This document shows, one piece after another, positions 1 through 64,000 of a stretch of DNA of 64,000 nucleotides. The notes under the pieces are model-generated. The model saw only the letters and a program-made list of their open reading frames with translations, was not told the origin of the DNA and did no database searches. Position 1 is the first letter of the stretch. The number at the start of each line of letters is the position of its first letter. Source of the DNA: Escherichia phage vB_EcoM_G2494; the sequence record MK327935.1. The stretch is one strand, 5' to 3'. The position numbers were made by a program, and so were the translations under genes.

Positions 1-2109
1 TTAAAATTTAACATTCTTAACCAGTTTCATAAAGTCTTGTGCGCGTTTGTCGTTATGCAGAATACGATACCAGTTATCTACAATATCATACAGTAACGGG
101 CTATTCTCTTTAAACTTCGCACAAACTGCTTTAATTCGTTCGTTTGCTGCCGTGAATTTTTCATCACAGATCTTTTTAGTTTCTTCGTCCATAATCCAAC
201 GAGTACGAAGGAGTAACTTGGAAACCTCTTTATTATAATGACGACCGTACAGTCTGTCAATAAATTCTGGAACACAGCGTTCTAGTTCATCGTCATGAAA
301 CAACATAGTGATCACACCCAGATATTCGCCATACCCCAGATGATTGGTCTTAACCTTCTTAGCCAGACCAGCCAGCTTACCGCGAACAAATTCTAGCGCA
401 CATTCCAATTGTTCGTCAACGAGATATTTTTGTGTCTCATTACGGGTAATAATATACTTTGTTACCCCGAAGTAGTCAAGCGCCGTGTGTAATGTATTTT
501 CATTATAGATCGATTGACGGCTACGGCTTTCGAATGCATCACCCACTCGGAACATGTGCAAGCCTGATAACTCGCGAATCTCTGCCGCTTTCATGTGATG
601 GCTGGTTTTATGCCAACTGTCACCAATCTTTTCCATGATATACACGTTAGGCAGCTTGGGAGTAGCTTCACGTTGTGTACGCTCGGTCTTCTCCGGCTTA
701 ACTGCTTTAGCACGCAGATCATCGGCCTCTGATACCTTAATCACGGTCATTTCAGAATCATCATAATACTGTTTGATGTACTCGAAAGTCTCCATATGTT
801 TTTCGTTTTTCTGACGGAACACCAGTACCTTTTTATTGATGCCGTATTCCTGGACCATGCCGTTAAGAGTCAGTGCACGCAGTTTCGGTTTATCGGTATC
901 ATCAATAAGACACGTAATATCTTCTTTATGCATCCATACAAAATGCGTAATGTTGTATTGACTGCTAACGAAAGCAGGGCGCAATTTACTGATTGTGTGA
1001 CGAGTACGATACAGAGTATACACCTGACCTTCTACGTCATTAGGCGAATCTTTACCCGCATTAACAAACTTATTATAGATTGCTACCGGATCATCCCATT
1101 GTCCGATCTTGCCCATCTTGCTAATAATATTGCGTTGAGTCGATGAATACTCGCTCATAAATTGCGCAAGTTTACGTTCTGTTTTAATGTTGGCGATCTT
1201 TTCTTTAACCTTTTCCAACATCATTTCATTGATTTCTGCAATACGTTTTTCGATGTTCGCTTTAGTCTCAATTGACAAGTGAACTTCTTCACGCGATGGC
1301 ATCAGGTCCAGATCACCCAACTCAAAATTAATGTAAATGGTCTGGTGCTGGCGGTTTACAGCTTCTAACCATGTTCCGCGAACATATTCATACGGGATCG
1401 GATACTGGATCTTACCCATGATTGCATATACCACATAGGAATCGTTATCACGCCCATTACAAACATAATAATTATCAAAGCTAGGGAAATAATTAATTTC
1501 GATTGCATTGATATTAGGTTTGTGTTCCCCAAAATGACGCAGTACAAATTGTGCTTCTCGATGCCATGTCTGAATGTCTTTTTCTTTCACCGGAATAGTG
1601 ATTTTCAGACCATTGTCTTCATAGGTCGGTTCGTCGAAAATCTGCACCATTTTCGGCATAGAGTTTTGCACGAATGCAGTAAAACCATAAGCGCGACCAT
1701 TGTAATAGTTCACGATTGTAAAGGTGTCGGTGTAGCTATAAGCAGATTTCGCACCCAAACCAAAAGATCCGATATAATCATTAGTTTGGTCTTTTGTTGA
1801 TTCAAAGTAAACCGTAAACAGTTGTTCTAATTCTTTCTTAGACGGAATACCCGTACCATAATCACGCACAGAAAAATACGGTTCGATTGCAGTCGGTAAA
1901 TGAATATCAAACGGACGATCTAAGGTTCCGGCTTCTTTGTGAGTGTCGGTAGCATTGCATGAATACTCACGGACGCAAGCACGCTCACAATATTGATAAG
2001 TGTTCTTAGAAAGCACCATAAAAGCCTTGCTACTTGCTTTCAGTGAAAAATCAACCGCACCGCTCAGGTCACTGCCAAATACTTCTTCATTATCGATATG
2101 CATTTTCAT
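1..2109 (-). CDS. rIIA: rIIA protein (GHKL-type ATPase-like N-terminal domain)
   Basis: 702-aa ORF; N-terminal motifs RDYGTGIP and GSFGLGAKS typical of rIIA/GHKL fold; length and position next to gene 39 match T4 rIIA; stop codon at window positions 1-3, so complete. Confidence 0.8.
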   Translation of the reverse strand: MKMHIDNEEVFGSDLSGAVDFSLKASSKAFMVLSKNTYQYCERACVREYSCNATDTHKEAGTLDRPFDIHLPTAIEPYFSVRDYGTGIPSKKELEQLFTVYFESTKDQTNDYIGSFGLGAKSAYSYTDTFTIVNYYNGRAYGFTAFVQNSMPKMVQIFDEPTYEDNGLKITIPVKEKDIQTWHREAQFVLRHFGEHKPNINAIEINYFPSFDNYYVCNGRDNDSYVVYAIMGKIQYPIPYEYVRGTWLEAVNRQHQTIYINFELGDLDLMPSREEVHLSIETKANIEKRIAEINEMMLEKVKEKIANIKTERKLAQFMSEYSSTQRNIISKMGKIGQWDDPVAIYNKFVNAGKDSPNDVEGQVYTLYRTRHTISKLRPAFVSSQYNITHFVWMHKEDITCLIDDTDKPKLRALTLNGMVQEYGINKKVLVFRQKNEKHMETFEYIKQYYDDSEMTVIKVSEADDLRAKAVKPEKTERTQREATPKLPNVYIMEKIGDSWHKTSHHMKAAEIRELSGLHMFRVGDAFESRSRQSIYNENTLHTALDYFGVTKYIITRNETQKYLVDEQLECALEFVRGKLAGLAKKVKTNHLGYGEYLGVITMLFHDDELERCVPEFIDRLYGRHYNKEVSKLLLRTRWIMDEETKKICDEKFTAANERIKAVCAKFKENSPLLYDIVDNWYRILHNDKRAQDFMKLVKNVKF

Positions 2110-2123
2110 AATATAATCCTCAC

Positions 2124-2381
2124 TTAATTAAAATCTTCTTTGTCCATCTCTGCGTAGATTACATCCCACGCCCATAAATCAATAAACGCATTATATGTCA
2201 CGGTGCAATCGTTGTCAATCACTTCTTTCGCATATTTCTTGATGTTTTCGTAGGAAACTTGCGGGTCAATTTTGTGTTTACGAAGGTGCGCATATTCATA
2301 CCTCAGACATTTCATAAACAGGTCCATCGATTTCTTTTCTCGATGACACTTGGCGATCAGAAAATCAAAACTTCGACTCAT
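2124..2381 (-). CDS. hypothetical protein (rIIA.1 position)
   Basis: 85-aa ORF directly upstream of rIIA on same strand; no motif recognised. Confidence 0.45.
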   Translation of the reverse strand: MSRSFDFLIAKCHREKKSMDLFMKCLRYEYAHLRKHKIDPQVSYENIKKYAKEVIDNDCTVTYNAFIDLWAWDVIYAEMDKEDFN

Positions 2382-2391
2382 TTTCTACTCC

Positions 2392-2586
2392 TTATACATT
2401 TTCAATCACCCATTGCAGATGGGCTTCTGCGTCAACCAGTTCAGCGCGGCTTTTTTCTAAGCACTTGCTGTATTCTTTACGTTCCCAATCAGCTATTTCG
2501 TTTTTCAAGACTTCTTCATAGTAAGCAATTACGCCTTTCAGACCGGAAACTTTACGGCTTGCCAGTTCGATGTAATGGTTACGCAT
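2392..2586 (-). CDS. hypothetical protein
   Basis: 64-aa ORF, tightly packed in minus-strand gene string. Confidence 0.4.
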   Translation of the reverse strand: MRNHYIELASRKVSGLKGVIAYYEEVLKNEIADWERKEYSKCLEKSRAELVDAEAHLQWVIENV

Positions 2587-2836
2587 TTTGATTCTCCTTT
2601 GTTACTAGATAACGAATTTGGTCTTGCATTGCGATCAGTTCCCAGCGTGCTACTTTCATCATGGAAACTGACTCTTTGAACATAATATTAGCTTTTTCCT
2701 TCTCCCCTGTCAAGTATATTTCTGCAATTTTTTCACAAAATTTTTGAGTTTCTTCATTCTTAAACGGTTTCATATAAGTCAACCTTTTGTTTTCGATGGG
2801 GATATTATGATATATCCCCCTATCTGGTGTCAACAA
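2579..2836 (-). CDS. hypothetical protein
   Basis: 85-aa ORF overlapping neighbour by 8 nt. Confidence 0.4.
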   Translation of the reverse strand: MLTPDRGIYHNIPIENKRLTYMKPFKNEETQKFCEKIAEIYLTGEKEKANIMFKESVSMMKVARWELIAMQDQIRYLVTKENQNA

Positions 2837-2840
2837 CTTT

Positions 2841-3140
2841 TTAATCTTTTTTCAGTGCATCCATTACTCGCTCTGCGATCAGTTCTCGTAAGCACTGATA
2901 ACCATGATATTTGATGGCAATATCACGCAGATCATTAACCAGTTCCCGTACTTCATGGTCTTTCAAATCGTCTCTGTATTTCGATTTAACCGTGTCTTTA
3001 GGTGGATTGCGGATAACCTGAAAACCTTGTTCTGCAATCACTGCGGCTTCTCGCTGGCGTTCATGCTGTACTGTATTTTTGATCAGGTCTACTTCCATGA
3101 ACTTTGCCATACTCATCATCATGTTATTCTTTTTGCTCAT
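2841..3140 (-). CDS. hypothetical protein
   Basis: Listed ORF 2841..3221 trimmed to in-frame ATG (MSKKNN...) preceded by GAGGA; upstream part overlaps the gene-39 terminator. Confidence 0.45.
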   Translation of the reverse strand: MSKKNNMMMSMAKFMEVDLIKNTVQHERQREAAVIAEQGFQVIRNPPKDTVKSKYRDDLKDHEVRELVNDLRDIAIKYHGYQCLRELIAERVMDALKKD

Positions 3141-3152
3141 TATTAAATCCTC

Positions 3153-3192
3153 ATAAAAGAAAAGGGAGACTCCCATTATAGAGAATCTCCCT
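3153..3192 (-). terminator. intrinsic terminator downstream of gene 39
   Basis: Inverted repeat GGGAGA...TCTCCC followed on minus strand by T-run; coordinates approximate. Confidence 0.45.
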
Positions 3193-3205
3193 TGTATGTC
3201 AAGTG

Positions 3206-5029
3206 TTATGATTGCATCCAAATTTTGCGCTGATCTGCATCTTCACTATAGAGCAAATCGAATAGCTCTTTATAGTTTTCCGGTAACGTGATGATCTCCA
3301 TTACAGGATCGTTGATCACGCGATGATAATCTGATTCTGTAAGTGATGCTAACCCTTTGATATATCGAATGTTATAACCTTTGATATTATCTCTGTCGTT
3401 CTCGAAATCTTCTAGGTCATAATACCATCGAACATCATCACCTTTCTTTGGTTCCGCAATGATAATAGGTGTTTTGATAAACCGGATTCGTCCATCTTCG
3501 AACAGTTCAGGCCAACGTGCAAAGAAAGAGATCAGACTAGGTTTAATAGACCCGATGCCGTCAGTATCAGCGTCAGTCATAATCGCAATATTTTTGTATT
3601 GCATAACTTCCAGTGCATCAACACCAAATTGCAAGCCAGTGATCGCCATGATGTTAAAAATTTCGGCGTTCTTAACGATCTTTGCCTCCGGTTGTTCCCA
3701 CGTTGTAAGAGTTTTGCCTCGCAACGGGAAACCTCCATGTAAATCTTGATCACGTACAGAGATCAGATAGTTGATCGCGGAATCACCTTCCGTCAAAAAC
3801 AGGGTAGTTTCTGCGTCAGTTCCAATAAGGTTAGCTTTAACGTGTTTTGCTACCTTAGCCCGTTTCGCTGCCTTTGCTGCCTTAGTCGCTGCCGCTTTAT
3901 CTGCTGCCTCTTTGCGTGCTAGGACTACAGCAATAATAGGCATGATAATGTTTTCTTTCTTCGCAATGACTTTAGCCAGTTTTTTAAAATCAAGATCAAT
4001 ATGACGCTTGATATCACCAGTTGGATTAGTCAATCGTTCTTTTGTCTGTGAATCAAAGCGCAAGTTAGGCAATTCACGAACAATCAAAATACAGGTCAAT
4101 CCAGACTTAACCGCAGCTTTAGTAACATCAACCTTATAGTCTTTCTTGATTCGTTTTACAATCTCTTCACAAAGATCATCTGTCACGTAGTCTACGTGTG
4201 TTCCCCCGTTTTTGGTAAACAGACCATTAGCAAAGGATACTGATTTAAAACCTTCTCCCTCGACCGCAGGAACTATGGCAAGTGAAAAGTTTTTATCTTC
4301 AATGACAAACGGATCATCATTGTATAGTTTAGCATAATCCTTGAACTTACTAACAATACGTTTACCATTAAACTTAAACGTGATCTTAGGAAAGATTACG
4401 CTCAATGATTGCAGACGATCATGAACAATATCTAAAACAGAGTTGTCCATCATATAACCTTCGAAGTGGTCGAAGTCTGGGCAAAATGTAACCTTTGTTC
4501 CCTTCAATTTTGATGGTTTTGATGACCATGTGATATTTTCAGCACCATTTGTGCATTGAACGGTCATTTCTGTTTCACCGTCACAAGTTACACCAGTAAA
4601 CCAATCGCTAAAGAAATTTGACAACGACGACCCCACACCGTTCATCCCTTGCGTTAATCGATTGGTATCATCAAAGTTAGACCCTGCTTTTGTTCGTGTC
4701 CATGCGGCTACAGGTTGCGGAATCTGCGTACCCTCTGGAGTAGTAACCATATGTTGAGGAATACCGCGACCATTGTCTGTTACCGTAACAATATTGTTTT
4801 GGATATCGACGCTAATCACATTGGCAAATTCAAAATTAGTGCGGATCGCCTCGTCTACAGAGTTGTCGATGATCTCATCAATGATTTTAACCAGCCCAGG
4901 AACATATGAAATTTTTGTCCATTTACCGAACAGGAAACGTTGATGTTCTTCGTAAGTTGTTGATCCTATATACATTCCTGCACGCTTAAGGACATGTTCA
5001 CGATCAGATAAAATGCGAAACTCACTCAT
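3206..5029 (-). CDS. 39: DNA topoisomerase II large (ATPase, GyrB-like) subunit, fused gp39+gp60 form
   Basis: 607 aa; GHKL ATPase motifs (DNGRGIP), TOPRIM-like region; single uninterrupted ORF (no gene-60 bypass/split). Confidence 0.9.
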   Translation of the reverse strand: MSEFRILSDREHVLKRAGMYIGSTTYEEHQRFLFGKWTKISYVPGLVKIIDEIIDNSVDEAIRTNFEFANVISVDIQNNIVTVTDNGRGIPQHMVTTPEGTQIPQPVAAWTRTKAGSNFDDTNRLTQGMNGVGSSLSNFFSDWFTGVTCDGETEMTVQCTNGAENITWSSKPSKLKGTKVTFCPDFDHFEGYMMDNSVLDIVHDRLQSLSVIFPKITFKFNGKRIVSKFKDYAKLYNDDPFVIEDKNFSLAIVPAVEGEGFKSVSFANGLFTKNGGTHVDYVTDDLCEEIVKRIKKDYKVDVTKAAVKSGLTCILIVRELPNLRFDSQTKERLTNPTGDIKRHIDLDFKKLAKVIAKKENIIMPIIAVVLARKEAADKAAATKAAKAAKRAKVAKHVKANLIGTDAETTLFLTEGDSAINYLISVRDQDLHGGFPLRGKTLTTWEQPEAKIVKNAEIFNIMAITGLQFGVDALEVMQYKNIAIMTDADTDGIGSIKPSLISFFARWPELFEDGRIRFIKTPIIIAEPKKGDDVRWYYDLEDFENDRDNIKGYNIRYIKGLASLTESDYHRVINDPVMEIITLPENYKELFDLLYSEDADQRKIWMQS

Positions 5030-5128
5030 TATTAAACCTCTTCATAACATAACCATAACTTACTGCAACCGCCACAAAGACGGCTGCAACAATCATATTA
5101 AAAATTGAGTGATTGTCAAGTATATGAC

Positions 5129-5302
5129 TCATGACACGCGCACATTTTTATCGTAATACCCGCCATTAATCCCGCGCGGGGCAGTCAATCCCTGTTTGCA
5201 TTCTTTACCGCATTCAGGGCATTCTGCCTTTTCACGCTCGGAAATTTTGCGGATTTTCTGAAATTGACCGTGTTCTTCACAAGAATAATCGTATAATGGC
5301 AT
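5129..5302 (-). CDS. FmdB-like zinc-ribbon protein
   Basis: Trimmed to MPLYDYSCEEHG... with AAGGGGA SD; CxxHG...CPECG zinc ribbon pattern. Confidence 0.5.
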   Translation of the reverse strand: MPLYDYSCEEHGQFQKIRKISEREKAECPECGKECKQGLTAPRGINGGYYDKNVRVS

Positions 5303-5303
5303 A

Positions 5304-5972
5304 TTATCCCCTTTGTTTCTTAACTGAATTTGGATCTGGATTTTCTGGTAGGTCTTCCAGACCCATAGCATAACGTTGTGCATAGATTAGCATAAGAATA
5401 TCGCGAGCGCAATCATGAATTGCATCATGTGCGATAAAACCATCTAGCGTACCCATTGGTAACGGACACTCACACATCCCGCGATGCATCAATGTACGCT
5501 CAATGGCGGTGCGAACATCTCGGATGTTCCAGAATCGCACAGGTTCAAGATTGAACGTCTCTCGTGTATTGTGTGCATCGCGGATCATATCAACTAGTAA
5601 CGGAATATCAAACGCATTACCGCGTGACCACATTACGGATTTAACCGGATCTACTCCTACAGATTCACAGAATGCGTTAAAACGCGCTAAACCTTCTTTA
5701 GTTGATACTTCCGTACCATTTGTGATTAATTGCTTTCTCATGCCTTCTGAGGCGGTATTCTTCCACCATTCAACCACACCATGATCAAAGATCCTTACAC
5801 CTTTCTGGGAAGGAATATCAAATTTTACCAGAAAGGAATTGTCAACCAGTTCTTTAAATGTAGGTGGATTGTGCGGATCTTCTTTAAATCCGATTGCCGC
5901 CATATTGATCACCGCCCCATCAGGCGGATAACCTAAACTTTCAAAGTCAATCATTAAATCCACTGGAAGCAT
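5304..5972 (-). CDS. dexA: exonuclease A (DnaQ-like 3'-5' exonuclease)
   Basis: 222 aa; DFESLG Exo I motif and overall pattern of T4 DexA; position between gene 39 and dda. Confidence 0.8.
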   Translation of the reverse strand: MLPVDLMIDFESLGYPPDGAVINMAAIGFKEDPHNPPTFKELVDNSFLVKFDIPSQKGVRIFDHGVVEWWKNTASEGMRKQLITNGTEVSTKEGLARFNAFCESVGVDPVKSVMWSRGNAFDIPLLVDMIRDAHNTRETFNLEPVRFWNIRDVRTAIERTLMHRGMCECPLPMGTLDGFIAHDAIHDCARDILMLIYAQRYAMGLEDLPENPDPNSVKKQRG

Positions 5973-5973
5973 T

Positions 5974-6213
5974 TTAAATATCCTCCGCGATGTGTCGGAA
6001 CAACTCCAGATCGTTTTTATCTAACACTAGATTGCATTTGGTTGACCGATAATTGCAAACATTAATCAGTAAACTTTCCATCGCCTGTACCGACTGTACT
6101 TTATGTCGAAAAGACATTACATGTTGTGCATAATCAGCGTGAATTTTATCACGATGGAATGTTACGATGGCATCTAAACATAACAGTTTATCAAGTTCAT
6201 CAATAATCATCAT
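5974..6213 (-). CDS. hypothetical protein
   Basis: 79-aa ORF abutting dexA. Confidence 0.4.
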   Translation of the reverse strand: MMIIDELDKLLCLDAIVTFHRDKIHADYAQHVMSFRHKVQSVQAMESLLINVCNYRSTKCNLVLDKNDLELFRHIAEDI

Positions 6214-6214
6214 A

Positions 6215-6397
6215 TCAGTAACCCCGCTTAGTGAAGTGATCTATCATGGAATTAATACAATCGGCCTCGCTGATTCCAGATATACCCCATCCGTAGTTAC
6301 CCCACCTGAAATGCATGTATACACATTCGCCATGATACGATACTTTCACTTCGTCAAATTCTGGGATACTTCGCATAATCATAATAATATTCCTCAA
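6215..6397 (-). CDS. hypothetical protein
   Basis: 60-aa ORF between dda and dexA. Confidence 0.35.
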   Translation of the reverse strand: MRNIIMIMRSIPEFDEVKVSYHGECVYMHFRWGNYGWGISGISEADCINSMIDHFTKRGY

Positions 6398-7785
6398 ATA
6401 TAGTCTACACGATACCGTGCACGGGTAACACCCACATATAATAACTGCATTGCCAATTCAAAGTCAACATTATCTGTACACATGCAAGGGGTATACAGGA
6501 ACACGCGGTCTACGCTGATTCCTTGTGACTTATGAATAGTGCAAGCTGGTAATGCTTTTACATTCAAGAACATACGCTTCATCGTCCAGAAAGAATCCCA
6601 ATCCGGTTTAAAATTCGGATTCTCTTTCTTCATTTCGCGATATTGTCCGGCGACCGTATTCAGATAGATAGAGAAAATGTTCTTCTGACGTTGTTCTGTC
6701 AGAATGTTGATTTCTACTAAATCTGGTTTATCTGTAGTTATTCCGACTGCATCTAAACCGACTTTCTGATTTAGGATTTCTTTGTCTTCGTCATCATCGA
6801 CGCTTTCCACTTTCAGAGTATATCCTAAAACTGGTTGCGGATCTACCCCCGTGCAACGTAATGTAAATTCGCGCGGTATAACCTCTTTAACTCGGATCAT
6901 CTCACCATTGTTAAAAATAACATTGGGGATCTTCTTCCCGCGTTCATCTCGCAGATATTCGATCAATGGTTCCTGAGTAACCAGAATTTCATCTACAATC
7001 ACTGGTTCATCGGTGTTATAAACGCGCTTACGTACAATTTCATTGAGTTTTTCGACGCTCTTGTTAGTGTAGGCCAGAATACGGTTTTCTAGAAGGTCTT
7101 CCGGCGTTTTAACGGTTTCGAGATAATGTTTCATGAACTCTGGTAGAGTTGAGCTATGGAATACACCCTCGTTACCGCACTGCTTTTCGAATACCCATTT
7201 ACCGTTACGGACAGCGGTCGCCACATCAATTATTGGCGCATTAGATCGTTTAATCTCTGTAAGTTCTACATTCTGAAACCTTTCATCGGTGAAGAAAGGA
7301 GAGATCGACGTTGCGCCGCTCGGATCAACTGGTCGTAACTGGTACAGATCACCCACGGCAATAATAACAATTCGACCGTTGATACTCTTCATAAGAATAT
7401 CAAATAGTTTCTTATCGACCATACTCGCTTCATCAACAATGATGATCTGAACATCATCTAGCTTAGGAGTATCTTTTTGCTCAAATACTTGAGTATCTTC
7501 ATAGTTGGTCGGGTTTAGTCGCAGTAGTGCATGTAAAGTAAATGCTTGACGACCTACCGCTTTACTCAAAACTTTTTTAGCCTGGTGGGTAGGCGTTGCC
7601 AAAACCACACCAGTTACACCACGGCGGACCATTTCCTGAACAATGAATTTCATCATTGCGGTTTTACCAGTACCCGCCGCACCACGGACAGTTGTATGCT
7701 TCTTTTGTTCAATGCGTTTCATTAGAACATCAAAAGCATGTTTTTGCCCGTCTGTTAACATATCGAAAGTTAATACTCTGCTCAT
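6394..7785 (-). CDS. dda: Dda DNA helicase (SF1B)
   Basis: 463 aa; strong N-terminal similarity to T4 Dda (LTDGQKHAF, GAAGTGKT Walker A, IIVDEASM Walker B). Confidence 0.9.
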   Translation of the reverse strand: MSRVLTFDMLTDGQKHAFDVLMKRIEQKKHTTVRGAAGTGKTAMMKFIVQEMVRRGVTGVVLATPTHQAKKVLSKAVGRQAFTLHALLRLNPTNYEDTQVFEQKDTPKLDDVQIIIVDEASMVDKKLFDILMKSINGRIVIIAVGDLYQLRPVDPSGATSISPFFTDERFQNVELTEIKRSNAPIIDVATAVRNGKWVFEKQCGNEGVFHSSTLPEFMKHYLETVKTPEDLLENRILAYTNKSVEKLNEIVRKRVYNTDEPVIVDEILVTQEPLIEYLRDERGKKIPNVIFNNGEMIRVKEVIPREFTLRCTGVDPQPVLGYTLKVESVDDDEDKEILNQKVGLDAVGITTDKPDLVEINILTEQRQKNIFSIYLNTVAGQYREMKKENPNFKPDWDSFWTMKRMFLNVKALPACTIHKSQGISVDRVFLYTPCMCTDNVDFELAMQLLYVGVTRARYRVDYI

Positions 7786-8099
7786 TATCCTAAAATCCTC
7801 ACCTTGCGAACACAGATAGTATTGAGTTCTCGCCGTACCCGTTCTTTTTCATATTCAGGAATTTTATATTCGATACCATCCCGAACAATTTCAGAAGACC
7901 GGATTATGCCAAATTTTCGTTTAGGTACAACCTTGTATTTCGGTTCACCCGCCAATAGACTCTCACAATAATCTATCTGATCACACATTGACGCTAACGC
8001 AGCATCATGTGTTTCGCAAGTTAGGACGCGACCTTTCGCGTCCACTGAGTATTGAAAGAATCCGTCTTTATCACGATAACATACAGCAAATACATGCAT
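7785..8099 (-). CDS. hypothetical protein (dda.1 position)
   Basis: 104-aa ORF, start overlaps upstream stop. Confidence 0.45.
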   Translation of the reverse strand: MHVFAVCYRDKDGFFQYSVDAKGRVLTCETHDAALASMCDQIDYCESLLAGEPKYKVVPKRKFGIIRSSEIVRDGIEYKIPEYEKERVRRELNTICVRKVRILG

Positions 8100-8854
8100 T
8101 ATAAACCTACCTTCGCTTTCATCAATTCAATCCACGACGCATCAATCGGAAGCCCGTATTTCACGCGTTCTTTTTGTGCTGGCGTTAAGTTCTCATACTT
8201 AGAAAGAGATTCAATCAAAACGCTGGTATATTTTAGCACGATTTCGGTATTGTTTGCAATAGCCTTAAGTTTTTCCTCTTTCTTGTTGATTTCGCTAAGT
8301 GCTTGCTTGAGATCTGCAATTTTCTGATAACGTTCTTCCATACGGAAGAGAGTATTTTTAATCGCTCGCTCGGCTGCCTCTGCTTTCTCCGGTTCGTTGT
8401 GCTTTTTGTGGCGCTCGATTGCTAATTTCTTTTCTTCGATTGCCATTTCCTGATTTTTGATGCGATTCTCGTTAAGTTCGATCCACTCGATGTACTTCGC
8501 ACGTAGGGCAATTTCATCATCAGAAAGTTTACCTTTAGTTCCCAGTTCCTGGATCTCTTTAAGAGATTCGATAGTGTGATTGCCACGGAAAGAATTGTAT
8601 TTCAGTTTAACCGGAATTACATTGCCATCAACATATCCCAGATTGCAATCAATGCGCTCTAAGGAGAGTCCGTCATCACCTTCACCGAAAGCCTCACCTG
8701 AATAGGCACAATGAGTCTGACGGTAAATGTTACGAACAGTGACTAAGCTCATAGAGAAGTCTTTGTTGCGACGTGAAGCACCAGCCATGATAGAGTTCAG
8801 CCGGAAAACAACCAGCGCCAATTCTTCGTTAGATTTAAAAGCAAACAGTTTCAT
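8099..8854 (-). CDS. hypothetical coiled-coil protein (srd position)
   Basis: 251 aa, charged helical C-terminal half; lies where T4 carries srd but sequence identity not verified. Confidence 0.45.
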   Translation of the reverse strand: MKLFAFKSNEELALVVFRLNSIMAGASRRNKDFSMSLVTVRNIYRQTHCAYSGEAFGEGDDGLSLERIDCNLGYVDGNVIPVKLKYNSFRGNHTIESLKEIQELGTKGKLSDDEIALRAKYIEWIELNENRIKNQEMAIEEKKLAIERHKKHNEPEKAEAAERAIKNTLFRMEERYQKIADLKQALSEINKKEEKLKAIANNTEIVLKYTSVLIESLSKYENLTPAQKERVKYGLPIDASWIELMKAKVGL

Positions 8855-8879
8855 AATTGATTCTCCTTAGTTGGTATGT

Positions 8880-8910
8880 GTGTATTATTGTCTATCTGGT
8901 TTGTGCTGTC
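8880..8910 (-). promoter_or_regulatory. sigma70-type early promoter
   Basis: minus-strand TTGACA - 17 nt - AATAAT upstream of ORF 8099..8854; approximate. Confidence 0.4.
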
Positions 8911-8915
8911 AACAC

Positions 8916-9419
8916 TTAAATTAAAGAAAATTTGTAAATCTCTATCAGATCGCCGTTACACGCGTAAACTTCCTCGATCTCATCAAGGATCATGGTCGTT
9001 CCTATCTTGTATATGCACTCGCGCTCATCTGCCAACATAGCATACAAAGACAGTCGAGTAGTCGGATTGTCATACTCTTTAGACACCACTCGGTCAATAG
9101 CATGTTCGTAATAATTCATGCAAGGCTTGGTAGGTTTTATTGCAATAATCTTTCCTGTTGCATAAACATCGGTTGCAAAGTCCTCTGCTGTTGATTGTAG
9201 TGGCGTAAAGCTCATAGGACGCTCTACAACGAAAGAATCGCCTACAATTAAGGTATCCAGCTTACGACCTTCTCTTTTGCTCACACCGCGATACAAGGCT
9301 TCATGATGCACTAACCGCTCAGTCTTTTCAATCAATCCATTAAGGATCGACATATCGATATTTTCTTTAGAGTTCATCACCTCATCAATGATGTTAAGTT
9401 CTTCTGGTGTAAATTGCAT
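8916..9419 (-). CDS. putative ADP-ribosyltransferase (ModA/ModB-like)
   Basis: 167 aa; candidate R-S-E triad (LYRG, QST, ERE/EIEE) and position after dda/srd as for T4 modA/modB; product call tentative. Confidence 0.4.
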   Translation of the reverse strand: MQFTPEELNIIDEVMNSKENIDMSILNGLIEKTERLVHHEALYRGVSKREGRKLDTLIVGDSFVVERPMSFTPLQSTAEDFATDVYATGKIIAIKPTKPCMNYYEHAIDRVVSKEYDNPTTRLSLYAMLADERECIYKIGTTMILDEIEEVYACNGDLIEIYKFSLI

Positions 9420-9421
9420 AA

Positions 9422-9452
9422 TAAAAAAGCCTCCAATCTTTCGACGGGAGGC
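9422..9452 (-). terminator. intrinsic terminator after gene 56
   Basis: GCCTCC...GGAGGC stem followed by TTTTTT on minus strand; the 3' arm also supplies the SD of the next gene. Confidence 0.5.
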
Positions 9453-9488
9453 ATAATAAAACCATTATAGAGTAGTGTCAACTAATTT

Positions 9489-10007
9489 TTAGTAGCCGCG
9501 TTCTTGACGGGCGAAGTTTTCAGCATTTTTCAGATAGTACAGCTTGAAGATATCCTTAGCGGTTAAACCTAAGCCCAGCATTTTAATCAGCACAAAATGC
9601 CAGATATCGATCAATTCCATCGCAATTTCGGTTTTATCGTCATCTGACAGATCAGCAAATTTACGCGCTCGTGCTTCGCCGTGGTTCTTCTTCCACACTT
9701 TAGTAATTGCGCTTGCATCTTTGCCATTTGACATGCCACCCAGGGCAACATAAAGTTCTCGTGTCTCGTCGTCGATTGCGTCATCCCACAACTTCATCCA
9801 GTCAAGGATCTCCCCGCAAGTTTCCAGCTTATCAGGATGCATTACCCACTCAAATTTATCAGCTAGTGCGACCTGTAATCCTTTTTGCATATCTAACATT
9901 ACTTGCAGCGGATCTTTACCGCTAGTGATTGCCTCGGAATACGCAATACCAGCTTTAGACATAGTTTCATCATTAACAAGACCAGCACAAGAATTAAATT
10001 CACTCAT
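9489..10007 (-). CDS. 56: dCTP pyrophosphatase (dCTPase/dUTPase, MazG-like)
   Basis: Trimmed to MSEFNS...; PLQVMLDMQ and IFKLYYLKNAENFARQERGY closely match T4 gp56. Confidence 0.85.
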   Translation of the reverse strand: MSEFNSCAGLVNDETMSKAGIAYSEAITSGKDPLQVMLDMQKGLQVALADKFEWVMHPDKLETCGEILDWMKLWDDAIDDETRELYVALGGMSNGKDASAITKVWKKNHGEARARKFADLSDDDKTEIAMELIDIWHFVLIKMLGLGLTAKDIFKLYYLKNAENFARQERGY

Positions 10008-10017
10008 AATAAACCTC

Positions 10018-10581
10018 TCAAATAACATTAAACACTGCAAATTCACCGTGATACTTATACGCATAGTCATTATATACTATTGCGGCGTCTATTTCTAGGT
10101 CAAATTGTCCTATATAGACTTTATTTCCTTCATTGTCCCTTATCTGGGCGACCCATTTACCCGAACGACTATTATAATGCACTCCTTTAAAATTGCTAGT
10201 TTTAGTTTGGTTATTTCTTCTCATATTTTGGGTATTCTGTTTTTGTGTCGCCTCTCTTAAGTTTGGAGGATCGTTGTTTTCTGGATTCCCGTCAATATGG
10301 TCAATGACAGGTGGGCAATACCCATGCTCTAAGAAGAATACTATTCTATGCACAAGCTCAAAATATTGTTTTCCTTCAAAAGAAAATGAGACTTTTAGGT
10401 GTCCGGCTGTGACTTTAGATACCTTTACTATATCACCAACCTTATAAAACTGGCCTTCTTTCGTCGTTCGGCTTGCTTTGCTGTTTGTTTTATGAATCAA
10501 TATACCCCTTTCGTGTCTATATCTTCGACGTATTTCATCCTTTAATTCATCGCTCCATTCTTTGGCTTTCCTTACCCTCAC
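10018..10581 (-). CDS. free-standing HNH homing endonuclease with AP2 DNA-binding domain
   Basis: 187 aa; HNH motif (DHIDGNPENNDPPNLREAT) plus AP2-like domain (KGVHY...GKWVAQI...YIGQF); GTG start with GAGGG SD. Confidence 0.8.
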   Translation of the reverse strand: MRVRKAKEWSDELKDEIRRRYRHERGILIHKTNSKASRTTKEGQFYKVGDIVKVSKVTAGHLKVSFSFEGKQYFELVHRIVFFLEHGYCPPVIDHIDGNPENNDPPNLREATQKQNTQNMRRNNQTKTSNFKGVHYNSRSGKWVAQIRDNEGNKVYIGQFDLEIDAAIVYNDYAYKYHGEFAVFNVI

Positions 10582-10598
10582 AATACAACCCTCATTAA

Positions 10599-11627
10599 TT
10601 AAAATTTACAATATTTCATAAACCGCATTTTAGCCATCAGACCTTGTACGGTGTTCTCTTTGATATATTCCATGATCTGGTCGCGTGTAGCGCCCTCGTC
10701 CTGAATCATGGCGTTAACGTCTTTAGAATGCCACGGGCAGCGATCCCACAAAACAATCTTTTCCCCTGCATTGATAAACTTTTCCAGTCGGTGCATTGTA
10801 TCGGCAGACCGTGGTTCCGCATCAAGTACAAACACTCGCTGATCAGGGAAAGGAATTTCATCTAATCCCAAAGTACCGCCAGTAATTGCACACCCGTTAT
10901 CAATAAACAATGAATCGATCGGACCTTCTAAGAAATACACTGGTTTACTCGGATCGGCGCGTTCAAGACCATAGACCTTACTCGCTAACTCGTGAGTTTT
11001 AATCGTCATATATTTGGTCTTTCCGTAATCCTTTCTCAATGCTCGCCCCTGAATGGATTCTATCTTGTTCTCGCGGTTAAAGATAGGAATCACTAAACGC
11101 GGTTCAGGTTGTGGATTCTTGAAAGTATCAGCCTTAATGTGATTTGCTACCTTTTGCCATTCTCTCGTGAAATACAGAAGATCCCATTTATCGTGGGGAA
11201 TGCAACGATCACTGACATACTTTATTATAGGATGATTAGCCGGAAGAGTATCTAACCTCTCGCAGAAAGGCAATGTTTGCACTTTCTTAATCTCCGGCTT
11301 TTCTACCTTTTTCAATGGCTTGAACGTGGTGTTCTTGTGGTCGCCTTGTTCCTTCCGTCGTTCCATAAGCCATTCCCTGAATAGGTCCGGCTTATACTGT
11401 TTGAGAAATTCACCTAACGGCTGATTGTAGTTACAGTTGAAACAGCCGCAACGCAAACTATCCTTATAGGTATAGATACGGAATCGCGCTTGAGTATGAT
11501 TTTTCTTTGAGTCACCGCAGATCGGACAACTACAGACCAGCGTAAATGAGCTAGTATGCAACCGTTTAAAATTTCGTTCGCCGTATATGGCTTTTTCCGC
11601 TATTTCATAATCTGCGTAGTAAATCAT
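10599..11627 (-). CDS. 61: DNA primase
   Basis: 342 aa; zinc-binding CPICGDS...CFNC and collinear similarity with T4 gp61. Confidence 0.9.
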   Translation of the reverse strand: MIYYADYEIAEKAIYGERNFKRLHTSSFTLVCSCPICGDSKKNHTQARFRIYTYKDSLRCGCFNCNYNQPLGEFLKQYKPDLFREWLMERRKEQGDHKNTTFKPLKKVEKPEIKKVQTLPFCERLDTLPANHPIIKYVSDRCIPHDKWDLLYFTREWQKVANHIKADTFKNPQPEPRLVIPIFNRENKIESIQGRALRKDYGKTKYMTIKTHELASKVYGLERADPSKPVYFLEGPIDSLFIDNGCAITGGTLGLDEIPFPDQRVFVLDAEPRSADTMHRLEKFINAGEKIVLWDRCPWHSKDVNAMIQDEGATRDQIMEYIKENTVQGLMAKMRFMKYCKF

Positions 11628-11636
11628 AATAACCTC

Positions 11637-11840
11637 TTATAGCTCAAATTTCATGAAAGTTCCTACACTTTCATTTTCATTCTCTCCGTTCTCATCTAAG
11701 CCAAATTTGTAGACACTACCATCTGGCGATGTGTAAGAGAATACACGAAAACGGCCTACCGGGTCAAGTTCTGTAAATTCATATTCTTTTCCGGCTTCAA
11801 AAAGTGCATATGTGCTTTTAAGACATTTCATCGTAATCAT
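11637..11840 (-). CDS. hypothetical protein
   Basis: 67-aa ORF upstream of gene 61. Confidence 0.45.
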   Translation of the reverse strand: MITMKCLKSTYALFEAGKEYEFTELDPVGRFRVFSYTSPDGSVYKFGLDENGENENESVGTFMKFEL

Positions 11841-11972
11841 TTAAGCGCCACCGATGAGAACATGATAATAATACCAGCATACATAACAGTCTCAGAAATT
11901 TTTCTGTTTTTGTCTTATATCCAGATAGCCCGAAAAAGACAACACCTGAACCCGATAATGAATACAATAAAA

Positions 11973-12149
11973 CTAACCATTGTCTTTCTCCTTCTTGCGT
12001 TTTTCTTTACCCACTACGCTAGGTCCACGATTGGTAATAGATCCGCTCGTTTCACCTGCTGCGATCTTCTCAGGATTGCCGCCAGCATCGCCAGCGGTCA
12101 TATCTTCTTTGAGTTTATTTTCTTCAACAAACTGTTTAAATCCAATCAT
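11973..12149 (-). CDS. hypothetical small Gly/Lys-rich protein
   Basis: ~58-aa ORF not in the supplied table; ATG overlaps upstream stop (ATGA); low-complexity, so doubtful. Confidence 0.3.
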   Translation of the reverse strand: MIGFKQFVEENKLKEDMTAGDAGGNPEKIAAGETSGSITNRGPSVVGKEKRKKEKDNG

Positions 12150-12523
12150 AGAATAATCTCTTTCAGTAAGTCAACAATCTGGTCTTTCGTCAGTTTATCC
12201 TGATTCTCTACAATCTTGATAACACAAGCATTAACATCTTTTCGAGTCACGCGGGAGATCGTTTTAATACGATGAAACGGTTCGTAGAAATATACTGCTT
12301 CATTATAGAGCGCAGCAATTTTTCGACGCATTTGATCTTTATCTGACAAGAAAACAAGTGCTGTTTTATGACCTTCTACACCCACCACGTTATATAGTTC
12401 AGCAACACCCCAGCGACCTTCCGGTTCAATCATTCCGGCGTGTTTACCGTCGATAAAAATAAGAATATCTCCGTTGAATGCGGTTTTGAATGCTACATCT
12501 TCCGGCGTAATCATATTTTTCAT
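12146..12523 (-). CDS. hypothetical protein
   Basis: 125-aa ORF in the 61-41 interval. Confidence 0.5.
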   Translation of the reverse strand: MKNMITPEDVAFKTAFNGDILIFIDGKHAGMIEPEGRWGVAELYNVVGVEGHKTALVFLSDKDQMRRKIAALYNEAVYFYEPFHRIKTISRVTRKDVNACVIKIVENQDKLTKDQIVDLLKEIIL

Positions 12524-12553
12524 AATATAGTCTCCTTAGAGTTTCATTATAGA

Positions 12554-13189
12554 TCAATCGAATGTAGAAAGCAAATGTTTTGTTTCTTTCAGTTGTCGTT
12601 CAAGATTTTTGCGTTTCTCTTTAAGTTGCATTTTAGCATTATTTCGCTGTTTTTCAACATCTTTATCAATATTCTTAGTCCAATTATCAATATCAGAATA
12701 AGTTGGCATACCCAATTCTAGACCTAATGCGGTTGGATACAGGGTAACAGTCCATAAACCGCTAATCTTCTTAAATAGGTCTGGGTGTAGTGTACTATCT
12801 ACATCTTCCGGTGTCAACTCTTTTTCTTCTTTCAGTGGTGGGATCTCGTCATATGGTTCTAGTGCATTTACTTTAATATCAGATACCTCATCAAAGAATC
12901 CGCGTACATCCGCAGGAAATACACAAGCAATTTCCCAACCGTGATCACGCAGAGAAGTAATATTTTTCACTCCCCCACCATGTGTGATGATTGATGTGAC
13001 ATTGCCATCAAGGTCCACCGAATTTACGAGAAATGGCTTATCGTCTGTCAGATCATTATAAAACTGTGCTTCGGCTGTAGTCATCTCCAGAAACAGATCT
13101 CGAATCGGACGACCATCCGGTGCGTTACCTTCCTTGAGAGTATAAAAGCGACTTACGATCCATTTTGGCGGTAAAGTATTAGCGATCAT
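12554..13189 (-). CDS. hypothetical protein (61.2-like by position and size)
   Basis: 211 aa, acidic, C-terminal coiled coil; position and size recall T4 61.2; homology not verified. Confidence 0.5.
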   Translation of the reverse strand: MIANTLPPKWIVSRFYTLKEGNAPDGRPIRDLFLEMTTAEAQFYNDLTDDKPFLVNSVDLDGNVTSIITHGGGVKNITSLRDHGWEIACVFPADVRGFFDEVSDIKVNALEPYDEIPPLKEEKELTPEDVDSTLHPDLFKKISGLWTVTLYPTALGLELGMPTYSDIDNWTKNIDKDVEKQRNNAKMQLKEKRKNLERQLKETKHLLSTFD

Positions 13190-13239
13190 GTTATATCTCC
13201 TATCAAATCATTCACCAGCGCCCCACAGGGCGCATTTTA

Positions 13240-14652
13240 TTAGAAAGTCATGGTATTTGCTAGCTCGTCGAGTTTTTCGCGTTTCTCGGCTTGCTGTGCG
13301 CTTTGTGGTTTAACTTGTGCATTCTCCTGATCTGCGATCTGGTTTGGGACTTCATACCAACGCTGATTGCCTTTCTTCACACCAACGTTAAACCGTGAAT
13401 AATAGTTCTTATCACCGTAACGAGACTTGATCTGCTTCATGAGTTGGACGCCCATTTTAGCCAGGTCTTCGGTTTCGATAACACCCAACATAAAGTCGGC
13501 AGTAGCCGGAAGACCTGCTGATTCAGCGGTATCACTCATGTTAAGGTCGGAAGCATCCCAACCCGCGCGGGTAGTCTGTGCCGCAGTCCAACCAACAACA
13601 TCCCACTTAACAAAAAATCCTCGCAGTTCTTCCGCAATCGCCTTAACTAGTGTGTAACTATTTTCAGAGTATACACGCAAGCGAGACGATGCGCAAATCC
13701 CCAGATAGTCAACAATCACAACATCAGGTTTAAACTGTTTCTTGAGTCGCAATTCATTCATTAACGCCTCAAAGTGATTGGAGTTCGCGCCACCAGTCGG
13801 ATACTGCTTGATCATCAATTTTCCAACCGGACGATCTCCGATCTTCTTATTCTTAACACGCTTCATACGTGCGGAATATTCCGCAAAAGAAACATTACCA
13901 TTATCCAATTCATCTAATGTAATGTCAAGCAAGTTTGCGTCGATACGTTTGGCTACGACATGCTCTGCCATCTCCATTGAGATATACAATACATCATAAC
14001 CACATTCCATATAATCCGCAGCAAGAGAACACAATCCAAGCGATTTACCAACGTTTACACCAGCAAGCAACACATTTAGCGTTTTTCTTTCCGCCCCTCC
14101 TTTCGTGATTTTATTCAACATCGGCAGCTTAAATGGGATCTTATTCGCCTTAGTCTGATATAACAGGAATCGTTTTTCAAAGTCATTAAACCAGTCATGA
14201 CCTACATCAGAATCAAACGTAATGGATAGTGCTTCCTGCATGATCTCAGGAATAGCACCCTCACTCGGCAATTTCTTATTCTGTTTCTCTTTTGGTAGTT
14301 GTGCGTTCGCCTGAATCTCTAGCGCCCGTGACATTGCATTATACATGGCACGGTCACGAATAAATTTTTCGGTTTCCTTCATTAACCAATCAAGGTCTTC
14401 CGGTGTATTCTCCAGCGAATCGAGAAGAGTTTTAGCCCCTTCATATGTTGTCTGATTGCCTCTCTCCTTGTCTAAAGCAATCTGTAATGCTGTTGGCGTA
14501 GGAATATTGGAATATTCGTCTACGTGCTTTTTAATCAGCTTATAAATCAGTTTTTCTTCGTCTTCGGTGAAGTAGTCCGCTTTAAGGTGAGGCCATACAT
14601 TCGTAAAGAATGCGCCATTGTAAATCAACTGTGAAAAGATAGTTTTAATCAT
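13240..14652 (-). CDS. 41: replicative DNA helicase (DnaB family)
   Basis: 470 aa; Walker A GVNVGKS, RecA-like core and strong collinearity with T4 gp41. Confidence 0.92.
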   Translation of the reverse strand: MIKTIFSQLIYNGAFFTNVWPHLKADYFTEDEEKLIYKLIKKHVDEYSNIPTPTALQIALDKERGNQTTYEGAKTLLDSLENTPEDLDWLMKETEKFIRDRAMYNAMSRALEIQANAQLPKEKQNKKLPSEGAIPEIMQEALSITFDSDVGHDWFNDFEKRFLLYQTKANKIPFKLPMLNKITKGGAERKTLNVLLAGVNVGKSLGLCSLAADYMECGYDVLYISMEMAEHVVAKRIDANLLDITLDELDNGNVSFAEYSARMKRVKNKKIGDRPVGKLMIKQYPTGGANSNHFEALMNELRLKKQFKPDVVIVDYLGICASSRLRVYSENSYTLVKAIAEELRGFFVKWDVVGWTAAQTTRAGWDASDLNMSDTAESAGLPATADFMLGVIETEDLAKMGVQLMKQIKSRYGDKNYYSRFNVGVKKGNQRWYEVPNQIADQENAQVKPQSAQQAEKREKLDELANTMTF

Positions 14653-14966
14653 ACATAGCCCCCAACTACACGCATAACAAAGGTCTTGAGTTTATACCAG
14701 AAAGTTTCTTTTTTCAACTTTTCTTCTGCTTCTTTGATCTGCGCGGTTAACGCCTTAATGACGTGTGGATATACCACATCACGATCTGACGGCGTGGAGT
14801 AGTCGACCACAATACCTTTAGTGTCTGGATCGTATTCAACATTATGAATATAGACAATATGATGTTCTCCCTCTTCATCAACAATTATCAGTTCCTGAAT
14901 AACTGTCTTCATTGCTTCTTGAATCAAGCCGTGTGCTTCTTCTAAACTTGTTGGTTTCTTATCCAT
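14649..14966 (-). CDS. hypothetical protein (gene 40 position)
   Basis: 105 aa between uvsX and 41; start carries GAGAGGATTATATTATG initiation context. Confidence 0.45.
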   Translation of the reverse strand: MDKKPTSLEEAHGLIQEAMKTVIQELIIVDEEGEHHIVYIHNVEYDPDTKGIVVDYSTPSDRDVVYPHVIKALTAQIKEAEEKLKKETFWYKLKTFVMRVVGGYV

Positions 14967-15021
14967 AATATAATCCTCTCTAGATATGAAAAAGGGGCAC
15001 GTAGCCCCTTTACTACCATTG

Positions 15022-16092
15022 TTATGCTAACATATCTTCGATTTCTTTGTCAACTGCTTCGTCGCTGATCACTTGCCCCAGCTTATAATGATCGTTGATT
15101 GCTTCGTTAAACTTATCGTTTGTCAGAAGTGGTTTCCAGAACTCAATGCTATTGGTTTCTTTAGCACGGAACTTGCGTTCTTCGGTTTCCATCTCTCCGG
15201 TCTCGGTATTTAGGATTGAACGAGAATACCAGCCGTTTGACGGTTTCACTACCCAGCCTAACTCTACAGCCAATTCCAGCAAGCCGGAATAAGGATCGAT
15301 GCCACCGCTAAATGTTACGCTAATCGGGAACTTCGATTTTTCTTTAACGGTTCGTGATTTTTCCGCATTCAGGATAAAATCATAACCAGTAATTTCGGTT
15401 CCTTCTTTCTGCTGACGACGACCAATAATGAAAACTTCATTGGCTGAATACATCGCGCCCGTACCGCCGGACATAACGGTCTTACTAAACATTTCTTGCG
15501 TTTCGTAAGTGTGGTTAATAGCGATGCACGGGATATCATTCATAGTCAGATACGGTGTCACCATACGGAACAAGCCTTTAAGTGCTTTAGCTCGCGTCAT
15601 ATCCTGTGCGGATTTCTCATTAATCGCGTCTTCAACTTCTTTTTTACTTGCTAAGTTACCGATTGAGTCAATAAAGATGATCACTTTATCTTCACGGGTA
15701 ATTTGCTCAAGCTGGTTCATGATTTCAAATTTAAGTTCTTCGATGTTCTTGATTGGAACATGCACCACGCGATCAGGATCTACACCCATAGATTCAAGAT
15801 AAGCGGGTGTAATACCGAACTCAGAATCAAAGAACAAACACGCCGCATCAGGATTCTGTTTCATGTATGCACTAACACAAGTTAATCCCATGTTTGATTT
15901 AAAGTGCTTAGACGGACCAGCAAAGAAAATCAGACCAGATTGAAAGCCTTTTTTAAGATCACCGGAAAACGCAATATTCAGCATCGGGATCTTAGTGCGA
16001 GTATTTGTTTTTTCGTTAAAGAAGCTGGATTTAGACAGTACCGCAGTAGTTTTCAGGGTAGAGTTCTTTTTCAGTTTTTCCAGTACAGACAT
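15022..16092 (-). CDS. uvsX: UvsX recombinase (RecA-like)
   Basis: 356 aa; near-identical blocks to T4 UvsX (GPSKHFKSN, CIAINHTYETQEMFSKTVM, RTVKEKSKF). Confidence 0.92.
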   Translation of the reverse strand: MSVLEKLKKNSTLKTTAVLSKSSFFNEKTNTRTKIPMLNIAFSGDLKKGFQSGLIFFAGPSKHFKSNMGLTCVSAYMKQNPDAACLFFDSEFGITPAYLESMGVDPDRVVHVPIKNIEELKFEIMNQLEQITREDKVIIFIDSIGNLASKKEVEDAINEKSAQDMTRAKALKGLFRMVTPYLTMNDIPCIAINHTYETQEMFSKTVMSGGTGAMYSANEVFIIGRRQQKEGTEITGYDFILNAEKSRTVKEKSKFPISVTFSGGIDPYSGLLELAVELGWVVKPSNGWYSRSILNTETGEMETEERKFRAKETNSIEFWKPLLTNDKFNEAINDHYKLGQVISDEAVDKEIEDMLA

Positions 16093-16103
16093 TATTAATA
16101 CCT

Positions 16104-16331
16104 CTATTCAGTTAATCCGTAATACTTTAATTGCTTCATTGTTATTCGATCTTTGTAGTGCTCTTGAATTAACTTTTTCATCGCATCAACATCGATCGTC
16201 ACAAATACTTCGTTGCTGTGATTTCCGTGAACTTTCTTGAAATGCTCTATGCCTTCCTCACGTTCGCGTTTAATCTTTTCAATTTCTCTCATAGTATATT
16301 TCTCACGTTGGCGGGTATCGTCACCCAACAC
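16104..16331 (-). CDS. hypothetical protein
   Basis: 75-aa ORF between gene 43 and uvsX. Confidence 0.4.
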   Translation of the reverse strand: MLGDDTRQREKYTMREIEKIKREREEGIEHFKKVHGNHSNEVFVTIDVDAMKKLIQEHYKDRITMKQLKYYGLTE

Positions 16332-16353
16332 CCGCCATTATACACACTTTATC

Positions 16354-17830
16354 TTAAATGTCAAACAGGTCCGTAAGAGATGCCACTTTTTCATATTGCA
16401 GCTTTGCGGCCGTGGTAATGTTCTCCAGTGGTTTGACGAAAGTCTTATTAAACAACAAAGGCCAGTCTAACCACTTTAACACCTCTGATTCAATTTCTGG
16501 AGGAATACGAGTACCGGACAACCAACCAAAACAGATTTCTCCAAACGGATTTCGGTCTTTAAGCGGTACAATCATAACCTTCTCGCCCTCACGAATTGGA
16601 TCTAGTCCGAATTTTCGAGCATTACGATTATAACACAATACACTCTTAACCGCATACGGACAACCCTTAATCGGATACCCGTTTGAATCGCTGTATTTCT
16701 GTAGGTTGTTTGCAGATGATACCGCAGCAACCTCAAGATAGTCAAGTTTTCTAAACTCTTGCTCAAAAATACCGTAGTATTCCTGCAATGACTCTTCACC
16801 TTCCTGCAACATACGGCGAATACATTCTTTCAGTGATTTCTGACATGCTTTAGGGGTGGAGCTACGTTGCGTTTCCAAGCCCATGATTTTTAGCTTAGGT
16901 TCAGCAAAGCGCGTTCCTTCCATATCCCAAACATTAAGAGCATAACGCTTTTTACCCGTCCAGAATCCACCAATACCCGCAGATTTCAACGGGGGACCAG
17001 CAATTGCCTCTCGGTCCATAAACATCAAGTGCTCATAGTTGTTCATGTACTCGCATAACTCTCGATATCCTTTGTCGATAATCGGTTCCATTCGATGTTT
17101 ACCGAAATTATCAAGGAAGTCAACAAGTTTTTCGGTATCGTCGAAACGGTCTTCCCCGCCAACCTTATCAACAACATTGTTAACCAGCACATAAACGGAG
17201 TCAGTATCACAATAACGAACATATGCAAAATCGGTTGTTCCGCAAAGCTCGTTTAAGTATTCGTTAATCTTACGCTCAATCCACTGAATTGCAAGCTGAC
17301 CGAACAGTGTGATCGCACTAGCGTTACGGAGATCATAAAAACGGAATTTAGGATTCCCCAACGCACCATAAAGGGAGTTGATCAAAACTTTTCGAGAAAG
17401 CTGGTTTGTATTGCACAAGATCGACTCGTCTTTACATTCTTCCAGCAATTTCTCTAAGGCATCTTTACTTAATTCAGAAAGCATCGATTTAAACGCTTCA
17501 TCGAAGTCGTGACGCACTTCAACGCTATAGCTAATGGTTCCCCCATAAACATGATTTTCATCGTGTAGAATCGCTTTACATAGTTCAGCATTGCGATCAC
17601 ATGCCAACATCATGTTTTTGTACTGCTTACGCTGATCGAATACCTTTTTAATCTCAATCGGTACGATACCATGAATATCTTTTCTATACATCCATCCGTT
17701 AGGCGAGCAAGAATACTCATCACTCGGACGTGGTGCAGTTTTATTGATATACTCGTGCATCGGTGCAGCATCAAAAGATCCAGCGATTGTTTCCGGCGAA
17801 ATGTTAACCTGACGGATGATTGATGGATAC
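16354..17830 (-). CDS. 43: DNA polymerase gp43, 3' exon / C-terminal fragment
   Basis: Family-B motifs KVLINSLYGALG and YCDTDS; reading frame is open upstream of the listed Met back to YPSIIRQVNISPETI, the continuation of motif A. Confidence 0.85.
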
Positions 17831-18944
17831 CATTATGTTCAGCGCGGTTCGCTACTCCCGCGCCCGTTCTCTTGCGAACTGCTACATGTCACCATGTAGA
17901 TCAGACTATATCACATTCTCATAGAGAATCCTGCCATTTCGAATCGCTTGATTCTACTCTACTCGGTTCGTTACCCTTTCGATAGTCGTTGAACAACTGC
18001 ATCTTTAAGCTCATTTTGATCAAACGGTGTTCTCTTACAGTATCCGCTATAATTCTTAGCAAAAGGTTTCTTCTTACCAAAAATCTCTTTTCCTGAATTG
18101 TGTGCTTCAACAAGAAAATTCACCATTTCATCAAATGTGAAACTTGCAAATTTAGCATAAGTTTCATTACGTTTTGACATTATTTTACTCATAACTTCCG
18201 GTCGTTTAGACGCTGAATTTTCGCGTTTCTCGCCAGCATTAAATGATACCAACTCACCGGAAACATATCTAGGATCATCACAACTAACTCTAAACCGATT
18301 TCCTTCCTTATCCTTAACGATAACAGTATTCTTTAGCTTTTCTGCCATAGAATCAAGACCTTTTCGTATAGTGTCCTCATCAGCCCCGAAATATTTCTTT
18401 CCGCTCATATCGGTTCTGGCTTTTCCGGTCTTGTTTTCGGATATTTTCAGTCTAACTTCCTCTCGCTTGGCTGGGTTATTGTCTCCAGCGAATGCATCTT
18501 TGGTTAACGCCTTCACTTTATCGTCATAAGATCCTCTAGAGATGAAAGCATATGCTCTCTTGCATTCACCGTTATTGAATATTAAGCACAATAACCGATG
18601 CGCCTCGACGTGGTCTTCAAACTTAAGCCTAACAAGATTCCATTTATCTAACCGATATTCAGGGAACATTGACTTCGGGCATATATGATGCACCTCGGAA
18701 TATTCTTCACCCTGATACGGATTAGACACCAGTTTAATGTAGTCGTTTAATGCTTCCTCGTTATGTATTTCGTACTTTCTTAAAATGTCTTTCATCTCGC
18801 GCCTCCAATGTATATCAATATTTATATACATTATAAGACACGTTAGCTCAAAATGCAACTGCTGCTGATTGTCTCCTTAGAGATTTCCCAGCAATTAAGC
18901 AGGTTATTCGATCACTGTCACCAGTGAAAGCCCCATATCAGTTT
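17831..18944 (-). mobile_element. intervening sequence in gene 43: putative group I intron carrying an HNH homing endonuclease gene
   Basis: ~1.1 kb insertion between codons L and Y of motif A (DLTSL|YPS); 5' exon ends in T, insert ends in G; internal ORF has own late promoter; boundaries +/- a few nt. Confidence 0.6.
17971..18795 (-). CDS. HNH homing endonuclease (intron-encoded)
   Basis: Trimmed to MKDILRKYE... with GGAGG SD; His-Me finger motifs (EVHHICPKS...EDHVEAHRL); TATAAATA late-promoter motif ~20 nt upstream. Confidence 0.7.
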   Translation of the reverse strand: MKDILRKYEIHNEEALNDYIKLVSNPYQGEEYSEVHHICPKSMFPEYRLDKWNLVRLKFEDHVEAHRLLCLIFNNGECKRAYAFISRGSYDDKVKALTKDAFAGDNNPAKREEVRLKISENKTGKARTDMSGKKYFGADEDTIRKGLDSMAEKLKNTVIVKDKEGNRFRVSCDDPRYVSGELVSFNAGEKRENSASKRPEVMSKIMSKRNETYAKFASFTFDEMVNFLVEAHNSGKEIFGKKKPFAKNYSGYCKRTPFDQNELKDAVVQRLSKG

Positions 18945-20146
18945 AGGGAAGTAAGGTCAAAGCTCATCATCCAACGGTAAGCATTTGGCACAGGTTCTTT
19001 TACGAATGCGCCTGGATACGTCTGCTTAGGCTGTATCTTATTTTCCGGTACTACTTTACCCTCAGCTTTCAGAGATCCGAAGATAATAGCATCCCATACT
19101 TTCATCGGGTTATAAACATGGTTAAATTTAATCTTTGCATAGAAACATAGACTATACACAAGATCGATAAATCCACGCTTTTTATCAATCGCCAACACAC
19201 GATCAACGTCGCCGATGTTATAATCGATGTAAAGTTGATGGTTGTCATCACGCAATTTCTTTAACGGACCATCATAATCAACCTTACCGATTCCTGTCTC
19301 ATATTCAGCAACATAATCTAACGCATATGTTGGTTGAGTCGTAAAGCTAAATTTCTTGTACAGGTCAATATAATCAAGGCTTTCGATCCCCATGATCGTA
19401 AATGCTTCACGCTCGTTGCCAAAATCATCCTGTGAGATTCGGGATTTAATCTTACCGCACGGGCTTAGACGGTTAGCGGTTCTACTTCCGAACTTATTAC
19501 TGATACGTTTAATGATATATGGAATATCGAATGTTTCTGTGTTCCAGCCAGTGAAACCAACGGGTCGGTTTTCCTCAAAGAATCGGATGTATTCTAACAG
19601 CAATTCATCTTCTGTGTCATAGACGTTATAAACAACACGTTCTACAATATCTGGGCGAAGAATAGACTTGCTTGCTTCCCAAGATTCACCGTTTTTTCCT
19701 TTCAAATCAAATACAAAGAAACGATCATGTACGGAATCATAATGCGTAATTGCATCGATAGGATATTTCGCTTCTTCTGGTTTAGGAAATTCTGGGGCAG
19801 TGACCTCAATATCAACCCATGCTACACGGATTTTATTTCGGTCATATCGAATCTCTCCTTTATACGTATCGGACAGATAGGAGATGATAAAATCATCCAT
19901 CCCTAGTGCCTCTTGCCCCATCTCCCCCATCTTTTTACGCCATTTGTTGGCCTCGTTCATAGAGGGGAATTTTTTAGCAATGCAAGGCTTGCCATAGATA
20001 TCTTTATAATTCGTAACCATACCAGGCGCGGCATGATGAAATAAAGTTGGCGTATATTCAACGTAACGCTCTTGTTCTTGTCCAGCATCATCAATATAAC
20101 GCTCGTAGATCTTATCACCCACTCGCTCACATGACAGAAAATACAT
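18945..20146 (-). CDS. 43: DNA polymerase gp43, 5' exon / N-terminal fragment
   Basis: Collinear with T4 gp43 N-terminal and exonuclease domains up to MSFDLTSL; start set to ATG (MYFLSCERVGDKIYERYID) with GAAGGAG SD. Confidence 0.88.
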
Positions 20147-20177
20147 AATATAAACTCCTTCACTTACGAAAGACACT

Positions 20178-20209
20178 CATTATAGGGGAATCGACTTAGT
20201 TTGTCAATA
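20178..20209 (-). promoter_or_regulatory. sigma70-type promoter upstream of gene 43
   Basis: minus-strand TTGACA - 17 nt - TATAAT ~30 nt upstream of the gene-43 ATG; flanked by inverted repeat ATAGGGG/CCCCTAT. Confidence 0.5.
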
Positions 20210-20228
20210 CCCCTATCCCATCAGTATC

Positions 20229-20591
20229 TTAGCGTCCGATCTGATATTTCTCGATCAGTGTCCATTCTTCTTTCTGTTTGAAAGATAGTACACGGAAATT
20301 ATTAACTTCGGTAGTTTCAAAATCATTATCAATCAGGGTACACAGATTCCACTGCGCCAGAAGTTTTGCAATGTTATTACGGCGTAATTCATCTTCCCAC
20401 GTCATTTTAACACTACGACCATCTAATTTCAACAACTCCTTGAAATGAACGATGTAATAGCGCCCCTTCTTCTGGAGAATATGACAAGACTGATACAGTG
20501 TCTTGTCTCGATTGTTGGCAATGCCGCAGCGGGTTAAAGTTTCCTTAATTTTAAGGAAGTTTTCAGGACTAATCAAATTAATTTCAATCAT
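20229..20591 (-). CDS. regA: RegA translational repressor
   Basis: 120 aa; near-identical blocks to T4 RegA (KETLTR, ANN-DK-LYQSCHILQKKG-YYIVHFKE). Confidence 0.9.
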   Translation of the reverse strand: MIEINLISPENFLKIKETLTRCGIANNRDKTLYQSCHILQKKGRYYIVHFKELLKLDGRSVKMTWEDELRRNNIAKLLAQWNLCTLIDNDFETTEVNNFRVLSFKQKEEWTLIEKYQIGR

Positions 20592-20592
20592 T

Positions 20593-21171
20593 TTACCACC
20601 TTTCTATAATCTTTTTAAGTCGTTTCCTTTCTGTCTGATTCTTAGTAACACCCGCCAAAAGTTCATCGGTCGCATACGGTTTAATGTGCTTCAATAACTT
20701 GTCCATATATCCCTTTTCATTAGCCAAATCGAGATAAAACCGGGCGTCATCCATATTTACACAATATGCTTTCGCCACTGCCATTAAAACCAATTTTTGG
20801 TCCAATTCTTCTGTTAGTTTAGCCCATTTACCGTATCGTTTCCCCTTAGAAATACTCTGTAAGAGATAATCAAAATGCATTTGATCTGGGAGGCCATGAC
20901 CGATTAAATTCATCACATACGCGCTATATAGGCAATCTGCGTGCTGGGAAAGAGCGGTGTTAATCCATCTCTGGTTATATGCAGAATTGTTTCCCACATT
21001 AACGCGCTGTTTATCTAAGGTGATATGATCCATCAGAGCAAATAATGCATTGTCGGTTTTCTCGGTGAATGTATCCGCTAATTCAGACACCTTTTCCCAA
21101 TCACGAGAGCGCCATGCAATTTCATGCTCGTTTAATTGTGTATCATCTTCACCGAAAAATTGACCTAACAT
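20593..21171 (-). CDS. 62: clamp loader small subunit
   Basis: 192 aa; KRYGKWAKL block and collinearity with T4 gp62; upstream of regA as in T4. Confidence 0.8.
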   Translation of the reverse strand: MLGQFFGEDDTQLNEHEIAWRSRDWEKVSELADTFTEKTDNALFALMDHITLDKQRVNVGNNSAYNQRWINTALSQHADCLYSAYVMNLIGHGLPDQMHFDYLLQSISKGKRYGKWAKLTEELDQKLVLMAVAKAYCVNMDDARFYLDLANEKGYMDKLLKHIKPYATDELLAGVTKNQTERKRLKKIIERW

Positions 21172-22160
21172 TATACGAACTCCAATTCAACCATTAATTG
21201 CATTAACAAAAAGACAATGTGAATCTCTTTATCAGCCGCGTGCGCAAACATCTGATTATTTTCACCGATAATCTCAGTGAGACGAATAATAGAAGCTGGC
21301 TTAACTTGAGTATACAACTCATTATAAAGTTTCTTGACAAATTGAGCGTATGTATTGGTATATCGCGGTGCAAGTTTACGCACATTAGCAAACTGTTTAG
21401 TTTTAAGTGCTTCCACCACATCGGTTACTTCGGTATTGCTACTTTCGATAACCATGCTTAATACGCCAGCATCAATTTTACCATGTTTAGCGTAGCGGTC
21501 CAAAAGTTTCATTACGCGCCGGAAGTCTGGGAAGTTCTGCTTAACCAATTCCGCTAATACGCGCATTTCTTCTACTGGTACACCTTCTTTATCAAGAATT
21601 GCCTTACACCGGACGATCATTTCTTTCATCATGCGAAGCTGATCATCTTTAGTCGGAGATCCAAACGTGATGGGATCAAATCGAGATCGTAACGCTGGGA
21701 TAATACCTTCTAGATCGTTTGCTGTGATAATGAATGTCACGTTGTTTGAGTATGCCTCAGAGAAACTACGCAAGTGTCTTTGAGCATCAGCCAACCCCGC
21801 TCGGTCATACTCATCGATAATAACAACTTTGCCTTTTTCTCGTTTTTCTTCATCGAGTGATACACTCTGCGCAAAGCGTGTAATCTCATCGCGGATAAAA
21901 TCAATCTTACAATCTGCGCCGTTAACAAACAGATAATCAACACCCACATCTTCGCAAAGCGCCTTAGCAACGGTTGTTTTACCAGTACCCGGCGATGGGC
22001 TATGCAGGATCATAGAAGGGATTCGGCCTTGCTTAACAATCTGCGCGAAGATCTTTTTATCTGCTTCCGGCAGAATACATTCAGAAATTGATTTCGGACG
22101 GTATTTCTGTTCCCACTGAAACTCATTTTCATTAACACTCAGCATATAATCACCTCTCAC
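21171..22160 (-). CDS. 44: clamp loader large subunit (AAA+ ATPase)
   Basis: 329 aa; Walker A SPSPGTGKTT, AAA+ sensor motifs; T4 gene order 45-44-62. Confidence 0.9.
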   Translation of the reverse strand: MRGDYMLSVNENEFQWEQKYRPKSISECILPEADKKIFAQIVKQGRIPSMILHSPSPGTGKTTVAKALCEDVGVDYLFVNGADCKIDFIRDEITRFAQSVSLDEEKREKGKVVIIDEYDRAGLADAQRHLRSFSEAYSNNVTFIITANDLEGIIPALRSRFDPITFGSPTKDDQLRMMKEMIVRCKAILDKEGVPVEEMRVLAELVKQNFPDFRRVMKLLDRYAKHGKIDAGVLSMVIESSNTEVTDVVEALKTKQFANVRKLAPRYTNTYAQFVKKLYNELYTQVKPASIIRLTEIIGENNQMFAHAADKEIHIVFLLMQLMVELEFV

Positions 22161-22210
22161 AAATTACATCATTAAAACGGGGAGTATTTACACTCCCCAC
22201 AAACATTATA

Positions 22211-22900
22211 TTAGTCGGTGTAGCTGGAGTCAAGGTCACACGCGATCATATAAGATACGGTTTCACTTGCCAGCCATACAGCCTTACGGCGAGTGAAGCT
22301 CAGTTTGTAATCGCCGAAGTCAGTAGCAACCAGTTTCATGTTATCTTTACGAATAAAGAAATGGAAGTCTGCGGTTCCGGTATATTCGCCCATATCAAGA
22401 CAAAACATCTCATTAGGATTATTTTTGTCAATCTCTTCCCAGCCTTTGATCATCAGACGACCATCAATCGGAAGAAATTCAAGGCGATCCACTTTAAGCT
22501 GATTGCTCATTTTCATAAGCTGTTTCAGATCGTCGTTGCTCAGTTCGTAATCTACATCGCTTGCAGGTGGAGTAACTCGGCCTTTCGGTGATACGATAGC
22601 AGCAGCACTAGCACCAGGGTAATTAATTTTCAGACGATCATTAGACACACGAATGTTACCAGTGCGGTCATCAACCGTAATATCTGCTTCATCGCCCACC
22701 AGATTCAGAATGCCCAGGAAAGAGTTAAGATCATAGATCCCGATTTCGTGTTCCAGTTCTTGATTCAGAGTCGCTTCACCATATACAACGTTTGTCATGT
22801 TTTTGGTGATTAGGACGTTTCCTTTTTTCAGGATGATACCTGGGTTAATAGCGGAAAAGTTTTTCAGGGTAGCAATGGTTTCTTTAGTCAGTTTCATCAA
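22211..22900 (-). CDS. 45: sliding clamp
   Basis: 229 aa; size and collinearity with T4 gp45. Confidence 0.88.
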   Translation of the reverse strand: MMKLTKETIATLKNFSAINPGIILKKGNVLITKNMTNVVYGEATLNQELEHEIGIYDLNSFLGILNLVGDEADITVDDRTGNIRVSNDRLKINYPGASAAAIVSPKGRVTPPASDVDYELSNDDLKQLMKMSNQLKVDRLEFLPIDGRLMIKGWEEIDKNNPNEMFCLDMGEYTGTADFHFFIRKDNMKLVATDFGDYKLSFTRRKAVWLASETVSYMIACDLDSSYTD

Positions 22901-22927
22901 ATCACCTTTATCATGTTAATCAATTAA

Positions 22928-23326
22928 TTACGGGTTTACTTCGTGCTCATTTTGAATCTTTAGCATTCTTTCGATAAATTTTTTCTCGGCTTCCTTATCG
23001 GATGAGTGAGTATACTTCAATCCAATGTAAGCTGTCAAGTATTGTTGCAGAGCATAGACAGTAACAGGATTCTTTGCGGTCTTTTTTCCGTCGAGATATA
23101 CAAGATCACCACGAACATCAAACGCAAGTTTACGACGAATCACATCATCAACAAATTTATCTAGGACAAAATACCACTCAATACACTCTATCCCGTGACG
23201 GTAGTTCATTACATCATTATCTTTGATATAGTCAAACGGAATATGACATAATTTACTATTTTGTAGGATGAATAGCATTTGTTCTTTTAAGCTCATACGT
23301 TTCATTCTATCACTTCCCATCAGCAA
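22928..23326 (-). CDS. rpbA: RNA polymerase binding protein A (by position)
   Basis: 132-aa ORF immediately upstream of gene 45, as rpbA in T4; sequence identity not verified. Confidence 0.5.
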   Translation of the reverse strand: MLMGSDRMKRMSLKEQMLFILQNSKLCHIPFDYIKDNDVMNYRHGIECIEWYFVLDKFVDDVIRRKLAFDVRGDLVYLDGKKTAKNPVTVYALQQYLTAYIGLKYTHSSDKEAEKKFIERMLKIQNEHEVNP

Positions 23327-23687
23327 TTGCGATCAGACGAGTTACTACTACGCTAGCGGCTTCAATCAGCAGTTCATCAGTGTCAATCTGATAACCTTTT
23401 TCGAGAATATCTTTACCTCGAATAGTTTTAGCGCCTTTAGCAATTGAATCATCGTAATACTTGCGCATTGCCGCGATCCATTCTTTTTGCACCATATCAT
23501 CAATATGCGCGTACAGTTCAAAGCGTGCTTGCTGCGGGATAACCTTCATTTTAGCTTTCTCGGTTTCCGGCATTTGTAGTACCCACGCTTTACGGATCTT
23601 GTTCATTGCTCGGTCAAATTCGAGACTGGTTTTCTTGTTCTGAATGTCTGCTACAGTAATTTTAGCCAGGTTTGCGGAAGTAGTCAT
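23310..23687 (-). CDS. hypothetical protein
   Basis: Listed ORF trimmed to MTTSANLAK... preceded by GGAG SD. Confidence 0.45.
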   Translation of the reverse strand: MTTSANLAKITVADIQNKKTSLEFDRAMNKIRKAWVLQMPETEKAKMKVIPQQARFELYAHIDDMVQKEWIAAMRKYYDDSIAKGAKTIRGKDILEKGYQIDTDELLIEAASVVVTRLIAIADGK

Positions 23688-23718
23688 AATATTAATCTCC
23701 AAAAATAAAATCAGTATA

Positions 23719-23949
23719 TCACGTTCTAAAGTTTGTTGCAACCCCAGCATCAGGGTAATCAAGTTTATCAAAGTTGGGGACCAGCATAAACTCATGATGA
23801 CGACAAGACAACATTTTTGTTATGTCTGCATCGCTGTATATGCTGTTTTTCATATCCCCCATACTAACTACATATTCTTCACCGGAATATAGATTGATTA
23901 AGGTATACAATTCTAACTCCGGCTGCGTTACTCTGTCAAATGTTAACAT
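23719..23949 (-). CDS. hypothetical protein
   Basis: 76-aa ORF between gene 46 and the next small ORF. Confidence 0.35.
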   Translation of the reverse strand: MLTFDRVTQPELELYTLINLYSGEEYVVSMGDMKNSIYSDADITKMLSCRHHEFMLVPNFDKLDYPDAGVATNFRT

Positions 23950-25633
23950 TCATTTCAGTGAATCGCCCACGTTTAACCATCTTGAGATGACGGCTAAAAT
24001 CATCAGGGTTATGGTCACGATGGCTGATAATATACACGTTATCATCTAACTTGTCAATGATGGAATCAAGTGCTTTTACGCCTTGAACGTCCGTAGCCCC
24101 ATCATAAATTTCGTCGAGTACCAACAAAGAAATATTAGTACCAGATACTTTACCAGCAACATCACGCCATGTAAAGAGCATCGCAAGGTCAATACGTGCC
24201 TTTTCGCCTTGACTGAATGATGTATACGAAAACGATTCACGCCCCCGTGATTTGATTGTTTCGTTAAACTCTTCATCTAGCGTAAAGATATAATCCGCTT
24301 CCATGATATCAAGATAATACGCAATCCGATCATTGAAATATGGAATATATTTCTTGACGATAGACGCCTTAACACCGGAATCCTTCAACATTTCTGTTAC
24401 AAATCCACGATGATATTTTTCAAGAACTAGCTTTGATTTTTCATTAGTGATCTCTACCAGTTCGTGTTCCAGTTTAGCAAGTTCTTCGGAATTGTCAACC
24501 CTTTCTTTTTGTAATTCCTGAATTGCTTTCTGGATCTGTTTAGCCCGACCTACAGATGCCGTTAAATTCGCTCTCTGTGACTCTATAGCGCGTTTAATTT
24601 CCAAGACCTTAGTTTGTGCTGTCTGGAAAGAATTGGCTTTCTCTGCGTATTCTACGCGTTTCTCGTCAATCAGAGACAGTTTATGTTCTGCTTGTGCTTT
24701 TTGTTCGCGTACAGCTTGATCATTACCCTGAATGATCGGTTGTGTGCACGTAGGACAGATCCCTCCTTTCTCGTGCATATGGATAACACGATCAAAGTTC
24801 TGGATCTGCGCACCAATCTGTGCGATAGCAGTATTAATTTTAGCCAATGCCGCGCTAGGATCTTCCGGCATAACAACAGCCAATAGCTCATCGGTCAAGC
24901 GCGTTTCTTCGGCTTTAAATGCTTTAGCCGATTCTACCTCTTTATCATACATATTTTGTAAACGCTGGAGATTCTCGGCACTCGCCTTGCTAGCGTCTTC
25001 TATGTACTTTTTATGAGTGTTGATTTGTTGCTGAACGTGATTAGCTTTCATTTCCTGCATTTGGATATTCTGGGTAATCTCGCGCACATACGCTTTATTC
25101 AGTTTATCCATTTCGCCTAGCGTAGCAATATCAAGCAAATCCTCGACCAGTTTACGGCGACCCGCTGCCGGAAGACTCATAAACGGAACATAACCAGCAG
25201 TGCCTAAAACAACGATCTGTTTGAAGCTGGCTAGGTTCATGCCTATGATACCTTCAAAATATTCCTGAAAGTCTTTGGTGCTTGCGCTCTCGTCGATCTT
25301 TTGACCGTCGCGATGCACTTCGAATACTTCCGGTTTTTGACCACGTTTGATATAAAACTCTTTCCCGTCCAGTTCAAACCAGACTTCGACTAACAGTTTC
25401 TTTTTGTTGACGCTGTTAATCAATTGGCCTTTCTTGATACTACGAAACGGTTTACCGAACAACACAAAGCAAAGCGCCTCGATCATGGTCGATTTACCAG
25501 CACCGTTAACACCAGTGATTAGTGTCTTTTTGAATCCGTCTAGCTGAATCTCTACAGGTTCAGCACCCACGCTCATTATATTTTGATAGCGCAAGGTTTT
25601 AAAATTTAACTTTGCCATTAAGCCACTCCGCAA
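23936..25633 (-). CDS. 46: recombination endonuclease subunit (SbcC/Rad50-like)
   Basis: 565 aa; Walker A GVNGAGKST, coiled-coil middle with CPTC zinc hook, C-terminal signature/Walker B (LLVLDE); collinear with T4 gp46. Confidence 0.9.
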   Translation of the reverse strand: MRSGLMAKLNFKTLRYQNIMSVGAEPVEIQLDGFKKTLITGVNGAGKSTMIEALCFVLFGKPFRSIKKGQLINSVNKKKLLVEVWFELDGKEFYIKRGQKPEVFEVHRDGQKIDESASTKDFQEYFEGIIGMNLASFKQIVVLGTAGYVPFMSLPAAGRRKLVEDLLDIATLGEMDKLNKAYVREITQNIQMQEMKANHVQQQINTHKKYIEDASKASAENLQRLQNMYDKEVESAKAFKAEETRLTDELLAVVMPEDPSAALAKINTAIAQIGAQIQNFDRVIHMHEKGGICPTCTQPIIQGNDQAVREQKAQAEHKLSLIDEKRVEYAEKANSFQTAQTKVLEIKRAIESQRANLTASVGRAKQIQKAIQELQKERVDNSEELAKLEHELVEITNEKSKLVLEKYHRGFVTEMLKDSGVKASIVKKYIPYFNDRIAYYLDIMEADYIFTLDEEFNETIKSRGRESFSYTSFSQGEKARIDLAMLFTWRDVAGKVSGTNISLLVLDEIYDGATDVQGVKALDSIIDKLDDNVYIISHRDHNPDDFSRHLKMVKRGRFTEMNVNI

Positions 25634-25862
25634 TCACACATTCCATAATATTAAATGCTAACACATCTTCATCAATGTTGTAAACACTTGCTGCCTTCAC
25701 TTTAACTAATGTGTCTCTGCGATCTGGCAGCATGATCACATAATCCAGTGTCGCAGGATCATATGTCATAAAGGGATCAACATAAATCCCTTTATTCAAT
25801 GCCAGATATTCGCGAAGACCTTCTATAACCCTGTGTCTAAGGTAGGTCATCGATAGAATCAT
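25599..25862 (-). CDS. hypothetical protein (46.1 position)
   Basis: 87-aa ORF. Confidence 0.4.
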   Translation of the reverse strand: MILSMTYLRHRVIEGLREYLALNKGIYVDPFMTYDPATLDYVIMLPDRRDTLVKVKAASVYNIDEDVLAFNIMECVIAEWLNGKVKF

Positions 25863-26443
25863 TTTAGTTTATGTTCCTCTAAAAATTCTTCAATTTCACC
25901 TTGCAGATCTTCCGCTTGTTGTTCCAGAATATCGCGAAATTCACCTACAGTCAAGCGGTAATCACATTTCACCAGTCGATGCGGGAGAATATACCCTTTA
26001 TACATTGTCTCTGACGCTTCCAGGAATACCCCACTATGCATGACAGAGATCCAACCTGTTAGCGTCAATGGAGTATTCGGAAAATAATACTTGCTGGATT
26101 GTTTCCACTGGACGAAAGCACCATATACAATCGGATTATATTCACCAACCACACTCTTAATAATGGATTCTACTTTGTCTTTTACAAAGTCGCCAATGTC
26201 CATAGTTATCATCAACTCTTTTGGATTAATGATTTTAAGGTAACGACGGTAGCCGTCATCATACCACATCTTAACAACTGACCGATCAATATTCGCTTTC
26301 AGATAGCCATAGATCGGATTCTTGTAATATGATTGTTTTAGTGTGTACGCGTGCACCAATTCAATAAAATATTCCATTGCTACCGAATCAGGATCAGCCG
26401 CGACCATAGTCGTATTCATAATATGTTCCTCGTTCAATTTCAT
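25859..26443 (-). CDS. hypothetical protein (46.2 position)
   Basis: 194-aa ORF between genes 47 and 46. Confidence 0.5.
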   Translation of the reverse strand: MKLNEEHIMNTTMVAADPDSVAMEYFIELVHAYTLKQSYYKNPIYGYLKANIDRSVVKMWYDDGYRRYLKIINPKELMITMDIGDFVKDKVESIIKSVVGEYNPIVYGAFVQWKQSSKYYFPNTPLTLTGWISVMHSGVFLEASETMYKGYILPHRLVKCDYRLTVGEFRDILEQQAEDLQGEIEEFLEEHKLK

Positions 26444-26711
26444 ATTGTTTCAGGTCTTCTAAAAGTTCATCCACTGCTTGTTTCAGTGTATGGCGTAGCG
26501 TAAAGTAATAGCTTTCATCAAATTCTATTTCCGCGCGAGGAATAGAGCGAAACTTGCACTTAACGGTAGTATCAGTGAGTCGCTTTTCGACCATCATCCG
26601 AACTTCTTCATGCTCTTTGGAATACCATACATCAACGGAGATCCCCTTGCGTCGAGCAAACATAGGCAATGCCGCATTAAATTCCATTACCTTTTGTGCA
26701 AGTGTTTTCAT
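26394..26711 (-). CDS. hypothetical protein
   Basis: 105-aa ORF. Confidence 0.4.
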   Translation of the reverse strand: MKTLAQKVMEFNAALPMFARRKGISVDVWYSKEHEEVRMMVEKRLTDTTVKCKFRSIPRAEIEFDESYYFTLRHTLKQAVDELLEDLKQYEIERGTYYEYDYGRG

Positions 26712-26971
26712 CGTACAGACTCCATAGACCCACGAGCAATAACATTCTGGGTAATATCAGCAACCTTACGAGATACGATGTTTGTTAGCCCATCTTTGGT
26801 GATATTTTCACGATCAAATGGGATTTCGTCATGAGTCCACAAACCATAGTTAGATCGAAATGATAGCATATACTGACCATCTCGCACAACCTCGAATACA
26901 TGGATCTTAGTGAATTTCGATAAACCTTCGTTGATTTCTTTCAGTGCATTAGTAATCATAACAACCTCCAA
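26708..26971 (-). CDS. hypothetical protein
   Basis: 87-aa ORF. Confidence 0.4.
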   Translation of the reverse strand: MEVVMITNALKEINEGLSKFTKIHVFEVVRDGQYMLSFRSNYGLWTHDEIPFDRENITKDGLTNIVSRKVADITQNVIARGSMESVR

Positions 26972-27013
26972 TCAATTTTTAGAGAGTATAACGGGGATTT
27001 CTCCCCGCGTCAA

Positions 27014-28039
27014 CTAACTTTTTGCGCTATTTACTTCGGCTAAAAGTTCATCAGAAATACGCTTGACCGCCGCAAGTTCTTCCGGTTCTAGGTTTTGTTC
27101 TTCCAGATATTCATAGACCATCTGAATAGTGCTTTTAACTTCAATAACACCTGTTTCCTGTGATGCGCTACTCTCCAGCTTATGGACCACTTTTAGCTTG
27201 TGTACAACGGCCTCTAACGCGCTTTCTAACTTAGTTAACCCATTATCAGCGACCGTTGCGATAAGACGCACACTAAGCCCCTTAAAGCGTTCTACATCGA
27301 TTTTATCATCTGACGGGTAAGTGATACGCACATGATAAGTTTTGTCATTCTGGATAAACTCCTTTTTGTGTGTATCGGTATCGAATACCCAAAAACCACG
27401 CGGATCGTTTTCGTCACCCGCCGTTAGTGTGTATGGTGTACCAATATACGTTACGTTACCGCCATCACTGATAGTATGAAAGTGACCCGAAAACACTTCA
27501 CGGTATTTCTTGAGGAAGTCCGCGCTATAACCTTCGGATTTTAGCCCTTTATAGAAATAGTAACCGGACAATTCCCAATGGCCTACACAATATTCGCTGA
27601 ATGAGTTTTGAATAAACTCTAAAACCTCTGATTTATTGTCATCACAAAACCACGGGAACAGATCAAATGATACACCATCAAAGGTAACTGTTTCCGGTTT
27701 ATCGATAACCTTAATGCAATCATACTGGCTTAACACTTCGCGCGGTGCGTTAGGCTGGATCTTGTTTCGTTTAAACATATCATGATTCCCGACCGTGATA
27801 TAACAAGTAATATCAGCCTCTTCCAGTAACGGGATGACCTTAGTACGGTTAAATTTCATGGTTTCATGGGTAATTGCTTTTCGGCAATCAAACCAATCCC
27901 CTGTTTGAATCCATGTCTTAATATTATGCTCTTTGGAGTATTCAACCGCTTTCTTGATGGTATCAAGAATATACTCGTGCACCCACGGATCATCGCCACC
28001 GATACCAGTATGCAGATCACCTAAAAGCAAAATTTTCAT
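27014..28039 (-). CDS. 47: recombination endonuclease subunit (SbcD/Mre11-like)
   Basis: 341 aa; phosphoesterase motifs (GDLH, GDWFD, GNHD, GHWE, GHFH) and collinearity with T4 gp47. Confidence 0.9.
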   Translation of the reverse strand: MKILLLGDLHTGIGGDDPWVHEYILDTIKKAVEYSKEHNIKTWIQTGDWFDCRKAITHETMKFNRTKVIPLLEEADITCYITVGNHDMFKRNKIQPNAPREVLSQYDCIKVIDKPETVTFDGVSFDLFPWFCDDNKSEVLEFIQNSFSEYCVGHWELSGYYFYKGLKSEGYSADFLKKYREVFSGHFHTISDGGNVTYIGTPYTLTAGDENDPRGFWVFDTDTHKKEFIQNDKTYHVRITYPSDDKIDVERFKGLSVRLIATVADNGLTKLESALEAVVHKLKVVHKLESSASQETGVIEVKSTIQMVYEYLEEQNLEPEELAAVKRISDELLAEVNSAKS

Positions 28040-28083
28040 AGTCTCTTCCTCTCTTCGTTTTCGATGCTCTCACTATATCACAG

Positions 28084-28118
28084 AAAAATAAAAAGGGAAA
28101 CCCCTTTCAGAGTCTCCC
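28084..28118 (-). terminator. candidate intrinsic terminator
   Basis: GGGA...TCCC hairpin followed by TTTTTATTTTT on minus strand, just downstream of ORF 28130..28444; approximate. Confidence 0.35.
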
Positions 28119-28129
28119 TTATAAAGCCA

Positions 28130-28444
28130 TTACAGCATACTTAATACCGTTTGCCGTGTACTAACCCACATAGCAGAAAGCAGTTCTGGCGTGTGTGGCT
28201 GTTTGTAGATATCACGTAACTTTCCGATAGCGTAGATATACGCATCACGGTTATCATCGATGATAGCTTGTTCAGCCCACCGCTTAAGGCGTGCAATCTC
28301 TCGCGAGTTCTTACGCAAGATCTTTTCCGCTTTCTTAGCGGCTTTAGCCTCTAGTTCTGCTTGTACTTTGTCTACTTCACTCACTGCAATCTGGTCATGC
28401 TGTTCATCGTAAGTCATGTTATTTTCCTTCTGGGATATAATCAA
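28130..28444 (-). CDS. hypothetical protein
   Basis: 104-aa ORF. Confidence 0.45.
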   Translation of the reverse strand: MIISQKENNMTYDEQHDQIAVSEVDKVQAELEAKAAKKAEKILRKNSREIARLKRWAEQAIIDDNRDAYIYAIGKLRDIYKQPHTPELLSAMWVSTRQTVLSML

Positions 28445-28652
28445 TTATTAAAGAAAATTCATCTTCTGATACATTATAGCTATGTGAGATTGTACCCGTA
28501 AAGACCTCAAGATCCGGTGATTTGATATTGCACGGATCGATAATCACCGGAACGCCGCAATCTCTCAAAAATAATTTGGCGAAATACGGCACGAGGTCAG
28601 TTTCAAACTCTGCTTCTTCCAGCAAACGGGAAATGTTAATTTTCAATCTCAT
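28419..28652 (-). CDS. hypothetical protein
   Basis: 77-aa ORF. Confidence 0.35.
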
Positions 28653-29169
28653 AAAATTGGTCCAGGCTAGGCAATTCCTCGGTCAATACATCTTCAACCT
28701 TTGGCGCTTTCGGTTTATTGACCGATTCCTCGTAGTTGTTGATTTTATCGTAAATGTCCTGTATGAATGCCTCATCAGCAATCTGGCACATATCAGCGTC
28801 GCGTTCGTCATATACATGATGCACAAAATATTTGTATTTTGCGGCTGTCGCTGTTCTCTCTTTTTTAATGCGCTGTACAAAAGCATTAAAGCACGCTTGC
28901 GTGATGTAAGCATGAGGATTTTTATACTTTGTCTCGTCAAAATTAATCAAACCCTTGACCGCCGCTTCGATTCCGTCGTCGATCATTTCTTCGCGCCATG
29001 TTTGACTATAACCAGAAAAGTTAAAACGACGTGATAGATTTTTAGAGATTTGCATAATTGCTAGGCCGATTTGATCGCTCATTGGAACTTGCCGACCTTC
29101 TGCTGCAATTTGTTGTTTCCAACGGCAAATTTCTTCGTAAAGCTCTTTATTGTTTACATAATCAGACAC
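28636..29169 (-). CDS. 55: late-transcription sigma factor
   Basis: 177 aa; long identical blocks with T4 gp55 ([47 protein letters not shown]). Confidence 0.9.
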
Positions 29170-29209
29170 TTCGCACCCTCGCTATTATTTAGGAAATAAC
29201 CCTTTCGGG

Positions 29210-30679
29210 CTATTCCCCATTGCCATTATACTTTCTTTGCTTAGTTATCCACACTCTAACCATCTCTACAGATTCACCGTCAGACGGATCAAGAGTTTTT
29301 CCTTTTTTCTTCATGCGGTACTTAAATCCGTTAAATCTTGCATTCTCTTGCTCGTTAAAGTCGAACATCTTTTTAAATGATTTTCGCCCTTTACGCTCAC
29401 CACATTCTAGCGGAATCATTCGGTCTGTTATTACATTGGCATTAGGTAGAAACGTTTTTAGATAATCTACCAACGCCCAATCAGGAACATATAGATTAAC
29501 ATTCTCCTTGCTCTCGTTGTCTCTCAGGTTACAACGCAAACATAATTGAAATGCTGGTTCCAGATAATCAGACACATGACGCGCTTTCAAAAACTCATTT
29601 GTCGGGAGATCACAACTATTAGCAAGACCTTTTAAAATATCAATCTCCCATCGTTGAGGGTTAAAGCTGAACATCACAGCAACATTTTTATGATGAATGT
29701 AAGAGTTAAGACCATAAGACCCGTAAGGTATCCGCTCGCCAATACCATTTGTGCACGCTTCACGGTCCCGATTCACGGTATAAATGAAGTCATCACCACA
29801 TTCATTTTTAACCATATCAACAAGACGTTCAAAGGTATTGTTTGTTTCTGACTGGTGACGCGACCATCGTTCAGAGTCCGTCATAAGGATGATATTAACT
29901 CTATCTGTATTTTTATACTCTTTGAAATATAGTCTGGATTCTAGCGCACTCGGAACAAAATCGCAATTTGCATAGTATCGTAGATACTTCCCACTATATG
30001 TATCAAAGAGATTTGCACATGCTATCGTAACCTTTTTAAAGTCTCCCCACGTACCGTGTTTGTTATCGTTCAAGAAAACAATTTTCGACCCATTCTTCCG
30101 GTGTCCTTCGTTATGTTTTACCATAACGTTGATTTTCTTCTCTAATAACGCCTCATAAAGCCCTCTAAGAGAAGAATCGATCATATCAGTACCATCCTTT
30201 GCACTTTCTATCTTTTCTTTGATAGCGGCCTTCTCAGAGTCTTTTAGAACTAAGTTCTGTAGGCATTCCGATTCGTCGGCGATTGGTTCGCAATGCTTCG
30301 TGATAAGTTCAAGATTAGACTTAAACGGATACTCATTAAATTCAACCAGTTGAGGAACTTCATCAATGTAAAGAGCATATTCACCAAAAATTTTTGAACG
30401 TTCCATATTAGATAACGCTGTATGTGTAATGAATATCACATCAGCACCATCTTTAACTGATTGCATTATCGACGCTTGCACTGTCTTAAGGCTTCTTAGT
30501 CTTGTGCTATCAATCAAGACAGCACGACCGCCCATTCTTTTAAACTTATTGTAAGATTGTTCACTTAAAACACGAGATGGCGAAGCAATAACCGCTTTTT
30601 CTTTTGTCTCTAGGACGTGGGAAAGTATAGCATCAGTTTTCCCCGCCGCTGGCAATGCGATTAATGTTTCAATCTTCAT
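29210..30679 (-). CDS. P-loop NTPase of unknown function (helicase-like Walker A/B)
   Basis: 489 aa; Walker A ALPAAGKT near N-terminus and Walker B LYIDEV ~100 aa later; no T4 counterpart recognised at this locus. Confidence 0.55.
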   Translation of the reverse strand: MKIETLIALPAAGKTDAILSHVLETKEKAVIASPSRVLSEQSYNKFKRMGGRAVLIDSTRLRSLKTVQASIMQSVKDGADVIFITHTALSNMERSKIFGEYALYIDEVPQLVEFNEYPFKSNLELITKHCEPIADESECLQNLVLKDSEKAAIKEKIESAKDGTDMIDSSLRGLYEALLEKKINVMVKHNEGHRKNGSKIVFLNDNKHGTWGDFKKVTIACANLFDTYSGKYLRYYANCDFVPSALESRLYFKEYKNTDRVNIILMTDSERWSRHQSETNNTFERLVDMVKNECGDDFIYTVNRDREACTNGIGERIPYGSYGLNSYIHHKNVAVMFSFNPQRWEIDILKGLANSCDLPTNEFLKARHVSDYLEPAFQLCLRCNLRDNESKENVNLYVPDWALVDYLKTFLPNANVITDRMIPLECGERKGRKSFKKMFDFNEQENARFNGFKYRMKKKGKTLDPSDGESVEMVRVWITKQRKYNGNGE

Positions 30680-30984
30680 TAGAAACCCTTACGTCGTGCT
30701 TTCTGGCATTTCTTGATCATTTTATCAGAAATTTCGCGCTTCGGTGCAATCTCTTTCACACCGAAAGCACTAATGCCAAATTCAGAGAGAATATATTCAA
30801 CCAACAATTCACGCACACGCGCTTTACCGATATTCACGCCGTTATTTTTCAGATATGTCTGGCCTTCGACTTGCATCAGATCTAAATCTGCGTCGGTAAT
30901 ATTGATTTCTTCCATGCGCCCAAATCGAGAATAAACCATGTGTGCGATTGCATTGTGTACTAACATAATATATTCCTCACTCAA
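30679..30984 (-). CDS. hypothetical protein
   Basis: 101-aa ORF abutting the start of the NTPase gene. Confidence 0.4.
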   Translation of the reverse strand: MSEEYIMLVHNAIAHMVYSRFGRMEEINITDADLDLMQVEGQTYLKNNGVNIGKARVRELLVEYILSEFGISAFGVKEIAPKREISDKMIKKCQKARRKGF

Positions 30985-31135
30985 GAATTACTTAATGATA
31001 CTTACTTTACCAGATCCATGACAATGAGCGCAACACCCATCACCACGCAATCCTGTTCCGTTACAGTGTTTACACTTCTTCAACGGTAAAGCCATTATAG
31101 CAAATAAAGCAATAATGAACACCGAAACTAAATTC

Positions 31136-31405
31136 TCAATAATCATAAATCTCCCTCAGTTCTTTATAGCCTCCAATGTGCTCGTTGTCAATGAATATCT
31201 GGGGGTATACAAATCGGAGGCTCTTTGAGTTCAGCCTCCCCGCCAGTTCTTCAATCATATCACGGTCGGGAATAATGTCAACCCCAACCTGCTTGAATAC
31301 TGGTTTAAGTGTATACGGAATACCCAGATCATCCAGTAGCTTCATTGCACTAATACAACCATAACAATGATAAGCCTCTTTCGGTATGCCGTATATCTCG
31401 ATCAT
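31136..31405 (-). CDS. nrdH: glutaredoxin-like protein (NrdH-type)
   Basis: 89 aa; CYGC redox motif near N-terminus, glutaredoxin fold pattern; in nrd gene neighbourhood. Confidence 0.65.
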   Translation of the reverse strand: MIEIYGIPKEAYHCYGCISAMKLLDDLGIPYTLKPVFKQVGVDIIPDRDMIEELAGRLNSKSLRFVYPQIFIDNEHIGGYKELREIYDY

Positions 31406-31902
31406 TTCTCAGCCTTTAATCTTTCTAGTTCTTCTTCCAGTTCCTTGATCCGTCGGTCACGTTCAAAGTCACGCTGCAACTTAGTGGCGAATACTCGTTT
31501 AAACTGATTGTAATCATCGATTTTAAACACTTCTTCTTCGCCATAGCGACGCACAGAAACTTCGTAGTTATTGAAGAATTGTTGCATCATTGCTTCGGAT
31601 GATAGTTCTGCTGATACTACTTTAAAATATTGATCTTCGGTAGGTGAAAACCAATTACAAGCATAAAGATAAACCTTTTCATTGTCTGGACACTGGTAAG
31701 CCTTACCATCGATTTCAATCACAGAAACATATTCAGGTATACTAGATGAATCAATAGCTAAGACTTTAAACGCACGGTCCCCGATAAACTCGGAGATCAC
31801 ACGATTCGCATCACTGGTTGCAAATGCTTTACGCGCTTGTTCGTTTTTCCACTGATAGGTCATACCAACAACAAACATATTACCAACCTCGCTCTTTACC
31901 AA
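31402..31902 (-). CDS. hypothetical protein, paralog family A
   Basis: 166 aa; shares GxTYxWK N-terminal module and charged helical C-terminal tail with the next three ORFs. Confidence 0.5.
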   Translation of the reverse strand: MVKSEVGNMFVVGMTYQWKNEQARKAFATSDANRVISEFIGDRAFKVLAIDSSSIPEYVSVIEIDGKAYQCPDNEKVYLYACNWFSPTEDQYFKVVSAELSSEAMMQQFFNNYEVSVRRYGEEEVFKIDDYNQFKRVFATKLQRDFERDRRIKELEEELERLKAEK

Positions 31903-32704
31903 TCAAAAATTCAACTTCACGACGTTTAATGTCTTCTTGAAGGTCTTTAATCTTCTGGCGATCTTGCATGATTTCATCCATCTTGTCAAGTGCTGCGATG
32001 AAATCATCGAAACGTTCAAAGGTTTTACCTTCATTTGCTTCGCCAAATTTAACCATTCTCAGGCCGTAACGACTACTAAACAGACGTTTCAACTGTCCAA
32101 CGATTTTAGAATCAGTGGTTATAACTTCCAATTCTTCTACTTCACGAAAGAATTTTCTATCAGAATCAATAAACCAGCTAGTTCCTTTATGGTCTCTATC
32201 TTCGGTTGCGCTCATTAGAGTATGGTCTTTACCATCAATTTCAATTACATCAATTTGCCCACATGGACTAACATTTTTAACAGTAAAAGGTCTATAATTT
32301 ATTGCTCGTGCAATAACATAATTAAGGTTAGATACGTTTTCAGCATAATGGCAGAAGTCTGTCATAGCATTCGCATCTTTCCAAGTATAAGTTTTACCAA
32401 CTTCCCATTTCTGGGGAACTTCTTCAACTTCACGAAAGAATTTTCGATCGAATGGACTAAAGAAATATGTTGCAGTCCAAATGTCTTTTCCTGTAGCAGT
32501 TTTTGCCGTATGATAAACACCGTCTAGCTCTATTGCATTAATCCAACCGTTACCCTCGATCTCGATGATGGTAAATGGCTTGTCACCAATAGCTGCACTA
32601 ATATCGCTGTTAAGTGGAGAAAGAACACCTTCTCCGTTAGTAATAAACTCAGTTTTAGCGTTTTCATCTTTCCAGGTGTAAGTTTTACCAATTTCCCATT
32701 TCAT
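31880..32704 (-). CDS. hypothetical protein, paralog family A (internally duplicated)
   Basis: 274 aa; two tandem copies of module W-E-x-GKTYTWKD ... FSPFDRKFFREVEE. Confidence 0.5.
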   Translation of the reverse strand: MKWEIGKTYTWKDENAKTEFITNGEGVLSPLNSDISAAIGDKPFTIIEIEGNGWINAIELDGVYHTAKTATGKDIWTATYFFSPFDRKFFREVEEVPQKWEVGKTYTWKDANAMTDFCHYAENVSNLNYVIARAINYRPFTVKNVSPCGQIDVIEIDGKDHTLMSATEDRDHKGTSWFIDSDRKFFREVEELEVITTDSKIVGQLKRLFSSRYGLRMVKFGEANEGKTFERFDDFIAALDKMDEIMQDRQKIKDLQEDIKRREVEFLIGKERGW

Positions 32705-32716
32705 AATATATTCCCC

Positions 32717-33196
32717 TTAACCGATTTTATCAAGTTCGTTTAATGCTTTCTCTGCTTCCTGTATAGCTTGCACTCTTTCCGGCATTTTGTCAAGAAAATC
32801 TTTCAACTCTTCAAAACTGGAGATATGACGCAAGGCATTAGCACCGATAGCCGCATGTGATTTGCATTCAAAGCGAATTTTATAATTATCCATCGCCAAT
32901 TTGAGAAGATCAATTAATTTAGATTCTTCTGGAATAATAATTTCTTCAAATCTGCTACGGTCATGATCCAGAAACCAACAAGATAGACCTACATCGGTTG
33001 AACTCATATAAGTTCCATCATGAAGATAAACAGACCGCACGTATCCTTTTTTCGCATCAACCGACGCAACTTTAAACGGTAATCGCAGATATTTCAAATA
33101 ATCAACATCATACCATTTAAAAAATTGGTTTGCATCTTTTACATCTTTCCACGCATAGGTCTTACCAGCTTCCCATTTCATAATATCATCTCTCAT
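32717..33196 (-). CDS. hypothetical protein, paralog family A
   Basis: 159 aa; MKWEAGKTYAWKD module. Confidence 0.5.
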   Translation of the reverse strand: MRDDIMKWEAGKTYAWKDVKDANQFFKWYDVDYLKYLRLPFKVASVDAKKGYVRSVYLHDGTYMSSTDVGLSCWFLDHDRSRFEEIIIPEESKLIDLLKLAMDNYKIRFECKSHAAIGANALRHISSFEELKDFLDKMPERVQAIQEAEKALNELDKIG

Positions 33197-33722
33197 TTTT
33201 GATACGTGATTCTAATTGGATCATACGGTCGCGCGTTTGCTTGTATTCGCGGATAGCACCGATTCGGCTAGGCATACCATCCAGTACGCTCTTAATCCCT
33301 TCTAGGGTAGTGATTTTAGCAATACTATTATGTAATCCCATCTTATCGATTAACTGAATGTCGTAGGCTTCCATAAGCAGACCCAGACGTTCTAAAGTTA
33401 GGTCTTCTTCTTTTTCTTCCGATTCTGGAATCTTAGGTTCAATAGTAACTTCGGTAAAGAAACGACGCTCACCAGACCAAAACCACACACCGGAACAGCC
33501 AATAGGGGATTCTTTTAACGTCATAGAGTCGTAACCACTGCCGATAATAGTAATTTCTCTAACATCACCATCATCGTCAAGGTCTTCTACCCTAAACGGG
33601 CGACCAGCCAACAAGTCAACAATACATCTGTTAATAGACGACGAAAATTTAGTCAGTTCGGCTTTCGACGCTTCGCATTCAATCTTGTAAGTTTTACCAA
33701 CTTCCCATTCCATAATAATCAC
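33186..33722 (-). CDS. hypothetical protein, paralog family A
   Basis: 178 aa; MEWEVGKTYKIE module, charged C-terminal helix. Confidence 0.5.
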   Translation of the reverse strand: MIIMEWEVGKTYKIECEASKAELTKFSSSINRCIVDLLAGRPFRVEDLDDDGDVREITIIGSGYDSMTLKESPIGCSGVWFWSGERRFFTEVTIEPKIPESEEKEEDLTLERLGLLMEAYDIQLIDKMGLHNSIAKITTLEGIKSVLDGMPSRIGAIREYKQTRDRMIQLESRIKNER

Positions 33723-33723
33723 C

Positions 33724-34233
33724 TCAAATAATTTTCACTGGAATACTATTAACAATCTTGTATTGTACTTGATTGTCAGACCCCCGCCACGGCTTCTTCG
33801 TTGGCATATCTTTAATATAACGCCCATCGATGAACATGTCAACTGATTCTACAATTTTTCTTTGCTCATCATTCAATTGGTCAAGGGTATAACCAGACCA
33901 TAGCCAAATATCTTTATTTGGCATCCATGATTTTACTTCATCGATGATCCGTTGTACACCCTTTAAATTGCGTTTATACAGTGGATCGCCACCTAAGAAT
34001 GTTAGCCCCTGAATAAAATCAGGTCTAAGCAGATCCAGAATTAATCCCATTGTATCATCGGTGAATAGTTCCCCGTTCTTAGGATTGAGTAGACTGGAAT
34101 TAAAGCAACCATCACATGCGTGTGAACATCCGGTAACGTAAAGGGAGACTCTCACTCCCTCACCGTTAACCATATCACAATCTTTAATATCGGCATAGCG
34201 TAGTTTGCCGTATGTATCAGAACTCATATTCAA
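33724..34233 (-). CDS. nrdG: anaerobic ribonucleotide reductase activating protein (radical SAM)
   Basis: 169 aa; C-x3-C-x2-C cluster (GCSHACDGC) and NrdG-like size. Confidence 0.85.
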   Translation of the reverse strand: MNMSSDTYGKLRYADIKDCDMVNGEGVRVSLYVTGCSHACDGCFNSSLLNPKNGELFTDDTMGLILDLLRPDFIQGLTFLGGDPLYKRNLKGVQRIIDEVKSWMPNKDIWLWSGYTLDQLNDEQRKIVESVDMFIDGRYIKDMPTKKPWRGSDNQVQYKIVNSIPVKII

Positions 34234-34444
34234 TTACCCCGAACTCGTTTACAATCTGCGCTTTATAGTAACCACCGCGAGATGCTAATAGATAAGCTGG
34301 GCTTAGGTATTCGTATTCACGGATTTCTACTTGTGCGTTTTCAGTTTCCCAAATCAGTAAAGTCCACATATTTGATTCTCCTGTAAAGTTGTATCTCGTC
34401 TTGATGAATATAGTATAGGGGATCTCGCGATCCCCGTCAAGCAT
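34217..34444 (-). CDS. hypothetical protein
   Basis: 75-aa ORF; real start probably internal. Confidence 0.3.
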   Translation of the reverse strand: MLDGDREIPYTIFIKTRYNFTGESNMWTLLIWETENAQVEIREYEYLSPAYLLASRGGYYKAQIVNEFGVIEYEF

Positions 34445-34449
34445 TTATT

Positions 34450-34992
34450 TTAAATTTTTCGAATGTATTCAGACCATTCCTTCCCTGTCATTTCGGACCC
34501 GTTCTGGAAACTGAAATATTCATACGGCATCGAGTCAAGATAAAACAGGATCATACATCGCGCCATATAATACCAATCACGATTAAAGTAAACTACGTTA
34601 TCACCAGTACCATCAACCCCTTTATCATAACCATCGCGGGTACGGGCGACCCATTGAATGGTATCATTTTTCTCACGGATAGTAACAGGTTCCCAATATC
34701 CAGCACATCCAGCATGACCACACGAACAAGTAAGGAAATATTGACCTTTTGCTTTGTTGTCATCCCATTCACGATGAATTGGTTTGATTTCGTGAAACAG
34801 TGCCAAACAATCATGATTATGCAACACTGGCTTACCATCAATCAATGCATGGAATGTATACAAACGACCAGTAGACAAATAGCTATCCTCACGCTCAACC
34901 AGTTCAATAGCAATCTTTTTAGCTTGTTCTTTGTGTCGTTGTGCTTTACGCTTACGGTTTAATGATTTCATATTCACCTCACACATTATCAA
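34450..34992 (-). CDS. hypothetical protein
   Basis: 180-aa ORF, Cys/His-rich segment (CSCGHAGCAGYW). Confidence 0.45.
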   Translation of the reverse strand: MIMCEVNMKSLNRKRKAQRHKEQAKKIAIELVEREDSYLSTGRLYTFHALIDGKPVLHNHDCLALFHEIKPIHREWDDNKAKGQYFLTCSCGHAGCAGYWEPVTIREKNDTIQWVARTRDGYDKGVDGTGDNVVYFNRDWYYMARCMILFYLDSMPYEYFSFQNGSEMTGKEWSEYIRKI

Positions 34993-35534
34993 AGGTCGCG
35001 ATATAGTACATTATGAAAATGAGAACTTGCATTACCAATATTGTAGATAATAAATTCTTCATCCGGCGCTTGCGCTACAAATTGAGTATGAGCAACCGCC
35101 ACAACCTTAAAAATACGATCCGTGATCTTGTGTTTAATTTCTGCCCCTACTTCCATAGGAACATATTCATTTGTTTCTGTTTCAGTCGCAAAACAGCCAT
35201 CTTCTTCATAAGCACGAACAAATCGGTCGCAATCAGTACGCTTAACAAATTCAAGAGTATATAATTCTCGTGAATTGTCGGTATAGACCAATACAGAATT
35301 ATTATGATAGCGAATCACATACAGGTTATTATCATCGTCAATTACGCAAAAGCTACGGATTCCTTCGCCTTTACTCCAGCAGATATTAACCACCGTTCCT
35401 CTAATAAAAAAACTTTCCTTTAAATTAAAACTAGCCAATGTGCTAGCGTGCATTTTAACAACAACACCATCGCCAATTTCCAGTTTACGAAGTTTAACTT
35501 CTTTGCTCAGTACACAAAACATCATCATCATCAT
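34989..35534 (-). CDS. hypothetical protein
   Basis: 181-aa ORF downstream of a consensus promoter. Confidence 0.45.
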   Translation of the reverse strand: MMMMMFCVLSKEVKLRKLEIGDGVVVKMHASTLASFNLKESFFIRGTVVNICWSKGEGIRSFCVIDDDNNLYVIRYHNNSVLVYTDNSRELYTLEFVKRTDCDRFVRAYEEDGCFATETETNEYVPMEVGAEIKHKITDRIFKVVAVAHTQFVAQAPDEEFIIYNIGNASSHFHNVLYRDL

Positions 35535-35561
35535 GTTGTCCTCTCGTTGTTTTCGATGTGA

Positions 35562-35591
35562 GCATTATACATTAGCTAATCAGGTTGTCAA
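35562..35591 (-). promoter_or_regulatory. sigma70-type early promoter
   Basis: minus-strand TTGACA - 16 nt - TATAAT directly after the nrdD terminator. Confidence 0.5.
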
Positions 35592-35628
35592 CACCCCAAA
35601 ACGAAAAAGCCGACCCTTTCGGATCGGC
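35592..35628 (-). terminator. intrinsic terminator after nrdD
   Basis: GC-rich hairpin followed by TTTTTCGTTTT on minus strand. Confidence 0.55.
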
Positions 35629-35634
35629 TGAAAA

Positions 35635-37497
35635 TTACATGTGCTTAACGCGGTTTACCATCTCGGAGTGTTTCCCGTGGTTAAATGGACGCAGATCAAC
35701 AGATCCAAGATATCCACTAACGCGACGGATAACATTCATCTTTTCCAGATTGTCATTGCCGCAATCAGGACAAACAAAACCAGACTCGGTCGCTCTCATT
35801 TCCTTATTAGATCCGCATACATGACATACATCAGAAGGAGTATTAACACCGAAGTAGTGCAATTTATCCATTGCATAGTCCACTACAGTTTCAAGACCTT
35901 TCAGGTTGTTTTTCATGTCTGGGAACTCAACATAAGAGATCATGCCACCGGACGCCAGCCAGTGATAATCTTTCTCAAAGTCGATTTTCTCAAATGGAGT
36001 GACTTTCCGGTCTACGTCAAGGTGGAATGAGTTGGTGTACCAGTCTTTATCGGTAGCACCCTTAACAATACCAAATTGCTCTCGGTCCAGTCGATTAAAT
36101 CGATAGCAAAGGCTCTCGGCTGGCGTACCGTAAAGACTAAACCCAAGTCCGGTTTCGTCCTTCCATTTTTCAGTATAATGACGCAAGATCTTAAGAATAT
36201 GTTTACCGTATCGCTGCGCATCTTCCGAATCAAACGGATGAACATCAAACAGGACGCTCAATACCTCATGTAAACCAATATATCCAAGAGAGATACTAGC
36301 GCGACCATCTTTCAGAACTTCCAAAATTTCATCGTTTTGATGAATACGGAAAAACGCACCTTCGGTATACAGTACAGGAGCAACATTAGCTTTAGCGCCT
36401 TTTAAAGCGTCTACGCGACTCATGAGCGCATCAAAACAAATAGGCATACGATTAGCTAGCTCTTGTTCGAATAGCTCAATTCTGCGCATTACAGACGCTT
36501 TACCAGCACGACGCGCGGCAATAAGGGCAATACGCGGAAGATTCAGAGTCACAACACCTAAGTTATTACGTCCGTCTAATACTTCTTCGCCTTTCTCATT
36601 ATGCCACACACCCAGGAAGCTACGACAACCCATCGGGCTAACCGGAACACTAGATCCAGTGATACTACGGTTATTCTTCGCAGAGATATAATCAGGGTAA
36701 AGACGCTTACTAGAACATTCCAATGCAAGTTGCTTAATGTCGTAGTTCGGATCTTCCGGTTTAAGGTTTAATCCTTCTTCTAAGAACATCACCAGCTTAG
36801 GAAACACCGGAGTGATACCATCTTTACCTAAACCTTTAGTTCGAACTTTCAGGATCGCTTTCTGAATCAGTTTTTCTTCCCAGCTAGTCCCCATACCAAA
36901 TGTTAAAGTCACAAAAGGTGTTTGACCGTTGGTGGAGAACAAAGTGTTGATTTCATATTCCAACGCTTGATACCCGTCTAGCGTTTCTTTTTCTGTCTTC
37001 TCTTGTGCATAGAGAGTATCCGCTTTGATTCCGTAGGTTTCGGCATCAGCAAGGTGTTTATGATATGTTTTCTCAACATACGGTGCTAACACCTGATCGA
37101 TGTTTGCAATTGTGGTCCCGCCATATTGATGACTTGCCACCTGTGCGATAATTTGAGCGGTTACAGCACATGCAACACCGATCGATTTAGGACTTTCGAT
37201 TTGTGCGCTACCCAATTTAAAACCATTCTCTAACATGTCTTTGAGATTAACAAGACAGCAGTTAGTAAACGGCATAGCGGGTGCATAATCCATATCATGA
37301 TAATGAATGTCACCGTCTACATGCGCTTTATAGATGTGCTCAGGTAACACGGTTTTAGCAATCTGTTTAGACACAGCACCAGCAATCAGATCTCGACGTG
37401 TCGGGAATGTTCGCGCGTCTTTGTTCGCGTTCTCTTTGCTTACTTCGTTTTCTTTACCCGTTGCGATCTCTGTAATGTCTTTGATTAGTTTTTCCAT
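35635..37497 (-). CDS. nrdD: anaerobic ribonucleoside-triphosphate reductase (glycyl radical enzyme)
   Basis: 620 aa; C-terminal glycyl radical motif RVSGYLG and CxxC zinc ribbon; catalytic-core blocks. Confidence 0.92.
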   Translation of the reverse strand: MEKLIKDITEIATGKENEVSKENANKDARTFPTRRDLIAGAVSKQIAKTVLPEHIYKAHVDGDIHYHDMDYAPAMPFTNCCLVNLKDMLENGFKLGSAQIESPKSIGVACAVTAQIIAQVASHQYGGTTIANIDQVLAPYVEKTYHKHLADAETYGIKADTLYAQEKTEKETLDGYQALEYEINTLFSTNGQTPFVTLTFGMGTSWEEKLIQKAILKVRTKGLGKDGITPVFPKLVMFLEEGLNLKPEDPNYDIKQLALECSSKRLYPDYISAKNNRSITGSSVPVSPMGCRSFLGVWHNEKGEEVLDGRNNLGVVTLNLPRIALIAARRAGKASVMRRIELFEQELANRMPICFDALMSRVDALKGAKANVAPVLYTEGAFFRIHQNDEILEVLKDGRASISLGYIGLHEVLSVLFDVHPFDSEDAQRYGKHILKILRHYTEKWKDETGLGFSLYGTPAESLCYRFNRLDREQFGIVKGATDKDWYTNSFHLDVDRKVTPFEKIDFEKDYHWLASGGMISYVEFPDMKNNLKGLETVVDYAMDKLHYFGVNTPSDVCHVCGSNKEMRATESGFVCPDCGNDNLEKMNVIRRVSGYLGSVDLRPFNHGKHSEMVNRVKHM

Positions 37498-37541
37498 TGT
37501 ATCACCTATGAAAAAGCGGGATTTCTCCCGCTCGTTGATAG

Positions 37542-38036
37542 TTATTTTACCAGTTCTGCTAATTCTTTTTCCGCCGCTTCCAGTTCAGCTTTAAGCTGTT
37601 TAATCTCTTGTCGCTTCTTATTAGCGGCTTCCTGCTTACTATTTCGGATAACCTGATCTAGATACAACTCCCAATCCTGAATATTTTTGATAATGTATCC
37701 GTCAACATTAATTGGTCGGAGATTCAGTACAGCTTCCAGTTTAGTCGCAAAAACTTTAATTGCTGGTGTGAAGTATTCATATTCGTTATCTTCAAACCAA
37801 TAACCTAGACTTGCATTATCAATACGAAGACGAAGTTTAAGATCAAGGTCTTTATCGTCGGTGTAAAGATCTTTCACCTGCCCCATCGAGCTAACAACAA
37901 CTTTAAAACGAATTTTATCTACACCGCCAAAAACATCTTCAAGAATATCAGCAATTGAGCTATTAGCGCAAGATTGGTCGCTGAATGCGTCAAGGTTTTC
38001 TTTAGTTACAGTATACCAAACATCTTGTACCCACAT
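37542..38036 (-). CDS. hypothetical protein, C-terminal coiled coil
   Basis: 164 aa; GAGAGGATTATATTATG start context; ends in KQLKAELEAAEKELAELVK helix. Confidence 0.5.
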   Translation of the reverse strand: MWVQDVWYTVTKENLDAFSDQSCANSSIADILEDVFGGVDKIRFKVVVSSMGQVKDLYTDDKDLDLKLRLRIDNASLGYWFEDNEYEYFTPAIKVFATKLEAVLNLRPINVDGYIIKNIQDWELYLDQVIRNSKQEAANKKRQEIKQLKAELEAAEKELAELVK

Positions 38037-38065
38037 AATATAATCCTCTCGTTGTTAAGTGGGAG

Positions 38066-38095
38066 TATTATAGCATACTCCCTTCGCATGTCAAG
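38066..38095 (-). promoter_or_regulatory. sigma70-type early promoter with dyad symmetry (PeSL-like)
   Basis: TTGACA - 16 nt - TATAAT; -10 lies in loop of GGGAGTAT/ATACTCCC inverted repeat. Confidence 0.5.
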
Positions 38096-39269
38096 CACTA
38101 ACTTTTTTCTTTACTGCTTTCACCTTCTGGCGAATTGCTCGAATCTCTTCGATCTCTTTTTCAGTCTCTTTAACAATTTCTTTGCGATTCTGAATATCTG
38201 TATCGAGATTATCATCAAGTTTAGGCAGCATGTCAATCAAGAACTTTTTAAAGTCTTTCAGGTTTCGGATAACAGCACCTTCACCCATTACCGCAACACC
38301 CACACCATCCGGCAGATCACCAAACAGCTTAACCAGTTCAGACAGATGATCATGATCTTCTAGTGCTTCTTCCGGTTCAGATGGCAGTTCAACAAAGTTA
38401 TAACGTTCATCATTGCTGATCAAGTGATACCAGCAAAGCCCGAAAGATTTCGGTGTATATTCTACACCATCAATTTCAACCGCGTCAACACTTCCATAAT
38501 CATCTACTTTAGTTACCTTAAATCCTTGTCCCAGCTTTTGAACAATTTCAACAACATGACTTGATACAGTTTCAGCGGTAAACCAATATGGCAAATTATG
38601 CTGATTTGGCTTGTAGCGTTCACCTACTTTAAATCTCTGACCAGCCGCTTGCATAGAATGAAATTGTTGTTTCGTGATTTCCGCGAAGTATTCAAATTCG
38701 CCACCATCAAACACACAAGCCCATTGATCACAAAAACGATCTGCCTTAACAGTTTCACCTTTCGCGGTGATCGTGGTAGCTGATCCGTGCAATTCTTCTT
38801 CAACTAAAAAGCCATATTCGACAAAATCAACAAGTTTCATAGCTTCTTTGTGATCTGGATCATGCTCTCCCCAGAATCGCTTAAATTCTTGCAAACCTTC
38901 TGGGGTAAACGAATAACATTTACCTTTTTCAAAGTAAGTCGGCATTGCATCCTCTTTCTTGTTCATCGCTTCGTATGCCTCTTTTGAGATGCGTTTAAAG
39001 TATTTACGCTCACTGTGCATAATCATAGTAGCCCAATAATCCACAATATCATTAGCGGAATAAACTACATCTCCAGCTTCAATAGTAATAACATGACCGT
39101 GGTCATCTTTTTCTAATACTTTAAAGCCCTTTTCTACGATTTCAGCAACCCGAATATGACCACGGCGCGAAGCATCGGTCAGAATAATTGAATAGCGAGA
39201 AAAGTCTAGAAACTCATCTTTACCGCCTTCACGGAATGCATAGTAATGACCTTCAAAGAATTTAGCCAT
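38091..39269 (-). CDS. hypothetical protein, paralog family B (three internal repeats)
   Basis: 392 aa; three ~95-aa repeats; ERKYFKRISK motif shared with ORFs 39326 and 39907; charged C-terminal helix. Confidence 0.5.
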   Translation of the reverse strand: MAKFFEGHYYAFREGGKDEFLDFSRYSIILTDASRRGHIRVAEIVEKGFKVLEKDDHGHVITIEAGDVVYSANDIVDYWATMIMHSERKYFKRISKEAYEAMNKKEDAMPTYFEKGKCYSFTPEGLQEFKRFWGEHDPDHKEAMKLVDFVEYGFLVEEELHGSATTITAKGETVKADRFCDQWACVFDGGEFEYFAEITKQQFHSMQAAGQRFKVGERYKPNQHNLPYWFTAETVSSHVVEIVQKLGQGFKVTKVDDYGSVDAVEIDGVEYTPKSFGLCWYHLISNDERYNFVELPSEPEEALEDHDHLSELVKLFGDLPDGVGVAVMGEGAVIRNLKDFKKFLIDMLPKLDDNLDTDIQNRKEIVKETEKEIEEIRAIRQKVKAVKKKVSA

Positions 39270-39299
39270 AATATAATCCTCTCGTTGTTTAGACGGGAG

Positions 39300-39330
39300 T
39301 ATCTTACTACTCCCGTTTCATCATGTCAAG
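39300..39330 (-). promoter_or_regulatory. sigma70-type early promoter with dyad symmetry (PeSL-like)
   Basis: TTGACA - 17 nt - TAAGAT; 9-bp inverted repeat ACGGGAGTA/TACTCCCGT around -10. Confidence 0.45.
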
Positions 39331-39892
39331 CGTTAAATGACTTTTGGATCTCTTTCAGTTCAGCTACTTTATCGGCGCTGAATTTAGCGTAGGTATCATG
39401 TCGAATAATTTCACTTTCAAGAAAGGTTTCCAGCCGAGTTCTATTTTCAATAAGGAACTCTTTCAGGTCTTCCGCGTTCTTGATAAAGATTTTATTGTCG
39501 GTAATGTCATCTTCAATCGCAAAGGAGATAGAGCGAACTTTACCAAACAAGTTAATCAGATCTTCCAGAGATTCTTCTTTCTTAACTGGTTTCATTTCTT
39601 CAAACTGCTTTTTAGTGATACGTTTAAAGTATTTGCGCTCGTTTGCAGCAATCAGAACAGATGCACCTTCATACTCATGAGTTTCTACCAGATACACACG
39701 CCCCATCGCATCAACAGTTAGAACTTTAAAGCCGTTACAAAGCACGTCATACAAGAACTTATTATGTTGCGGACATCGTTTGATAAATTCCTCTGCGGAC
39801 TCAGCATTACGGAAAGTGTAATAACGACCTCGTTCAAAAACAGCATCAGTTGAAGACTTAGCCGGATACAATTTATACGTTTTCTGTACCAT
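39326..39892 (-). CDS. hypothetical protein, paralog family B
   Basis: Trimmed to MVQKTYKLY... with GAGGATTATATTATG context; ERKYFKRITK motif. Confidence 0.5.
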   Translation of the reverse strand: MVQKTYKLYPAKSSTDAVFERGRYYTFRNAESAEEFIKRCPQHNKFLYDVLCNGFKVLTVDAMGRVYLVETHEYEGASVLIAANERKYFKRITKKQFEEMKPVKKEESLEDLINLFGKVRSISFAIEDDITDNKIFIKNAEDLKEFLIENRTRLETFLESEIIRHDTYAKFSADKVAELKEIQKSFNA

Positions 39893-39906
39893 AATATAAT
39901 CCTCTA

Positions 39907-40179
39907 TCATTTCACTAATTGAACAGCACGAAACAGAATGCGGTCACACGGAAGAAGCATAAATTCCCAACGCGGATCAAAGTCTTTAGCGGTATATGTT
40001 TTCCCATCAACCGAGATTTCACTTACATAACCAATAGGTGACACTTTAAGAACAGTAAACCCATTCTTGATGACTTCGTAGGTATCTTTCAATCCTTCGT
40101 AGTCATCCTCTAGGAAGTCTTTACGTGCTTGCTCAGATTTAAAAACATAGGCCACACCAGCTTTAAACATCTTACGCAT
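39907..40179 (-). CDS. hypothetical protein, paralog family B-related
   Basis: Trimmed to MRKMFKAG... with AGGAG SD; the listed longer ORF would overlap its own promoter. Confidence 0.45.
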   Translation of the reverse strand: MRKMFKAGVAYVFKSEQARKDFLEDDYEGLKDTYEVIKNGFTVLKVSPIGYVSEISVDGKTYTAKDFDPRWEFMLLPCDRILFRAVQLVK

Positions 40180-40210
40180 TGTTGATTCTCCTTCTTGATT
40201 AGATGGGAGT

Positions 40211-40239
40211 ATTTTACTACTCCCATTTCTTATTGTCAA
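40211..40239 (-). promoter_or_regulatory. sigma70-type early promoter with dyad symmetry (PeSL-like)
   Basis: TTGACA - 17 nt - TAAAAT; inverted repeat ATGGGAGTA/TACTCCCAT around -10. Confidence 0.45.
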
Positions 40240-40242
40240 CTA

Positions 40243-40716
40243 CTATCTTAATCTTTGTATAAATTGTTTCTTATACTTCTTCGTGATTTCTTCTCGTGTA
40301 TCAGCGTCGCAGTAATCGAAACCTTCTGCGTCCATAATAGCAACCATCTCCGCGCGTGTCAAGCGTGAAAATCGTTTTACTTTATCAACAGCATATTGAG
40401 GATGTAAATGATTGTCGGTGTAGTCTCCTTTGATGTAATTAACATAGTTTGTAGCCCAAACAACGAAATCAGCACCTAAAGCACCAACACCAAACCGTTT
40501 AAAGTCTCCGGTCAACGATCCTTCTAGGCGGTTGCAACACGAATGAAGCAATCCCCTTACGCGGCCTTGCCCTTTCCCATCTAGATCGTGGTCGTGGTCA
40601 AGATGGTTTTTGCTCATATCCTCAAAAAGTGGCAATTGACAAAGGGGGCAAATGCCCCCCTGTTTTTCGAATAGTTCTTGTTTGTACTCTTTAGCACTCT
40701 TAGCAGTCAGTAACAT
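40243..40716 (-). CDS. 49: endonuclease VII (Holliday junction resolvase)
   Basis: Trimmed to MLLTAK...; NHLDHDHDL and VRGLL blocks match T4 gp49. Confidence 0.85.
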   Translation of the reverse strand: MLLTAKSAKEYKQELFEKQGGICPLCQLPLFEDMSKNHLDHDHDLDGKGQGRVRGLLHSCCNRLEGSLTGDFKRFGVGALGADFVVWATNYVNYIKGDYTDNHLHPQYAVDKVKRFSRLTRAEMVAIMDAEGFDYCDADTREEITKKYKKQFIQRLR

Positions 40717-40740
40717 AAATTCACCCTCCAAAGAAGGTAT

Positions 40741-41022
40741 TTAACCATTAATCTTGTTTTTGACTACAAAGGATCGGAACTCATCAAAACCACCGATATA
40801 ATCACCATCATAGAAAATCTGCGGCATGGTGGCAATAACTTCTACCCCTGCGCGATCCTGAATGTCGGCAATGATAGAATCAATCTTTACCGGACGACCG
40901 TTTTCGTCTACACCATCATTAACCGGAATGTAGATGTAAGGGATCTTACGCGATTCACAAAGGCGCTTTGCATTCTGGCAATACTTACAGTTGTAACCTT
41001 CAAAACCAAAAATTTCTACCAT
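40741..41022 (-). CDS. nrdC: thioredoxin/glutaredoxin-like protein
   Basis: Trimmed to MVEIFGF...; CKYCQNAKRL redox motif and MPQIF...GG.IGGFD block as in T4 NrdC. Confidence 0.75.
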   Translation of the reverse strand: MVEIFGFEGYNCKYCQNAKRLCESRKIPYIYIPVNDGVDENGRPVKIDSIIADIQDRAGVEVIATMPQIFYDGDYIGGFDEFRSFVVKNKING

Positions 41023-41030
41023 GTTATACC

Positions 41031-41843
41031 TCAATCTACGTTAGTTACATAAACTTCTTGCGTATCAGAAGACTTACCACCTGAACGATCTAGGCAATAG
41101 GTCTTATTCAACAGGACGCAGTTTAAATCATTCCGCTTGATAAAGTCAAGGAGATGATCATTTACCTTTCCCTTATGATGTGTGACATTACTGATACCAA
41201 ACTGAAAACCACGCGCCATAATCGATTCTACCCACTGATAGAATTTAATCTCTTCCTCGTCACTCCAGAACTTATTATATTCCGCAGAAGTGATAAGGTA
41301 CGGCGGGTCCAAATAAACGAAATCACCTGGCAAGATCTCGATCTCGTCATAACGACCAGACGTAAAACTGATTCGACCGTCTTTGTTTTCTTCCTTAAAA
41401 TTCAGGACACGCTCTACCGCGTTTTCGTTAAAAGTCCGTCGGCCAAAATTAGCATTAAATTCTCCCTTCCTGTTATGGCGGTTAATGTTGCTAAAACTGT
41501 GCTGAATCAGAACAAACAGAGATAGCGGATCTGGATTCTCATTATACTTCTTACGGAATGTCATGTAAGCGTCTTTATCATCACGAGACAAACCATTTTC
41601 GGCAATAATACGCTTGATCGTAGAAACCGGATCAGGACACTCGTCAATCGCTTTGTACGCGTCAATTAAGCGGTGATCATAGTCATTAGCCAGCACATCC
41701 CCTTCGACGTACAGAGACACGCTCAAGCCGCCACAGAAGGCATCAACAAAGCGGTTATAGTGCTTAGGGAAATACTTACTAACACCCGGCAATAACTTTT
41801 CCTTATTGCCAGTATAGGGAATTAAACCTAATGCTTTCTTCAT
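41031..41843 (-). CDS. dam: DNA adenine methyltransferase
   Basis: 270 aa; motif I FVDAFCGGLSVSL, motif IV DFVYLDPPYLIT, YNKFWSDEEE block as in T4 Dam. Confidence 0.9.
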   Translation of the reverse strand: MKKALGLIPYTGNKEKLLPGVSKYFPKHYNRFVDAFCGGLSVSLYVEGDVLANDYDHRLIDAYKAIDECPDPVSTIKRIIAENGLSRDDKDAYMTFRKKYNENPDPLSLFVLIQHSFSNINRHNRKGEFNANFGRRTFNENAVERVLNFKEENKDGRISFTSGRYDEIEILPGDFVYLDPPYLITSAEYNKFWSDEEEIKFYQWVESIMARGFQFGISNVTHHKGKVNDHLLDFIKRNDLNCVLLNKTYCLDRSGGKSSDTQEVYVTNVD

Positions 41844-42274
41844 TATCCCTTCCTCAAATAAGTTCGCTCAATCTCTACCAGTTCGAAAAATTCATCCCAA
41901 TCACACGGAAAGTTGCAGTTTCCAAAATGGTCCTCTTTGTAAAGTTCTTTACCGGATGGCAGCTTAATATCTGTTACGCTGTAGTATCCGCAACAATCGC
42001 AATCACCCTCTGTATATTCTGTTTTAGTAGGAATATCCATCATTGCCAGATACAAAGGTACATCGTCTTGCTCAAAGTTCATGTAACCTTCATGGTCGAA
42101 TGAAACAAAGTTATCATCGCCACCGAAAGGGATATAATGGTCATAATCGGTTACAGGTTGACCGTGTAATTCCCATTCTACAATTTTAACATTACCGCTA
42201 AACTTGATACCCATAATTTCAACAAGAAAATGAGTATCGTCAATGTAAATCTTACTAGGGGTTGGATAAACCAT
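41843..42274 (-). CDS. hypothetical protein
   Basis: 143-aa ORF; conserved GAGGATTATATAATG-type start context. Confidence 0.45.
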   Translation of the reverse strand: MVYPTPSKIYIDDTHFLVEIMGIKFSGNVKIVEWELHGQPVTDYDHYIPFGGDDNFVSFDHEGYMNFEQDDVPLYLAMMDIPTKTEYTEGDCDCCGYYSVTDIKLPSGKELYKEDHFGNCNFPCDWDEFFELVEIERTYLRKG

Positions 42275-42284
42275 TATATAATCC

Positions 42285-42581
42285 TCATATCTCAGAGAAT
42301 AGAATCTCTGTTAGCTTCACTGACTGCTCTCTGAATGTTAGCGTATACTCGAAAGGAAAGTCAACGCCTAATTTCAGAAGAGAATAGCCTACCGCCTCTT
42401 TATGCTTATCGGTTAGGGCGATCCTAACCAATTCCCGTTGAATCTCTTTAGGCGGTGAATGGATAGTAACACGGGTATCATGCAATGTCCAGTCACCATT
42501 TCGAATTAAGATTAACGGTTTATCATCATTGAAGATCACCGACCCCTTTCCGGTCGGTGAGTGTTTTATACTAATCATCAA
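42285..42581 (-). CDS. hypothetical protein
   Basis: 98-aa ORF. Confidence 0.4.
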   Translation of the reverse strand: MMISIKHSPTGKGSVIFNDDKPLILIRNGDWTLHDTRVTIHSPPKEIQRELVRIALTDKHKEAVGYSLLKLGVDFPFEYTLTFREQSVKLTEILFSEI

Positions 42582-42792
42582 ATTCTAAGAAATATTCTGG
42601 AACGATATAACCGTTAAAGTCATTACACTTATAAAAATGTGGTGCATTTAATGCTGGATGAGCATTAGTAAAGAGTTTACCCTCTAGAAACAGAATGTAA
42701 TTAATAGGTCTAATACCTACAGAATCAGGGTCTAAACCTTTTTCTTTCAGTTCAGCCAGCGTTAAAACTCGTCCAGATCGTAACTTAGCCAT
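42571..42792 (-). CDS. hypothetical protein
   Basis: 73-aa ORF. Confidence 0.4.
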   Translation of the reverse strand: MAKLRSGRVLTLAELKEKGLDPDSVGIRPINYILFLEGKLFTNAHPALNAPHFYKCNDFNGYIVPEYFLEFDD

Positions 42793-43078
42793 GATTTACC
42801 CCTAATTCATCAAGATTATGTCGCAGCATTTCAGAGTATTTTTCTACTTCCTTGATCTTAGTGTGGATCTCCACGATCTCATCTTCACTATCAGATAGTT
42901 TAATGGCAATCGCGAGCGTGCTTTTACCAGCTTTCATAGTCTCTTTCCGTTCAACCAATAGATCCGCGTGTTTCAATAGCAATTCTTCACGTCGAACATA
43001 AGCGACGGTCAAAGCCTCATCAGCGATTTCTAAAGCATTTTCAGCGACACCAACAACCATTTTACGAGTAGACAGCAT
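42785..43078 (-). CDS. hypothetical protein
   Basis: 97-aa ORF. Confidence 0.4.
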   Translation of the reverse strand: MLSTRKMVVGVAENALEIADEALTVAYVRREELLLKHADLLVERKETMKAGKSTLAIAIKLSDSEDEIVEIHTKIKEVEKYSEMLRHNLDELGVNHG

Positions 43079-43092
43079 AAATTCACCTCACA

Positions 43093-43401
43093 TTATTTCA
43101 CGTTAACGCCGTTATCAATCCAGCCGACGCTATTTGGTTTAACAGTTTTACCATAGGATGCATACTTAATCAAGCATGGTTTAACATCATTATCAAATCT
43201 TCCTAAACGTACTCCCAAATCAGGAATATCCATGTATGCGGCTTTATATCCCCATGTACCGTATTCAGAATCAATCTCAACCGGACGGCCTTTAAAAGCA
43301 TACACTACACCGTGACGGTCAACGATAACATAGCGATAGCCAGCCGGAAGATACACAGTTTCGCCGTAAACTTTAACTGGAGTAGCAGAAGAGATAAACA
43401 T
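43093..43401 (-). CDS. hypothetical protein
   Basis: Trimmed to MFISSATPV... with GAGGATTATATTATG context. Confidence 0.45.
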   Translation of the reverse strand: MFISSATPVKVYGETVYLPAGYRYVIVDRHGVVYAFKGRPVEIDSEYGTWGYKAAYMDIPDLGVRLGRFDNDVKPCLIKYASYGKTVKPNSVGWIDNGVNVK

Positions 43402-43435
43402 AATATAATCCTCACATCGTTCATTTGATGCGGTC

Positions 43436-43464
43436 ATTATATGATAACCGCATTTTCATGTCAA
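43436..43464 (-). promoter_or_regulatory. sigma70-type early promoter (PeSL-like)
   Basis: TTGACA - 17 nt - TATAAT; inverted repeat ATGCGGT/ACCGCAT spanning spacer and -10. Confidence 0.5.
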
Positions 43465-43470
43465 CAGTTT

Positions 43471-43809
43471 TTAAAAATCTTCTTCCGGTTTATATCGACC
43501 GTCATCGACTGGTTTTGGACTGAATCCTTTATGCGTGCGCGGCTTCGCTTCCGGTTTACCAGCAATCATCAAACCAAAACATTTCAGCCCCTTATAACAC
43601 ATAACAATATCAACCACGGTCCACGTTATAGGCCATACGATTGCAGCAATACAAAATGCTCCTATATCGACCTCTTTGGTGTCCTTGTCGAATCTGGCGT
43701 ACAAGCAGAATACTAGATACGAGATCATTGCACCAGTAGTCCAGATATAAAGCACATTAACAATATCTTGTGTTGTCACATTATCCTCCTTACATGTCTT
43801 GTAGTGCAT
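43471..43809 (-). CDS. hypothetical membrane protein
   Basis: Hydrophobic segments; start uncertain (listed ORF overlaps upstream gene by ~100 nt). Confidence 0.35.
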   Translation of the reverse strand: MHYKTCKEDNVTTQDIVNVLYIWTTGAMISYLVFCLYARFDKDTKEVDIGAFCIAAIVWPITWTVVDIVMCYKGLKCFGLMIAGKPEAKPRTHKGFSPKPVDDGRYKPEEDF

Positions 43810-44068
43810 AAAAGCATTTTTCTTCATAGTCATAGAAAATGTCAAAGTATGCTTTTTCCACATACTCGCCATTAATCCAAGCGGTAGTAACAATCAGAGT
43901 GGTCCAGTTAGATCCGCTCTCAACGGTAAAGGTTTTAATACCCAGCTTCGCTGCCAAGTCGAACGCAAACCGGACGCAACCACGGCAGGAAGTGATATTG
44001 GAAGTTTTGATTTTAAAGCCACCGCGAGTTTTAGAAATTTCTACTTTAGCGAAAGACAGGTTGCTCAT
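43790..44068 (-). CDS. hypothetical protein
   Basis: Trimmed to MSNLSFAKVE... preceded by conserved leader ...AGGAGAATCAAA-ATG; related to ORF 46449..46670. Confidence 0.5.
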   Translation of the reverse strand: MSNLSFAKVEISKTRGGFKIKTSNITSCRGCVRFAFDLAAKLGIKTFTVESGSNWTTLIVTTAWINGEYVEKAYFDIFYDYEEKCFYALQDM

Positions 44069-44104
44069 TTTGATTCTCCTTAAGAAAGTGTGTTTCGTTT
44101 TGAT

Positions 44105-44140
44105 GTGTGTAGTATAAGGGATCACCGATCCCCTGTCAAC
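44105..44140 (-). promoter_or_regulatory. sigma70-type early promoter with spacer stem-loop (PeSL-like)
   Basis: TTGACA - 17 nt - TATACT; spacer contains GGGGATC/GATCCCC inverted repeat. Confidence 0.45.
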
Positions 44141-44148
44141 AACTTTTT

Positions 44149-44478
44149 TTATGATTTTAGTGAATTAACCACTACATCAAAATGATGTACAGAGCACACC
44201 TTACGAAACACATATTCATCATGTTTCGGAATCGCCCCCAACCGCTTTATTTCGCTCGCCGACACGATAAACCGTTTATCAGGTGCATTTACCTTATATG
44301 CTTCAACAACGCACGGAAAACGCGTTTTAGAGAGTTCGGGATAGTTTTCTGACTCCATCAGGACAATGAATACCCTATTACATTGATTGTAGAATCCGGT
44401 TTTTGATTTCATCAAGTTTTCTTCTCTGTGAAATTCGTGCAATCTTCCTTTCATGATTTCGTTGGTTCTTGTCTTCAC
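44149..44478 (-). CDS. hypothetical protein
   Basis: 109-aa ORF; overlaps upstream ORF by ~100 nt, true start probably internal. Confidence 0.4.
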   Translation of the reverse strand: MKTRTNEIMKGRLHEFHREENLMKSKTGFYNQCNRVFIVLMESENYPELSKTRFPCVVEAYKVNAPDKRFIVSASEIKRLGAIPKHDEYVFRKVCSVHHFDVVVNSLKS

Positions 44479-44719
44479 AGTTTACCCACTCAACAAGGTC
44501 TTTACCTAACTCGAAAGCCCATTCTCGGTCCTGCTTTACGTTTTGTAGGTATGGACTTTCTGACACTCGACGCAGTGATCTTGTCGTAACAAGAATGATC
44601 CCAGGAATGTTCGGATGTTCCTTTCCATATACAATAGGACGCGAGTCACTATCAATACCTTGTAAGAAGGTGTATCCTGAATCACTTAGAATCATATACT
44701 TTTTCATTTCGTTCATCAC
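44378..44719 (-). CDS. hypothetical protein, paralog of 44716..44973
   Basis: 113 aa; shares D-x-Y-x-FL-x-G ... LVTT-x-LR pattern with neighbour. Confidence 0.4.
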   Translation of the reverse strand: MMNEMKKYMILSDSGYTFLQGIDSDSRPIVYGKEHPNIPGIILVTTRSLRRVSESPYLQNVKQDREWAFELGKDLVEWVNCEDKNQRNHERKIARISQRRKLDEIKNRILQSM

Positions 44720-44973
44720 AGTTTCCTCAACCAGTTATTCAAGCGAGTAAACCATGACGATTTTCGTGCTTTTTCTGTTTTACGGGCAAATCTATCCAAG
44801 AAACACCATTCATAATCATCATTGTAAATTCCCTCAAAGGAAGCTCCAGCTTTGCGTAATTCTTTGGTTGTTACCAAGAAACTATCATAGAATGGAGTTC
44901 CTCGAACAATGATCGGAAGTTTAACACCTTTCAAGAAAGAATAATCGGCATCATTAATAATTTCAATTTTCAT
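44716..44973 (-). CDS. hypothetical protein, paralog of 44378..44719
   Basis: 85-aa ORF. Confidence 0.45.
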   Translation of the reverse strand: MKIEIINDADYSFLKGVKLPIIVRGTPFYDSFLVTTKELRKAGASFEGIYNDDYEWCFLDRFARKTEKARKSSWFTRLNNWLRKL

Positions 44974-45218
44974 TTTACATTATCTCCATAGATCTTTCCA
45001 TCAATATCAATTTCACCAGCGCGAACATCTAGGATAAGATGCGGTAGGTGTATGCAGTTTTCCCACCCTACGCGCTTCATTTCTGAAACAGTGACGTAAG
45101 CCCACCCGTTCGCTGTAATAAAGTCTACTTCAACCTTGAGAGGAAAGCAAGACTTTTCTATGTCTTCGAATCCGATAATGTGTTTTGTCGTTGAATATGG
45201 AATATATCCGATGATCAT
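44970..45218 (-). CDS. hypothetical protein
   Basis: 82-aa ORF. Confidence 0.4.
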   Translation of the reverse strand: MIIGYIPYSTTKHIIGFEDIEKSCFPLKVEVDFITANGWAYVTVSEMKRVGWENCIHLPHLILDVRAGEIDIDGKIYGDNVK

Positions 45219-45649
45219 TTTGTGATCTCCTTATACTCAACACACCATAAGCGGGTAGCCCATGATAAACGCTCATAACGCTGACAGAAATCGGACCATA
45301 GATATTGTGTACCGTTCGGCATAGTTGAAATATGCGTTTTCTCTCCAACTTTCACGAAAGAAGTATTCGATTTTGTGATCTCGACCGGAGTATATCCGAA
45401 AGCGGGTTCCAAGCCAACATCTGAACTAAATGCTAATTTAACAGAATTTGTTTTTCTGACCGCTGTCCGGTTTCCTTCTGGGTATAGCACAGCAGGTTTA
45501 GCGCCTAAGCGGATAAACTCAGTGTTTTTAATAAACAGAATATCATGATAACCGTCATATTCCGACACTTCCATAGTAACAGGAAAATCGACATGTTTTA
45601 AACCTGGTGGATCTCGCATATCATGAAATGTAGCCATCAACTTTTTCAT
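45215..45649 (-). CDS. hypothetical protein, paralog pair C
   Basis: 144 aa; C-terminal block ITKSNTSFVKVGEKTHISTM...QYLWSDFC...LSWA shared with next ORF. Confidence 0.45.
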   Translation of the reverse strand: MKKLMATFHDMRDPPGLKHVDFPVTMEVSEYDGYHDILFIKNTEFIRLGAKPAVLYPEGNRTAVRKTNSVKLAFSSDVGLEPAFGYTPVEITKSNTSFVKVGEKTHISTMPNGTQYLWSDFCQRYERLSWATRLWCVEYKEITK

Positions 45650-45659
45650 TCTATATTCC

Positions 45660-45905
45660 TCACTCTTCTGTAATTACTTCATATTCAATTTTCCATACAT
45701 CAATCGCCCAGCTTAAAAGCTCATACGATTTACAGAAAGATGACCAAATATACTGTTTTCCGTGCATCGTTGTTATGTGTGTATGCTCACCAACTTCAAC
45801 GAAAGACATATTTGACTTTGTGATAACTATAGGAATGCGACCGAAAGGTGGCGGTATTACTGATTCGTTGGTCTTCATTCTATATTCCTCACTCTTCTGT
45901 TTCAT
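45660..45905 (-). CDS. hypothetical protein, paralog pair C
   Basis: 81 aa; ITKSNMSFVEVGEHTHITTM...QYIWSSFC...LSWA. Confidence 0.45.
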   Translation of the reverse strand: MKQKSEEYRMKTNESVIPPPFGRIPIVITKSNMSFVEVGEHTHITTMHGKQYIWSSFCKSYELLSWAIDVWKIEYEVITEE

Positions 45906-46086
45906 TTCTTTTATATGGTACTATAACAGGATTAATACAGCAAGCACCAATTACGTTATGAGCACCACAATTTAAGCATTTATAATCATGGAACTTATTA
46001 AGGAATCGCCCGAACTCATAACCGACTAACGCCGCGTGTACTTGAGTCTCGATCTCATCCATGTCAGCCAATGTTTTAACCTTCAT
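45889..46086 (-). CDS. hypothetical protein
   Basis: Trimmed to MKVKTLADM... with GAGGATTATATTATG context; CxxC...C cluster. Confidence 0.4.
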   Translation of the reverse strand: MKVKTLADMDEIETQVHAALVGYEFGRFLNKFHDYKCLNCGAHNVIGACCINPVIVPYKRNETEE

Positions 46087-46096
46087 AATATAATCC

Positions 46097-46387
46097 TCAA
46101 ATACTGGTTTTGCGAAGATGGTCATTACATGCTTTTAATGCATCAGTCGAGGTGTCATAGCGAGTATTATCATAGCACCAATAACCATCTGTCAACTGAT
46201 AAATTAATCCATCCTTTTTAGCGTCGATGAAAGACAATTCTTTGAAAGTTTCTACTTTCTTTGCTGATACTCCACGGTCACGGCGTTTATAGAGTTTAGC
46301 TAAAACGCGTTCAGCTTGTTCCTCTTTATCGCCAGACAGATCCCAGATGACGTTTCTGATATGCTTGATTAATTGTTCAGTGGTCAT
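46097..46387 (-). CDS. hypothetical protein
   Basis: 96-aa ORF. Confidence 0.45.
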   Translation of the reverse strand: MTTEQLIKHIRNVIWDLSGDKEEQAERVLAKLYKRRDRGVSAKKVETFKELSFIDAKKDGLIYQLTDGYWCYDNTRYDTSTDALKACNDHLRKTSI

Positions 46388-46414
46388 ATTTGATTCTCCT
46401 TAGTTGGTATGGTT

Positions 46415-46446
46415 ATCATTATACGGGGATTTCTCACCGTGTCAAC
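46415..46446 (-). promoter_or_regulatory. sigma70-type early promoter
   Basis: TTGACA - 16 nt - TATAAT upstream of ORF 46097..46387. Confidence 0.5.
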
Positions 46447-46448
46447 AA

Positions 46449-46670
46449 TTAAATGATCTCTGCTTCACCGTTAAGGAAGAAGGACCATGTTTTGTTAGGA
46501 TAACGAAGCGCCCATGATTCAGCAGTTTTAACACCAGCTTCGAACAATTGACGGCTGGTTACTTTAGCCATACCATCTTCGATGGCAACGTTTTCAATAA
46601 TCATCGGGTACTTAGCGCCACGCATGAAACCGAAGCCAGCGGAAGATTTGATGATTTTAACAGTTGCCAT
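46449..46670 (-). CDS. hypothetical protein
   Basis: Trimmed to MATVKIIKSS... preceded by conserved leader ...AGGAGAATCAAAA-ATG. Confidence 0.5.
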   Translation of the reverse strand: MATVKIIKSSAGFGFMRGAKYPMIIENVAIEDGMAKVTSRQLFEAGVKTAESWALRYPNKTWSFFLNGEAEII

Positions 46671-46706
46671 TTTTGATTCTCCTAGAAAGTGTCGTGTTTC
46701 GATGGG

Positions 46707-46739
46707 TGTATTATGCAATAACACCGGATAGCTGTCAAC
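46707..46739 (-). promoter_or_regulatory. sigma70-type early promoter with conserved leader
   Basis: TTGACA - 17 nt - CATAAT followed by leader ACACCCATCGAAACACGACAC. Confidence 0.5.
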
Positions 46740-46756
46740 ACTTTCTAAGAAAAATT

Positions 46757-47041
46757 TTAAATTAATCGAATATAACCAAGAATTTCAGCGCCTTTAGCCA
46801 GTCCTAAAACTTCCCATTCAAGGTCGCCGTAGTCATAATTTGCAACCATCAACTGACCATTTTTCATGCAGCAATCATGAGAGAAAATTTGCCCCGCATA
46901 AACTACGATAGTAATAAACTTTCCTGATTCTGGCGGTGTGGAAGACAAAGCGACCATATGACCATTCAGCTTAGTAACCAGTGATGGAACAATAAAATTC
47001 GGGCTTACCTTAATACCGTTAAATTCGTTTGTGTCTTTCAT
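46757..47041 (-). CDS. hypothetical protein
   Basis: 94-aa ORF. Confidence 0.45.
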   Translation of the reverse strand: MKDTNEFNGIKVSPNFIVPSLVTKLNGHMVALSSTPPESGKFITIVVYAGQIFSHDCCMKNGQLMVANYDYGDLEWEVLGLAKGAEILGYIRLI

Positions 47042-47388
47042 GCCAGACCTCGCAAAACACTAATAGCATAATCATGCTGGTTATTCATAATATCAATTGC
47101 ATTGTGATAACGAGCTAAACCATCAAGGATAAATTCTTGTTTATCCTGTTTCAGTTTGGTATCACGCGCAGCCATAAGAGCATCAAGAACAGGTCCAAAG
47201 TGATTATCTAATTCATCTTCGGTTGCAATGTTTCCTATTGCCTCGTCGATCCGTGATTCTAATGCTTGCTTTTCGTTGATCACTTGCTGGGTATATTCCA
47301 ACACATCAAGAATATCGCGGGTAACGTCGCCATGATAAGGTATTCCCGCATGAAGATGATCAATTAATCGCTGAATATCAATGTTCAT
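47038..47388 (-). CDS. hypothetical protein
   Basis: 116-aa ORF. Confidence 0.45.
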   Translation of the reverse strand: MNIDIQRLIDHLHAGIPYHGDVTRDILDVLEYTQQVINEKQALESRIDEAIGNIATEDELDNHFGPVLDALMAARDTKLKQDKQEFILDGLARYHNAIDIMNNQHDYAISVLRGLA

Positions 47389-47723
47389 TTGTAACCCTCC
47401 TCTGAAAGCACATCCCAGATCGTTGAGTCAAGGTGCATTAAATTCCACATAATAGAGTCATAACTACCGAAGCCAGAAGTAAAAATTACATCACACTGGC
47501 GATATGTCTTATGAAAATCGGTGGCTGTCTCTGCATCAATCGGCATATCGTCACCTGAAAGCACCAGACATTTAAGAATCATAACTCTGTTAGCCGTTGG
47601 CGCTTGCTTAGTCTTTTCAGCATATTTTTCGATGATCCGTTTTGCCTTTTCTTCTTTGATACGTCCAGACCAAATCCGGTTTCGGTATTGATTCATAATA
47701 ATTTCAATCACATCATTTTGCAT
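47385..47723 (-). CDS. hypothetical protein
   Basis: 112-aa ORF. Confidence 0.45.
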   Translation of the reverse strand: MQNDVIEIIMNQYRNRIWSGRIKEEKAKRIIEKYAEKTKQAPTANRVMILKCLVLSGDDMPIDAETATDFHKTYRQCDVIFTSGFGSYDSIMWNLMHLDSTIWDVLSEEGYK

Positions 47724-47922
47724 TCTTCACGGTCTCCATAATTGTTTTGTAAGCCAGCTTAAGATGATCACCGAAAAACTTTGCAGTGTTACCCTTCGGA
47801 TCACGGAGCATGGTTTCTACGATCTCATCGGCAGTAACAATTTCTCCTTTCTTTGCTGCATGTTCTACCATATACTTCAAAGTTTCTTCGGAAGCAAGTG
47901 CTGCGGCTACTGGATTAATCAT
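47713..47922 (-). CDS. hypothetical protein
   Basis: 69-aa ORF. Confidence 0.4.
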   Translation of the reverse strand: MINPVAAALASEETLKYMVEHAAKKGEIVTADEIVETMLRDPKGNTAKFFGDHLKLAYKTIMETVKNAK

Positions 47923-47950
47923 TTTGGTTCTCCTTTGTTGTCGATGTGTG

Positions 47951-47981
47951 CATTATGCTATACCATATTCCGGTTGTCAAC
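47951..47981 (-). promoter_or_regulatory. sigma70-type early promoter
   Basis: TTGACA - 17 nt - CATAAT immediately downstream of terminator hairpin. Confidence 0.5.
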
Positions 47982-47985
47982 ACCT

Positions 47986-48020
47986 AAAAACGAAAAAGCC
48001 ACCCTTTCGGATGGCTTTTT
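47986..48020. terminator. intrinsic terminator (hairpin flanked by A-run and T-run)
   Basis: GCCACC...GGATGGC hairpin with T-run on both strands; ends the ~260 nt ORF-free 3' region after ORF 48251..48649. Confidence 0.5.
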
Positions 48021-48250
48021 GATTATATTTTATTCACGTCCATTTGTATAGTAGTGTTTGAATCGACCTTTGCTAAACTCGTTAAACATAGTAACCAATT
48101 CACCATCCCTTTCCAATGATAAACCTTCCTCGTCTTAGACGGGTCTTCCGATTAGGTAGTAATTGAACACGCGAAAGTATGAGGAAGCCAAATAGTTGTG
48201 TTAATGCTAGTATTCTTTTACTTCTGGTATGTATCCCACAGTGACTAACA

Positions 48251-56729: not shown

Positions 56730-56982
56730 AGAATGAAATTTTCACAGACACAATTTTACCATAAGTGAAGAATGAATATACATTATCGAGATATTCAACG
56801 TCACCTACAATCACATCAAACTGCGGATCAGCAACCGCCGCAACATATTCTACCAGTTCATCAAGAGAATGCAACTTAATTTCATCAATTCGGCTGTATT
56901 TGGTTGCATCTTTGATTTTAAAACCACGTTCTTTCAGCTTATCAATTAGAATTTCACGCGGAGTTTCAAACAGTTTGCTCAT
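56662..56982 (-). CDS. hypothetical protein
   Basis: 106 aa; GAGGATTATATTATG start context. Confidence 0.45.
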   Translation of the reverse strand: MSKLFETPREILIDKLKERGFKIKDATKYSRIDEIKLHSLDELVEYVAAVADPQFDVIVGDVEYLDNVYSFFTYGKIVSVKISFCENVEVLASEPEKPTDNGPSAA

Positions 56983-57003
56983 AATATAATCCTCACATTA
57001 AAT

Positions 57004-57204
57004 CTAAAATTTGTTAACGACGAATTGCATAATTAGACTAATCACAAACATTGCAAACCAAGTATAAATGCAACAGATAAAAGCTACATACAATTCAATC
57101 TGGTCAGAGAATACACCGGGTAAAAGCATTAGCAAAATAACAACAGTAAAGACGCTAGCGATACCCGCAACAAAACCAATATCATTTTTACTAATCGTCA
57201 TCAA
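57004..57204 (-). CDS. small membrane protein
   Basis: 66 aa, two TM helices. Confidence 0.4.
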   Translation of the reverse strand: MMTISKNDIGFVAGIASVFTVVILLMLLPGVFSDQIELYVAFICCIYTWFAMFVISLIMQFVVNKF

Positions 57205-57410
57205 GTCACCGTTTTGTAAAGAAACACAATAAAATCCAAGACAAGAAAGACAGTGTAAATGATCATCGTCAAGACAGTAAACACTGTCAAATTTTCATCG
57301 TTAGTTAATTCATAGTCGCCCATCCATACAATCACAAGATATAGCATTGAAAGAATGGAAGCACCTACGAAGTTAAAAAACATATTCTTGAGCGTCATAT
57401 TAACAACCAT
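57201..57410 (-). CDS. small membrane protein
   Basis: 69 aa, two TM helices. Confidence 0.4.
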   Translation of the reverse strand: MVVNMTLKNMFFNFVGASILSMLYLVIVWMGDYELTNDENLTVFTVLTMIIYTVFLVLDFIVFLYKTVT

Positions 57411-57582
57411 CGCGGCTTAAGTCAACAGCAATTGCATACAGCATAATGAATATGCTAGCAGATCCGAGAATCAATACACCCTCACATTTTGAAACTCGCT
57501 CATCAAAATGTAACATTATCCATCCGAGGATGTTAAAGGCGCAGACCGCGCCTATGTTCGCTAACCAATTAATCTTTTTCAT
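57400..57582 (-). CDS. small membrane protein
   Basis: 60 aa, two TM helices. Confidence 0.4.
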   Translation of the reverse strand: MKKINWLANIGAVCAFNILGWIMLHFDERVSKCEGVLILGSASIFIMLYAIAVDLSRDGC

Positions 57583-57590
57583 AATATACC

Positions 57591-57917
57591 TTAGAAAGAA
57601 ACAGTTTTCAAGAAATCCAGATTTTCAGTACCGAAAACAGAAAAGTAGTGTTTTCCTTTTTCGGTTTTAGAGAAAGCGATTGTCTTCTCTACATGGTGAC
57701 GGAAGCCAGACAGACGATCACCCAGGTCAAGGCGGCAAGCGTAAGTAGTGCCGTTTTCGAAAGTAACCTCGATTTGAGTTTTGTCATATTCGCTTTCATA
57801 GGCTTTTGCTGCCGCGTCCTGTGCTTTACGCTCGAAGTCTTCGAAGTGGAATACTTCGTTTGCTTTAGCGAATACAGAAGATTCAGAGAAGATAACTTTA
57901 ACAGATACTGGTTTCAT
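57591..57917 (-). CDS. hypothetical protein
   Basis: 108 aa; preceded by conserved leader ...AGGAGTATCAAA-ATG. Confidence 0.5.
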   Translation of the reverse strand: MKPVSVKVIFSESSVFAKANEVFHFEDFERKAQDAAAKAYESEYDKTQIEVTFENGTTYACRLDLGDRLSGFRHHVEKTIAFSKTEKGKHYFSVFGTENLDFLKTVSF

Positions 57918-57958
57918 TTTGATACTCCTTAGTAGTTCGTGTTTCGTTTCGATGGGTG

Positions 57959-57989
57959 TATTATGCTATACACCCTATCGCGTGTCAAC
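57959..57989 (-). promoter_or_regulatory. sigma70-type early promoter with conserved leader
   Basis: TTGACA - 17 nt - CATAAT then leader ACACCCATCGAAACGAAACAC. Confidence 0.5.
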
Positions 57990-57996
57990 AACTTTT

Positions 57997-58185
57997 TTAG
58001 TCTTTTTTCAAAATTTTTAAGGCAGTTTCTACAGCACCTTTCCAACCTTCCCACATAATGGACATAGTAAGGAAGTTAAAGCACCCGCAGGAATCAACCT
58101 TTTTAGAGATAAACCATTCAACAAATCCTTCGCTCATACCATGCTCTTTAGCGGATTCGCGTAATTGTTCAATTTGGTCTTCCAT
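57997..58185 (-). CDS. hypothetical protein
   Basis: 62-aa ORF. Confidence 0.4.
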   Translation of the reverse strand: MEDQIEQLRESAKEHGMSEGFVEWFISKKVDSCGCFNFLTMSIMWEGWKGAVETALKILKKD

Positions 58186-58207
58186 AGTATCACCTCAACA
58201 CTTAACG

Positions 58208-58402
58208 TTATTCAAACTCAAACGGTCTATTCAACCTATTGTAAAAGTACATATAACAAGCAAAATTATGTTTTGGCTGTACCGTATCAGATAGACACGC
58301 TTTTACAGCCTCGCGGTCCGATGGGTCTACACCCTCAGCTTTAAGTAATGCTAAAATCTGGTTATAGCGTACTCTTAGTTGTACTAATGGTTTATCCCCC
58401 AT
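58208..58402 (-). CDS. hypothetical protein
   Basis: 64-aa ORF. Confidence 0.4.
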   Translation of the reverse strand: MGDKPLVQLRVRYNQILALLKAEGVDPSDREAVKACLSDTVQPKHNFACYMYFYNRLNRPFEFE

Positions 58403-58411
58403 ATTACCCCC

Positions 58412-58633
58412 TTATAGTTGATCAGCGATGTAAGCGTGACAAGCGCGGAGTTTCATTAATGCACTACCTTTCACTTCGCCTACGATGTTCATAACTTCTA
58501 AGCGGTCGGATGGATTCATCTTAGAGCACCAGATCTGGTTAGCCAATTCCAGTTTACTCATATTTGGTTCCATCTCAAACAGTTCACGCTCAAAGTCGAT
58601 AATTTCTTTTGCTGCGTCTTTAAAGTTAATCAT
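58412..58633 (-). CDS. hypothetical protein
   Basis: 73-aa ORF. Confidence 0.4.
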   Translation of the reverse strand: MINFKDAAKEIIDFERELFEMEPNMSKLELANQIWCSKMNPSDRLEVMNIVGEVKGSALMKLRACHAYIADQL

Positions 58634-58654
58634 TTTGATTCTCCCGTTTCGTTG

Positions 58655-58691
58655 ATGTTTGTATTGTAGGGGAGTTATCCTCCCCTGTCAA
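58655..58691 (-). promoter_or_regulatory. sigma70-type early promoter with spacer stem-loop (PeSL-like)
   Basis: TTGACA - 17 nt - TACAAT; spacer holds GGGGAG/CTCCCC inverted repeat. Confidence 0.45.
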
Positions 58692-58699
58692 CACTTTTA

Positions 58700-58885
58700 T
58701 CAGAAATATGCAATATAGTTTGCCAGTCCTACAGAGTCATCATTCGGCATTGCTTTTACTGCCAGTTCAAACCCTGCTTCAACTTTCTGTTTAGCGGATT
58801 CTTCGTTATAACCCCAGATTACCAGAATAGCTACTACGTTTTCTTTGCTTACTGCTTTCAGTGCTTTAGTGATGCGACGTGCCAT
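58700..58885 (-). CDS. hypothetical protein
   Basis: 61 aa; conserved leader ...ACGGAGAATCAAATT-ATG. Confidence 0.4.
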   Translation of the reverse strand: MARRITKALKAVSKENVVAILVIWGYNEESAKQKVEAGFELAVKAMPNDDSVGLANYIAYF

Positions 58886-58930
58886 AATTTGATTCTCCGT
58901 TTAAGAAAGTGTGTTTCGTTTCGATGGGTG

Positions 58931-58961
58931 TATTATGCTATAGGCCGGATCTGGTGTCAAC
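58931..58961 (-). promoter_or_regulatory. sigma70-type early promoter with conserved leader
   Basis: TTGACA - 17 nt - CATAAT then ACACCCATCGAAACGAAACAC. Confidence 0.5.
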
Positions 58962-59162
58962 AACTTTTTTAAAAAATTTTAGGCAATAAAAAAGCCACTC
59001 CGAAGAGTGGCTTATAGGGAAGGTAGCGAATCTTCCTTGTCTCCAACCTGCTAGCGGCCTAGCAAGTGAATGCTTTAGCGTACCGGATCGCCCACATACG
59101 CTGTAATAAATGCGGCTAGGTGACGTCCAAATCATTCTAACCGCGCTGTCTTTAGTTCACTA

Positions 59163-59381
59163 TTATTTATATCGCTTTCTCTCGCGACGTTTTTGATCTT
59201 CTTCCTTGATAGAGTTAAATGCATCAAAAAGACACATGAAACTAATAATAAACATAACCGTATTTTCTATGATATCCCACGGCTTCGCATCAGTACAGAT
59301 CCCCCAAACGGTAAGAAATGCAAATAGTGCAGAAGAGATCACAAGCATGATACTTGCTAAGATATAAAAAGTCATTTTCAT
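59163..59381 (-). CDS. small membrane protein
   Basis: 72 aa, two TM helices, basic C-terminus. Confidence 0.4.
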   Translation of the reverse strand: MKMTFYILASIMLVISSALFAFLTVWGICTDAKPWDIIENTVMFIISFMCLFDAFNSIKEEDQKRRERKRYK

Positions 59382-59572
59382 GGTTTTACCTCAATTCTTC
59401 GATATTCATCACACATCCACGCAGTAAGCAAGAATCCCAACACATAAGCAACAAAATACGTTAATGCTTCTTCTGGTTCGGTGCTATGCGCCATCATCAG
59501 ACCAGCGAGAAAGGTCTTAACAATTACATTTAAAATAATTAGCCACGCAAATAATTTCATCGTTTGCCCCAT
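59378..59572 (-). CDS. small membrane protein
   Basis: 64 aa, two TM helices. Confidence 0.4.
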   Translation of the reverse strand: MGQTMKLFAWLIILNVIVKTFLAGLMMAHSTEPEEALTYFVAYVLGFLLTAWMCDEYRRIEVKP

Positions 59573-59796
59573 TTCGGTCGAGTCTTTTCAAACTTATACA
59601 TTCCGTAACAATCTCGAATCATCCACGTAACAAGAGCACCAGTCAACACAGACAATACACAGAAGAAGTAAAACGGTCCGGTTGCATTATCAACATGAGC
59701 AAGCCAGGTAAAGAAAACACATGCTAAGAATGTGAAGAACATCATAAAACACAAGAAAGCAAAATATTTTATGCTACTCATAGCGCCACCATACAA
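59557..59796 (-). CDS. small membrane protein
   Basis: 79 aa, two TM helices. Confidence 0.4.
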   Translation of the reverse strand: MYGGAMSSIKYFAFLCFMMFFTFLACVFFTWLAHVDNATGPFYFFCVLSVLTGALVTWMIRDCYGMYKFEKTRPKWGKR

Positions 59797-59884
59797 CAGA
59801 TCATAAGAAAACCCAACGCAATAAGAATTGCATCAAATTTAGTGAACTCCGGTCCACCTATCAACATCATTCGTTCTATTTCGT

Positions 59885-60127
59885 TCATAGCGTACAAAGC
59901 CATTTAAAAGCACCACATAAAGCGAGCAGAATACTAGGTATAAACGAGATCAAAACAAGGTTGCAAAAATCATCTAAGGTAACACCGGAATAGCTACCTA
60001 CTGTAACAACACCGATCATCAGACACAGAAAGAAAACAAATGCAATCAGAAACAAAGTATTACTAAACAGTTTAGTGATCATTAGACACCCCACGACGAT
60101 CAATTTCAAAAACTTTTTTATCATCAA
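59885..60127 (-). CDS. small membrane protein
   Basis: 80 aa, two TM helices. Confidence 0.4.
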   Translation of the reverse strand: MMIKKFLKLIVVGCLMITKLFSNTLFLIAFVFFLCLMIGVVTVGSYSGVTLDDFCNLVLISFIPSILLALCGAFKWLCTL

Positions 60128-60275
60128 CGAAGCATGTCACAACTGCCTCGTTGACTTCCGCAAATTGTTGTGTTACCCACTTAAGGTCAGAGCGAAACAA
60201 TGTTCTATTAATAACAAATGTTTTACCGCTCTTATCCTTACCCATAAATTTTGCTTTAACCATATCAAATTCCAT
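60072..60275 (-). CDS. hypothetical protein
   Basis: 67-aa ORF. Confidence 0.4.
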   Translation of the reverse strand: MEFDMVKAKFMGKDKSGKTFVINRTLFRSDLKWVTQQFAEVNEAVVTCFVDDKKVFEIDRRGVSNDH

Positions 60276-60293
60276 ATTATCACCTTATTTGCT

Positions 60294-60443
60294 AATCGCT
60301 AAACCCAATCCGAAGAGAGCACCCGATGCTACAGTATACCCGAAAGTTTCAAAGGCAGTAAAGATATCTAAGCCACCAGCTAACAGAGTTGCAGTAAACA
60401 GAGTACCAGCTACGAACATAAAAGTTTTACCGATGAATTTCAT
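60294..60443 (-). CDS. small membrane protein (unlisted ORF)
   Basis: ~50-aa hydrophobic ORF (MKFIGKTFMFVAGTLF...) behind conserved leader AGGAGAATCAAA-ATG; below table cutoff; coordinates approximate. Confidence 0.35.
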
Positions 60444-60469
60444 TTTGATTCTCCTTTCGTTTGTTTGTG

Positions 60470-60503
60470 GGGGTATCTTACTACCCCCGTTTCATGTTGT
60501 CAA
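60470..60503 (-). promoter_or_regulatory. sigma70-type early promoter with dyad symmetry (PeSL-like)
   Basis: TTGACA - 17 nt - TAAGAT; inverted repeat GGGGGTA/TACCCCC around -10. Confidence 0.45.
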
Positions 60504-60509
60504 CTATTT

Positions 60510-60884
60510 TTAAGAATATTTTACTTCGTCTACAATGTCTTTCATGACATTGATTTCCATTCCGGTCAGAACACGTTGGAACATGTGCTGCACATACGCT
60601 TTCAGGTATTCATTTGATGGCTTGCTATCGAAAGTCTTTTTAGTGTAGTAGTCATCACCGAAAGCTACTGTAATTACATTTTCGTCGTCGTTCCAAGCGA
60701 TATAAGCAAATTTGCCGTTATCCCAGAAGCGAGCACTAATTGCTACTTTTGTTGAATCGAATCCTACTTCGCTGTGAGATTCAAGAACTACTTGCGTACC
60801 AGTTTCTTTATGAATGTAGTAGCGGGATACTAAGTCAAAGTTACGGGTGTAGTGACATTCGAATTTATCTTTAAACATCATCAT
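60510..60884 (-). CDS. hypothetical protein
   Basis: Trimmed to MMMFKDKFE... behind conserved leader ...AGGAGAATCAAA-ATG. Confidence 0.45.
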   Translation of the reverse strand: MMMFKDKFECHYTRNFDLVSRYYIHKETGTQVVLESHSEVGFDSTKVAISARFWDNGKFAYIAWNDDENVITVAFGDDYYTKKTFDSKPSNEYLKAYVQHMFQRVLTGMEINVMKDIVDEVKYS

Positions 60885-60920
60885 TTTGATTCTCCTAAGT
60901 GTGTTTCGTTTCGATATGTG

Positions 60921-60951
60921 CATTATGCTATAGTCGTTTATGGTTGTCAAC
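60921..60951 (-). promoter_or_regulatory. sigma70-type early promoter with conserved leader
   Basis: TTGACA - 17 nt - CATAAT then leader CACATATCGAAACGAAACAC. Confidence 0.5.
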
Positions 60952-60960
60952 ACCTAAAAA

Positions 60961-60987
60961 CAAAAAACCCCGAAAAATTTTTCGGGG
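60961..60987 (-). terminator. intrinsic terminator after Acb1-like gene
   Basis: CCCCGAAAAATTTTTCGGGG hairpin followed by TTTTTTGTTTTT on minus strand. Confidence 0.55.
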
Positions 60988-60994
60988 TATAGAA

Positions 60995-61465
60995 TTACAG
61001 TTTGGTCGTCCACTCCAGGTCTAGATCTTCGACATACTCATGAGATCGGACAATCTCTAAATCGAACTCTAGGTTAGTGCCAAATTTACGCGCACCAACA
61101 TCATAAGAAAGCGTGATATGCGGTACATATTCAGGATAATCCCACGTCGCACCTAAAGCAGTGCCGATATCGTGTCTGAATTGCATGTAGTCGCTTTCAA
61201 ATGCCAGCACAAGCGCATTAGTACCGGATTGAGTTTCAAACACTTTCAGATGGCATAGAGAGCCTAAGAACTTCTCCCCTTCTTCTGGGATAAACGGAAC
61301 ATAGACACGAGAATATAAGATAGTGCTATGCAGTTTATCACGAGGAACGGCATTAGGCAGATCGTAGAACTCCTGCAATTTTTCAATGCGGTCTAGTGTA
61401 TCCTCAGTGAATTTAACCGCCGCATATGTACCTTTAACGGATTCTCGAAACGGGGTCATAATCAA
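60995..61465 (-). CDS. 2H phosphoesterase, Acb1-like (anti-CBASS cyclic-oligonucleotide phosphodiesterase candidate; T4 57B position)
   Basis: 156 aa; two H-x-T-x motifs (HSTIL, HITLS) typical of 2H phosphoesterases; immediately upstream of 57A as T4 57B/Acb1. Confidence 0.6.
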   Translation of the reverse strand: MIMTPFRESVKGTYAAVKFTEDTLDRIEKLQEFYDLPNAVPRDKLHSTILYSRVYVPFIPEEGEKFLGSLCHLKVFETQSGTNALVLAFESDYMQFRHDIGTALGATWDYPEYVPHITLSYDVGARKFGTNLEFDLEIVRSHEYVEDLDLEWTTKL

Positions 61466-61728
61466 GCCTCCGTGATCAGTTCTACTTCCTCTTTAGCGTC
61501 TTCCGCTGCTTCGTCTTTAGGGAGAAGTGCTTTCACTTCTTCGACAATAGCATCAAGGGAAACAGTCCCGTTTTCGTCTGGCTGAATACCCAGAATGCGT
61601 ACCAGTTCCATCAATACACGCTCACGATCTTTCAGTTGGCCTTCTAAGAATGCGGCCTTTTCTTGAGTGTCAAACAGACGTACTTTCAGGACATTAATCA
61701 TTTGTTCATGCTGATTGGACATATTCAC
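61462..61728 (-). CDS. 57A: tail fibre assembly chaperone 57A
   Basis: 88 aa; helical acidic protein resembling T4 gp57A, located upstream of gene 1. Confidence 0.65.
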   Translation of the reverse strand: MNMSNQHEQMINVLKVRLFDTQEKAAFLEGQLKDRERVLMELVRILGIQPDENGTVSLDAIVEEVKALLPKDEAAEDAKEEVELITEA

Positions 61729-61754
61729 ATCTCCTACTTGTTGATAACTTTTTA

Positions 61755-62411
61755 TTAAATGTTCGCGAGAATCGCGCTTTCAAATTCTTCTAATGTACCA
61801 TTATTTATGATAATGGTTTCACCGTCAATAGGCAAAATTCCTTTTTCGGTGGAGTGAGTCGATACAATACCAGTATCACGCTGAATATGCAACACCTTAG
61901 CACCCATAGAACGCACGAGAGCAATTTCAATAGGCTGACGCACATCAACCACTACAAAATAACCTTCTTCATTTTTGCGCTTCATAAACTCATTCACGAA
62001 GAGATTACACCAATAAAGCGGATTGATCAAGTTAACCATTATATCAGTACCGAGAGTGGTTAACATGAGACGAATAGACCAGACGTTATTATGTTTTTCG
62101 CCAATCTCATTAACGACCTTGTAAATCTCAGCCAGACGATCACAAGTAAAGGAACTACCGCCATACTTCGAATCTAGCATAAGCAGACACTGAATAAACC
62201 ACTTATGCGCGGTATAGGTATCAATACCTAGATCGGATTCTCTGTCACGCCCTAACCCGTCAAAGTCAAGATAAGTCAGACCTAAGTCTGGTTGACATTC
62301 GCACAATATTTCTTTGATCGGTGCTGCCAGTTGATAACTATGTCCATCAATGATTAACGCGGCAGTGTCTTTTCCTACTCGCTTTTTACCACAAAGTGCA
62401 ATCAATTTCAT
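61755..62411 (-). CDS. 1: deoxynucleoside monophosphate kinase
   Basis: 218 aa; MKLI-L-G-KR-GKDT P-loop, WSIR-LM-TLGTD, PIRDG-like blocks as T4 gp1. Confidence 0.85.
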   Translation of the reverse strand: MKLIALCGKKRVGKDTAALIIDGHSYQLAAPIKEILCECQPDLGLTYLDFDGLGRDRESDLGIDTYTAHKWFIQCLLMLDSKYGGSSFTCDRLAEIYKVVNEIGEKHNNVWSIRLMLTTLGTDIMVNLINPLYWCNLFVNEFMKRKNEEGYFVVVDVRQPIEIALVRSMGAKVLHIQRDTGIVSTHSTEKGILPIDGETIIINNGTLEEFESAILANI

Positions 62412-62426
62412 TATATAAGCCTCTTA

Positions 62427-63017
62427 TTACTTTCTAAAAGCAGGGTGCATAGCTTTAATACCTTCCACCCTCTGACGATCCGCCGCCTGAATTGCTGGGC
62501 GAGGAACGATCAGTTGACCATCACGTTCAATGCTCATTGTTTTAAAGGGAAGAATTGCAGTACACACCAGAGATTCATGCATATCATCGGTGTATGTTAA
62601 CTCAAGTTCCCCCAATTGTGAACACCAACAACCATAAAAGTTAAAAGTGCACACAATGTTACGTCGTTCGTTGTCCATCATGTGAACTTGAACGGCTTCC
62701 GGCATTGAATCCTTCCACGCAGTGGAGTTACCGTTATTGTAGTCTACTATAGAAAGCATCCATGTGTAAAGGTTTAGATAACTTTCCAAATGCTCATCGA
62801 CAATAAACCGGACTACCAGCGGGTCAAACTCTACATGACTAGACGGATAATCAGCAACCGCCAAACCATATTGACCAGCAACTTGTTTAGTCGGTGGAAT
62901 GGTTATAGCAGGAAGTGTAACACCTTGAGCATTTAAAGTAAAGCCTTTTGTTAGTTGCCCATCTGGAATATTGATCTGCCAGTTGCTGGGGTTAGCATAG
63001 TTAAAGAGATTAGACAT
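62427..63017 (-). CDS. putative tail completion / sheath stabiliser protein (gene 3 position)
   Basis: 196-aa ORF following gene 1 as gene 3 does in T4; sequence identity not verified. Confidence 0.4.
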   Translation of the reverse strand: MSNLFNYANPSNWQINIPDGQLTKGFTLNAQGVTLPAITIPPTKQVAGQYGLAVADYPSSHVEFDPLVVRFIVDEHLESYLNLYTWMLSIVDYNNGNSTAWKDSMPEAVQVHMMDNERRNIVCTFNFYGCWCSQLGELELTYTDDMHESLVCTAILPFKTMSIERDGQLIVPRPAIQAADRQRVEGIKAMHPAFRK

Positions 63018-63206
63018 TACTGATTCCTCAAATGAAAATATTTATTAACAATTGTCGCTTTGCGACGTGCCGTAGGCACTGACTACTTTTTAACCTAAAC
63101 AAATTTTTATTATTCTAAAGATCTTTCTTCGTTTTGGTTATGTTTTAACCAATAACTATATTTTTATACAGTAATAAATAAAACGGGTACTATACGAGGA
63201 CTTCTT

Positions 63207-63461
63207 ATGACAGAAGACATTTTGTTAAAACTCTATGATCGTTTGGACAACGAATTGGCAACATTGCGGGGTGAAGTTCTCTATTTGTCTAAATGCAATA
63301 CAGATCTGCTTAAGCAGATTGCAGAAAGGGATGATCAAATAAAATCCCTTTCAGGTGCATTACGTGATCGCGACAAGGCATTAGAGATTTTACAGCGTGT
63401 TACCAATAAGGAAGAATTAAAAGACTTCTTACATGGTTATGCTCATGCTATCGATCTATAA
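63207..63461 (+). CDS. hypothetical coiled-coil protein
   Basis: Only convincing plus-strand gene: 84 aa, GAGGA SD, AT-rich upstream region with AATAAATA late-promoter-like motif, followed by strong hairpin terminator. Confidence 0.5.
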   Translation: MTEDILLKLYDRLDNELATLRGEVLYLSKCNTDLLKQIAERDDQIKSLSGALRDRDKALEILQRVTNKEELKDFLHGYAHAIDL

Positions 63462-63488
63462 TAAAAAAAGCCCGTCAATGACGGGCTT
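63462..63488. terminator. bidirectional intrinsic terminator
   Basis: GCCCGTC-AAT-GACGGGC hairpin flanked by A-run and T-rich tract, between convergent genes. Confidence 0.6.
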
Positions 63489-63492
63489 AATG

Positions 63493-64000
63493 TTATGCAT
63501 CCTTCCAAACTTTCCTTGCGTCGTATTTCTTGCCTTTTGACATAAACTGATATGTCGGCATATAGATAATATTGCTCCAGTCTTTCGGGCTAATCTCAAC
63601 AAGTTTTGTTTTAATGTGTCCCGGTAGATATGCTTTGATCATGTGATCACTTCCACGCATACCTTTTACATCGCTCCATTTGATTTTTAAGCGTGTTTTA
63701 TTGCTCAAGGTAGGAGTAGATGCATATTGCTTTAAAAGTGCTTCCAGAAACTGCTGACGGGCTTTAGGCGTTACATAGTGTAAGTTAAGACCCAGCATTA
63801 CAGTATTACCCGCCTTTGTCTTAGAATCACCCAGACAAATGATCAGCGGGAAAACATCCCAATATGGCAAAGTGTCTTTATACTTCGCATCATACATAAA
63901 GGTATAGATTCGCCCTACTTGCGGTTTTACAATCTGGTGTCCCTTTATTCCCGCTTTTATTGTTTTAGTAAACCACTCCTGTGATTTTTCTTTAGGACGA
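63493..64000 (-). CDS. late structural protein, C-terminal part (gene 2- or 4-like by position)
   Basis: ORF open to the window edge (>=168 codons, start beyond 64000); convergent with the plus-strand gene; assignment by synteny only. Confidence 0.35.

Follow-up and report, generated by a model that had tools for sequence, protein, structure and literature searches.

Introduction

Approximately 50 "promoter-early stem-loop" (PeSL) cassettes were described in each of the phages RB49 and phi1 by Arbiol et al. (2010; PMC2839356), whose own PeSL count is 51 (PMC2839356). These elements are intergenic and combine a near-consensus sigma-70 promoter (TTGACA-N17-TATAAT), preceded by AT-rich DNA, with a stem-loop that is adjacent to or overlaps the promoter and is assigned a terminator or attenuator role, whilst the SD and start codon at their 3' end belong to the following gene (PMC2839356). 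One subclass has the stem-loop downstream of the -10, and promoter and terminator activity were demonstrated only for PeSL193/192, 206/205 and 211/210 (PMC2839356). PeSLs have also been tied to mosaic junctions, and a role in recombination and modular shuffling has been proposed for them (PMC2839356; Comeau et al., 2014, PMC4122927). Both papers treat PeSLs purely as promoter/terminator composites, and translation and SD sequestration are absent from both (PMC2839356; PMC4122927).

Hairpins that occlude the ribosome-binding site (RBS), and whose effect is relieved by an internal promoter, are known for T4 e, soc, 49, I-TevI and segB and for Aeh1 mobE (PMC3014915). For e and I-TevI, relief comes from a late promoter (TATAAATA) within the structure, so that these two genes are expressed late only (PMC3014915).

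In E. coli, ModA of T4 is highly toxic and over-expression of ModB is lethal; both are early proteins. Alt and ModA ADP-ribosylate the alpha subunit of RNA polymerase, and this is thought to lower the use of early promoters. At the mod locus of RB49, Nolan et al. (2006) predicted an early promoter, Pe:9496 (9446-9496, minus strand), as well as a TransTerm terminator at 9430-9453 (confidence 100) labelled 'modB<--56'. Here we analyze the gap between gene 56 and mod in a 64,000-nt stretch of Escherichia phage vB_EcoM_G2494 (MK327935.1), the whole of which is referred to as the window.

Results

The mod locus and its neighboring genes

The 1.3 kb around the gap shares 99.5% identity with Escherichia phage phiS and 97-99% identity with RB49-type phages; by sequence, the source phage is a Krischvirus (RB49-like), a T4-type coliphage of the Straboviridae. 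All genes of the region lie on the minus strand. These encode the gp61 primase (10599-11627), an HNH-AP2 endonuclease (10018-10581), the gp56 dCTPase/dUTPase (9489..10007; Pfam dUTPase_2, with a dCTPase annotation in relatives), whose transcripts run into the hairpin described below, a Mod-like ADP-ribosyltransferase of 167 aa (8916..9419), the product of an srd-like gene (8099-8854), a Y01A-family ORF (7785-8099) and Dda (6394-7785).

The downstream gene had been called Mod-like in a first-pass annotation of the window, and this identification stood up. ORF 8916-9419 matches PHROG 832, 'RNA polymerase ADP-ribosylase' (E = 9e-21), and tblastn matched it to T4 modB and RB69 modA at 29-33% identity. 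The R-S-ExE catalytic residues (R44, S70, E132 and E134) are kept in a 12-sequence alignment; searches of Pfam and NCBIfam with this ORF gave no match. Taken together, these features identify the 167-aa product as a true ADP-ribosyltransferase of the Mod type. As other Mod proteins align from residue 2-3, we took the ATG at 9419 to be the start of mod. Met15, which follows GAGGTG, was considered as an alternative start and rejected on account of that same alignment and of its poor spacing.

Anatomy of the 69-nt gap

Re-reading of the sequence showed that the cassette occupies the entire 69-nt gap from the gp56 TAA to the mod ATG, and all features given here are on the minus strand. The gp56 stop codon (9491-9489), with AAATTAG next to it, forms an A/T-rich, UP-like stretch, TAAAAATTAG (9482..9491), which lies 5' of the -35 and has the same aaaaAGTTG context as the sister cassettes described below. 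The -35 TTGACA (9481-9476), a spacer of 17 nt (9475-9459) and the -10 TATTAT (9458-9453) follow. A promoter is annotated at this cassette in the GEC-3S GenBank record, with minus_35_signal and minus_10_signal annotations for the two hexamers.

Directly after the -10 comes the 5' arm of the hairpin, GCCUCC (9452-9447), a putative mimic of the anti-SD that would at the same time be the promoter discriminator (-7 to -2). Sigma-70 geometry and the alignment with the sister cassettes predict a transcription start at C9446 or G9445 (9445..9446), 7 nt or 8 nt past the -10. The top of the hairpin (9435..9446) is made up of a C/U mismatch, formed by C 9446 and T 9435, and of GTC-GAAA-GAT (9445-9436), in which an inner stem GUC/GAU (3 bp, one of them G-U) carries a GAAA tetraloop. 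The 3' arm, GGAGGC (9434-9429), contains the SD GGAGG (9434-9430), and the U6 tract (9428-9423) plus AUU that complete the gap (9420..9428) would act both as terminator tail and as the spacer between SD and AUG.

On inspection of the sequence, no second purine-rich SD was seen between the stem and the mod ATG, in agreement with the first-pass claim that the 3' arm of the terminator (GGAGG, 9434-9430) is the only SD of this gene. The Makalu GenBank records have a ribosome_binding_site annotated within the annotated terminator at this site. The stem had been said to end 8 nt before the ATG; the distance is in fact 9 nt here, and 8 nt in relatives with T5. Nearly every base of the 69 nt would have two roles (stop codon and UP-like stretch, discriminator and anti-SD arm, SD and terminator arm, U-tract and SD-AUG spacer), a dense overlap of signals in a T4-type phage.

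Promoter and predicted transcription start

The presence of a TTGACA-17-TATTAT promoter just upstream was confirmed at 9481-9453. It matches the consensus at 11/12 positions, is the joint best match across the 7 kb scanned and has AAAAATTAG upstream. Over the entire window, promoter matches of at least 10/12 fall overwhelmingly on the coding strand (75/82).

The TATAAT inside the spacer (9469-9464) was examined as the possible true -10 and rejected. It lies only 6 nt from TTGACA and would have to use CTAAAA as its -35, and its transcripts would terminate at once. It is also absent in JSE and FL20, where TTGACA-17-TATTAT is kept, and this loss argues that the spacer TATAAT is not a functional -10.

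Transcription from this promoter had been proposed to start inside the hairpin. The prediction of a start past the 5' arm held, and the predicted position could be refined: it directly follows the outer 5' arm. With no base between the -10 and the 5' arm, a start 6-9 nt beyond the hexamer would give RNA that lacks the arm. Homology with the sister-cassette consensus acaccc/ATCGAAAC predicts G9445 as the +1, the counterpart of the sister start region ATCGAAAC in the mod cassette being GTCGAAAG.

A search for late promoters (TATAAATA) returned only 3 sites in the 64 kb window, none of them at the mod cassette or in the interval 9.4-13 kb. An early/late switch through an upstream late promoter, as in T4 gene e, was rejected for want of a TATAAATA site at 9.4-13 kb. 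The transcription unit upstream of mod is probably early too, and with no late site in this interval there is no sign of the kind of temporal switch that T4 gene e has.

Comparison with sister cassettes

The coordinates of Pe:9496 and of the TransTerm terminator in RB49 are those of the mod cassette here, within one base. The layout aaaaAGTTG-TTGACA-N17-(c/t)ATAAT-acaccc-ATCGAAAC...AGGAGAATCAAAATG, with a start region of the form (A/G)TCGAAA, recurs in approximately 20 sister cassettes of the window, and the mod cassette belongs to this repeated family. It further agrees with the described PeSLs in its promoter, TTGACA-17-TATTAT with AT-rich DNA upstream, and in its stem-loop, a hairpin of -13.8 kcal/mol whose first base directly follows the -10. 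It also lies at mosaic junctions, namely an HNH insertion 5' of TTGACA in JSE and G37-3 and breaks of identity in two further relatives, L004 and L022. Typical PeSLs in the window have a G(n)...C(n) stem that straddles the -10, and a separate SD, AGGAGAATCAAA, whereas in the mod cassette the 3' arm of the stem is the SD and is followed by U6. From its layout, the mod cassette is a PeSL of the subclass whose stem-loop comes right after the -10.

The hairpin as a predicted terminator and a predicted block to the SD

The first-pass annotation had described a GCCTCC...GGAGGC stem with a T-run, and had read it as the terminator of gene 56. An inverted-repeat search returned exactly a 6-nt perfect repeat, GCCTCC/GGAGGC, and RNAfold gave the hairpin 9452-9429 as both the MFE and the centroid structure, at -13.8 kcal/mol when folded alone, so the stem itself was confirmed by both methods. 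In a 91-nt context its z-score was -2.45, with 5/200 shuffles as stable. The hairpin consists of six G-C pairs and three inner pairs with a GNRA-type tetraloop at the top, followed by U6, and this layout supports a canonical intrinsic terminator. The terminator reading also agrees with the TransTerm prediction of confidence 100 at the same site in RB49.

When the window's coding strand was scanned for hairpins followed by a T-run, 11 sites were found, the mod site included, compared to 0-4 (mean 1.6) in Markov shuffles. Only in the mod-site terminator is the SD the 3' arm. The other ten coding-strand terminators are arranged otherwise, most of them having the terminator first, the promoter next and the SD further downstream. 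The mod cassette thus shares its GC-rich stem, GNRA-type top and immediate U6 with canonical intrinsic terminators, but differs in that its hairpin sits downstream of the promoter's -10 and not upstream of the promoter, a placement through which the promoter's own transcripts would escape the terminator. An Rfam scan of 9000-10000 gave two chance-level matches (E ~0.85) and no known RNA family.

The hairpin begins 36 nt beyond the gp56 stop, and at this distance terminating gp56 ribosomes should not reach or melt it. We next compared the predicted cost of keeping GGAGG unpaired in different RNAs. In read-through RNA from gp56 this cost is 10.5-11.2 kcal/mol, with an unpaired probability of ~0, whilst it is 3.0 kcal/mol for RNA from 9446 and 1.9 kcal/mol for RNA from 9445. 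Across 115 heuristically called gene starts (median 1.95 kcal/mol), the read-through value at mod is the highest real one. A higher SD cost at 2841-3176 was rejected, as it came from a miscalled ATG within a TATAATG -10 box. The cassette of the srd-like gene (8884..8912, minus strand), which has a TTGACA-17-AATAAT promoter without a hairpin, was used as an internal control, and here the cost of opening the SD was 2.0 vs 2.3 kcal/mol. The earlier suggestion that expression of mod would depend on which promoter made the mRNA is supported in silico by these values (10.5-11.2 vs 1.9-3.0 kcal/mol), together with the conservation and covariation in T-even phages that are described below.

Conservation and mosaicism in Krischvirus

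The cassette is present in 58/58 Krischvirus records. Among 13 sampled relatives, the -35, both arms and the GAAA loop are unchanged, and so is the -10 with the exception of one metagenomic variant (TATTGT). The sole substitution in the hairpin among these 13 affects the unpaired U9435, which is changed from U to C in the metagenomic relative L022. The spacer has many variable positions in the same 13 relatives and a length that is constantly 17, and the T-run is 5-7 long among relatives. Being invariant, the Krischvirus hairpin offers no covariation of its own.

In JSE and G37-3, all upstream DNA is replaced by an antisense HNH endonuclease gene; the junction of this insertion is directly 5' of TTGACA, and TTGACA-17-TATTAT is kept. 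The mod ORF of L022 has 70.8% identity, and its flanking intergenic cassettes have 93-97%. In L004, of the PTE-Eco09 group, the identities are 71.8% for gp56, 100% for the cassette and 98.8% for mod. A mosaic boundary at the cassette fits the role of PeSLs as linkers for recombination and is compatible with a regulatory role.

The high conservation could in part reflect recombination-driven homogenisation of PeSLs and not regulatory selection.

Leaders of mod genes in T-even phages

We compared the leaders of the first mod gene from T4 (modB, Tequatrovirus), RB69 (Mosigvirus), JS10 and ABTNLS3 (Dhakavirus), myPSH1140 (Karamvirus), Melville (Gelderlandvirus), KP185 (Jiaodavirus), Merlin (Moonvirus), PM2 (Mosugukvirus), IT22 (Roskildevirus), F48 (Marfavirus) and phage 212 (genus not in record). 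In IMG/VR, a 5-sequence Mod alignment led to 18 loci, which added further variants to this set, and scans with single proteins led to few loci from close relatives.

Beyond GGAGGC(U), the T-even mod leaders have no sequence likeness to the Krischvirus cassette. Nearly all of them have an early promoter of the GTTTAC-17-TATGAT type, with an anti-SD strand directly after it. The -10 hexamer pairs with AUCAUG, and the -10 and discriminator together are the 5' arm of a predicted hairpin of 14-18 bp (-14 to -26 kcal/mol; z = -2.5 to -6.7) in which both the SD and the AUG are buried. In the T4 modB leader this hairpin is UAUGAUAGCUUCUG...CGGAGGCUAUCAUG (-18 kcal/mol, z = -5.8).

The same T4 leader contains AGCUUCUG, a stretch distinct from TATGAT. 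To judge from a coordinate offset that is consistent across three promoters, the named T4 early promoter Pe12.8 is probably the modB promoter.

In 11/13 lineages, the predicted cost of opening the SD of the first mod gene was 8-16 kcal/mol in read-through RNA, compared to 1-4 kcal/mol when the RNA began at the predicted start. In the KP185 leader it is the AUG that is buried, and not the SD. IT22 gave 7.5 kcal/mol from the start, but here the automatic choice took the wrong promoter; by eye, the 5' arm lies within the spacer of a GTGTAC-17-TAGTAT promoter. Controls from the same phages (srd and the second mod gene; n = 13) gave 1.5-5 kcal/mol, with both RNAs alike.

The segment between SD and AUG co-varies with its partner in the hairpin, as seen for example in GAUAGC/GCUAUC, AUGACC/GGUCAU, AUGGCC/GGCCAU, GAUGAC/GUCAUC, AUAGUC/GACUAU and UAGUAUCUC/GAGAUACUA, and RNAalifold showed compensatory changes at 7/11 pairs of the T-even hairpin. 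To assess covariation, 16 sequences were aligned by MAFFT and scored against the T4 structure, which itself comes from one member of this set of related sequences. In this alignment 86.4% of cells were paired, compared to 39-57% when the partners were slid, and double-sided changes were found at 6 pairs, compared to 0-3 when slid. The covariation score of the 16 sequences was reached by 0/500 shuffles. These counts are conservative, since MAFFT mis-registers F48/L051. U-G pairs are frequent in the T-even hairpin, which points to a structure of the sense-strand RNA and not to a DNA palindrome.

The T-even leaders resemble the Krischvirus cassette in the orthologous gene, in the anti-SD that is taken from an early promoter and in the GGAGG(C/U) in the 3' arm, and SD accessibility is predicted to be affected in the same way. 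They differ in that their stems are longer than that of Krischvirus, in that the start codon is buried too, and in having no U-tract, from which we conclude that the T-even hairpins would not be terminators. As the same arrangement is found in T-even phages without a U-tract and with covariation, SD occlusion appears to be the conserved feature and termination to be lineage-specific; on this comparison of sequences, the U-tract, and hence the predicted termination, is a Krischvirus addition. As far as the openly searchable literature goes, we came across no account of a hairpin in the leader of mod.

Discussion

We consider it reasonably likely that the three-in-one cassette insulates mod expression from upstream transcription. 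In the course of events that we infer, from the start site through termination and the effect on translation to the physiological reason, polymerase coming from the primase/HNH/gp56 unit would transcribe both arms, and the hairpin with its U6 would terminate most of these upstream transcripts just short of the mod AUG. In RNA that reads through, GCCUCC would pair with the sole SD, GGAGG, and ribosome loading would be blocked. Polymerase from the gene's own sigma-70 early promoter would begin at approximately G9445, past the 5' arm, giving an RNA that has no hairpin, undergoes no termination and leaves the SD free. Mod would thus probably be made from its own early promoter only. The toxicity of ModA and ModB, and their status as early proteins, would plausibly explain such a double insulation, and insulation to one promoter at both the transcriptional and the translational level is in turn a candidate reason why Mod proteins are early proteins only.

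Near-complete termination would mean that SD occlusion matters little, and weak termination in vivo would make the insulation leaky. The U-rich leader could permit some S1-assisted initiation in spite of the hairpin.

The cassette might instead be a plain PeSL junction of terminator and promoter, in which the G-rich SD was merely a convenient arm in an AT-rich genome, termination suffices and sequestration has no regulatory effect. Such a reading would accord with the PeSL papers, which describe promoter/terminator composites and no translation (PMC2839356; PMC4122927), and with a window in which the other ten terminators and approximately 20 cassettes keep the SD apart, so that overlap is no general design rule; the probably early nature of the upstream unit also favors it. 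We nevertheless regard it as unlikely, because many T-even genera have, before mod, the same combination of an anti-SD in the discriminator and a 3' arm that holds the SD, there with no U-tract and with pairing that co-varies. Less probable again, to our judgment, is a DNA-level linker for homologous recombination, with conservation due to repeated exchange in the course of PeSL modular shuffling and not to RNA regulation. This role was proposed in the PeSL papers (PMC2839356; PMC4122927), and mosaic junctions do cluster at the cassette (L022, L004, JSE and G37-3). However, the spacer is free whilst the hexamers and arms are fixed, as would be expected for promoter and RNA-structure function, and the G-U pair of the inner stem functions in sense-strand RNA only. 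Moreover, a linker role is compatible with a regulatory one and does not exclude it.

Stable 3' hairpins guard against exonucleases, and T4 RegB cleaves GGAG in early SDs. The hairpin could on this basis serve mainly in RNA stability or processing, either as a protector of the 3' end of gp56 mRNA or as a shield of GGAG from a RegB-type endonuclease, and the SD of mod is indeed GGAGG. We hold this to be very improbable, as no data specifically indicate processing, an intrinsic terminator leaves a protective 3' hairpin anyway, and no Rfam family matched within 9000-10000.

Insulation of mod by its own promoter, the reading that we prefer, may extend beyond Krischvirus. Throughout the Straboviridae, in Krischvirus as in the T-even genera, the first mod gene may have a conserved translation gate that opens to its own promoter only, possibly producing a self-limiting immediate-early pulse; we put this forward tentatively, at somewhat less than an even chance. 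With an anti-SD strand in the -10/discriminator of the early promoter of mod, only RNA from that promoter would be translatable, and the supposed damping of early promoters by Alt and ModA could then make the pulse self-limiting. If this is true, the pulse of toxic enzyme would not be prolonged by read-through or by later transcription. Given its conservation across genera, the gate may be the rule among mod genes in general, and for annotation and phage engineering it would mean that moving or replacing the mod promoter silences mod translation. Within the searchable literature, we did not find an early-promoter version of the T4 e/soc switch described.

The mod cassette is an instance of known T4-family designs and not a new mechanism. 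It adds a translational dimension to PeSLs, which have hitherto been discussed as promoter/terminator and recombination elements. As in T4 e, soc, 49 and I-TevI, long transcripts would bury the SD and/or the AUG, and RNA from the proximal promoter would be translated. In silico, the SD is paired in RNA from upstream promoters, and both geometry and homology place the proximal start past the 5' arm. In contrast to e and I-TevI, the internal promoter of mod is of the early sigma-70 type and not a late one, and the hairpin is predicted to be an intrinsic terminator as well. Since this internal promoter is early, the outcome would be insulation to its own promoter and not an early/late switch. As modelled here, the mod cassette works like the e/soc systems but is not a member of the late-switch group.

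Leader hairpins upstream of mod genes in T-even phages

Comparison of sequences and predicted folds revealed a leader hairpin of 14-18 bp upstream of T4 modB and of the orthologous genes of 10 or more T-even genera. In T4 (AF158101.6, locus L007) it lies at 1631-1670 on the minus strand, and among the compared loci it was present 5' of the first mod gene in L007, L008-L019 and L027-L051. Two elements of the early promoter take part in the pairing: the -10 (TATGAT), with AUCAUG as its partner, and the discriminator, whose partner is GGAGG. Covariation is present in this hairpin. No description of this T-even hairpin was found in the searchable literature.

In an alignment of Mod proteins, the 167 aa Krischvirus Mod (window 8916-9419, minus strand) has the conserved (K/Q)FTxxE motif at its very start. 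It is without the variable N-terminal extension (approximately 20-65 residues as aligned) carried by the majority of the aligned T-even Mod proteins, and IT22 Mod also has no such extension. In Citrobacter phage Ursula (L017, position 967) the annotated Mod start is an ATG within the promoter -10 box TATGAT; the true start is probably some 30 nt downstream, as in Merlin. TATAATG and TATGAT boxes mislead gene callers, including our own heuristic start caller at window position 3176.

The PeSL family and the surroundings of the mod cassette

About 20 minus-strand sites in the window (for example 60950, 58960, 57988, 52625, 46738 and 2833) are promoter-early stem-loop (PeSL) cassettes, the class described in RB49 and phi1. 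These have in common their promoter hexamers, a C-rich discriminator, ATCGAAAC(GAAAC) as the conserved start of the transcribed sequence, and a near-identical Shine-Dalgarno (SD) context, AGGAGAATCAAAATG. Most of their stems are GGGGG...CCCCC, straddling the -10 and without a U-tract. At the mod cassette, the sole change seen in either promoter hexamer among the relatives compared was TATTGT instead of TATTAT in L021, an IMG/VR contig of a metagenomic Krischvirus variant, at the equivalent of window position 9454.

Mosaicism around the gp56/mod cassette is sharp. The mod ORF of the metagenomic relative L022 is only 70.8% identical (window 8916-9419 vs L022 801-1304), with flanking intergenic cassettes at 93-97%, whilst in the PTE-Eco09 subgroup (L004) gp56 is 71.8% identical (window 9489-10007 vs L004 1194-1712) and identity reaches 99-100% in the cassette and mod. 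From these identities, the pattern looks like cassette-by-cassette gene replacement.

Two Krischvirus genomes, JSE (L003, 1524-2444) and G37-3 (L024, 515-1444), carry an antisense HNH homing-endonuclease gene of approximately 920 bp between gp56 and the cassette, at the equivalent of window position 9482. This gene overlaps the 3' end of gp56, and its junction is directly 5' of the -35 hexamer TTGACA. Between gp61 and gp56 the window carries an endonuclease gene with HNH_3 and AP2 domains (10018-10581, minus strand). In several RB49-type genomes the match begins only at the gp56 start (query position 100), so that this gene is apparently absent from them; it is probably a mobile insertion.

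Late-promoter motifs in predicted hairpins upstream of two genes

Two further minus-strand structures were predicted upstream of genes in the window. The hairpin at 18798-18842 (-18.6 kcal/mol, z = -5.2) buries the SD GGAGG (18806-18802) of an HNH homing-endonuclease gene (17971-18795, PHROG 12434). Inside it, at 18826-18819, is a TATAAATA late-promoter motif, of which the whole window has only three. This arrangement is of the I-TevI/mobE type. Upstream of an rI-like lysis-inhibition gene (48636-48938, PHROG 1246), the G-rich SD region is base-paired within the structure at 48948-48987 (-24.8 kcal/mol, z = -5.8), and the AUG falls within a second, small hairpin. The 5' arm and loop of the larger structure share sequence with a TATAAATA late promoter (48979-48972), as in T4 gene e.

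What the first reader, a model, noticed from the sequence alone, without database searches (positions are those of the whole stretch)
10018..10581. Free-standing HNH-AP2 homing endonuclease between genes 56 and 61
A 187-aa ORF combines an HNH nuclease motif with an AP2-type DNA-binding domain and sits between dCTPase gp56 and primase gp61, an interval that holds the homing endonuclease segF in T4. This suggests a recurrent insertion hotspot occupied here by a different endonuclease family. It appears to use a GTG start with a good SD.
Basis: partly seen in the sequence, partly recalled or inferred. Interest (0 to 1): 0.5.

Follow-up and report, generated by a model that had tools for sequence, protein, structure and literature searches.

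The report
Optional HNH-AP2 homing endonuclease gene
A small selfish nuclease gene of an already catalogued phage family sits between the primase and dCTPase genes of this RB49-like phage. Most close relatives lack it, so it is an ordinary mobile insertion, with a useful sequence clue to where it probably cuts.

Summary
Window 10018..10581 (-) is an intact 187-aa ORF with a GTG start and a GAGGG Shine-Dalgarno sequence. It has an N-terminal HNH_3 nuclease domain and a C-terminal AP2 DNA-binding domain, and lies between gp61 primase and gp56 dCTPase of a Krischvirus (RB49-like) phage.

It is an optional 577-bp insertion. Seven of 55 Krischvirus records carry it; 48 have a clean 14-nt 61-56 spacer. 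All 15 carriers examined have it intact at the same site, with mostly synonymous polymorphism.

Eight substitutions separate all 15 carriers from all 5 aligned non-carriers. They sit in 43 nt just downstream of the insertion (spacer plus the first 13 codons of gene 56), and the carrier version appears only in carrier records. This fits a co-converted or cleavage-resistant target region, but no cleavage was tested.

The T4 analogy is wrong in detail. T4 segF lies between 56 and soc; the T4 61-56 interval holds dam. Two other T4-like genera show no endonuclease gene at that junction, so a recurrent hotspot is not supported.

HNH-AP2 homing endonucleases in RB49-group phages were described in 2004-2010, and near-identical copies are already annotated as "homing endonuclease". 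This is a new member of a known kind, of modest interest.

The parts
10018..10581 (-). HNH-AP2 homing endonuclease ORF (187 aa, GTG start, TGA stop)
   Evidence: Intact 564-nt ORF in all 15 carriers.
10231..10356 (-). HNH_3 nuclease domain (aa 76-117). D94-H95 and N116 align with the 'DH' and the 'tqkiN' Asn of I-HmuI.
   Evidence: Pfam 9e-14. phmmer alignment to 1u3e. D94, N107-L108-R109 and N119 invariant, H95 and N116 >=90% conserved.
10045..10194 (-). AP2 DNA-binding domain (aa 130-179)
   Evidence: Pfam 6.8e-7, below the gathering score. PDB AP2/ERF hits. Foldseek TM 0.79, rmsd 1.5 A to AtERF1 1gcc.
10013..10589 (-). The 577-bp insertion relative to endonuclease-free relatives. Boundaries are ambiguous by 4 nt because GAGG is present at both ends (10590..10593 and 10014..10017).
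   Evidence: Junction comparison with MIZ6 and RB49 and with 15 carriers and 5 non-carriers. GC dips to 0.34-0.38 against 0.44-0.47 in the flanks.
10589..10593 (-). Shine-Dalgarno GAGGG used by the endonuclease gene. Its GAGG is the pre-existing Shine-Dalgarno sequence of gene 56 in empty alleles.
   Evidence: sequence read directly.
10014..10019 (-). Replacement Shine-Dalgarno GAGAGG for gene 56, supplied by the 3' end of the insertion and overlapping the endonuclease TGA stop
   Evidence: sequence read directly.
9969..10011 (-). Tract of 8 substitutions fixed between all 15 carriers and all 5 aligned non-carriers (spacer plus codons 2-13 of gene 56). Candidate target, immunity or minimal co-conversion region.
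   Evidence: The carrier version is found at 100% only in the 7 carrier records of 55. No fixed difference in gene 61.
9489..10007 (-). Gene 56 (dCTPase), downstream neighbour and probable target gene
   Evidence: 51% identity to T4 gp56. PHROG 173. RB49 annotation.
10599..11627 (-). Gene 61 (DNA primase), upstream neighbour. Its last ~120 nt are identical in carriers and non-carriers.
   Evidence: 51% identity to T4 gp61. PHROG 47 at 1.8e-90. 0/119 mismatches.
10069..10097 (-). Sigma-70-like promoter match (TAGAAA-17-TATAAT) inside the 3' end of the endonuclease gene, upstream of gene 56. A consensus match only.
   Evidence: 13 matches in the region against 7.2 expected, so weak evidence.

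Best explanation
This is a free-standing homing endonuclease gene of the HNH-AP2 class, carried as a promoter-less 577-bp cassette in the gene 61 -> gene 56 transcription unit of a Krischvirus phage.

**Shown.**
- The protein has an I-HmuI-type HNH (beta-beta-alpha-metal) nuclease domain with the Asp-His and Asn residues conserved, followed by an AP2 DNA-binding domain.
- The gene is optional: about 13% of sequenced relatives have it, always at the same nucleotide position. The rest have an uninterrupted 14-nt spacer.
- The ORF is intact and under purifying selection in all carriers.
- The insertion takes over the old Shine-Dalgarno sequence of gene 56 for itself and supplies a new one for gene 56.

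**Inferred.**
- In a cell co-infected by a carrier and a non-carrier phage, the enzyme nicks or cuts the non-carrier DNA at or near the 61/56 junction and the first ~45 nt of gene 56.
- Recombinational repair from the carrier genome then copies in the endonuclease gene together with the adjacent start of gene 56.
- The carrier's own copy is spared because the insertion splits the site, and because 8 mostly synonymous substitutions in 43 nt recode the start of gene 56.
For: - **Domains and fold:**
- **Presence/absence at one exact site:** 7 of 76 megablast records span the insert, and the others give a 1722-1725-nt span, i.e. the 14-nt spacer. 55 records have the two genes adjacent. Junctions were read.
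- **Same context everywhere:** the exact protein is indexed in 45 blocks of public assemblies, and all 10 places shown have 61 | gene | 56. No remnants or ectopic copies were found.
- **Purifying selection:** 10 synonymous against 3 non-synonymous polymorphic codons. All 3 non-synonymous changes are singletons outside both domains. All 15 ORFs are intact.
- **Low diversity:** nucleotide diversity among carriers is 0.003-0.005 in the element against 0.01-0.05 in most flanking windows.
- **Mosaic backgrounds:** carriers sit in different flanking haplotypes that are shared with non-carriers.
- **Linked substitutions:** 8 fixed differences confined to 9969..10011 and none on the gene 61 side. Linkage is complete in 55 records.
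- **Composition:** GC dip over the insert.
- **Relatives:** the closest (48-51% identity) occupy other intergenic sites beside replication genes, rpbA|45 and downstream of gene 39, as expected of free-standing homing endonuclease genes.
- **Literature:** the family is described for RB49-group phages.
Against: - No nuclease activity, cleavage site or preferential inheritance has been measured for this protein. None was found in the papers searched for any HNH-AP2 endonuclease of a T4-like phage.
- T4-like phages recombine so freely that the low-diversity block and the mosaic backgrounds could arise from one old insertion followed by ordinary recombination.
- The 43-nt tract could simply be the remainder of the donor's gene 56 allele, not an immunity patch.
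- Free-standing T4 endonucleases often cut hundreds of bp from their gene, so the real site may lie elsewhere.
- The Pfam AP2 score is below the gathering threshold.
- IMG/VR added only 3 empty sites and no filled one.
Confidence: 0.75

Rival explanations
1. It is a homing-endonuclease-derived gene that is no longer mobile: a single old insertion inherited vertically and reshuffled by ordinary phage recombination. It may be retained because its 3' end now carries the Shine-Dalgarno sequence, and perhaps a promoter, of essential gene 56.
For: - Only one insertion site and one sequence type are known.
- The Shine-Dalgarno sequence of gene 56 lies inside the insert, and a sigma-70-like match sits in its 3' end. 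Edgell et al. note that such embedding favours retention.
- General mosaicism is seen across the whole 10-kb region.
Against: - Catalytic residues are intact, and the 10:3 synonymous to non-synonymous ratio indicates selection on the protein itself.
- Diversity is lowest in the element, which suggests a recent common origin, not an old insertion.
- No decayed copies were found.
Confidence: 0.12
2. The gene is ancestral to Krischvirus and has been deleted precisely in most lineages. It is a loss polymorphism, not an insertion.
For: Presence/absence data alone cannot give direction.
Against: - Two other T4-like genera have 61 and 56 adjacent without it.
- 48 non-carriers in two gene 56 allele classes about 30% divergent from each other share the identical 14-nt spacer and gene 56 start. 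That would require the same precise deletion many times over, or deletion before the classes diverged.
- The insert has a lower GC content than its flanks.
- Carrier diversity is very low.
Confidence: 0.04
3. The protein's main role is not its own homing. It may be a sequence-specific nuclease or DNA-binding protein used against co-infecting phages or satellites, or a regulator of gene 56 or gene 61 expression acting through the AP2 domain.
For: - Homing endonuclease domains are known to be co-opted in phage-satellite conflicts, and AP2 domains became transcription factors in plants (Barth et al. 2023).
- The gene lies directly over the translation-initiation region of gene 56.
Against: - Nothing in the sequence distinguishes this from standard homing.
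- The gene is dispensable in 87% of relatives.
- The architecture is the canonical HNH-AP2 homing type.
Confidence: 0.08

Closest known systems
HNH-AP2 homing endonuclease class (Magnani et al. 2004; Wuitschick et al. 2004), including RB49ORF040c and the JSE, RB43 and RB16 copies listed by Nolan 2006 and Petrov 2010
   Same: The same two-domain architecture (N-terminal HNH_3, C-terminal AP2), the same phage group, and free-standing intergenic location.
   Different: It is only 42-47% identical to the copies elsewhere in Krischvirus genomes and 48-51% to its nearest relatives in the large protein collection. It occupies a different site (61|56), which is empty in RB49, Phi1 and JSE, the genomes those papers covered. 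The window has no paralogue.
I-HmuI (PDB 1u3e), intron-encoded HNH nicking endonuclease of Bacillus phage SPO1
   Same: It is the best structural and sequence match for the N-terminal two-thirds. The DH...N...N motif is conserved. By analogy it probably nicks one strand.
   Different: I-HmuI is encoded in a group I intron and ends in a helix-turn-helix domain (from established knowledge). This protein is intron-less and ends in an AP2 domain. The whole-chain superposition is poor (TM 0.40).
T4 SegF (GIY-YIG), the homing endonuclease next to gene 56 in T4
   Same: It is a free-standing, promoter-less cassette adjacent to gene 56. SegF targets gene 56 of T2 and causes its exclusion. Here the polymorphisms linked to the endonuclease gene also lie in gene 56.
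   Different: It belongs to a different nuclease family (GIY-YIG against HNH). segF lies downstream of gene 56, between 56 and soc, not upstream between 61 and 56. There is no sequence relationship.
T4 MobA and MobE (free-standing HNH endonucleases)
   Same: They have an HNH nuclease fused to a C-terminal DNA-binding region, are intergenic, depend on upstream promoters, and nick their targets. mobA is also predicted to start at GUG.
   Different: Their C-terminal domains are not AP2, and their sites and targets differ (nrdB, gene 39).
ICP1 'IPA-HNH' endonucleases (Barth et al. 2023)
   Same: They are HNH plus AP2 phage homing endonuclease genes that sit at boundaries of recombination blocks. 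Here the two gene 56 allele classes begin to diverge within a few nt of the end of the tract linked to the endonuclease gene.
   Different: IPA-HNH domains are too divergent to hit Pfam HNH_3. This protein hits HNH_3 at 9e-14.

Membership tests
Free-standing homing endonuclease gene | Encodes a nuclease of a recognised homing endonuclease family with catalytic residues intact | tested here: met
   HNH_3 at 9e-14. I-HmuI is the best PDB match by sequence and by fold. D94 invariant, H95 and N116 >=90% conserved.
Free-standing homing endonuclease gene | Optional: present or absent at the same site in otherwise collinear relatives | tested here: met
   7 of 55 Krischvirus records carry it and 48 have a 14-nt spacer. 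Junctions are identical in 15 carriers.
Free-standing homing endonuclease gene | Intergenic, not inside an intron or intein, and co-oriented with conserved neighbours | tested here: met
   It lies between the gene 61 stop and the gene 56 start, on the same strand. Both neighbour ORFs are uninterrupted.
Free-standing homing endonuclease gene | The enzyme cleaves or nicks the endonuclease-free allele at a specific site | not testable with these tools
   This needs an in vitro cleavage assay on RB49 or MIZ6 junction DNA.
Free-standing homing endonuclease gene | Super-Mendelian inheritance with co-conversion of flanks in mixed infection | tested here: inconclusive
   The evidence is indirect only: a low-diversity block in mosaic backgrounds and a 43-nt tract in complete linkage. 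It is compatible with homing, and also with one insertion followed by ordinary recombination.
Free-standing homing endonuclease gene | The carrier allele is protected from cleavage (site split or polymorphic) | tested here: inconclusive
   The insertion splits the junction, and 8 substitutions (7 silent or non-coding, 1 Ser->Asn) recode the spacer and codons 2-13 of gene 56. Whether these overlap the recognition site is unknown.
HNH-AP2 class | N-terminal HNH domain followed by a C-terminal AP2 domain in one polypeptide | tested here: met
   HNH at aa 76-117 and AP2 at aa 130-179. AP2 is confirmed by PDB hits at 5e-8 to 4e-4 and by fold, TM 0.79 to 1gcc, although the Pfam score of 29.9 is below the 33.3 cut-off.
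HNH-AP2 class | The AP2 domain binds DNA | not testable with these tools
   This needs EMSA or footprinting.
T4 SegF / seg (GIY-YIG) family | GIY-YIG catalytic domain | tested here: not met
   Pfam, PHROG and PDB hits are all to HNH or AP2, with no GIY-YIG hit.
T4 SegF / seg (GIY-YIG) family | Insertion between gene 56 and soc | tested here: not met
   T4 order is 61-dam-56-segF-soc. Here the gene is between 61 and 56, and a modB-like gene follows 56.
I-HmuI-type intron-encoded HNH endonucleases | Encoded within a group I intron of the target gene | tested here: not met
   The gene is intergenic. Genes 61 and 56 are continuous ORFs colinear with T4 homologues.

The most novel reading that the evidence does not exclude
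The 43-nt recoded start of gene 56 (window 9969..10011) and the split 61/56 junction mark the recognition or cleavage site of this enzyme. The same break point would have generated the boundary between the two ~30%-divergent gene 56 allele classes of Krischvirus. That would make this the first HNH-AP2 endonuclease of a T4-like phage with a defined target, one that overlaps the translation-initiation region of a conserved nucleotide-metabolism gene. It would also be a natural example of an endonuclease gene sitting at a boundary of genetic exchange. A bolder extension is that the AP2 domain also binds the gene 56 initiation region in the carrier phage and modulates its expression.
Probability: 0.3. 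Interest if true: 0.45.

Novelty: new member of a known kind. Interest (0 to 1): 0.3.

Why it matters
- **A ready experimental system.** It provides a clean natural system for testing an HNH-AP2 homing endonuclease. Isolated carrier phages (AV108, KFS-EC, ELT3, phiS, TB34) and near-isogenic non-carriers (MIZ6 and MIZ2/3, about 98.6% identical in the flanks) already exist.
- **A specific prediction.** There is a specific 43-nt candidate target and immunity tract to test. I found no biochemical characterisation of a T4-like phage member of this class in the papers searched.
- **A corrected premise.** The T4 comparison is set right: segF lies on the other side of gene 56.
- **Limits.** Beyond these points it is an ordinary selfish element that GenBank records already annotate as a homing endonuclease.

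Tried and rejected
- **IMG/VR junction scans.** The empty junction was found in 3 contigs and the filled junction in none. There are too few Krischvirus contigs to add frequency information.
- **Translational control by RNA structure.** The fold around the endonuclease ribosome-binding site is not significant (z = -1.3).
- **Own late promoter.** The nearest TATAAATA is more than 8 kb away. The cassette therefore looks promoter-less. The sigma-70-like hits are consensus matches only.
- **Paralogues in the window.** None were found.
- **Remnants or ectopic copies in other phages.** There are none. Only a 74-nt HNH-motif match to paralogues turned up.
- **Word-indexed protein search.** It returned only 12 relatives. 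That was enough for an alignment but not for a family census.
- **Hotspot idea.** It was tested in T4 (dam occupies the interval), a Slopekvirus-like phage and a Jiaodavirus. No endonuclease gene lies between 61 and 56 in any of them.
- **Second endonuclease gene in TB34 and SAP.** The gene upstream of gene 61 is unrelated apart from the HNH motif, so it is not a duplicate of this one.
- **Papers not held.** Magnani 2004 and Belle 2002 are not in the library. They are cited only through papers that cite them.

Full report
**1. What is there**

The window is the left part of an RB49-like (Krischvirus, Straboviridae) genome. Its coordinates nearly coincide with those of RB49.

On the minus strand the gene order is:
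- gene 41 (13240..14652)
- several small ORFs
- gene 61 primase (10599..11627)
- the ORF in question (10018..10581)
- gene 56 dCTPase (9489..10007)
- a modB-like ADP-ribosyltransferase
- srd
- a dda.1-like gene
- dda

. gp61 and gp56 are each 51% identical to their T4 namesakes.

The ORF is 187 aa and starts at GTG, 7 nt after GAGGG. It ends in a TGA that overlaps a GAGAGG motif lying 6 nt before the gene 56 ATG.

The GTG start is supported in three ways:
- Four GenBank annotations use the same frame.
- The N-terminus is conserved in homologues.
- No alternative start lies upstream of the HNH motif.

**2. What the protein is**

- Pfam gives HNH_3 (9e-14, aa 76-117) and AP2 (6.8e-7, aa 130-179; 29.9 bits against a 33.3-bit cut-off).
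- PHROG 99 'HNH endonuclease' scores 4e-44.
- Against PDB sequences, the C-terminal part hits plant AP2/ERF domains (WRI1 5e-8, ERF096 1e-4, AtERF1 2e-4). The N-terminal part hits the homing endonuclease I-HmuI (1.2e-5).
- An AlphaFold model built on a 13-sequence alignment has mean pLDDT 85.7.
- Foldseek against the PDB ranks I-HmuI first (E 2e-5). It superposes the C-terminal domain on the AtERF1 GCC-box-binding domain at TM 0.79 and rmsd 1.5 A.
- In the phmmer alignment the motif 'viDHiDGNpeNN..NLR..tqkqN' lies over 'vvDHkDGNkdNN..NLR..tqkiN' of I-HmuI. D94 is invariant, and H95 and N116 are conserved in at least 90% of the homologues.
- From memory of the I-HmuI literature, not tested here, these residues correspond to the metal-binding Asp/Asn and the general-base His.

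**3. It is an optional insertion**

- A 2.3-kb query across the locus matched 76 phage records. Only 7 span the ORF: phiS, ELT3, KFS-EC (two records), AV108, TB34 and SAP. In the others the two flanks are joined with a span that leaves a 14-nt spacer.
- A synthetic 'empty-site' query shows 55 records with genes 61 and 56 adjacent.
- Read in the sense direction, the empty site is ...AAATTTTAATTAATGAGG|TGAATATGTCAGAATTT...
- The filled site is ...TTAATGAGG|GTTGTATTGTG...(endonuclease gene)...TTTGAGAGGT|TTATTATGAGTGAATTT....
- The insert is 577 bp (10013..10589), with GAGG at both ends.
- The old Shine-Dalgarno sequence of gene 56 now serves the endonuclease gene. The insert brings a new Shine-Dalgarno sequence for gene 56.
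- The nearest TATAAATA is more than 8 kb away, no terminator-like site lies within the insert, and no significant hairpin covers the ribosome-binding site. It therefore looks like the promoter-less cassettes described for segF, mobE and others in T4.
- GC content falls to 0.34-0.38 over the insert, against 0.44-0.47 on either side.

**4. Population evidence**

- The exact protein is indexed in 45 blocks of public assemblies. In all 10 places shown it lies between gene 61 and gene 56.
- No decayed or ectopic copy was found by sensitive blastn.
- I aligned 15 carrier alleles and 5 non-carriers over 6.5 kb.
- All 15 ORFs are intact. Thirteen codons are polymorphic: 10 synonymous and 3 non-synonymous. 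All three non-synonymous changes are singletons in the N-terminal 36 residues.
- My own arithmetic, under the crude assumption that a quarter of random changes are silent, puts the chance of such an excess at about 1e-4. The protein is therefore under purifying selection.
- Nucleotide diversity among carriers is 0.003-0.005 in the element and 0.01-0.05 in most flanking windows.
- Polymorphic codons make up 7% in the endonuclease gene, 13% in gene 56 and 30% in gene 61.
- Outside the block, carriers fall into different haplotypes that they share with non-carriers.
- This fits a recently spread element. Because T4-like phages recombine freely, it does not prove homing.

**5. The clue to the target**

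Eight positions are fixed between all 15 carriers and all 5 non-carriers. All lie in window 9969..10011, that is, the 61-56 spacer and codons 2-13 of gene 56. None lies in gene 61, whose last ~120 nt are identical in everything compared.

| Codon change | Effect |
|---|---|
| TCA->AGT | Ser, all three bases changed |
| CTG->CTT | Leu, silent |
| AGC/AAC->AAT | Ser/Asn->Asn |
| GAC/GAA->GAT | Asp/Glu->Asp |

- The non-carriers belong to two gene 56 allele classes that differ by 25-35% over the rest of the gene. Even so, they share the identical junction and first ~39 nt.
- A 60-nt query of the carrier version finds 100% matches only in the 7 carrier records. It finds none in the 48 non-carrier Krischvirus records.
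- The divergence between the two allele classes begins within a few nucleotides of the end of this tract.
- My reading is an inference. The tract is either the minimal stretch that must be co-converted between the break and the endonuclease gene, or a patch that makes the carrier resistant, or both. The enzyme's site then lies at the junction or in the first ~50 nt of gene 56.
- The triple change TCA->AGT is more easily explained by import from a diverged donor allele than by stepwise mutation.

**6. Comparison with what is known**

- HNH-AP2 homing endonuclease genes were defined by Magnani et al. and Wuitschick et al. in 2004.
- They were reported in RB49 (RB49ORF040c) and RB43 by Nolan et al. 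2006.
- Petrov et al. 2010 tabulated them for RB49 (1), JSE (2), RB43 (3) and RB16 (6).
- Barth et al. 2023 describe a divergent HNH+AP2 group in ICP1 and the tendency of such genes to sit at recombination boundaries.
- The present gene is 42-47% identical to the copies found elsewhere in Krischvirus genomes.
- It is 48-51% identical to its nearest relatives, which sit between rpbA and gene 45 and downstream of gene 39 in other T4-like contigs.
- RB49, Phi1 and JSE have the 61-56 site empty.
- GenBank already labels the same gene 'homing endonuclease' or 'HNH endonuclease' in ELT3, AV108, SAP, TB34 and phiS. KFS-EC leaves it unannotated.
- It is therefore a new member of a known kind, not a new kind.

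**7. The T4 analogy**

- In T4 the order is 61 - dam - 56 - segF - soc. Edgell et al. give the segF insertion site as soc/56 and its target as gene 56.
- SegF is responsible for exclusion of T2 gene 56.
- A Slopekvirus-like Klebsiella phage has 61 and 56 separated by 7 nt. A Jiaodavirus has 61-(276 nt)-56-soc. Neither has an endonuclease gene there.
- The 'recurrent hotspot' idea for this interval is not supported.
- What remains is that gene 56 is flanked by unrelated homing endonucleases in two genera, on opposite sides.

**8. Verdict**

- The mechanism (cleavage near the start of gene 56, repair-mediated copying, immunity by recoding) is the best-supported inference but remains untested.
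- Interest is modest, because the family, the architecture and even this gene's annotation are already public.

Noticed in passing
window 11628..11636 (empty here); L012 6236..6799 (TB34); L019, L021, L022 at 1384..1950: Some carriers (TB34, SAP and three metagenome contigs) have a second, unrelated 184-187-aa NUMOD4 + HNH_3 endonuclease gene immediately upstream of gene 61. In those phages the primase gene is bracketed by two different homing endonuclease genes. It shares only the HNH motif with the gene studied here.
   Followed up: partly
window ~11480..11627 (first ~150 nt of gene 61): The 5' end of gene 61 is very polymorphic among carriers (13-44 differences per 150 nt). The divergent versions occur in phages with the second endonuclease gene, and also in AV108 and L024, which lack it. 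This may be a co-conversion footprint of that other element.
   Followed up: partly
window 9489..~9965 (gene 56 body): Gene 56 exists in two allele classes that are 25-35% divergent at the DNA level. One class comprises the window, MIZ6, Makalu and SSG23; the other comprises RB49 and FL37. The divergent block runs from about nt 40 of the gene to its stop codon, while flanking DNA is more than 97% identical.
   Followed up: partly
whole window; RB49 26386..26928: The window has no paralogue of the HNH-AP2 gene. RB49 carries one at 26.4 kb (RB49ORF040c), and W115, JSE and others carry one near 3.2 kb. The complement of homing endonuclease genes therefore differs between Krischvirus isolates.
   Followed up: no
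window 8099..8854 (-), Srd-like ORF: Besides PHROG 1400 'Srd anti-sigma factor' (7e-74), this protein hits PHROG families named HNH endonuclease, endonuclease and endonuclease VII (2e-12 to 6e-5) over aa 20-170. This hints that Srd contains a His-Me-finger-like region.
   Followed up: no
window 11632..12117: This stretch (small ORFs between gene 61 and the dc1-like gene) differs by about 6-14% from all ten phages compared, carriers included. The window has its own allele here.
   Followed up: no
window 9489..10070 (-): The mechanical ORF list extends gene 56 to an ATG at 10070, which would overlap the endonuclease gene by 53 nt. Comparison with T4 and RB49 shows the real start is ATG 10007.
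   Followed up: yes

Follow-up and report, generated by a model that had tools for sequence, protein, structure and literature searches.

A putative mobile group I intron with an HNH homing endonuclease gene in motif A of the DNA polymerase gene of Escherichia phage vB_EcoM_G2494

Gene 43, encoding the DNA polymerase gp43, lies on the minus strand of the 64,000-nucleotide stretch of Escherichia phage vB_EcoM_G2494 (MK327935.1) analysed here (the window). The list of open reading frames and direct reading show that the gene is broken within PolB motif A, at a Leu|Tyr codon boundary (DxxSL|YPS). The first part, exon 1 (18945..20146, minus strand), holds the N-terminal 401 codons, has the same start as RB49 gene 43, and ends with ...FDLTS and the CU of a Leu codon. 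The second part, exon 2 (16354..17830, minus strand), begins with the G of this Leu codon and continues with YPSIIRQ... to the stop codon. Between them is an insert of 1,114 nt (17831..18944, minus strand), the putative group I intron, which begins AAACUG... and finishes ...AUAAUG with its terminal G at 17831. On the reverse complement the 5' boundary reads ...GAC CUU ACU UCC CU|A AAC UGA... and the 3' boundary, 1.1 kb downstream, reads ...AACAUAAUG|G UAU CCA UCA AUC AUC CGU CAG.... The final base of exon 1 is U18945 and the first base of exon 2 is G17830.

A preliminary description of this DNA had reported that gp43 stops after ...MSFDLTSL and restarts at YPSIIRQ about 1.1 kb downstream, and both ends are confirmed at these coordinates on the minus strand. 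It had also proposed that joining the exon ending in U across an insert ending in G restores DLTSLYPS. This proposal holds: CU and G rebuild the Leu codon to give DLTSL-YPSIIRQ, and the joined exons (20146..18945 and 17830..16354) form an ORF of 2,679 nt that is colinear with the intronless gene 43 of RB49 and of equal length. The two genes differ at 57 nucleotides and only two amino acids. The ligated-exon junction predicted from the boundaries is ...ACUUCCCU|GUAUCCAUC (RNA ...UCCCU|GUAUCC...).

In the unspliced DNA the N-terminal ORF terminates as ...MMSFDLTSLN* and an in-frame TAA is found two codons ahead of the Tyr codon. These reading frames bear on the possibility of an intein, or of some other insertion that is removed at the protein level after translation. 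A polymerase catalytic motif is a typical intein site. However, the exon-1 frame closes two codons inside the insert (CUA AAC UGA). The internal ORF begins with a start codon of its own, about 150 nt of non-coding ribozyme lie ahead of it, and no intein motifs were found. This reading was rejected as excluded by the reading frames, and we give it practically no weight.

A different possibility is that gene 43 is truly split into 43A and 43B by a free-standing HNH cassette, the two polypeptides assembling without RNA splicing. GenBank records do annotate two "DNA polymerase" CDSs and a separate ORF, and split gp43 is found in other T4-related phages (PMC2988022). Precedents are Aeromonas phages 44RR and 25, and Aeh1, in which nrdA is split by mobE. 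The C-terminal fragment, however, has neither an in-frame ATG, GTG or TTG nor a Shine-Dalgarno (SD) sequence between the break and ATG 17760, which is its first in-frame start, lies 23 codons downstream and itself lacks an SD. As the preliminary description had argued, there is no start codon ahead of YPS, so the Tyr would be missing from a separately translated fragment. A fragment from ATG 17760 would miss 23 codons (YPSIIRQVNISPETIAGSFDAAP), the motif A Tyr among them. These codons are under purifying selection. Their protein sequence is identical to that of RB49, and the first 19 encode the same amino acids as in contig L014 (19 of 19) despite 11 synonymous changes. In addition, a complete covarying ribozyme flanks the internal ORF and pairs with both exons through P1 and P10, as described below. 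We therefore regard a truly split gene as very unlikely.

All helices from P1 to P10 are located in the window copy, in canonical order with the P3/P7 pseudoknot, and each core helix is intact. The 5' half of the ribozyme (18854..18944, minus strand) was defined by manual reading and covariation. It contains the guide GAUAU (18939-18935), which forms P10 with GUAUC of exon 2 (five of five pairs in the window), followed by the guide GGGG (18934-18931), which forms P1 with UCCCU of exon 1, the splice-site pair being U·G. Then come P2 (18927-18912, UCACUG/CAGUGA), the 5' strand of P3 (18903-18899), P4 (18893-18888 with 18868-18863, UGCUGG/UCAGCA), P5 (18883-18872, UCUC/GAGA) and the 5' strand of P6 (18861-18854). 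P6 (CAGUUGCA/UGCAGUUG) encloses the endonuclease ORF and is closed by its 3' strand at 18001-17994. The 3' half (17831..18001, minus strand) is defined by an Rfam match, manual reading, covariation and its likeness to the T4 nrdB intron. It comprises P7 (17987-17983 with 17908-17904, GACUA/UAGUC), the P7.1 region between the 5' strand of P7 and the 3' strand of P3, P7.2 (17954-17941) between P7 and P3', the 3' strand of P3 (17934-17930, CCUGC/GCAGG), P8 (17929-17915, AUUCUC/GAGAAU), P9 (17899-17882), P9.1 (17879-17866) and P9.2 (17863-17842), all on the minus strand. The P7.1 region together with P7.2 is a signature of subgroup IA.

A scan with a group I covariance model gives a partial match. 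In a relaxed search Rfam RF00028 (Intron_gpI) matches the 3' half of the window copy (17882-18142, minus strand, 33.9 bits, E = 1.8e-6), near the consensus at J6/7-P7 (GUUCAACGACUA), P3', P8, J8/7-P7' (GAUAUAGUCUGAUCU) and P9. At the gathering threshold of 50 bits no match is obtained anywhere in the whole window, the intron copy included. The window copy scores below this threshold because the 825-bp ORF in P6 splits the core and the 5' half of the model is forced into the ORF. Homologues that lack the ORF or have lost it score 58.6-96.6 bits, above gathering. They include ACI2, one of the ten cores aligned below, and PC3, the form of the aligned LIMEstone-type intron from which the homing endonuclease gene (HEG) has been deleted.

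The fold is supported by covariation in an alignment of ten homologous cores, the window copy among them, in which the P6 loop was replaced by GAAA and the structure scored was the one derived from the window copy. Of the pair cells, 91.6% are paired, compared with 36-42% when the partners are slid by 1-3 columns. Compensatory changes on both sides occur in 43 of the 69 pairs, and none of 500 shuffles attains any of the five observed measures. P3 pairs fully (100%), each of its five pairs covarying, and P7 is invariant. P7.2 is likewise 100% paired (four of five pairs covarying), P7.1 varies little (95.8% paired), and P2, P8, P9.1 and P9.2 also covary heavily. The splice-site U·G pair and the intron-terminal G are present in all ten sequences. 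In the Acinetobacter homologue P1 has changed in a compensating manner to GGGU/GCCC, and P10 forms with four or five pairs in seven of the ten. Thus a full P1-P10 core is present, in line with the group I intron proposed in the preliminary description. Judged from its sequence, the insert is an IA-type group I intron of the T4 nrdB/td kind, with P7.1/P7.2. It comes closest to the nrdB intron of T4, and over 95 nt of the 3' core the two are about 80% identical. Under the customary definitions the subgroup would be IA2 rather than IA1.

The ORF in the P6 loop (17971..18795, minus strand; 825 bp) encodes a putative homing endonuclease of 274 amino acids with a Mob-like HNH N-terminal domain and NUMOD3-like repeats. 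The HNH motif is E34-x-H36-H37 ... N53 ... H62-x3-H66. Among 29 homologues there is no variation at E34, H36, H37, P40, H62 and H66, and almost none at N53. By its sequence this HH...N...H...H pattern is that of Mob-type HNH enzymes, and over its N-terminal 90 residues the protein is similar to homing endonucleases of the MobE type from T-even and other phages. PHROG 12434 matches the ORF at 5e-131, its name "HNH endonuclease" being an annotation only. A Pfam search with the ORF returned no HNH model and NUMOD3 alone (E = 0.31). Only spurious weak matches were obtained in a sequence search of the PDB, and Foldseek gave no structural match to the whole model. The earlier assignment of the ORF to the HNH endonucleases is thus upheld by the residues conserved among the homologues, with no Pfam HNH match.

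The last 16 codons of the ORF (17971-18018) overlap P6', J6/7, P7 and P7.1 of the ribozyme. The C-terminus AVVQRLSKG (codons GCA GUU GUU CAA CGA CUA UCG AAA GG) is strongly conserved across the family because these codons double as strands of P6', J6/7, P7 and P7.1. The overlap therefore implies a conflict between translation of the ORF and folding of the ribozyme.

The endonuclease gene also has its own expression signals, as had been proposed. A late-promoter motif TATAAATA (18826-18819) and the SD GGAGG (18806-18802) both lie ahead of the endonuclease ATG. They are part of a hairpin predicted to sequester the SD (18798..18842, minus strand), with the promoter motif in its 5' arm and loop. 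In the minimum-energy fold of an 81-nt read-through segment, GUGUCUUAUAAUGUAUAU pairs with AUAUACAUUGGAGGCGC and the SD is buried (-20.7 kcal/mol, z = -3.1), whereas in the predicted fold of a transcript beginning at 18813, just downstream of the promoter motif, it is free. The same hairpin and promoter design is found with different sequences in POP12 and contig L012. Most homologues retain TATAAATA at the same place, and those of Ackermannviridae retain CTAAATAC, labelled a late promoter in their annotation. The motif is no commoner than chance in the 64-kb window (three found, 5.8 expected by shuffling), the other two copies being at 48972-48979 and 59164-59171 (minus strand). Its weight comes from the conserved position across homologues, not from enrichment.

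This arrangement resembles that of the T4 td intron with I-TevI and of mobE, where a late-promoter motif is likewise combined with a hairpin over the endonuclease SD (the mobE hairpin as cited in PMC2988022). By analogy with these systems, the HEG would be silent in early read-through pre-mRNA and expressed late. The preliminary description had likened the insert to I-TevI. The likeness applies to the late-promoter and SD-hairpin design, but not to the enzyme, which is a Mob/I-TevIII-like HNH protein while I-TevI is a GIY-YIG enzyme.

The distribution of the insert among close relatives is patchy. The region is 99.3% identical to that of Escherichia phage kvi, and other Krischvirus (RB49-like) phages also match. 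Complete copies of the insert, their ORF intact, occur in eleven GenBank records (97.9-99.5% identity). In RB49 and about 50 other Krischvirus records the exon flanks alone match and gene 43 is uninterrupted, the candidate endonuclease target in RB49 gene 43 being …GACTTAACAAGTCTGTATCCATCAATC…. The same insert occurs in JSE, but there about 650 bp of the internal ORF have been deleted and TATAAATA reads TATAGATA. This JSE insert was described in 2010 as a putative group I intron (Petrov et al. 2010, Virol J, PMC2993671). The site and genus are the same and the retained parts are about 99.6% identical, but of the two copies that of the window has kept the ORF and TATAAATA. It is the intact and presumably ancestral form.

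The JSE copy demonstrates that this element does decay, with deletion of the HEG and alteration of the promoter motif. It might then be asked whether the window insert is itself a decayed relic unable to splice, or an assembly artefact, leaving a non-functional polymerase gene. In the window copy, however, the core helices are all intact, and 11 independently isolated and propagated phages carry the insert with the identity and intact ORF given above. Moreover, gp43 is essential in T4-type phages. A relic or artefact is accordingly most improbable, even more so than a truly split gene.

The exon next to the intron differs between the two kinds of allele. Six of the 57 substitutions between the whole gene and that of RB49 cluster within 11 nt upstream of the splice site, and all six are synonymous. 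This flank (18945..18956, minus strand) reads CTT ACT TCC CT in the two intron-carrying alleles (the window and JSE), and TTA ACA AGT CT in five intronless ones (RB49, KFS-EC, Makalu002, W115 and KMB43). The change from AGT to TCC is a switch between serine codon families. The changes create the exon strand of P1, UCCCU, and the intron-bearing PolB exons of other phages also end in (U/G)CCCU. Linked exon changes of this sort are consistent with donor exon sequence being co-converted in homing, with its retention for splicing, or with the two together. On the other side of the insertion site, the intronless Makalu002, W115 and KMB43 (L020, L021, L022) carry five to seven clustered synonymous substitutions within the first 30 nt. 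Relative to the intron-carrying exon 2, this stretch has one base difference in RB49 and none in KFS-EC. The clustered changes may represent endonuclease-resistant target variants.

When the intron by itself was used as the query, homologues at the same PolB codon junction were recovered from Pectobacterium phage POP12, Vibrio phage vB_VmeM-32 and Ackermannviridae, the last represented by LIMEstone1 (its ORF annotated as "putative intron I-LimII"), by allotria and by PC3 (ORF deleted). Seven metagenomic PolB contigs, retrieved through homologues of the endonuclease ORF, have the same insert between DNA_pol_B_exo1 and DNA_pol_B, at ...D-x-x-S/A-L|Y-P. In Vibrio phage vB_VmeM-32 (L010) the polymerase is annotated in at least five pieces, and the break in motif A is due to the same intron family. 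Related cores are found in other genes, namely the terminase region of Acinetobacter YMC13, the primase/helicase of A7_1, and the phiKZ-like phage SL2. Acinetobacter phage YMC13/03/R2096 has two tandem introns of this family without ORFs (L007:1342-1949; 78.8 and 96.6 bits in Rfam). Both are unannotated and lie immediately upstream of the CDS for the large terminase subunit, a gene that is probably mis-annotated.

A relative of the endonuclease (32% identical) is found free-standing at a different PolB position, behind CTAAATAC, in metagenome contig SRR33696486_8791 (L019:1000-2200). This insert has no group I core (the P7 motif is absent), and the polymerase there appears to be truly split into two ORFs. 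A free-standing relative in PolB without a ribozyme is a point in favour of the split-gene reading of the window, which we have taken into account in the judgement given above.

Among named elements, I-LimII of Dickeya phage LIMEstone1 and its counterparts in other Ackermannviridae share the position of the window intron. For LIMEstone1, Adriaenssens et al. 2012 (PMC3296691) list I-LimII as a putative intron of the polymerase. It interrupts the same junction (D-L-N-S-L|Y-P) with a homologous ribozyme showing compensatory changes, and its endonuclease is 35% identical over the full length (E = 5e-47). It belongs to another phage family, however, has a longer P7.1 and P8 and CTAAATAC instead of TATAAATA, and shares its polymerase gene with a second insert, I-LimIII. 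The latter lies about 500 nt downstream in LIMEstone1 and allotria (L005/L011:3088-3930), and its ORF runs on the opposite strand.

The nrdB intron of T4 and RB3 with I-TevIII shares with the window element an IA-type core with P7.1/P7.2 and an HNH-type ORF in a peripheral loop. The host gene is different (nrdB versus gene 43), and the likeness of the endonucleases here consists in the HNH motif. The nrdB intron occurs naturally as intact and deleted versions, and I-TevIII is truncated in T4 (PMC2993671). JSE and the window thus parallel T4 and RB3, with one HEG deleted or truncated and the other intact.

Another group I intron in a T4-type gene 43 is 25.g43B. The Aeromonas phages 25 and 44RR have a split 43A/43B. 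In contrast to the window element, 25.g43B occupies a different site (in the 43B cistron) and has no HEG of its own, and an untranslated spacer truly divides the gene (Petrov et al. 2010, J Mol Biol, as cited in PMC2993671 and PMC2988022). The introns encoding I-HmuI of SPO1, I-BasI of Bastille and I-PfoP3I of Pf-WMP3 (PMC3428280) similarly combine an IA-type intron with an HNH enzyme in the active-site region of a polymerase. Their hosts, however, are family A polymerases and their enzymes are nicking endonucleases (PMC3428280).

Taken together, these features very probably identify the insert as a mobile, self-splicing-type group I intron with its own HNH homing endonuclease gene in motif A of gp43. 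This was the proposal of the preliminary description, and the covariation of the core, the exact colinear excision and the presence/absence polymorphism at a fixed site among close relatives, with altered flanking exon sequence, all agree with it. In the gene 43 pre-mRNA, the guide 5'-GAUAU-GGGG-3' would form P10 with the downstream exon and P1, including the splice-site U·G, with the upstream one. The P3-P9 core would fold, and transesterification initiated by guanosine would excise the 1,114 nt, so that a single gp43 of 892 amino acids would be translated from the spliced mRNA. In early read-through transcripts the SD of the HEG would be locked in the hairpin. Late transcription from TATAAATA within the hairpin, by analogy with T4 I-TevI and mobE, would yield an RNA with a free SD and without the 5' half of the ribozyme. 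The endonuclease would then be made late and would cut or nick, with presumed specificity for it, the intronless gene 43 of a co-infecting relative, and repair would copy the intron with a short tract of donor exon into the recipient. In the literature searched, neither splicing nor endonuclease activity has been shown for any member of the PolB-site intron family.

A broader reading, which we favour by a small degree, is that one lineage of intron and HEG moved between phage families, always at the same motif A junction and with its own "UCCCU" exon tract. Its range would cover Straboviridae of E. coli, Pectobacterium and Vibrio, and Ackermannviridae of Dickeya, Salmonella and E. coli. The same reading adds two coupled switches, one being the SD hairpin with the late promoter and the other the overlap of ORF and ribozyme, which would make translation and folding mutually exclusive. 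A review in 2010 saw no convincing evidence of such elements crossing phage types.

The element is of an ordinary kind among selfish phage elements and was already noted in this phage genus in the decayed form of JSE, and the current understanding of group I introns is unchanged by it. For annotation, gp43 here and in at least 11 GenBank relatives should be one spliced CDS of 892 amino acids. Such records currently show two "DNA polymerase" fragments and a hypothetical protein. Two phage families carry this intron at an identical position in motif A, which is evidence of wide horizontal spread. Within the RB49 group, intronless phages, phages with the intact intron and HEG, and the HEG-deleted form make up a clean natural series that is usable for the study of homing, co-conversion and HEG decay.

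Follow-up and report, generated by a model that had tools for sequence, protein, structure and literature searches.

We found that a 489-aa gene just upstream of the late sigma factor gene of Escherichia phage vB_EcoM_G2494 encodes a protein with a full SF2 helicase motif set and an XPD/DinG-like predicted fold. On balance, though with little to spare, we favor the view that it is an active ATP-driven SF2 DNA helicase or translocase, accessory in phage DNA replication or recombination. The protein would have the XPD/DinG layout, a pair of RecA-like motor domains with an accessory domain inserted, but no iron-sulfur cluster. It would be kept as a stand-alone copy just upstream of gene 55 in many T4-like phages, although not in T4; it would be read early with its stretch of minus-strand genes, as that stretch is in relatives of T4, and coupled in translation to gene 55.2; and it would add a fourth, accessory helicase to gp41, Dda and UvsW, acting in the initiation of replication, in fork progression or in recombination. 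Phage DNA replication has its textbook model in T4, and many relatives of T4, among them RB49-like, RB43-like, Aeromonas, Proteus, Serratia and Erwinia phages, would thus carry a fourth helicase that is absent from T4.

The gene lies in a window of 64,000 nucleotides, the whole stretch of DNA analyzed. Around it, some 6 kb is 98–99% identical in DNA to phages of the RB49/JSE type (Krischvirus, Straboviridae). The gene order in JSE, all on the minus strand, is gene 47, a-gt.4, a-gt.5, gene 55, the 489-aa open reading frame (ORF), “gp55.2,” a 52-aa ORF and nrdH, and the order in the window matches. A preliminary description of the sequence had set the 489-aa ORF between gp55 and nrdH, and both flanking genes are where it placed them. 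The features of the locus are as follows.

28636–29169: gene for the late sigma factor gp55
29192–29217, minus strand: 11-bp hairpin with a GAAA loop, across the helicase stop codon (RNA fold −22.1 kcal/mol, z = −3.26)
29210–30679, minus strand: the 489-aa gene, ATG start, for an SF2 helicase with an XPD/DinG-like predicted fold and no iron-sulfur cluster
30677–30681, minus strand: TAATG overlap of the 55.2 stop and the helicase start, read from the sequence; the same junction in RB43 has a 4-base overlap
30679–30966, minus strand: homolog of T4 gene 55.2 (DUF7570), 95 aa, matching Pfam PF24454 at E = 1.4e-28
31136–31405: glutaredoxin/NrdH gene

In RB14 the order is nrdH, 55.6, 55.5, 55.4, 55.3, 55.2, 55.1, one more ORF and 55, and the 489-aa gene therefore occupies the T-even place of 55.1 and one other small ORF. 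The earlier statement that T4 has no counterpart here agrees with RB14, which has just 55.1–55.6 and other small ORFs at this place. The genes flanking the 489-aa gene in the window and in JSE include no integrase, repeats or homing endonuclease, and its G+C content equals that of neighboring genes.

The 489-aa ORF is a genuine gene. It is matched by PHROG 2467 at E = 1.8e-174, has homologs in 243 phage records, and shows 56 invariant columns across 42 homologs with identities down to 32%. Against JSE 18 codons differ, 16 of them synonymously and 2 non-synonymously, and purifying selection on the gene is strong. Its identification as a helicase-type P-loop NTPase also held, as Walker A and Walker B are invariant in the homologs. 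The Walker A motif ALPAAGKT is present as described, at residues 8–15 rather than 9–16, and LYIDEV is found at residues 103–108, 95 residues beyond it where about 100 had been given. The motifs and domains of the protein map to the DNA as follows.

30635–30658, minus strand: motif I (Walker A) ALPAAGKT, residues 8–15; P10, G13, K14 and T15 invariant in 42 homologs
30554–30586, minus strand: motif Ia-like ASPSRVLSEQS, residues 32–42; S33, L38 and S42 invariant, R36 and Q41 at least 90% conserved
30353–30373, minus strand: motif II (Walker B) LYIDEVP, residues 103–109; L103, D106, E107 and P109 invariant
30035–30352, minus strand: insertion of about 105 residues (110–215) in the first motor domain, between motifs II and III, from the secondary structure of the model
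30008–30034, minus strand: motif III-like VTIACANL, residues 216–224; T218 and N223 at least 90% conserved
29657–29725, minus strand: motif V region YGSYGLN...NVAVMFSFNP, residues 319–341; G323, N325 and N340 invariant, L324 and P341 at least 90% conserved
29522–29551, minus strand: motif VI-like FQLCLRCNLR (Q-x3-R-x3-R), residues 377–386; F377, Q378, L379, C380, R382 and R386 invariant
29213–29392, minus strand: basic helical C-terminal tail, residues 430–489, in T4-like forms only; helices at 443–458 and 468–486 in the model

Motif Ia was assigned by eye against the SF2 consensus, and a motif Ib-like VIFITH was recognized from its conservation pattern. An outgroup alignment (A3) retains the catalytic positions: the G and K of motif I, the D and E of motif II, the A of the motif III counterpart “LAANI,” and the Q, R and R of motif VI are invariant, and the “HGLN” of motif V is conserved. 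The protein has the full SF2 motif set with one atypical spacing, in motif VI, which reads Q-x3-R-x3-R against the canonical Q-x2-G-R-x2-R; catalytic competence is therefore not guaranteed. E445 and W477 are invariant in the C-terminal tail.

The fold places the protein closest to the XPD/DinG helicases. An AlphaFold model built from the 42-sequence alignment (pLDDT 87.5, pTM 0.75) has the two tandem RecA-like domains of an SF2 helicase. In a Foldseek comparison the first 16 matches, and 17 of the top 18, were DinG, CasDinG or XPD; these aligned over 319–369 residues, some 80–130 more than the other SF2 helicases, which aligned over about 240. Helicases of the XPD/DinG type carry an Arch domain between motifs II and III, and the insertion at residues 110–215 of the model may be its equivalent. 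XPD, Rad3 and DinG also carry a 4Fe-4S domain with four cysteines between motifs Ia and II, which the 489-aa protein lacks: it has no cysteine at residues 43–100, between these motifs, and only C130 and C380 are invariant among the 42 homologs. Some DinG relatives, such as CasDinG and Staphylococcus aureus DinG, are likewise without the cluster. The 489-aa protein is much shorter than the XPD/Rad3/DinG proteins, including the CRISPR type IV CasDinG (550–740 aa), and differs from them in motif VI spacing and in having no detectable kinship with them at the sequence level.

The sequence libraries were nearly silent. Of the checks proposed in the preliminary description, structure prediction with fold comparison gave a confident model with helicase folds at the top of the list, and profile search gave a Pfam DEAD match just above the cut-off (residues 11–130, 27.3 bits against 26) and little else. 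Over all 42 members, DEAD and AAA_34 were the only helicase or P-loop NTPase models in Pfam to match, and none was matched by a Pfam XPD/DinG family model. A phmmer search of all PDB chains with the single sequence had no matches whatever, and so no solved helicase relative; the 42-sequence profile against the same chains returned only an IclR regulator, non-significantly (E = 0.72). NCBIfam matched neither the helicase nor 55.2. PADLOC, whose library does not cover anti-defense genes, gave one weak, sub-threshold match to the helicase. Since hhalign of the profile against E. coli DinG shows no sequence relationship (probability 0.6%), we call its fold XPD/DinG-like but leave the protein outside the XPD/DinG family.

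The small ORF abutting the helicase start is gp55.2. It had been reported as a 101-aa partner, and a frame of that length exists, from a TTG start (30679–30984, minus strand); the ATG at 30966, giving 95 aa, is the more likely start, being preceded by GAGGAA and giving the 95-aa product annotated in JSE and W115. The product scores 99.2 bits against a cut-off of 27 for PF24454 (DUF7570), is 42–47% identical by tblastn to “55.2” of RB14 and RB32, is annotated “gp55.2” in JSE, and has the same placement relative to nrdH and gene 55 in T-evens and Krischvirus. The supposed partner is thus itself a T4-family gene, one of the 55.x ORFs. Nor is it a dedicated partner, because 55.2 homologs occur in 1,092 phage records, many of them T-even relatives, against 243 for the helicase, so that most are without the helicase; among records named “Escherichia phage,” 602 match 55.2 and 53 the helicase. 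T4 gp55.2 inhibits E. coli topoisomerase I and improves phage fitness (PMC4396842). The T4 protein is the one for which that inhibition has been demonstrated (PMC4396842).

The TAATG overlap suggests that 55.2 and the helicase may be translationally coupled. The two genes remain adjacent in RB43, though the pair has moved beside gene 34; in Aeromonas phage Aes012 they are separated by four ORFs. Stop/start overlaps are frequent across these tightly packed genomes. Transcription is likely to be early or delayed-early, together with 55.2 and gene 55, judging by orientation and consensus matches: the helicase lies within an unbroken run of minus-strand genes, there is no late promoter (TATAAATA) within 10 kb of it, sites resembling the sigma-70 consensus occur upstream (TTGACA-16-TATGAT at 31281–31254 is one), and the first terminator-like hairpin downstream comes only after a-gt.4 (28120–28093). 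Late expression was rejected on the lack of TATAAATA within 10 kb. The same general view was taken of novel ORFs in such regions by Nolan et al. (2006).

The helicase is patchily distributed among T4-like phages, as the comparison across T4-like genomes proposed earlier made plain. Nearly all of its 243 records are T4-like, and the T-evens lack it. Identity is at least 95% within Krischvirus and 34–42% to RB43 and other T4-like phages, whose hosts are Erwinia, Proteus, Morganella, Serratia, Cronobacter, Aeromonas, Citrobacter, Klebsiella, Enterobacter and Yersinia; the catalytic residues do not vary even between genera at 32–49% identity. The gene stands directly upstream of gene 55 in Krischvirus, in Aeromonas phage Aes012 and in Erwinia phage Cronus. 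This distribution suggests that the helicase may be an old gene of the T4-like group, lost in the T4 and RB69 lineages. In bacterial genomes the scan gave only two loci, both apparently T4-like phage contigs within bacterial assemblies, and the close homologs are therefore not host genes. A plasmid search gave two weak partial matches, only to Sinorhizobium megaplasmids.

Three possible correlates of this pattern were rejected. A tie to phages with unmodified cytosine fails on Cronus, a member of the Tevenvirinae that carries an alpha-glucosyltransferase and the helicase together. A tie to the absence of MotA and middle promoters fails on the Aeromonas phages, as MotA is present in 44RR (Nolan et al., 2006) and other Aeromonas T4-like phages carry the helicase. 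Replacement of Dda fails on JSE, which encodes both Dda and gp41, and the 489-aa helicase is therefore an extra one. T4 gp41, Dda and UvsW are likewise phage-encoded DNA helicases of the same replication and recombination system, and UvsW is also an SF2 enzyme. The 489-aa gene is probably dispensable on laboratory hosts, since T4 does without it.

The T4-like proteins belong to a much wider family. Searched with the family profile, 1.84 billion cluster representatives yielded 1,331 relatives at E ≤ 1e-3, 766 of them at E ≤ 1e-10, which form two classes of about 450–600 aa and 700–900 aa. Members of the long class continue at the C-terminus for about 350 residues more. Sequence searches of Pfam and PDB did not recognize this extension; the fold search alone identified it as resembling primases of the archaeo-eukaryotic type (AEP). 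Its motifs (LDxD..., ...RxRV..., GxDxSK) resemble the primase catalytic signature, and UniRef gives one homolog of the extension the name “Primase C-terminal 1 domain.” Most long relatives have the helicase first and the AEP domain last. One protein, P0130, has the opposite order, an AEP-like N-terminus and a zf-CHC2-type finger followed by the helicase and an HTH-like tail; its helicase part matches the 489-aa family profile over 402 columns (hhalign probability 99.5%, E = 6e-23), and its primase and zinc-finger parts were read by eye, Pfam finding no domain in the N-terminal region. On each of two contigs of a viral database (L018 and L019) an integrase is followed by two small ORFs and then by a 484-aa family member with a C-terminal HTH_23 (helix-turn-helix) domain; residues 430–489 of the T4-like tail do not align with this HTH_23 tail. 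Such a position near the integrase is the usual place of an integrative element’s replication initiator. To judge by these gene and domain contexts, the relatives found in mobile elements, integrative ones among them, most likely supply the element’s replication helicase.

The family is probably one already predicted. Kazlauskas et al. (2018; PMC5862659) describe “Prim + zf-CHC2 + VOG(1685/9714)-like helicase” proteins, in which a remote SF2-like helicase domain is fused to All3500-type AEP primases, name uncharacterized proteins of some T4-like phages and SPbeta as the closest homologs of this domain, and predict that it forms a new family of viral and plasmid helicases. The 489-aa family fits this description. 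P0130 appears to share the Prim + zf-CHC2 + helicase architecture as given there, and the T4-like phage form differs from those fusions in being without a primase. The helicase-first, AEP-last order was not found in the available portion of the paper (PMC5862659).

The building of relatives into primase-helicase and HTH-helicase replication proteins makes a replication role the best supported for the T4-like form, with DNA as the presumed substrate. The preliminary description had offered a replication or recombination accessory and a counter-defense factor as possible roles; the relatives’ domain fusions lend weight to the former, and the latter gained none. The T4-like forms are without the primase and HTH modules, and their role may have changed from that of the relatives. 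Likeness to XPD and DinG would suggest 5′→3′ polarity, an uncertain assignment given a comparison with herpesvirus UL9. UL9 is a 3′→5′ helicase. It was the pVOG9714 sister group that was likened to UL9, in the same paper (Kazlauskas et al., 2018; PMC5862659).

A bolder proposal, which we think more doubtful than not by a wide measure, is that the family may be an XPD/DinG-shaped, iron-sulfur-free replicative or initiator helicase of many mobile elements, paired with AEP primases whichever domain comes first. For T4-like phages it would mean a second, gp41/gp59-independent route of replication start or restart, lost by T4, and the T4-like stand-alone form would be the founding cultured-phage member. 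If so, this is a replication module that was lost by T4 and hence missed in sixty years of T4 genetics.

Each rival to an accessory replication helicase has less support. The enzyme might instead serve counter-defense or host takeover, displacing a host immune or DNA-bound complex, for instance by stripping R-loops or nucleoprotein filaments. The variable character of the region, where T4 has host-directed genes (55.2, acting on topoisomerase I, and 55.1, another characterized ORFan; PMC4396842), would suit such a factor, as would the patchy spread among T4-like genera and the presence among structural neighbors of helicases able to unwind hybrids of RNA and DNA, CasDinG for one (PMC10450177). 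Yet the relatives are fused to primases, or to DNA-binding tails beside integrases, and none to a known anti-defense module; the locus kept across distant genera and the invariant catalytic motifs suit a housekeeping accessory enzyme; and PADLOC, with anti-defense genes outside its library, offered only the one sub-threshold match. We consider counter-defense unlikely. DinG-type helicases unwind R-loops. For CasDinG this is supported by the study just cited (PMC10450177). A functional pair with gp55.2 can be imagined on this basis, in which the block of topoisomerase I favors negative supercoiling and R-loops that the co-translated helicase resolves or exploits. The TAATG overlap in Krischvirus, the adjacent and overlapping genes of RB43 even away from gene 55, and the inhibition of topoisomerase I by T4 gp55.2 (PMC4396842) all fit. 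Such a pair is somewhat less likely still, however, as most 55.2 genes work without the helicase (1,092 records against 243), four ORFs part the genes in Aes012, and overlapping stop and start codons are commonplace in these packed genomes.

The least probable reading, to which we give very little credence, is a relic of a captured mobile-element replication gene, with little, no or a merely selfish function in the phage. Its nearest non-T4 relatives do lie in integrative elements and in fusions with primases, the accessory modules have been lost from the T4-like form, and the T-evens are without the gene. A relic would sit poorly, however, with strong purifying selection and catalytic residues invariant at 32–49% identity between genera, with a G+C content equal to that of the neighbors at a locus kept in distant genera, and with the lack of an integrase, repeats or homing endonuclease alongside.

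We regard the finding as a whole as solid but moderate. A helicase-type label was already known from automated annotation, PGAP and UniRef calling the Krischvirus protein a “DEAD/DEAH box helicase” and one phage record a “putative helicase,” and the family was flagged in 2018 (PMC5862659). Nothing specific was found in the literature on PHROG 2467, VOG1685 or a Krischvirus helicase, and the 489-aa protein is, as first described, experimentally uncharacterized. New here are the cluster-free XPD/DinG-like architecture, the family size, the helicase-first/AEP-last fusions, the integrase-linked HTH forms and the identity of the “partner” as gp55.2. With the same helicase core joined to AEP-type primases or DNA-binding tails in about 1,300 sequence clusters, the family would represent an unstudied helicase-primase system of mobile DNA, and RB49-type phages, which grow on E. 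coli K-12 and are easily engineered, are convenient for studying it. Should the protein prove to be an ordinary accessory helicase, the gain is one of annotation: “hypothetical protein” would become “SF2 DNA helicase, XPD/DinG-like fold,” and its neighbor would be labeled “gp55.2.”

The hairpin across the helicase stop codon lies upstream of the gene 55 start codon, which is GTG. It is no classical terminator, because no U run follows it, and 0 of 200 shuffles folded equally well.

Helicase homologues extend beyond the Krischvirus group. Full-length homologues, with 35-36% identity, were found on two "bacterial genome" contigs:

JBOFGC010000083.1 (L010), Bacilli MAG contig: full-length helicase homologue
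NZ_JBHSCL010000010.1 (L011), Flagellimonas marina, 178 kb: full-length helicase homologue

The Flagellimonas contig equals a T4-like phage genome in size, and both are probably phage contigs assembled or binned with bacterial genomes. Another relative is encoded by a jumbo phage, Agrobacterium phage Atu_ph07 (MF403008.1, 150714-152489); it aligns to residues 17-637 of P0068, a long-form family relative with a C-terminal primase-like (AEP-like) extension, and the match runs beyond the helicase core to take in the beginning of that extension. In Aeromonas phage Aes012, a 191-aa hypothetical ORF (2929-3504 of the Aes012 locus) overlaps the helicase gene start, occupying the position held by 55.2 in Krischvirus and RB43, while the Aes012 55.2 gene lies four ORFs further upstream.

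At the other end of the helicase gene, a stable hairpin (fold energy -22.1 kcal/mol, z = -3.26) spans the stop codon, with no U run on its 3' side:

29192-29217, minus strand: 11-bp hairpin with a GAAA loop, across the helicase stop codon; the GTG start of gene 55 follows approximately 25 nt downstream

This hairpin could influence the stability of the mRNA or the translation of gene 55.

The interval between nrdH and 55.2 holds one small ORF:

30988-31146, minus strand: 52-aa ORF matching PHROG 3931 (function unknown)

In its product, two CxxCxGxG motifs, which form a zinc-finger pattern of the DnaJ type, come after a hydrophobic N-terminal helix; in W115 the ORF is annotated as a "putative membrane protein." Between nrdH and nrdG (31402-33722, minus strand) lie four consecutive genes encoding proteins of 166, 274, 159, and 178 aa, all with an N-terminal "W(E/K)xGKTYxWKD" module, of which the 274-aa protein carries two copies. 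These genes are a tandem paralogue family, for which a Pfam search returned no match.

Elsewhere in the window, DNA polymerase gene 43 is divided into two ORFs (16354-20176, minus strand):

18938-20176, minus strand: gene 43 ORF, 412 aa
17971-18858: ORF between the gene 43 parts, 295 aa
18819-18826: late-promoter-like site TATAAATA, within the 295-aa ORF
16354-17760, minus strand: gene 43 ORF, 468 aa

The intervening 295-aa ORF had no Pfam match. JSE likewise has two CDS annotated "DNA polymerase," although the gap between them differs in length from that in the window.

Follow-up and report, generated by a model that had tools for sequence, protein, structure and literature searches.

Promoter-early stem-loop (PeSL) cassettes were first defined in the T4-type phages RB49 and Phi1 (Arbiol, Comeau, Kutateladze, Adamia, Krisch 2010, Genome Biol Evol 2:140; PMC2839356). 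In these two phages, experiments showed promoter activity, terminator activity and PeSL-bounded mini-circles, the latter found by inverse PCR and filtration (Arbiol 2010, PMC2839356). The same study reports a PeSL next to 10 of 14 differential ORFans. In RB49, 51 early promoters were predicted across the genome (Nolan et al. 2006, Virol J 3:30), where 5'-end mapping of RB49 early promoters is cited from Desplats et al. 2002. Nolan 2006 treats the sites purely as promoters; its terminators come from a separate TransTerm prediction, part of which corresponds to the hairpins embedded in the cassettes.

The window analysed here, 64,000 nucleotides from Escherichia phage vB_EcoM_G2494 (MK327935.1), belongs to a Krischvirus, i.e., an RB49-like T4-type coliphage. 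It is 96-97% identical to RB49, Phi1, JSE and kvi, and FL20 is also ~97% identical.

The PeSL-like elements described for T4/PST and KVP40/nt-1 (Comeau, Arbiol, Krisch 2014; PMC4122927) share with the window cassettes the composite of promoter and stem-loop, the location in hyperplastic regions and the adjoining variable ORFs. They differ in the promoter consensus, TTTACW or TTGYVH in contrast to TTGACA here, and in their stems, AGNA-loop-TCNT or A3-4G3-loop-C3T3-4; moreover, PST stem-loops are placed directly upstream of the promoter and not inside it. These elements are analogues and not homologues of the window cassettes. Lambdoid morons and the linkers of Botstein's modular evolution (discussed in Arbiol 2010, PMC2839356) likewise feature small genes with their own promoter and terminator and conserved flanks as possible exchange points. 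However, morons are not flanked by a conserved repeat, and their usual orientation opposes the transcription around them, while all units in the window are co-oriented and their flanks form a repeated family.

Results

We scanned for TTGACA-N16-18-TATAAT, counting matches out of 12, with 200 dinucleotide-preserving shuffles as null. At a threshold of at least 11/12, we counted 17 sites on the minus strand of 35510-61001, compared with 0.51 +/- 0.70 (maximum 4) in the shuffles, and none on the plus strand; enrichment and strand specificity are hence established. At least 10/12 matches were found at 33 sites (6.4 expected), and the loose threshold of at least 9/12 gave 90 (56 expected). The TTGACA hexamer occurs 54 times on the minus and eight times on the plus strand. 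The initial annotation of at least 17 near-consensus sigma70 sites on the minus strand was thus reproduced as far as promoter-like sites are concerned, but complete intergenic cassettes in its range number only 16. About nine other TTGACA matches are intragenic (38236, 40362, 43845, 46195, 51109, 53535, 54563, 55807, 57290). Its -10 variants TATAAT, CATAAT and TAAGAT are present, yet the list was incomplete, since TAAAAT, TATACT, TAATAT, TACAAT and TATTAT also occur. Likewise, the range of 35560-60951 agrees with the first -10 and the last -35 element, but is too narrow: cassettes of the same kind are found at 2833, 3202, 8912, 9481, 20207, 27013 and 34440.

As complete cassettes we counted intergenic units in which an A/T-rich stretch precedes the -35 and -10 elements and a Shine-Dalgarno sequence and an ATG follow 20-45 nt downstream; each carries the coordinate of the first T in its -35 element as its name (Table 1).

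Table 1. Features of the cassettes within the range 35560-60951 and of further cassettes outside it
Cassette	Span	Strand	-35	-10	Hairpin	ATG	RB49 promoter	Remarks
35591	35532..35635	-	TTGACA 35591-35586	TATAAT 35569-35564	terminator, 35629-35608, then T-run	35534	Pe:34495	upstream of ORF055 homologue; Shine-Dalgarno GAGG; 16-nt spacer holds palindrome TTAGCTAA
38094	38034..38094	-	38094-38089	TATAAT 38072-38067	8 bp, GGGAGTAT/ATACTCCC, 38082-38061, overlaps -10	38036	Pe:36999	compact; -35 contains frd.2 TGA stop
39329	39267..39329	-	39329-39324	TAAGAT 39306-39301	9 bp, 39316-39293, over -10	39269	Pe:38234	compact; upstream of frd.2; -35 contains upstream TGA stop; TransTerm terminator at RB49 38186-38205
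40239	40177..40245	-	40239-40234	TAAAAT 40216-40211	9 bp, 40226-40203, over -10	40179	Pe:39144	compact; annotated as promoter in GEC-3S, as terminator in G2248
43464	43399..43473	-	43464-43459	TATAAT 43441-43436	10 bp, one G.U pair, 43453-43428, over -10	43401	Pe:42369	compact
44139	44066..44151	-	44139-44134	TATACT 44116-44111	spacer, GGGGATC-GGT-GATCCC, 44134-44116	44068	Pe:43045	5'UTR long, conserved
46445	46385..46451	-	46445-46440	TATAAT 46423-46418	spacer, CGG(T)GA-GAAA-TCCCCG, 46439-46424, one mismatch	46387		hairpin perfect in kvi, G2248
46738	46668..46759	-	46738-46733	CATAAT 46715-46710	none intact; 3' half ATACACCC retained, 5' arm degenerated	46670	Pe:46502	fold z = +1.05
47980	47920..48023	-	47980-47975	CATAAT 47957-47952	12-bp terminator, 48020-47993, then T-run	47922	Pe:47746	extended
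51779	51714..51811	-	TTGACT 51779-51774	TATTAT 51756-51751	AT-rich 7-bp inverted repeat, 51811-51791	51716		weaker; upstream of vs.1; annotated as promoter in GEC-3S; absent from Nolan 2006 list
52625	52563..52628	-	52625-52620	TAATAT 52602-52597	7 bp, GGGGGTA/TACCCCC, 52610-52591, over -10	52565	Pe:52389	compact; -35 abutted by upstream TAG stop
57988	57915..57999	-	57988-57983	CATAAT 57965-57960	8 bp, GGGTGTAT/ATACACCC, 57975-57954, over -10	57917	Pe:57746	compact; 9-13 paralogous places per Krischvirus genome (blastn)
58691	58631..58702	-	58691-58686	TACAAT 58668-58663	spacer, GGGGAG-GATAA-CTCCCC, 58686-58668	58633	Pe:58430	
58960	58883..59013	-	58960-58955	CATAAT 58937-58932	9-bp terminator, 59013-58992, then T-run	58885	Pe:58699	extended
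60503	60441..60512	-	60503-60498	TAAGAT 60480-60475	7 bp, GGGGGTA/TACCCCC, 60488-60469, over -10	60443	Pe:60244	compact
60950	60882..60997	-	60950-60945	CATAAT 60927-60922	9-bp terminator, 60988-60967, then T-run	60884	Pe:60694	extended
2833, 3202	2771..3208	-			2833: 8 bp, over -10; 3202: 13 bp, straddles -10, then T-run			outside range
8912, 9481	8852..9491	-			8912: none; 9481: hairpin + T-run begins directly after -10, Shine-Dalgarno included		Pe:8927, Pe:9496	outside range
27013	26957..27016	-	TTGACG		spacer, GCGGGGA-GAAA-TCCCCGT			outside range; spacer sequence equals that of kvi allele of 46445
34440	34367..34452	-	TTGACG 34440-34435	TATACT	spacer, GGGGATC-GCGA-GATCCCC, 34435-34418	34369	Pe:33349	just outside range

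GC-rich hairpins of 7-12 bp accompany 13 of the 16 in-range cassettes. In line with the inverted repeats initially reported in the spacer or around the -10 element, seven cassettes carry a 7-10 bp stem over the -10 element and two a 7-8 bp stem in the spacer; the "several" said to follow a terminator hairpin are four, each with a canonical hairpin and T-run upstream. In the whole window, GC-rich stems of at least 7 bp occur in 16 of 23 cassettes (binomial P = 7e-17), while random windows of 104 nt contain one in 4.6% of cases, and minimum free energy folding recovered the named hairpins in 18 of 20 folded cassette regions. An intact hairpin is missing from three in-range cassettes, 46445 (in vB_EcoM_G2494), 46738 and 51779, and the hairpin is therefore not obligatory. 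The seven in-range hairpins over the -10 element are followed by a AUCGAAAC-like sequence without a U-run; hence, they are not canonical intrinsic terminators. The published terminator activity was measured on a different PeSL, 211/210.

Two layouts can be distinguished. In compact cassettes, the upstream stop codon ends 0-9 nt before the -35 element, or the stop TGA lies inside TTGACA, and the hairpin is embedded in the spacer or over the -10 element. In the extended layout the gap is at least 42 nt and holds a canonical hairpin and U-run terminator. Of the four cassettes that follow a terminator, three have a gap of 42-44 nt; in the remaining one, 58960, a distance of 32-53 nt separates the hairpin from the -35 element downstream of it.

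Conservation was measured as variable alignment columns in 12 genomes. The hexamers are nearly invariant, with 1/96 variable columns each for -35 and -10, followed by 16/397 in the 5'UTRs. Stem arms vary in 12/228 columns (5%) and loops in 10/70, compared with 38/153 (25%) for the spacer outside hairpins and 13.4% for the whole region. The inverted repeats are conserved in relatives, in favour of the initial annotation, which had named the opposite as a refutation: all hairpins are kept in 10-12 of the 12 genomes, and their arms are less variable than the loops and the neighbouring spacer (P = 5e-8 for arms against non-hairpin spacer).

Among paralogues, the arms of eight hairpins over the -10 element fall into five different sequences, and three of seven pairs show double compensatory changes. 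Covariation among orthologues has little power because the genomes are only 3-4% diverged; alleles at 43464, 40239, 35591 and 47980 maintain pairing via G.U, and three further alleles of the 43464 hairpin keep at least 9/10 pairs, two of them via G.U/A-U switches. On the sense strand, non-Watson-Crick stem cells are G.U nine times and A.C once, a tally that excludes the 60950 hairpin, where apparent mismatches are alignment artefacts. This asymmetry favours a sense-strand RNA structure of the stems.

Discussion

Our sequence comparison indicates that the promoter and hairpin units of the window are very probably PeSL cassettes, composites of an early promoter and a hairpin that would act on upstream transcription. 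This reading is supported by the first definition of PeSLs in RB49 and Phi1, phages of the same genus with genomes ~97% identical to the window, as is JSE. All sequence-level features of the PeSL definition are present, as the initial annotation had proposed for T4-type phages: a near-perfect sigma70 consensus with a TTGACA-N17-TATAAT core, an A/T-rich upstream region, stem-loops of the type G(n)-loop-C(n) in the spacer, over -10 or upstream of -35, flanking translation signals (a stop codon upstream, Shine-Dalgarno sequence and start codon downstream) and a high density in small-ORF regions. Nothing essential is different; vB_EcoM_G2494 has its own alleles, namely the mismatch in the 46445 stem and the lack of the gene 38 module there.

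Matching to individual RB49 sites rests on the Nolan 2006 coordinates and on sequence. The RB49 interval corresponding to our range contains 17 of the 51 predictions, and for 15 of the 16 cassettes the mapped position is 13-15 nt away from a predicted early promoter, of which they are positional orthologues; the remaining one, at the gene 38 junction, aligns ambiguously. Position -36 is likewise G in the RB49 promoters at these sites; further upstream, -40 to -44 are rich in A, and downstream, -12 is T or C and -3 to -1 are C. The GEC-3S record carries depositor annotations of promoters and terminators at the same sites, and in the G2248 record the depositors labelled the embedded hairpins as terminators.

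A cassette would accordingly be an intergenic unit of 60-130 bp. Host sigma70 RNA polymerase would recognise the near-consensus -35 and -10 elements, assisted by the A-rich, UP-like region. From the sequence, we infer initiation at the A following CCC, 7 nt after the -10 element. The transcript would then cover one to several small early genes, read via a leader that is conserved, rich in A and equipped with a Shine-Dalgarno sequence of the GGAG type. At least the 5' arm of the GC-rich hairpin always lies upstream of this putative start, from which it follows that only RNA from the upstream unit could form the hairpin. It would end, attenuate or 3'-stabilise the upstream transcript, while the cassette's own transcript would escape it. 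In compact cassettes, the embedded hairpin would stand in for the canonical terminator of the extended layout.

Less clear-cut is the role of the cassettes in gene shuffling, a published proposal that the initial annotation had mentioned. The 12 genomes differ from each other by ten structural events, four of which are homing-endonuclease insertions. Of the other six indels, only one coincides with a cassette: the gene 38 adhesin module is missing exactly at 46445 in the window, kvi and G2248. By accident alone, one or more such coincidences would occur with a probability of 0.40. The cassettes might be ordinary early promoters and terminators without a special shuffling role, which we consider a real possibility, if somewhat short of an even chance. 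Their likeness would then reflect selection for strong sigma70 promoters, efficient leaders and compact spacing, together with shared ancestry; recombination would use any short repeat, and homing endonucleases would do much of the remaining remodelling. In agreement with this, three small-ORF indels are bounded by repeats of 6-27 nt that comprise ribosome-binding sites and start codons or paralogous gene starts, and both ends of the 2.1-kb deletion next to 47980 fall within the gene that was lost. Furthermore, all 12 genomes retain every single-ORF module between two cassettes (58960/58691, 46738/46445, 60950/60503). On the other hand, the gene 38 difference coincides with a cassette whose promoter core was replaced as well, the published ORFan adjacency and mini-circles speak for a role in exchange, and the up to 32 nt of exact identity among cassettes is within the reach of T4-type recombination. 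This explanation contests the evolutionary role only and not the nature of the elements as PeSLs. Overall, the sequence differences weakly suggest a shuffling role in this region.

Alternatively, the inverted repeats could act at the DNA level and not as RNA hairpins, either as operators at which a dimeric protein of phage or host would shut off or tune early promoters, or as cruciforms for a recombination enzyme, e.g., endonuclease VII. The palindromes do overlap the core promoter in the spacer or at the -10 element, the embedded hairpins lack U-runs, and GGGG...CCCC was speculated to be the target of a DNA-binding protein (Arbiol 2010, PMC2839356). In addition, the inversion of the loop from GCGA to TCGC in the 34440 hairpin suggests occasional palindrome folding or a template switch. 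We nevertheless regard a DNA-level function as quite improbable. Arms differ and covary (GGGAGTA, GGGGGTA, GGGTGTAT, GCGGTTAT, GGGGATAT, GGGGAG, GGGGATC), and a palindrome that shifts between the -10 element, the spacer and upstream positions is unfit for one operator. The excess of G.U over A.C is likewise unexpected for duplex recognition or cruciforms, and compact and extended layouts interchange, with the embedded hairpin replacing the canonical terminator.

A chance origin of the sites, as could be expected from an A/T-rich genome, has practically no probability left and is refuted: the loose scan does yield many weak matches and some high-scoring ones are intragenic, but the enrichment at the strict threshold with an empty plus strand, the intergenic sites each with Shine-Dalgarno sequence and ATG, the hexamer invariance and the orthology to published RB49 promoters all stand against it.

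The PeSL units of the window hence belong to an already published class of elements, of which they are a correct rediscovery and not a new feature. Cassettes share 15-32 nt of exact identity and are similar over ~100 bp. T4-type recombination could use such repeated cassettes as homology patches, so that the modules between them may occasionally be swapped or deleted.

Promoter cassettes of the small-ORF region

The initial annotation had reported at least 17 near-consensus promoters on the minus strand between 35560 and 60951, and our search reproduced this count. Seventeen minus-strand sites matched TTGACA-N16-18-TATAAT at 11 or more of 12 positions, with none on the plus strand. Chance matches are ruled out as an explanation, as 200 dinucleotide-preserving shuffles yielded 0.51 ± 0.70 sites (maximum 4). 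The window has 54 copies of TTGACA itself on the minus strand and 8 on the plus strand, with about 20 per strand expected by a hand estimate from base composition; the skew suggests that antisense promoters are avoided. All of the region is transcribed from the minus strand; dam, rI, tk, regB, the endolysin gene and dmd follow one another between nrdD at one end and 57B at the other, among dozens of ORFs of 50–200 codons.

Reading each site in its context gave 16 complete intergenic cassettes in this 25-kb region, compared with seven in the other 39 kb of the window (see table). The −35 hexamer is exactly TTGACA in 15 of the 16 and TTGACT in one, spacers measure 16–17 nt, and the −10 matches consensus at 4–6 of 6 positions. 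Between −25 and −5 relative to the −35, A+T reaches 75% (A alone 43%), compared with 60% (31%) in the window. The cassettes share the pattern aaaaaGTTG-TTGACA-N17-(C/T)ATAAT-AC(N)CCC-ATCGAAAC...AAGGAGAATCAAAATG, and in all 16 a Shine-Dalgarno sequence and an ATG follow 20–45 nt past the −10. Downstream genes mostly encode products of 50–200 aa that the RB49 annotation lists as "hypothetical protein". About nine further consensus matches (10–11 of 12) lie inside genes and are followed by neither a Shine-Dalgarno sequence nor a start codon. The hexamers of these candidate internal promoters show little variation (4 of 108 columns), but the sites fall in coding sequence, and the −35 is lost in some relatives at three of the nine.

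Correspondence to known early promoters

Pieces of 6 and 25 kb from the region matched about 60 Krischvirus records at 95–97% identity, including RB49, Phi1, JSE, GEC-3S, kvi, FL20 and ECD7; none of these matches was identical to either piece. Krischvirus is the genus in which promoter-early stem-loops (PeSLs) were discovered, with 51–52 per phage in RB49 and Phi1 (Arbiol et al. 2010, PMC2839356). As described there, a PeSL has a sigma70-consensus promoter preceded by A/T-rich sequence, together with a stem-loop that is often of the polyG...polyC kind. The stem-loop may be placed upstream, over the −35 or the −10, between the two boxes, or just downstream. An upstream stop codon and a downstream Shine-Dalgarno sequence with start codon limit the unit (PMC2839356). 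The window cassettes resemble the PeSLs of RB49 and Phi1 in their sigma70 core, their G(n)-loop-C(n) stems and their intergenic stop and Shine-Dalgarno limits. The A/T-rich upstream regions, the small-ORF density and the RB49/Phi1 homology also bear out the PeSL likeness proposed in the initial annotation.

For site-by-site matching to published elements we used the coordinates of Nolan et al. 2006 (Additional file 3), who predicted 51 early promoters in RB49, 17 of them in the interval equivalent to the region studied here. A multiple alignment placed cassette 34440 and all but one of the 16 in-range cassettes on promoters of this list. The distance to the listed RB49 5′ end is 13–15 nt in 15 of 16 mappings, the remaining one, cassette 46445 at the gene 38 junction, being ambiguous in the alignment. 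Cassette 51779 is not in the 2006 list and is an annotated promoter in the GEC-3S record. Cassette sequences are 97–100% identical in RB49, Phi1 and JSE.

The observation is thus confirmed, and its interpretation as PeSLs is right. The elements are already known in the same lineage. In phages with about 97% identity to the present one, the 2006 study had predicted them as early promoters, and the 2010 study gave them the name PeSL and tested them. The discovery value is small and the gain is one of annotation: 23 early transcription units of the window now have exact coordinates, and true cassettes are told apart from TTGACA matches inside genes.

Hairpin layouts

An inverted repeat in the spacer or around the −10, as described before, was found over the −10 in seven in-range cassettes and in the spacer in two, but not in every cassette. 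In another four, a hairpin with T-run precedes the −35 and ends 13–32 nt before it, which agrees with the terminator hairpins noted upstream of several promoters. An intact hairpin is hence present in 13 of 16 in-range cassettes and missing in three; the GC-rich stem is not intact in 46738 and 51779. Most stems start with G3-5 and finish with C3-5. GC-rich stems of at least 7 bp were found in 16 of the 23 window cassettes versus 4.6% of equally long windows taken at random (P = 7e-17), and RNA folding recovered the named hairpins in 18 of 20 cassette regions folded. No Rfam family matched between 34000 and 62000 at gathering thresholds.

Hairpins over the −10 consist of a 5′ arm GGGNGTA(T), a 6-nt loop with the first 4–5 bases of the −10, and a 3′ arm (A)T + ACNCCC. 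In range they occupy 38082-38061, 39316-39293, 40226-40203, 43453-43428, 52610-52591, 57975-57954 and 60488-60469. The RB49 consensus agrees with 5′-end mapping of early transcripts and prefers C at −3 to −1 (Nolan et al. 2006). From this preference the start would be the A after CCC, and the hairpins over the −10 would hence end exactly at −1. Predicted starts, 7 nt past the −10, include positions near 35557, 38060, 40204, 43429, 44104, 47945, 52590, 57953, 58656, 58925, 60468 and 60915. Spacer hairpins have the form GGGG(A)..-loop-..(T)CCCC straight after the −35.

In range, only the four upstream hairpins qualify as canonical intrinsic terminators, i.e. a GC-rich hairpin followed by a U-run. 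No U-run follows the hairpins over the −10, which lie 5–36 nt past the stop codon of the upstream gene and whose 3′ arms run into ATCGAAAC, ACTTAACA, GTCTAAAC or ACAAACAA; spacer hairpins are followed by the U/A-rich −10, e.g. UUAUACU. In compact units with embedded hairpins, 0–9 nt separate the −35 from the preceding stop codon, or the stop sits inside the −35, compared with 42–44 nt in the extended units 35591, 47980 and 60950; the terminator hairpin of 58960 lies 32–53 nt upstream of its −35. These gaps support a 3′-end function. In two cassettes the upstream TGA sits inside the −35 (T-TGA-CA), so that one unit's coding sequence extends into the promoter of the following unit.

In cassettes 9481 and 3202, a full hairpin with T-run terminator spans the −10 and the start-site region. 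The 3′ arm of the 9481 hairpin is its Shine-Dalgarno sequence GGAGGC; read-through RNA would thus be terminated with this sequence sequestered, and RNA started at the promoter would carry it free. We also observed that 5′ leaders are repeated among cassettes (ATCGAAACGAAACACACTTTCTTAAGGAGAATCAAAATG), with 4% variable columns. GGAG, the motif that RegB targets, occurs in most cassette Shine-Dalgarno sequences, and regB lies in the same region. RegB control of the early messages from the cassettes is possible.

Promoter cassettes, intragenic consensus matches and homing-endonuclease insertion sites. Cassette positions give the first T of the −35.
Feature	Position	Strand	Hairpin or gene context	Further coordinates and remarks
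Cassette, in range	35591	minus	upstream, with T-run	canonical terminator 35629-35608
Cassette, in range	38094	minus	over −10	TGA inside −35, 38094-38089
Cassette, in range	39329	minus	over −10	TGA inside −35, 39329-39324
Cassette, in range	40239	minus	over −10	
Cassette, in range	43464	minus	over −10	
Cassette, in range	44139	minus	spacer	repeated leader 44104-44066
Cassette, in range	46445	minus	spacer, one mismatch	perfect in kvi
Cassette, in range	46738	minus		
Cassette, in range	47980	minus	upstream, with T-run	canonical terminator 48020-47993
Cassette, in range	51779	minus		
Cassette, in range	52625	minus	over −10	
Cassette, in range	57988	minus	over −10	repeated leader 57953-57915
Cassette, in range	58691	minus	spacer	
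Cassette, in range	58960	minus	upstream, with T-run	canonical terminator 59013-58992; repeated leader 58925-58883
Cassette, in range	60503	minus	over −10	
Cassette, in range	60950	minus	upstream, with T-run	canonical terminator 60988-60967
Cassette, beyond range	2833	minus	over −10, same type	
Cassette, beyond range	3202	minus	related to over −10 type	canonical terminator; hairpin and T-run 3202-3138
Cassette, beyond range	8912	minus		
Cassette, beyond range	9481	minus		canonical terminator; hairpin and T-run 9481-9417
Cassette, beyond range	20207	minus		
Cassette, beyond range	27013	minus	spacer	
Cassette, beyond range	34440	minus	spacer	hairpin 34435-34418
Intragenic consensus matches	38236, 40362, 43845, 46195, 51109, 53535, 54563, 55807, 57290			
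Homing-endonuclease gene	36627		in nrdD	JSE; absent from window
Homing-endonuclease gene	41036		between nrdC and dam	GEC-3S, pEJ01; absent from window
Homing-endonuclease gene	53797-53818		after nrdC.11	JSE, Whisky, pEJ01; absent from window
Homing-endonuclease gene	54990-55017		before endolysin gene	five genomes; absent from window

Conservation and covariation

Variable columns in an alignment of the region from 12 Krischvirus genomes served as a measure of conservation. In the whole region 13.4% of columns vary, compared with 1 of 96 in the −35 hexamers, 1 of 96 in the −10 hexamers, 16 of 397 in the first 25 nt of the leader, 12 of 228 in stem arms, 10 of 70 in loops and 38 of 153 in spacer sequence beyond the hairpins. 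Stem arms vary less than the adjacent spacer (P = 5e-8) and less than the whole region (P = 1e-4). The comparison adds evidence that hexamers and hairpin stems are under purifying selection. Each hairpin is kept in 10–12 of the 12 genomes, and conservation of the inverted repeats in relatives thus stood up to the check. Pairing is maintained by G.U in alleles at 43464, 40239, 35591 and 47980; one pair is broken at 38094 in Makalu_001, at 46445 in the window and at some outer pairs.

The eight paralogous hairpins over the −10 comprise five arm sequences, with compensatory double changes at three of seven pairs. These pairs were tabulated directly because MAFFT anchored on the −10, and no single structure string fits two registers whose 5′ arms are offset by 2 nt. 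Stem positions that depart from Watson-Crick pairing are G.U on the sense strand in nine cases and A.C in one, leaving out the 60950 hairpin, where apparent mismatches are alignment artefacts. The skew favours a structure that is read in sense-strand RNA over a site in duplex DNA. In sum, near-invariant hexamers and constrained, covarying stems lend comparative support to a function of the cassettes in this phage.

A separate observation concerns the spacer hairpin of cassette 34440, GGGGATC-GCGA-GATCCCC, whose loop is inverted to TCGC in kvi and OZ035808 with the stem unchanged. This swap is the signature of hairpin-mediated loop inversion.

Structural differences and gene shuffling

The proposal that PeSLs mediate gene shuffling rests on the RB49/Phi1 comparison and on mini-circle experiments (PMC2839356). 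Exact identity between cassettes of the window spans 15–32 nt, and blastn with one cassette found 9–13 paralogous places per Krischvirus genome, with weak matches only outside the genus. Among the 12 genomes we counted ten structural differences between 34 and 62 kb, four of which are homing-endonuclease insertions. Of the other six, one lies at a cassette, one at 80–160 nt with internal endpoints, and four at 535–814 nt; the chance of at least one in six falling at a cassette by accident is 0.40.

The difference at a cassette concerns a gene 38 long-tail-fibre adhesin module of about 870 bp with flanking terminators, present in 9 of 12 genomes at window position 46388-46448; the window, kvi and G2248 lack it precisely at cassette 46445, where the promoter core is replaced as well. 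A search of all 64 kb of the window gave no gp38 homologue. The missing module is not explained by a simple deletion joining two RB49 cassettes, since the window and kvi have a promoter core (spacer, and sequence from the −10 up to the start) unlike that of the promoter which follows gene 38 in RB49. What occurred was hence a replacement, and its right junction lies in the shared leader. RB49-type gp38 is 75–90% identical to gp38 of T2-like phages, which belong to other genera.

At cassette 47980, a 2.1-kb difference involves an adjoining 715-codon gene, function not assigned, that is intact in G2248 and SSG23. The noncoding stretch 48021-48250 downstream of rI.-1 is the scar of its loss, and Phi1 ORF84.1 occupies the same spot. 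Short internal fragments of the gene remain in the window; the deletion endpoints therefore lie inside the gene, and we reject a cassette-mediated loss. Three small-ORF indels (44953; 45645-45873; 57196-57392) are flanked by direct repeats other than promoter cassettes, namely ribosome-binding-site/start-codon regions or the initial 20 nt of genes that are paralogues. An additional ORF of 81 codons (45660..45905) is present in the window and otherwise only in Ec_Makalu_001. A 60-bp difference lies 535 nt from the nearest cassette.

Coincidence with cassettes, one in six, is at chance level; from this region the published proposal thus gains no confirmation and meets no contradiction. The popular shuffling reading is tempered: here, insertion of homing-endonuclease genes or exchange at other short repeats, not PeSL–PeSL events, accounts for most differences in gene content between relatives.

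Possible role of the embedded hairpins

Experiments on a few RB49/Phi1 PeSLs showed promoter and terminator activity as well as the formation of mini-circles, terminator activity being published for one stem-loop (Arbiol et al. 2010, PMC2839356). In the window, the host sigma70 holoenzyme would transcribe each small early unit. The hairpin would form only in RNA arriving from the upstream unit, because at least its 5′ arm lies upstream of the inferred start in every cassette, 9481 and 3202 included; the cassette's own transcript would be immune. As the embedded hairpins over the −10 have no U-run, we infer their role, and they probably act as terminators, attenuators or 3′-end stabilisers.

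We may speculate, although we regard it as rather unlikely, that the G(n)-loop-C(n) hairpins over the −10 are not intrinsic terminators and instead form a separate kind of sense-RNA element by which the upstream message has its 3′ end marked or protected. Pausing, processing linked to Rho or RNase, or a block to 3′ exonucleases might be the means, and the same DNA would double as the core of the next promoter. This reading is compatible with, but not proved by, the sense-strand excess of G.U (9 to 1), the covarying arms and the way compact layouts trade off against extended ones. If true, it would amount to a nested design of 3′ end and promoter by which independent early units are packed without intergenic space.
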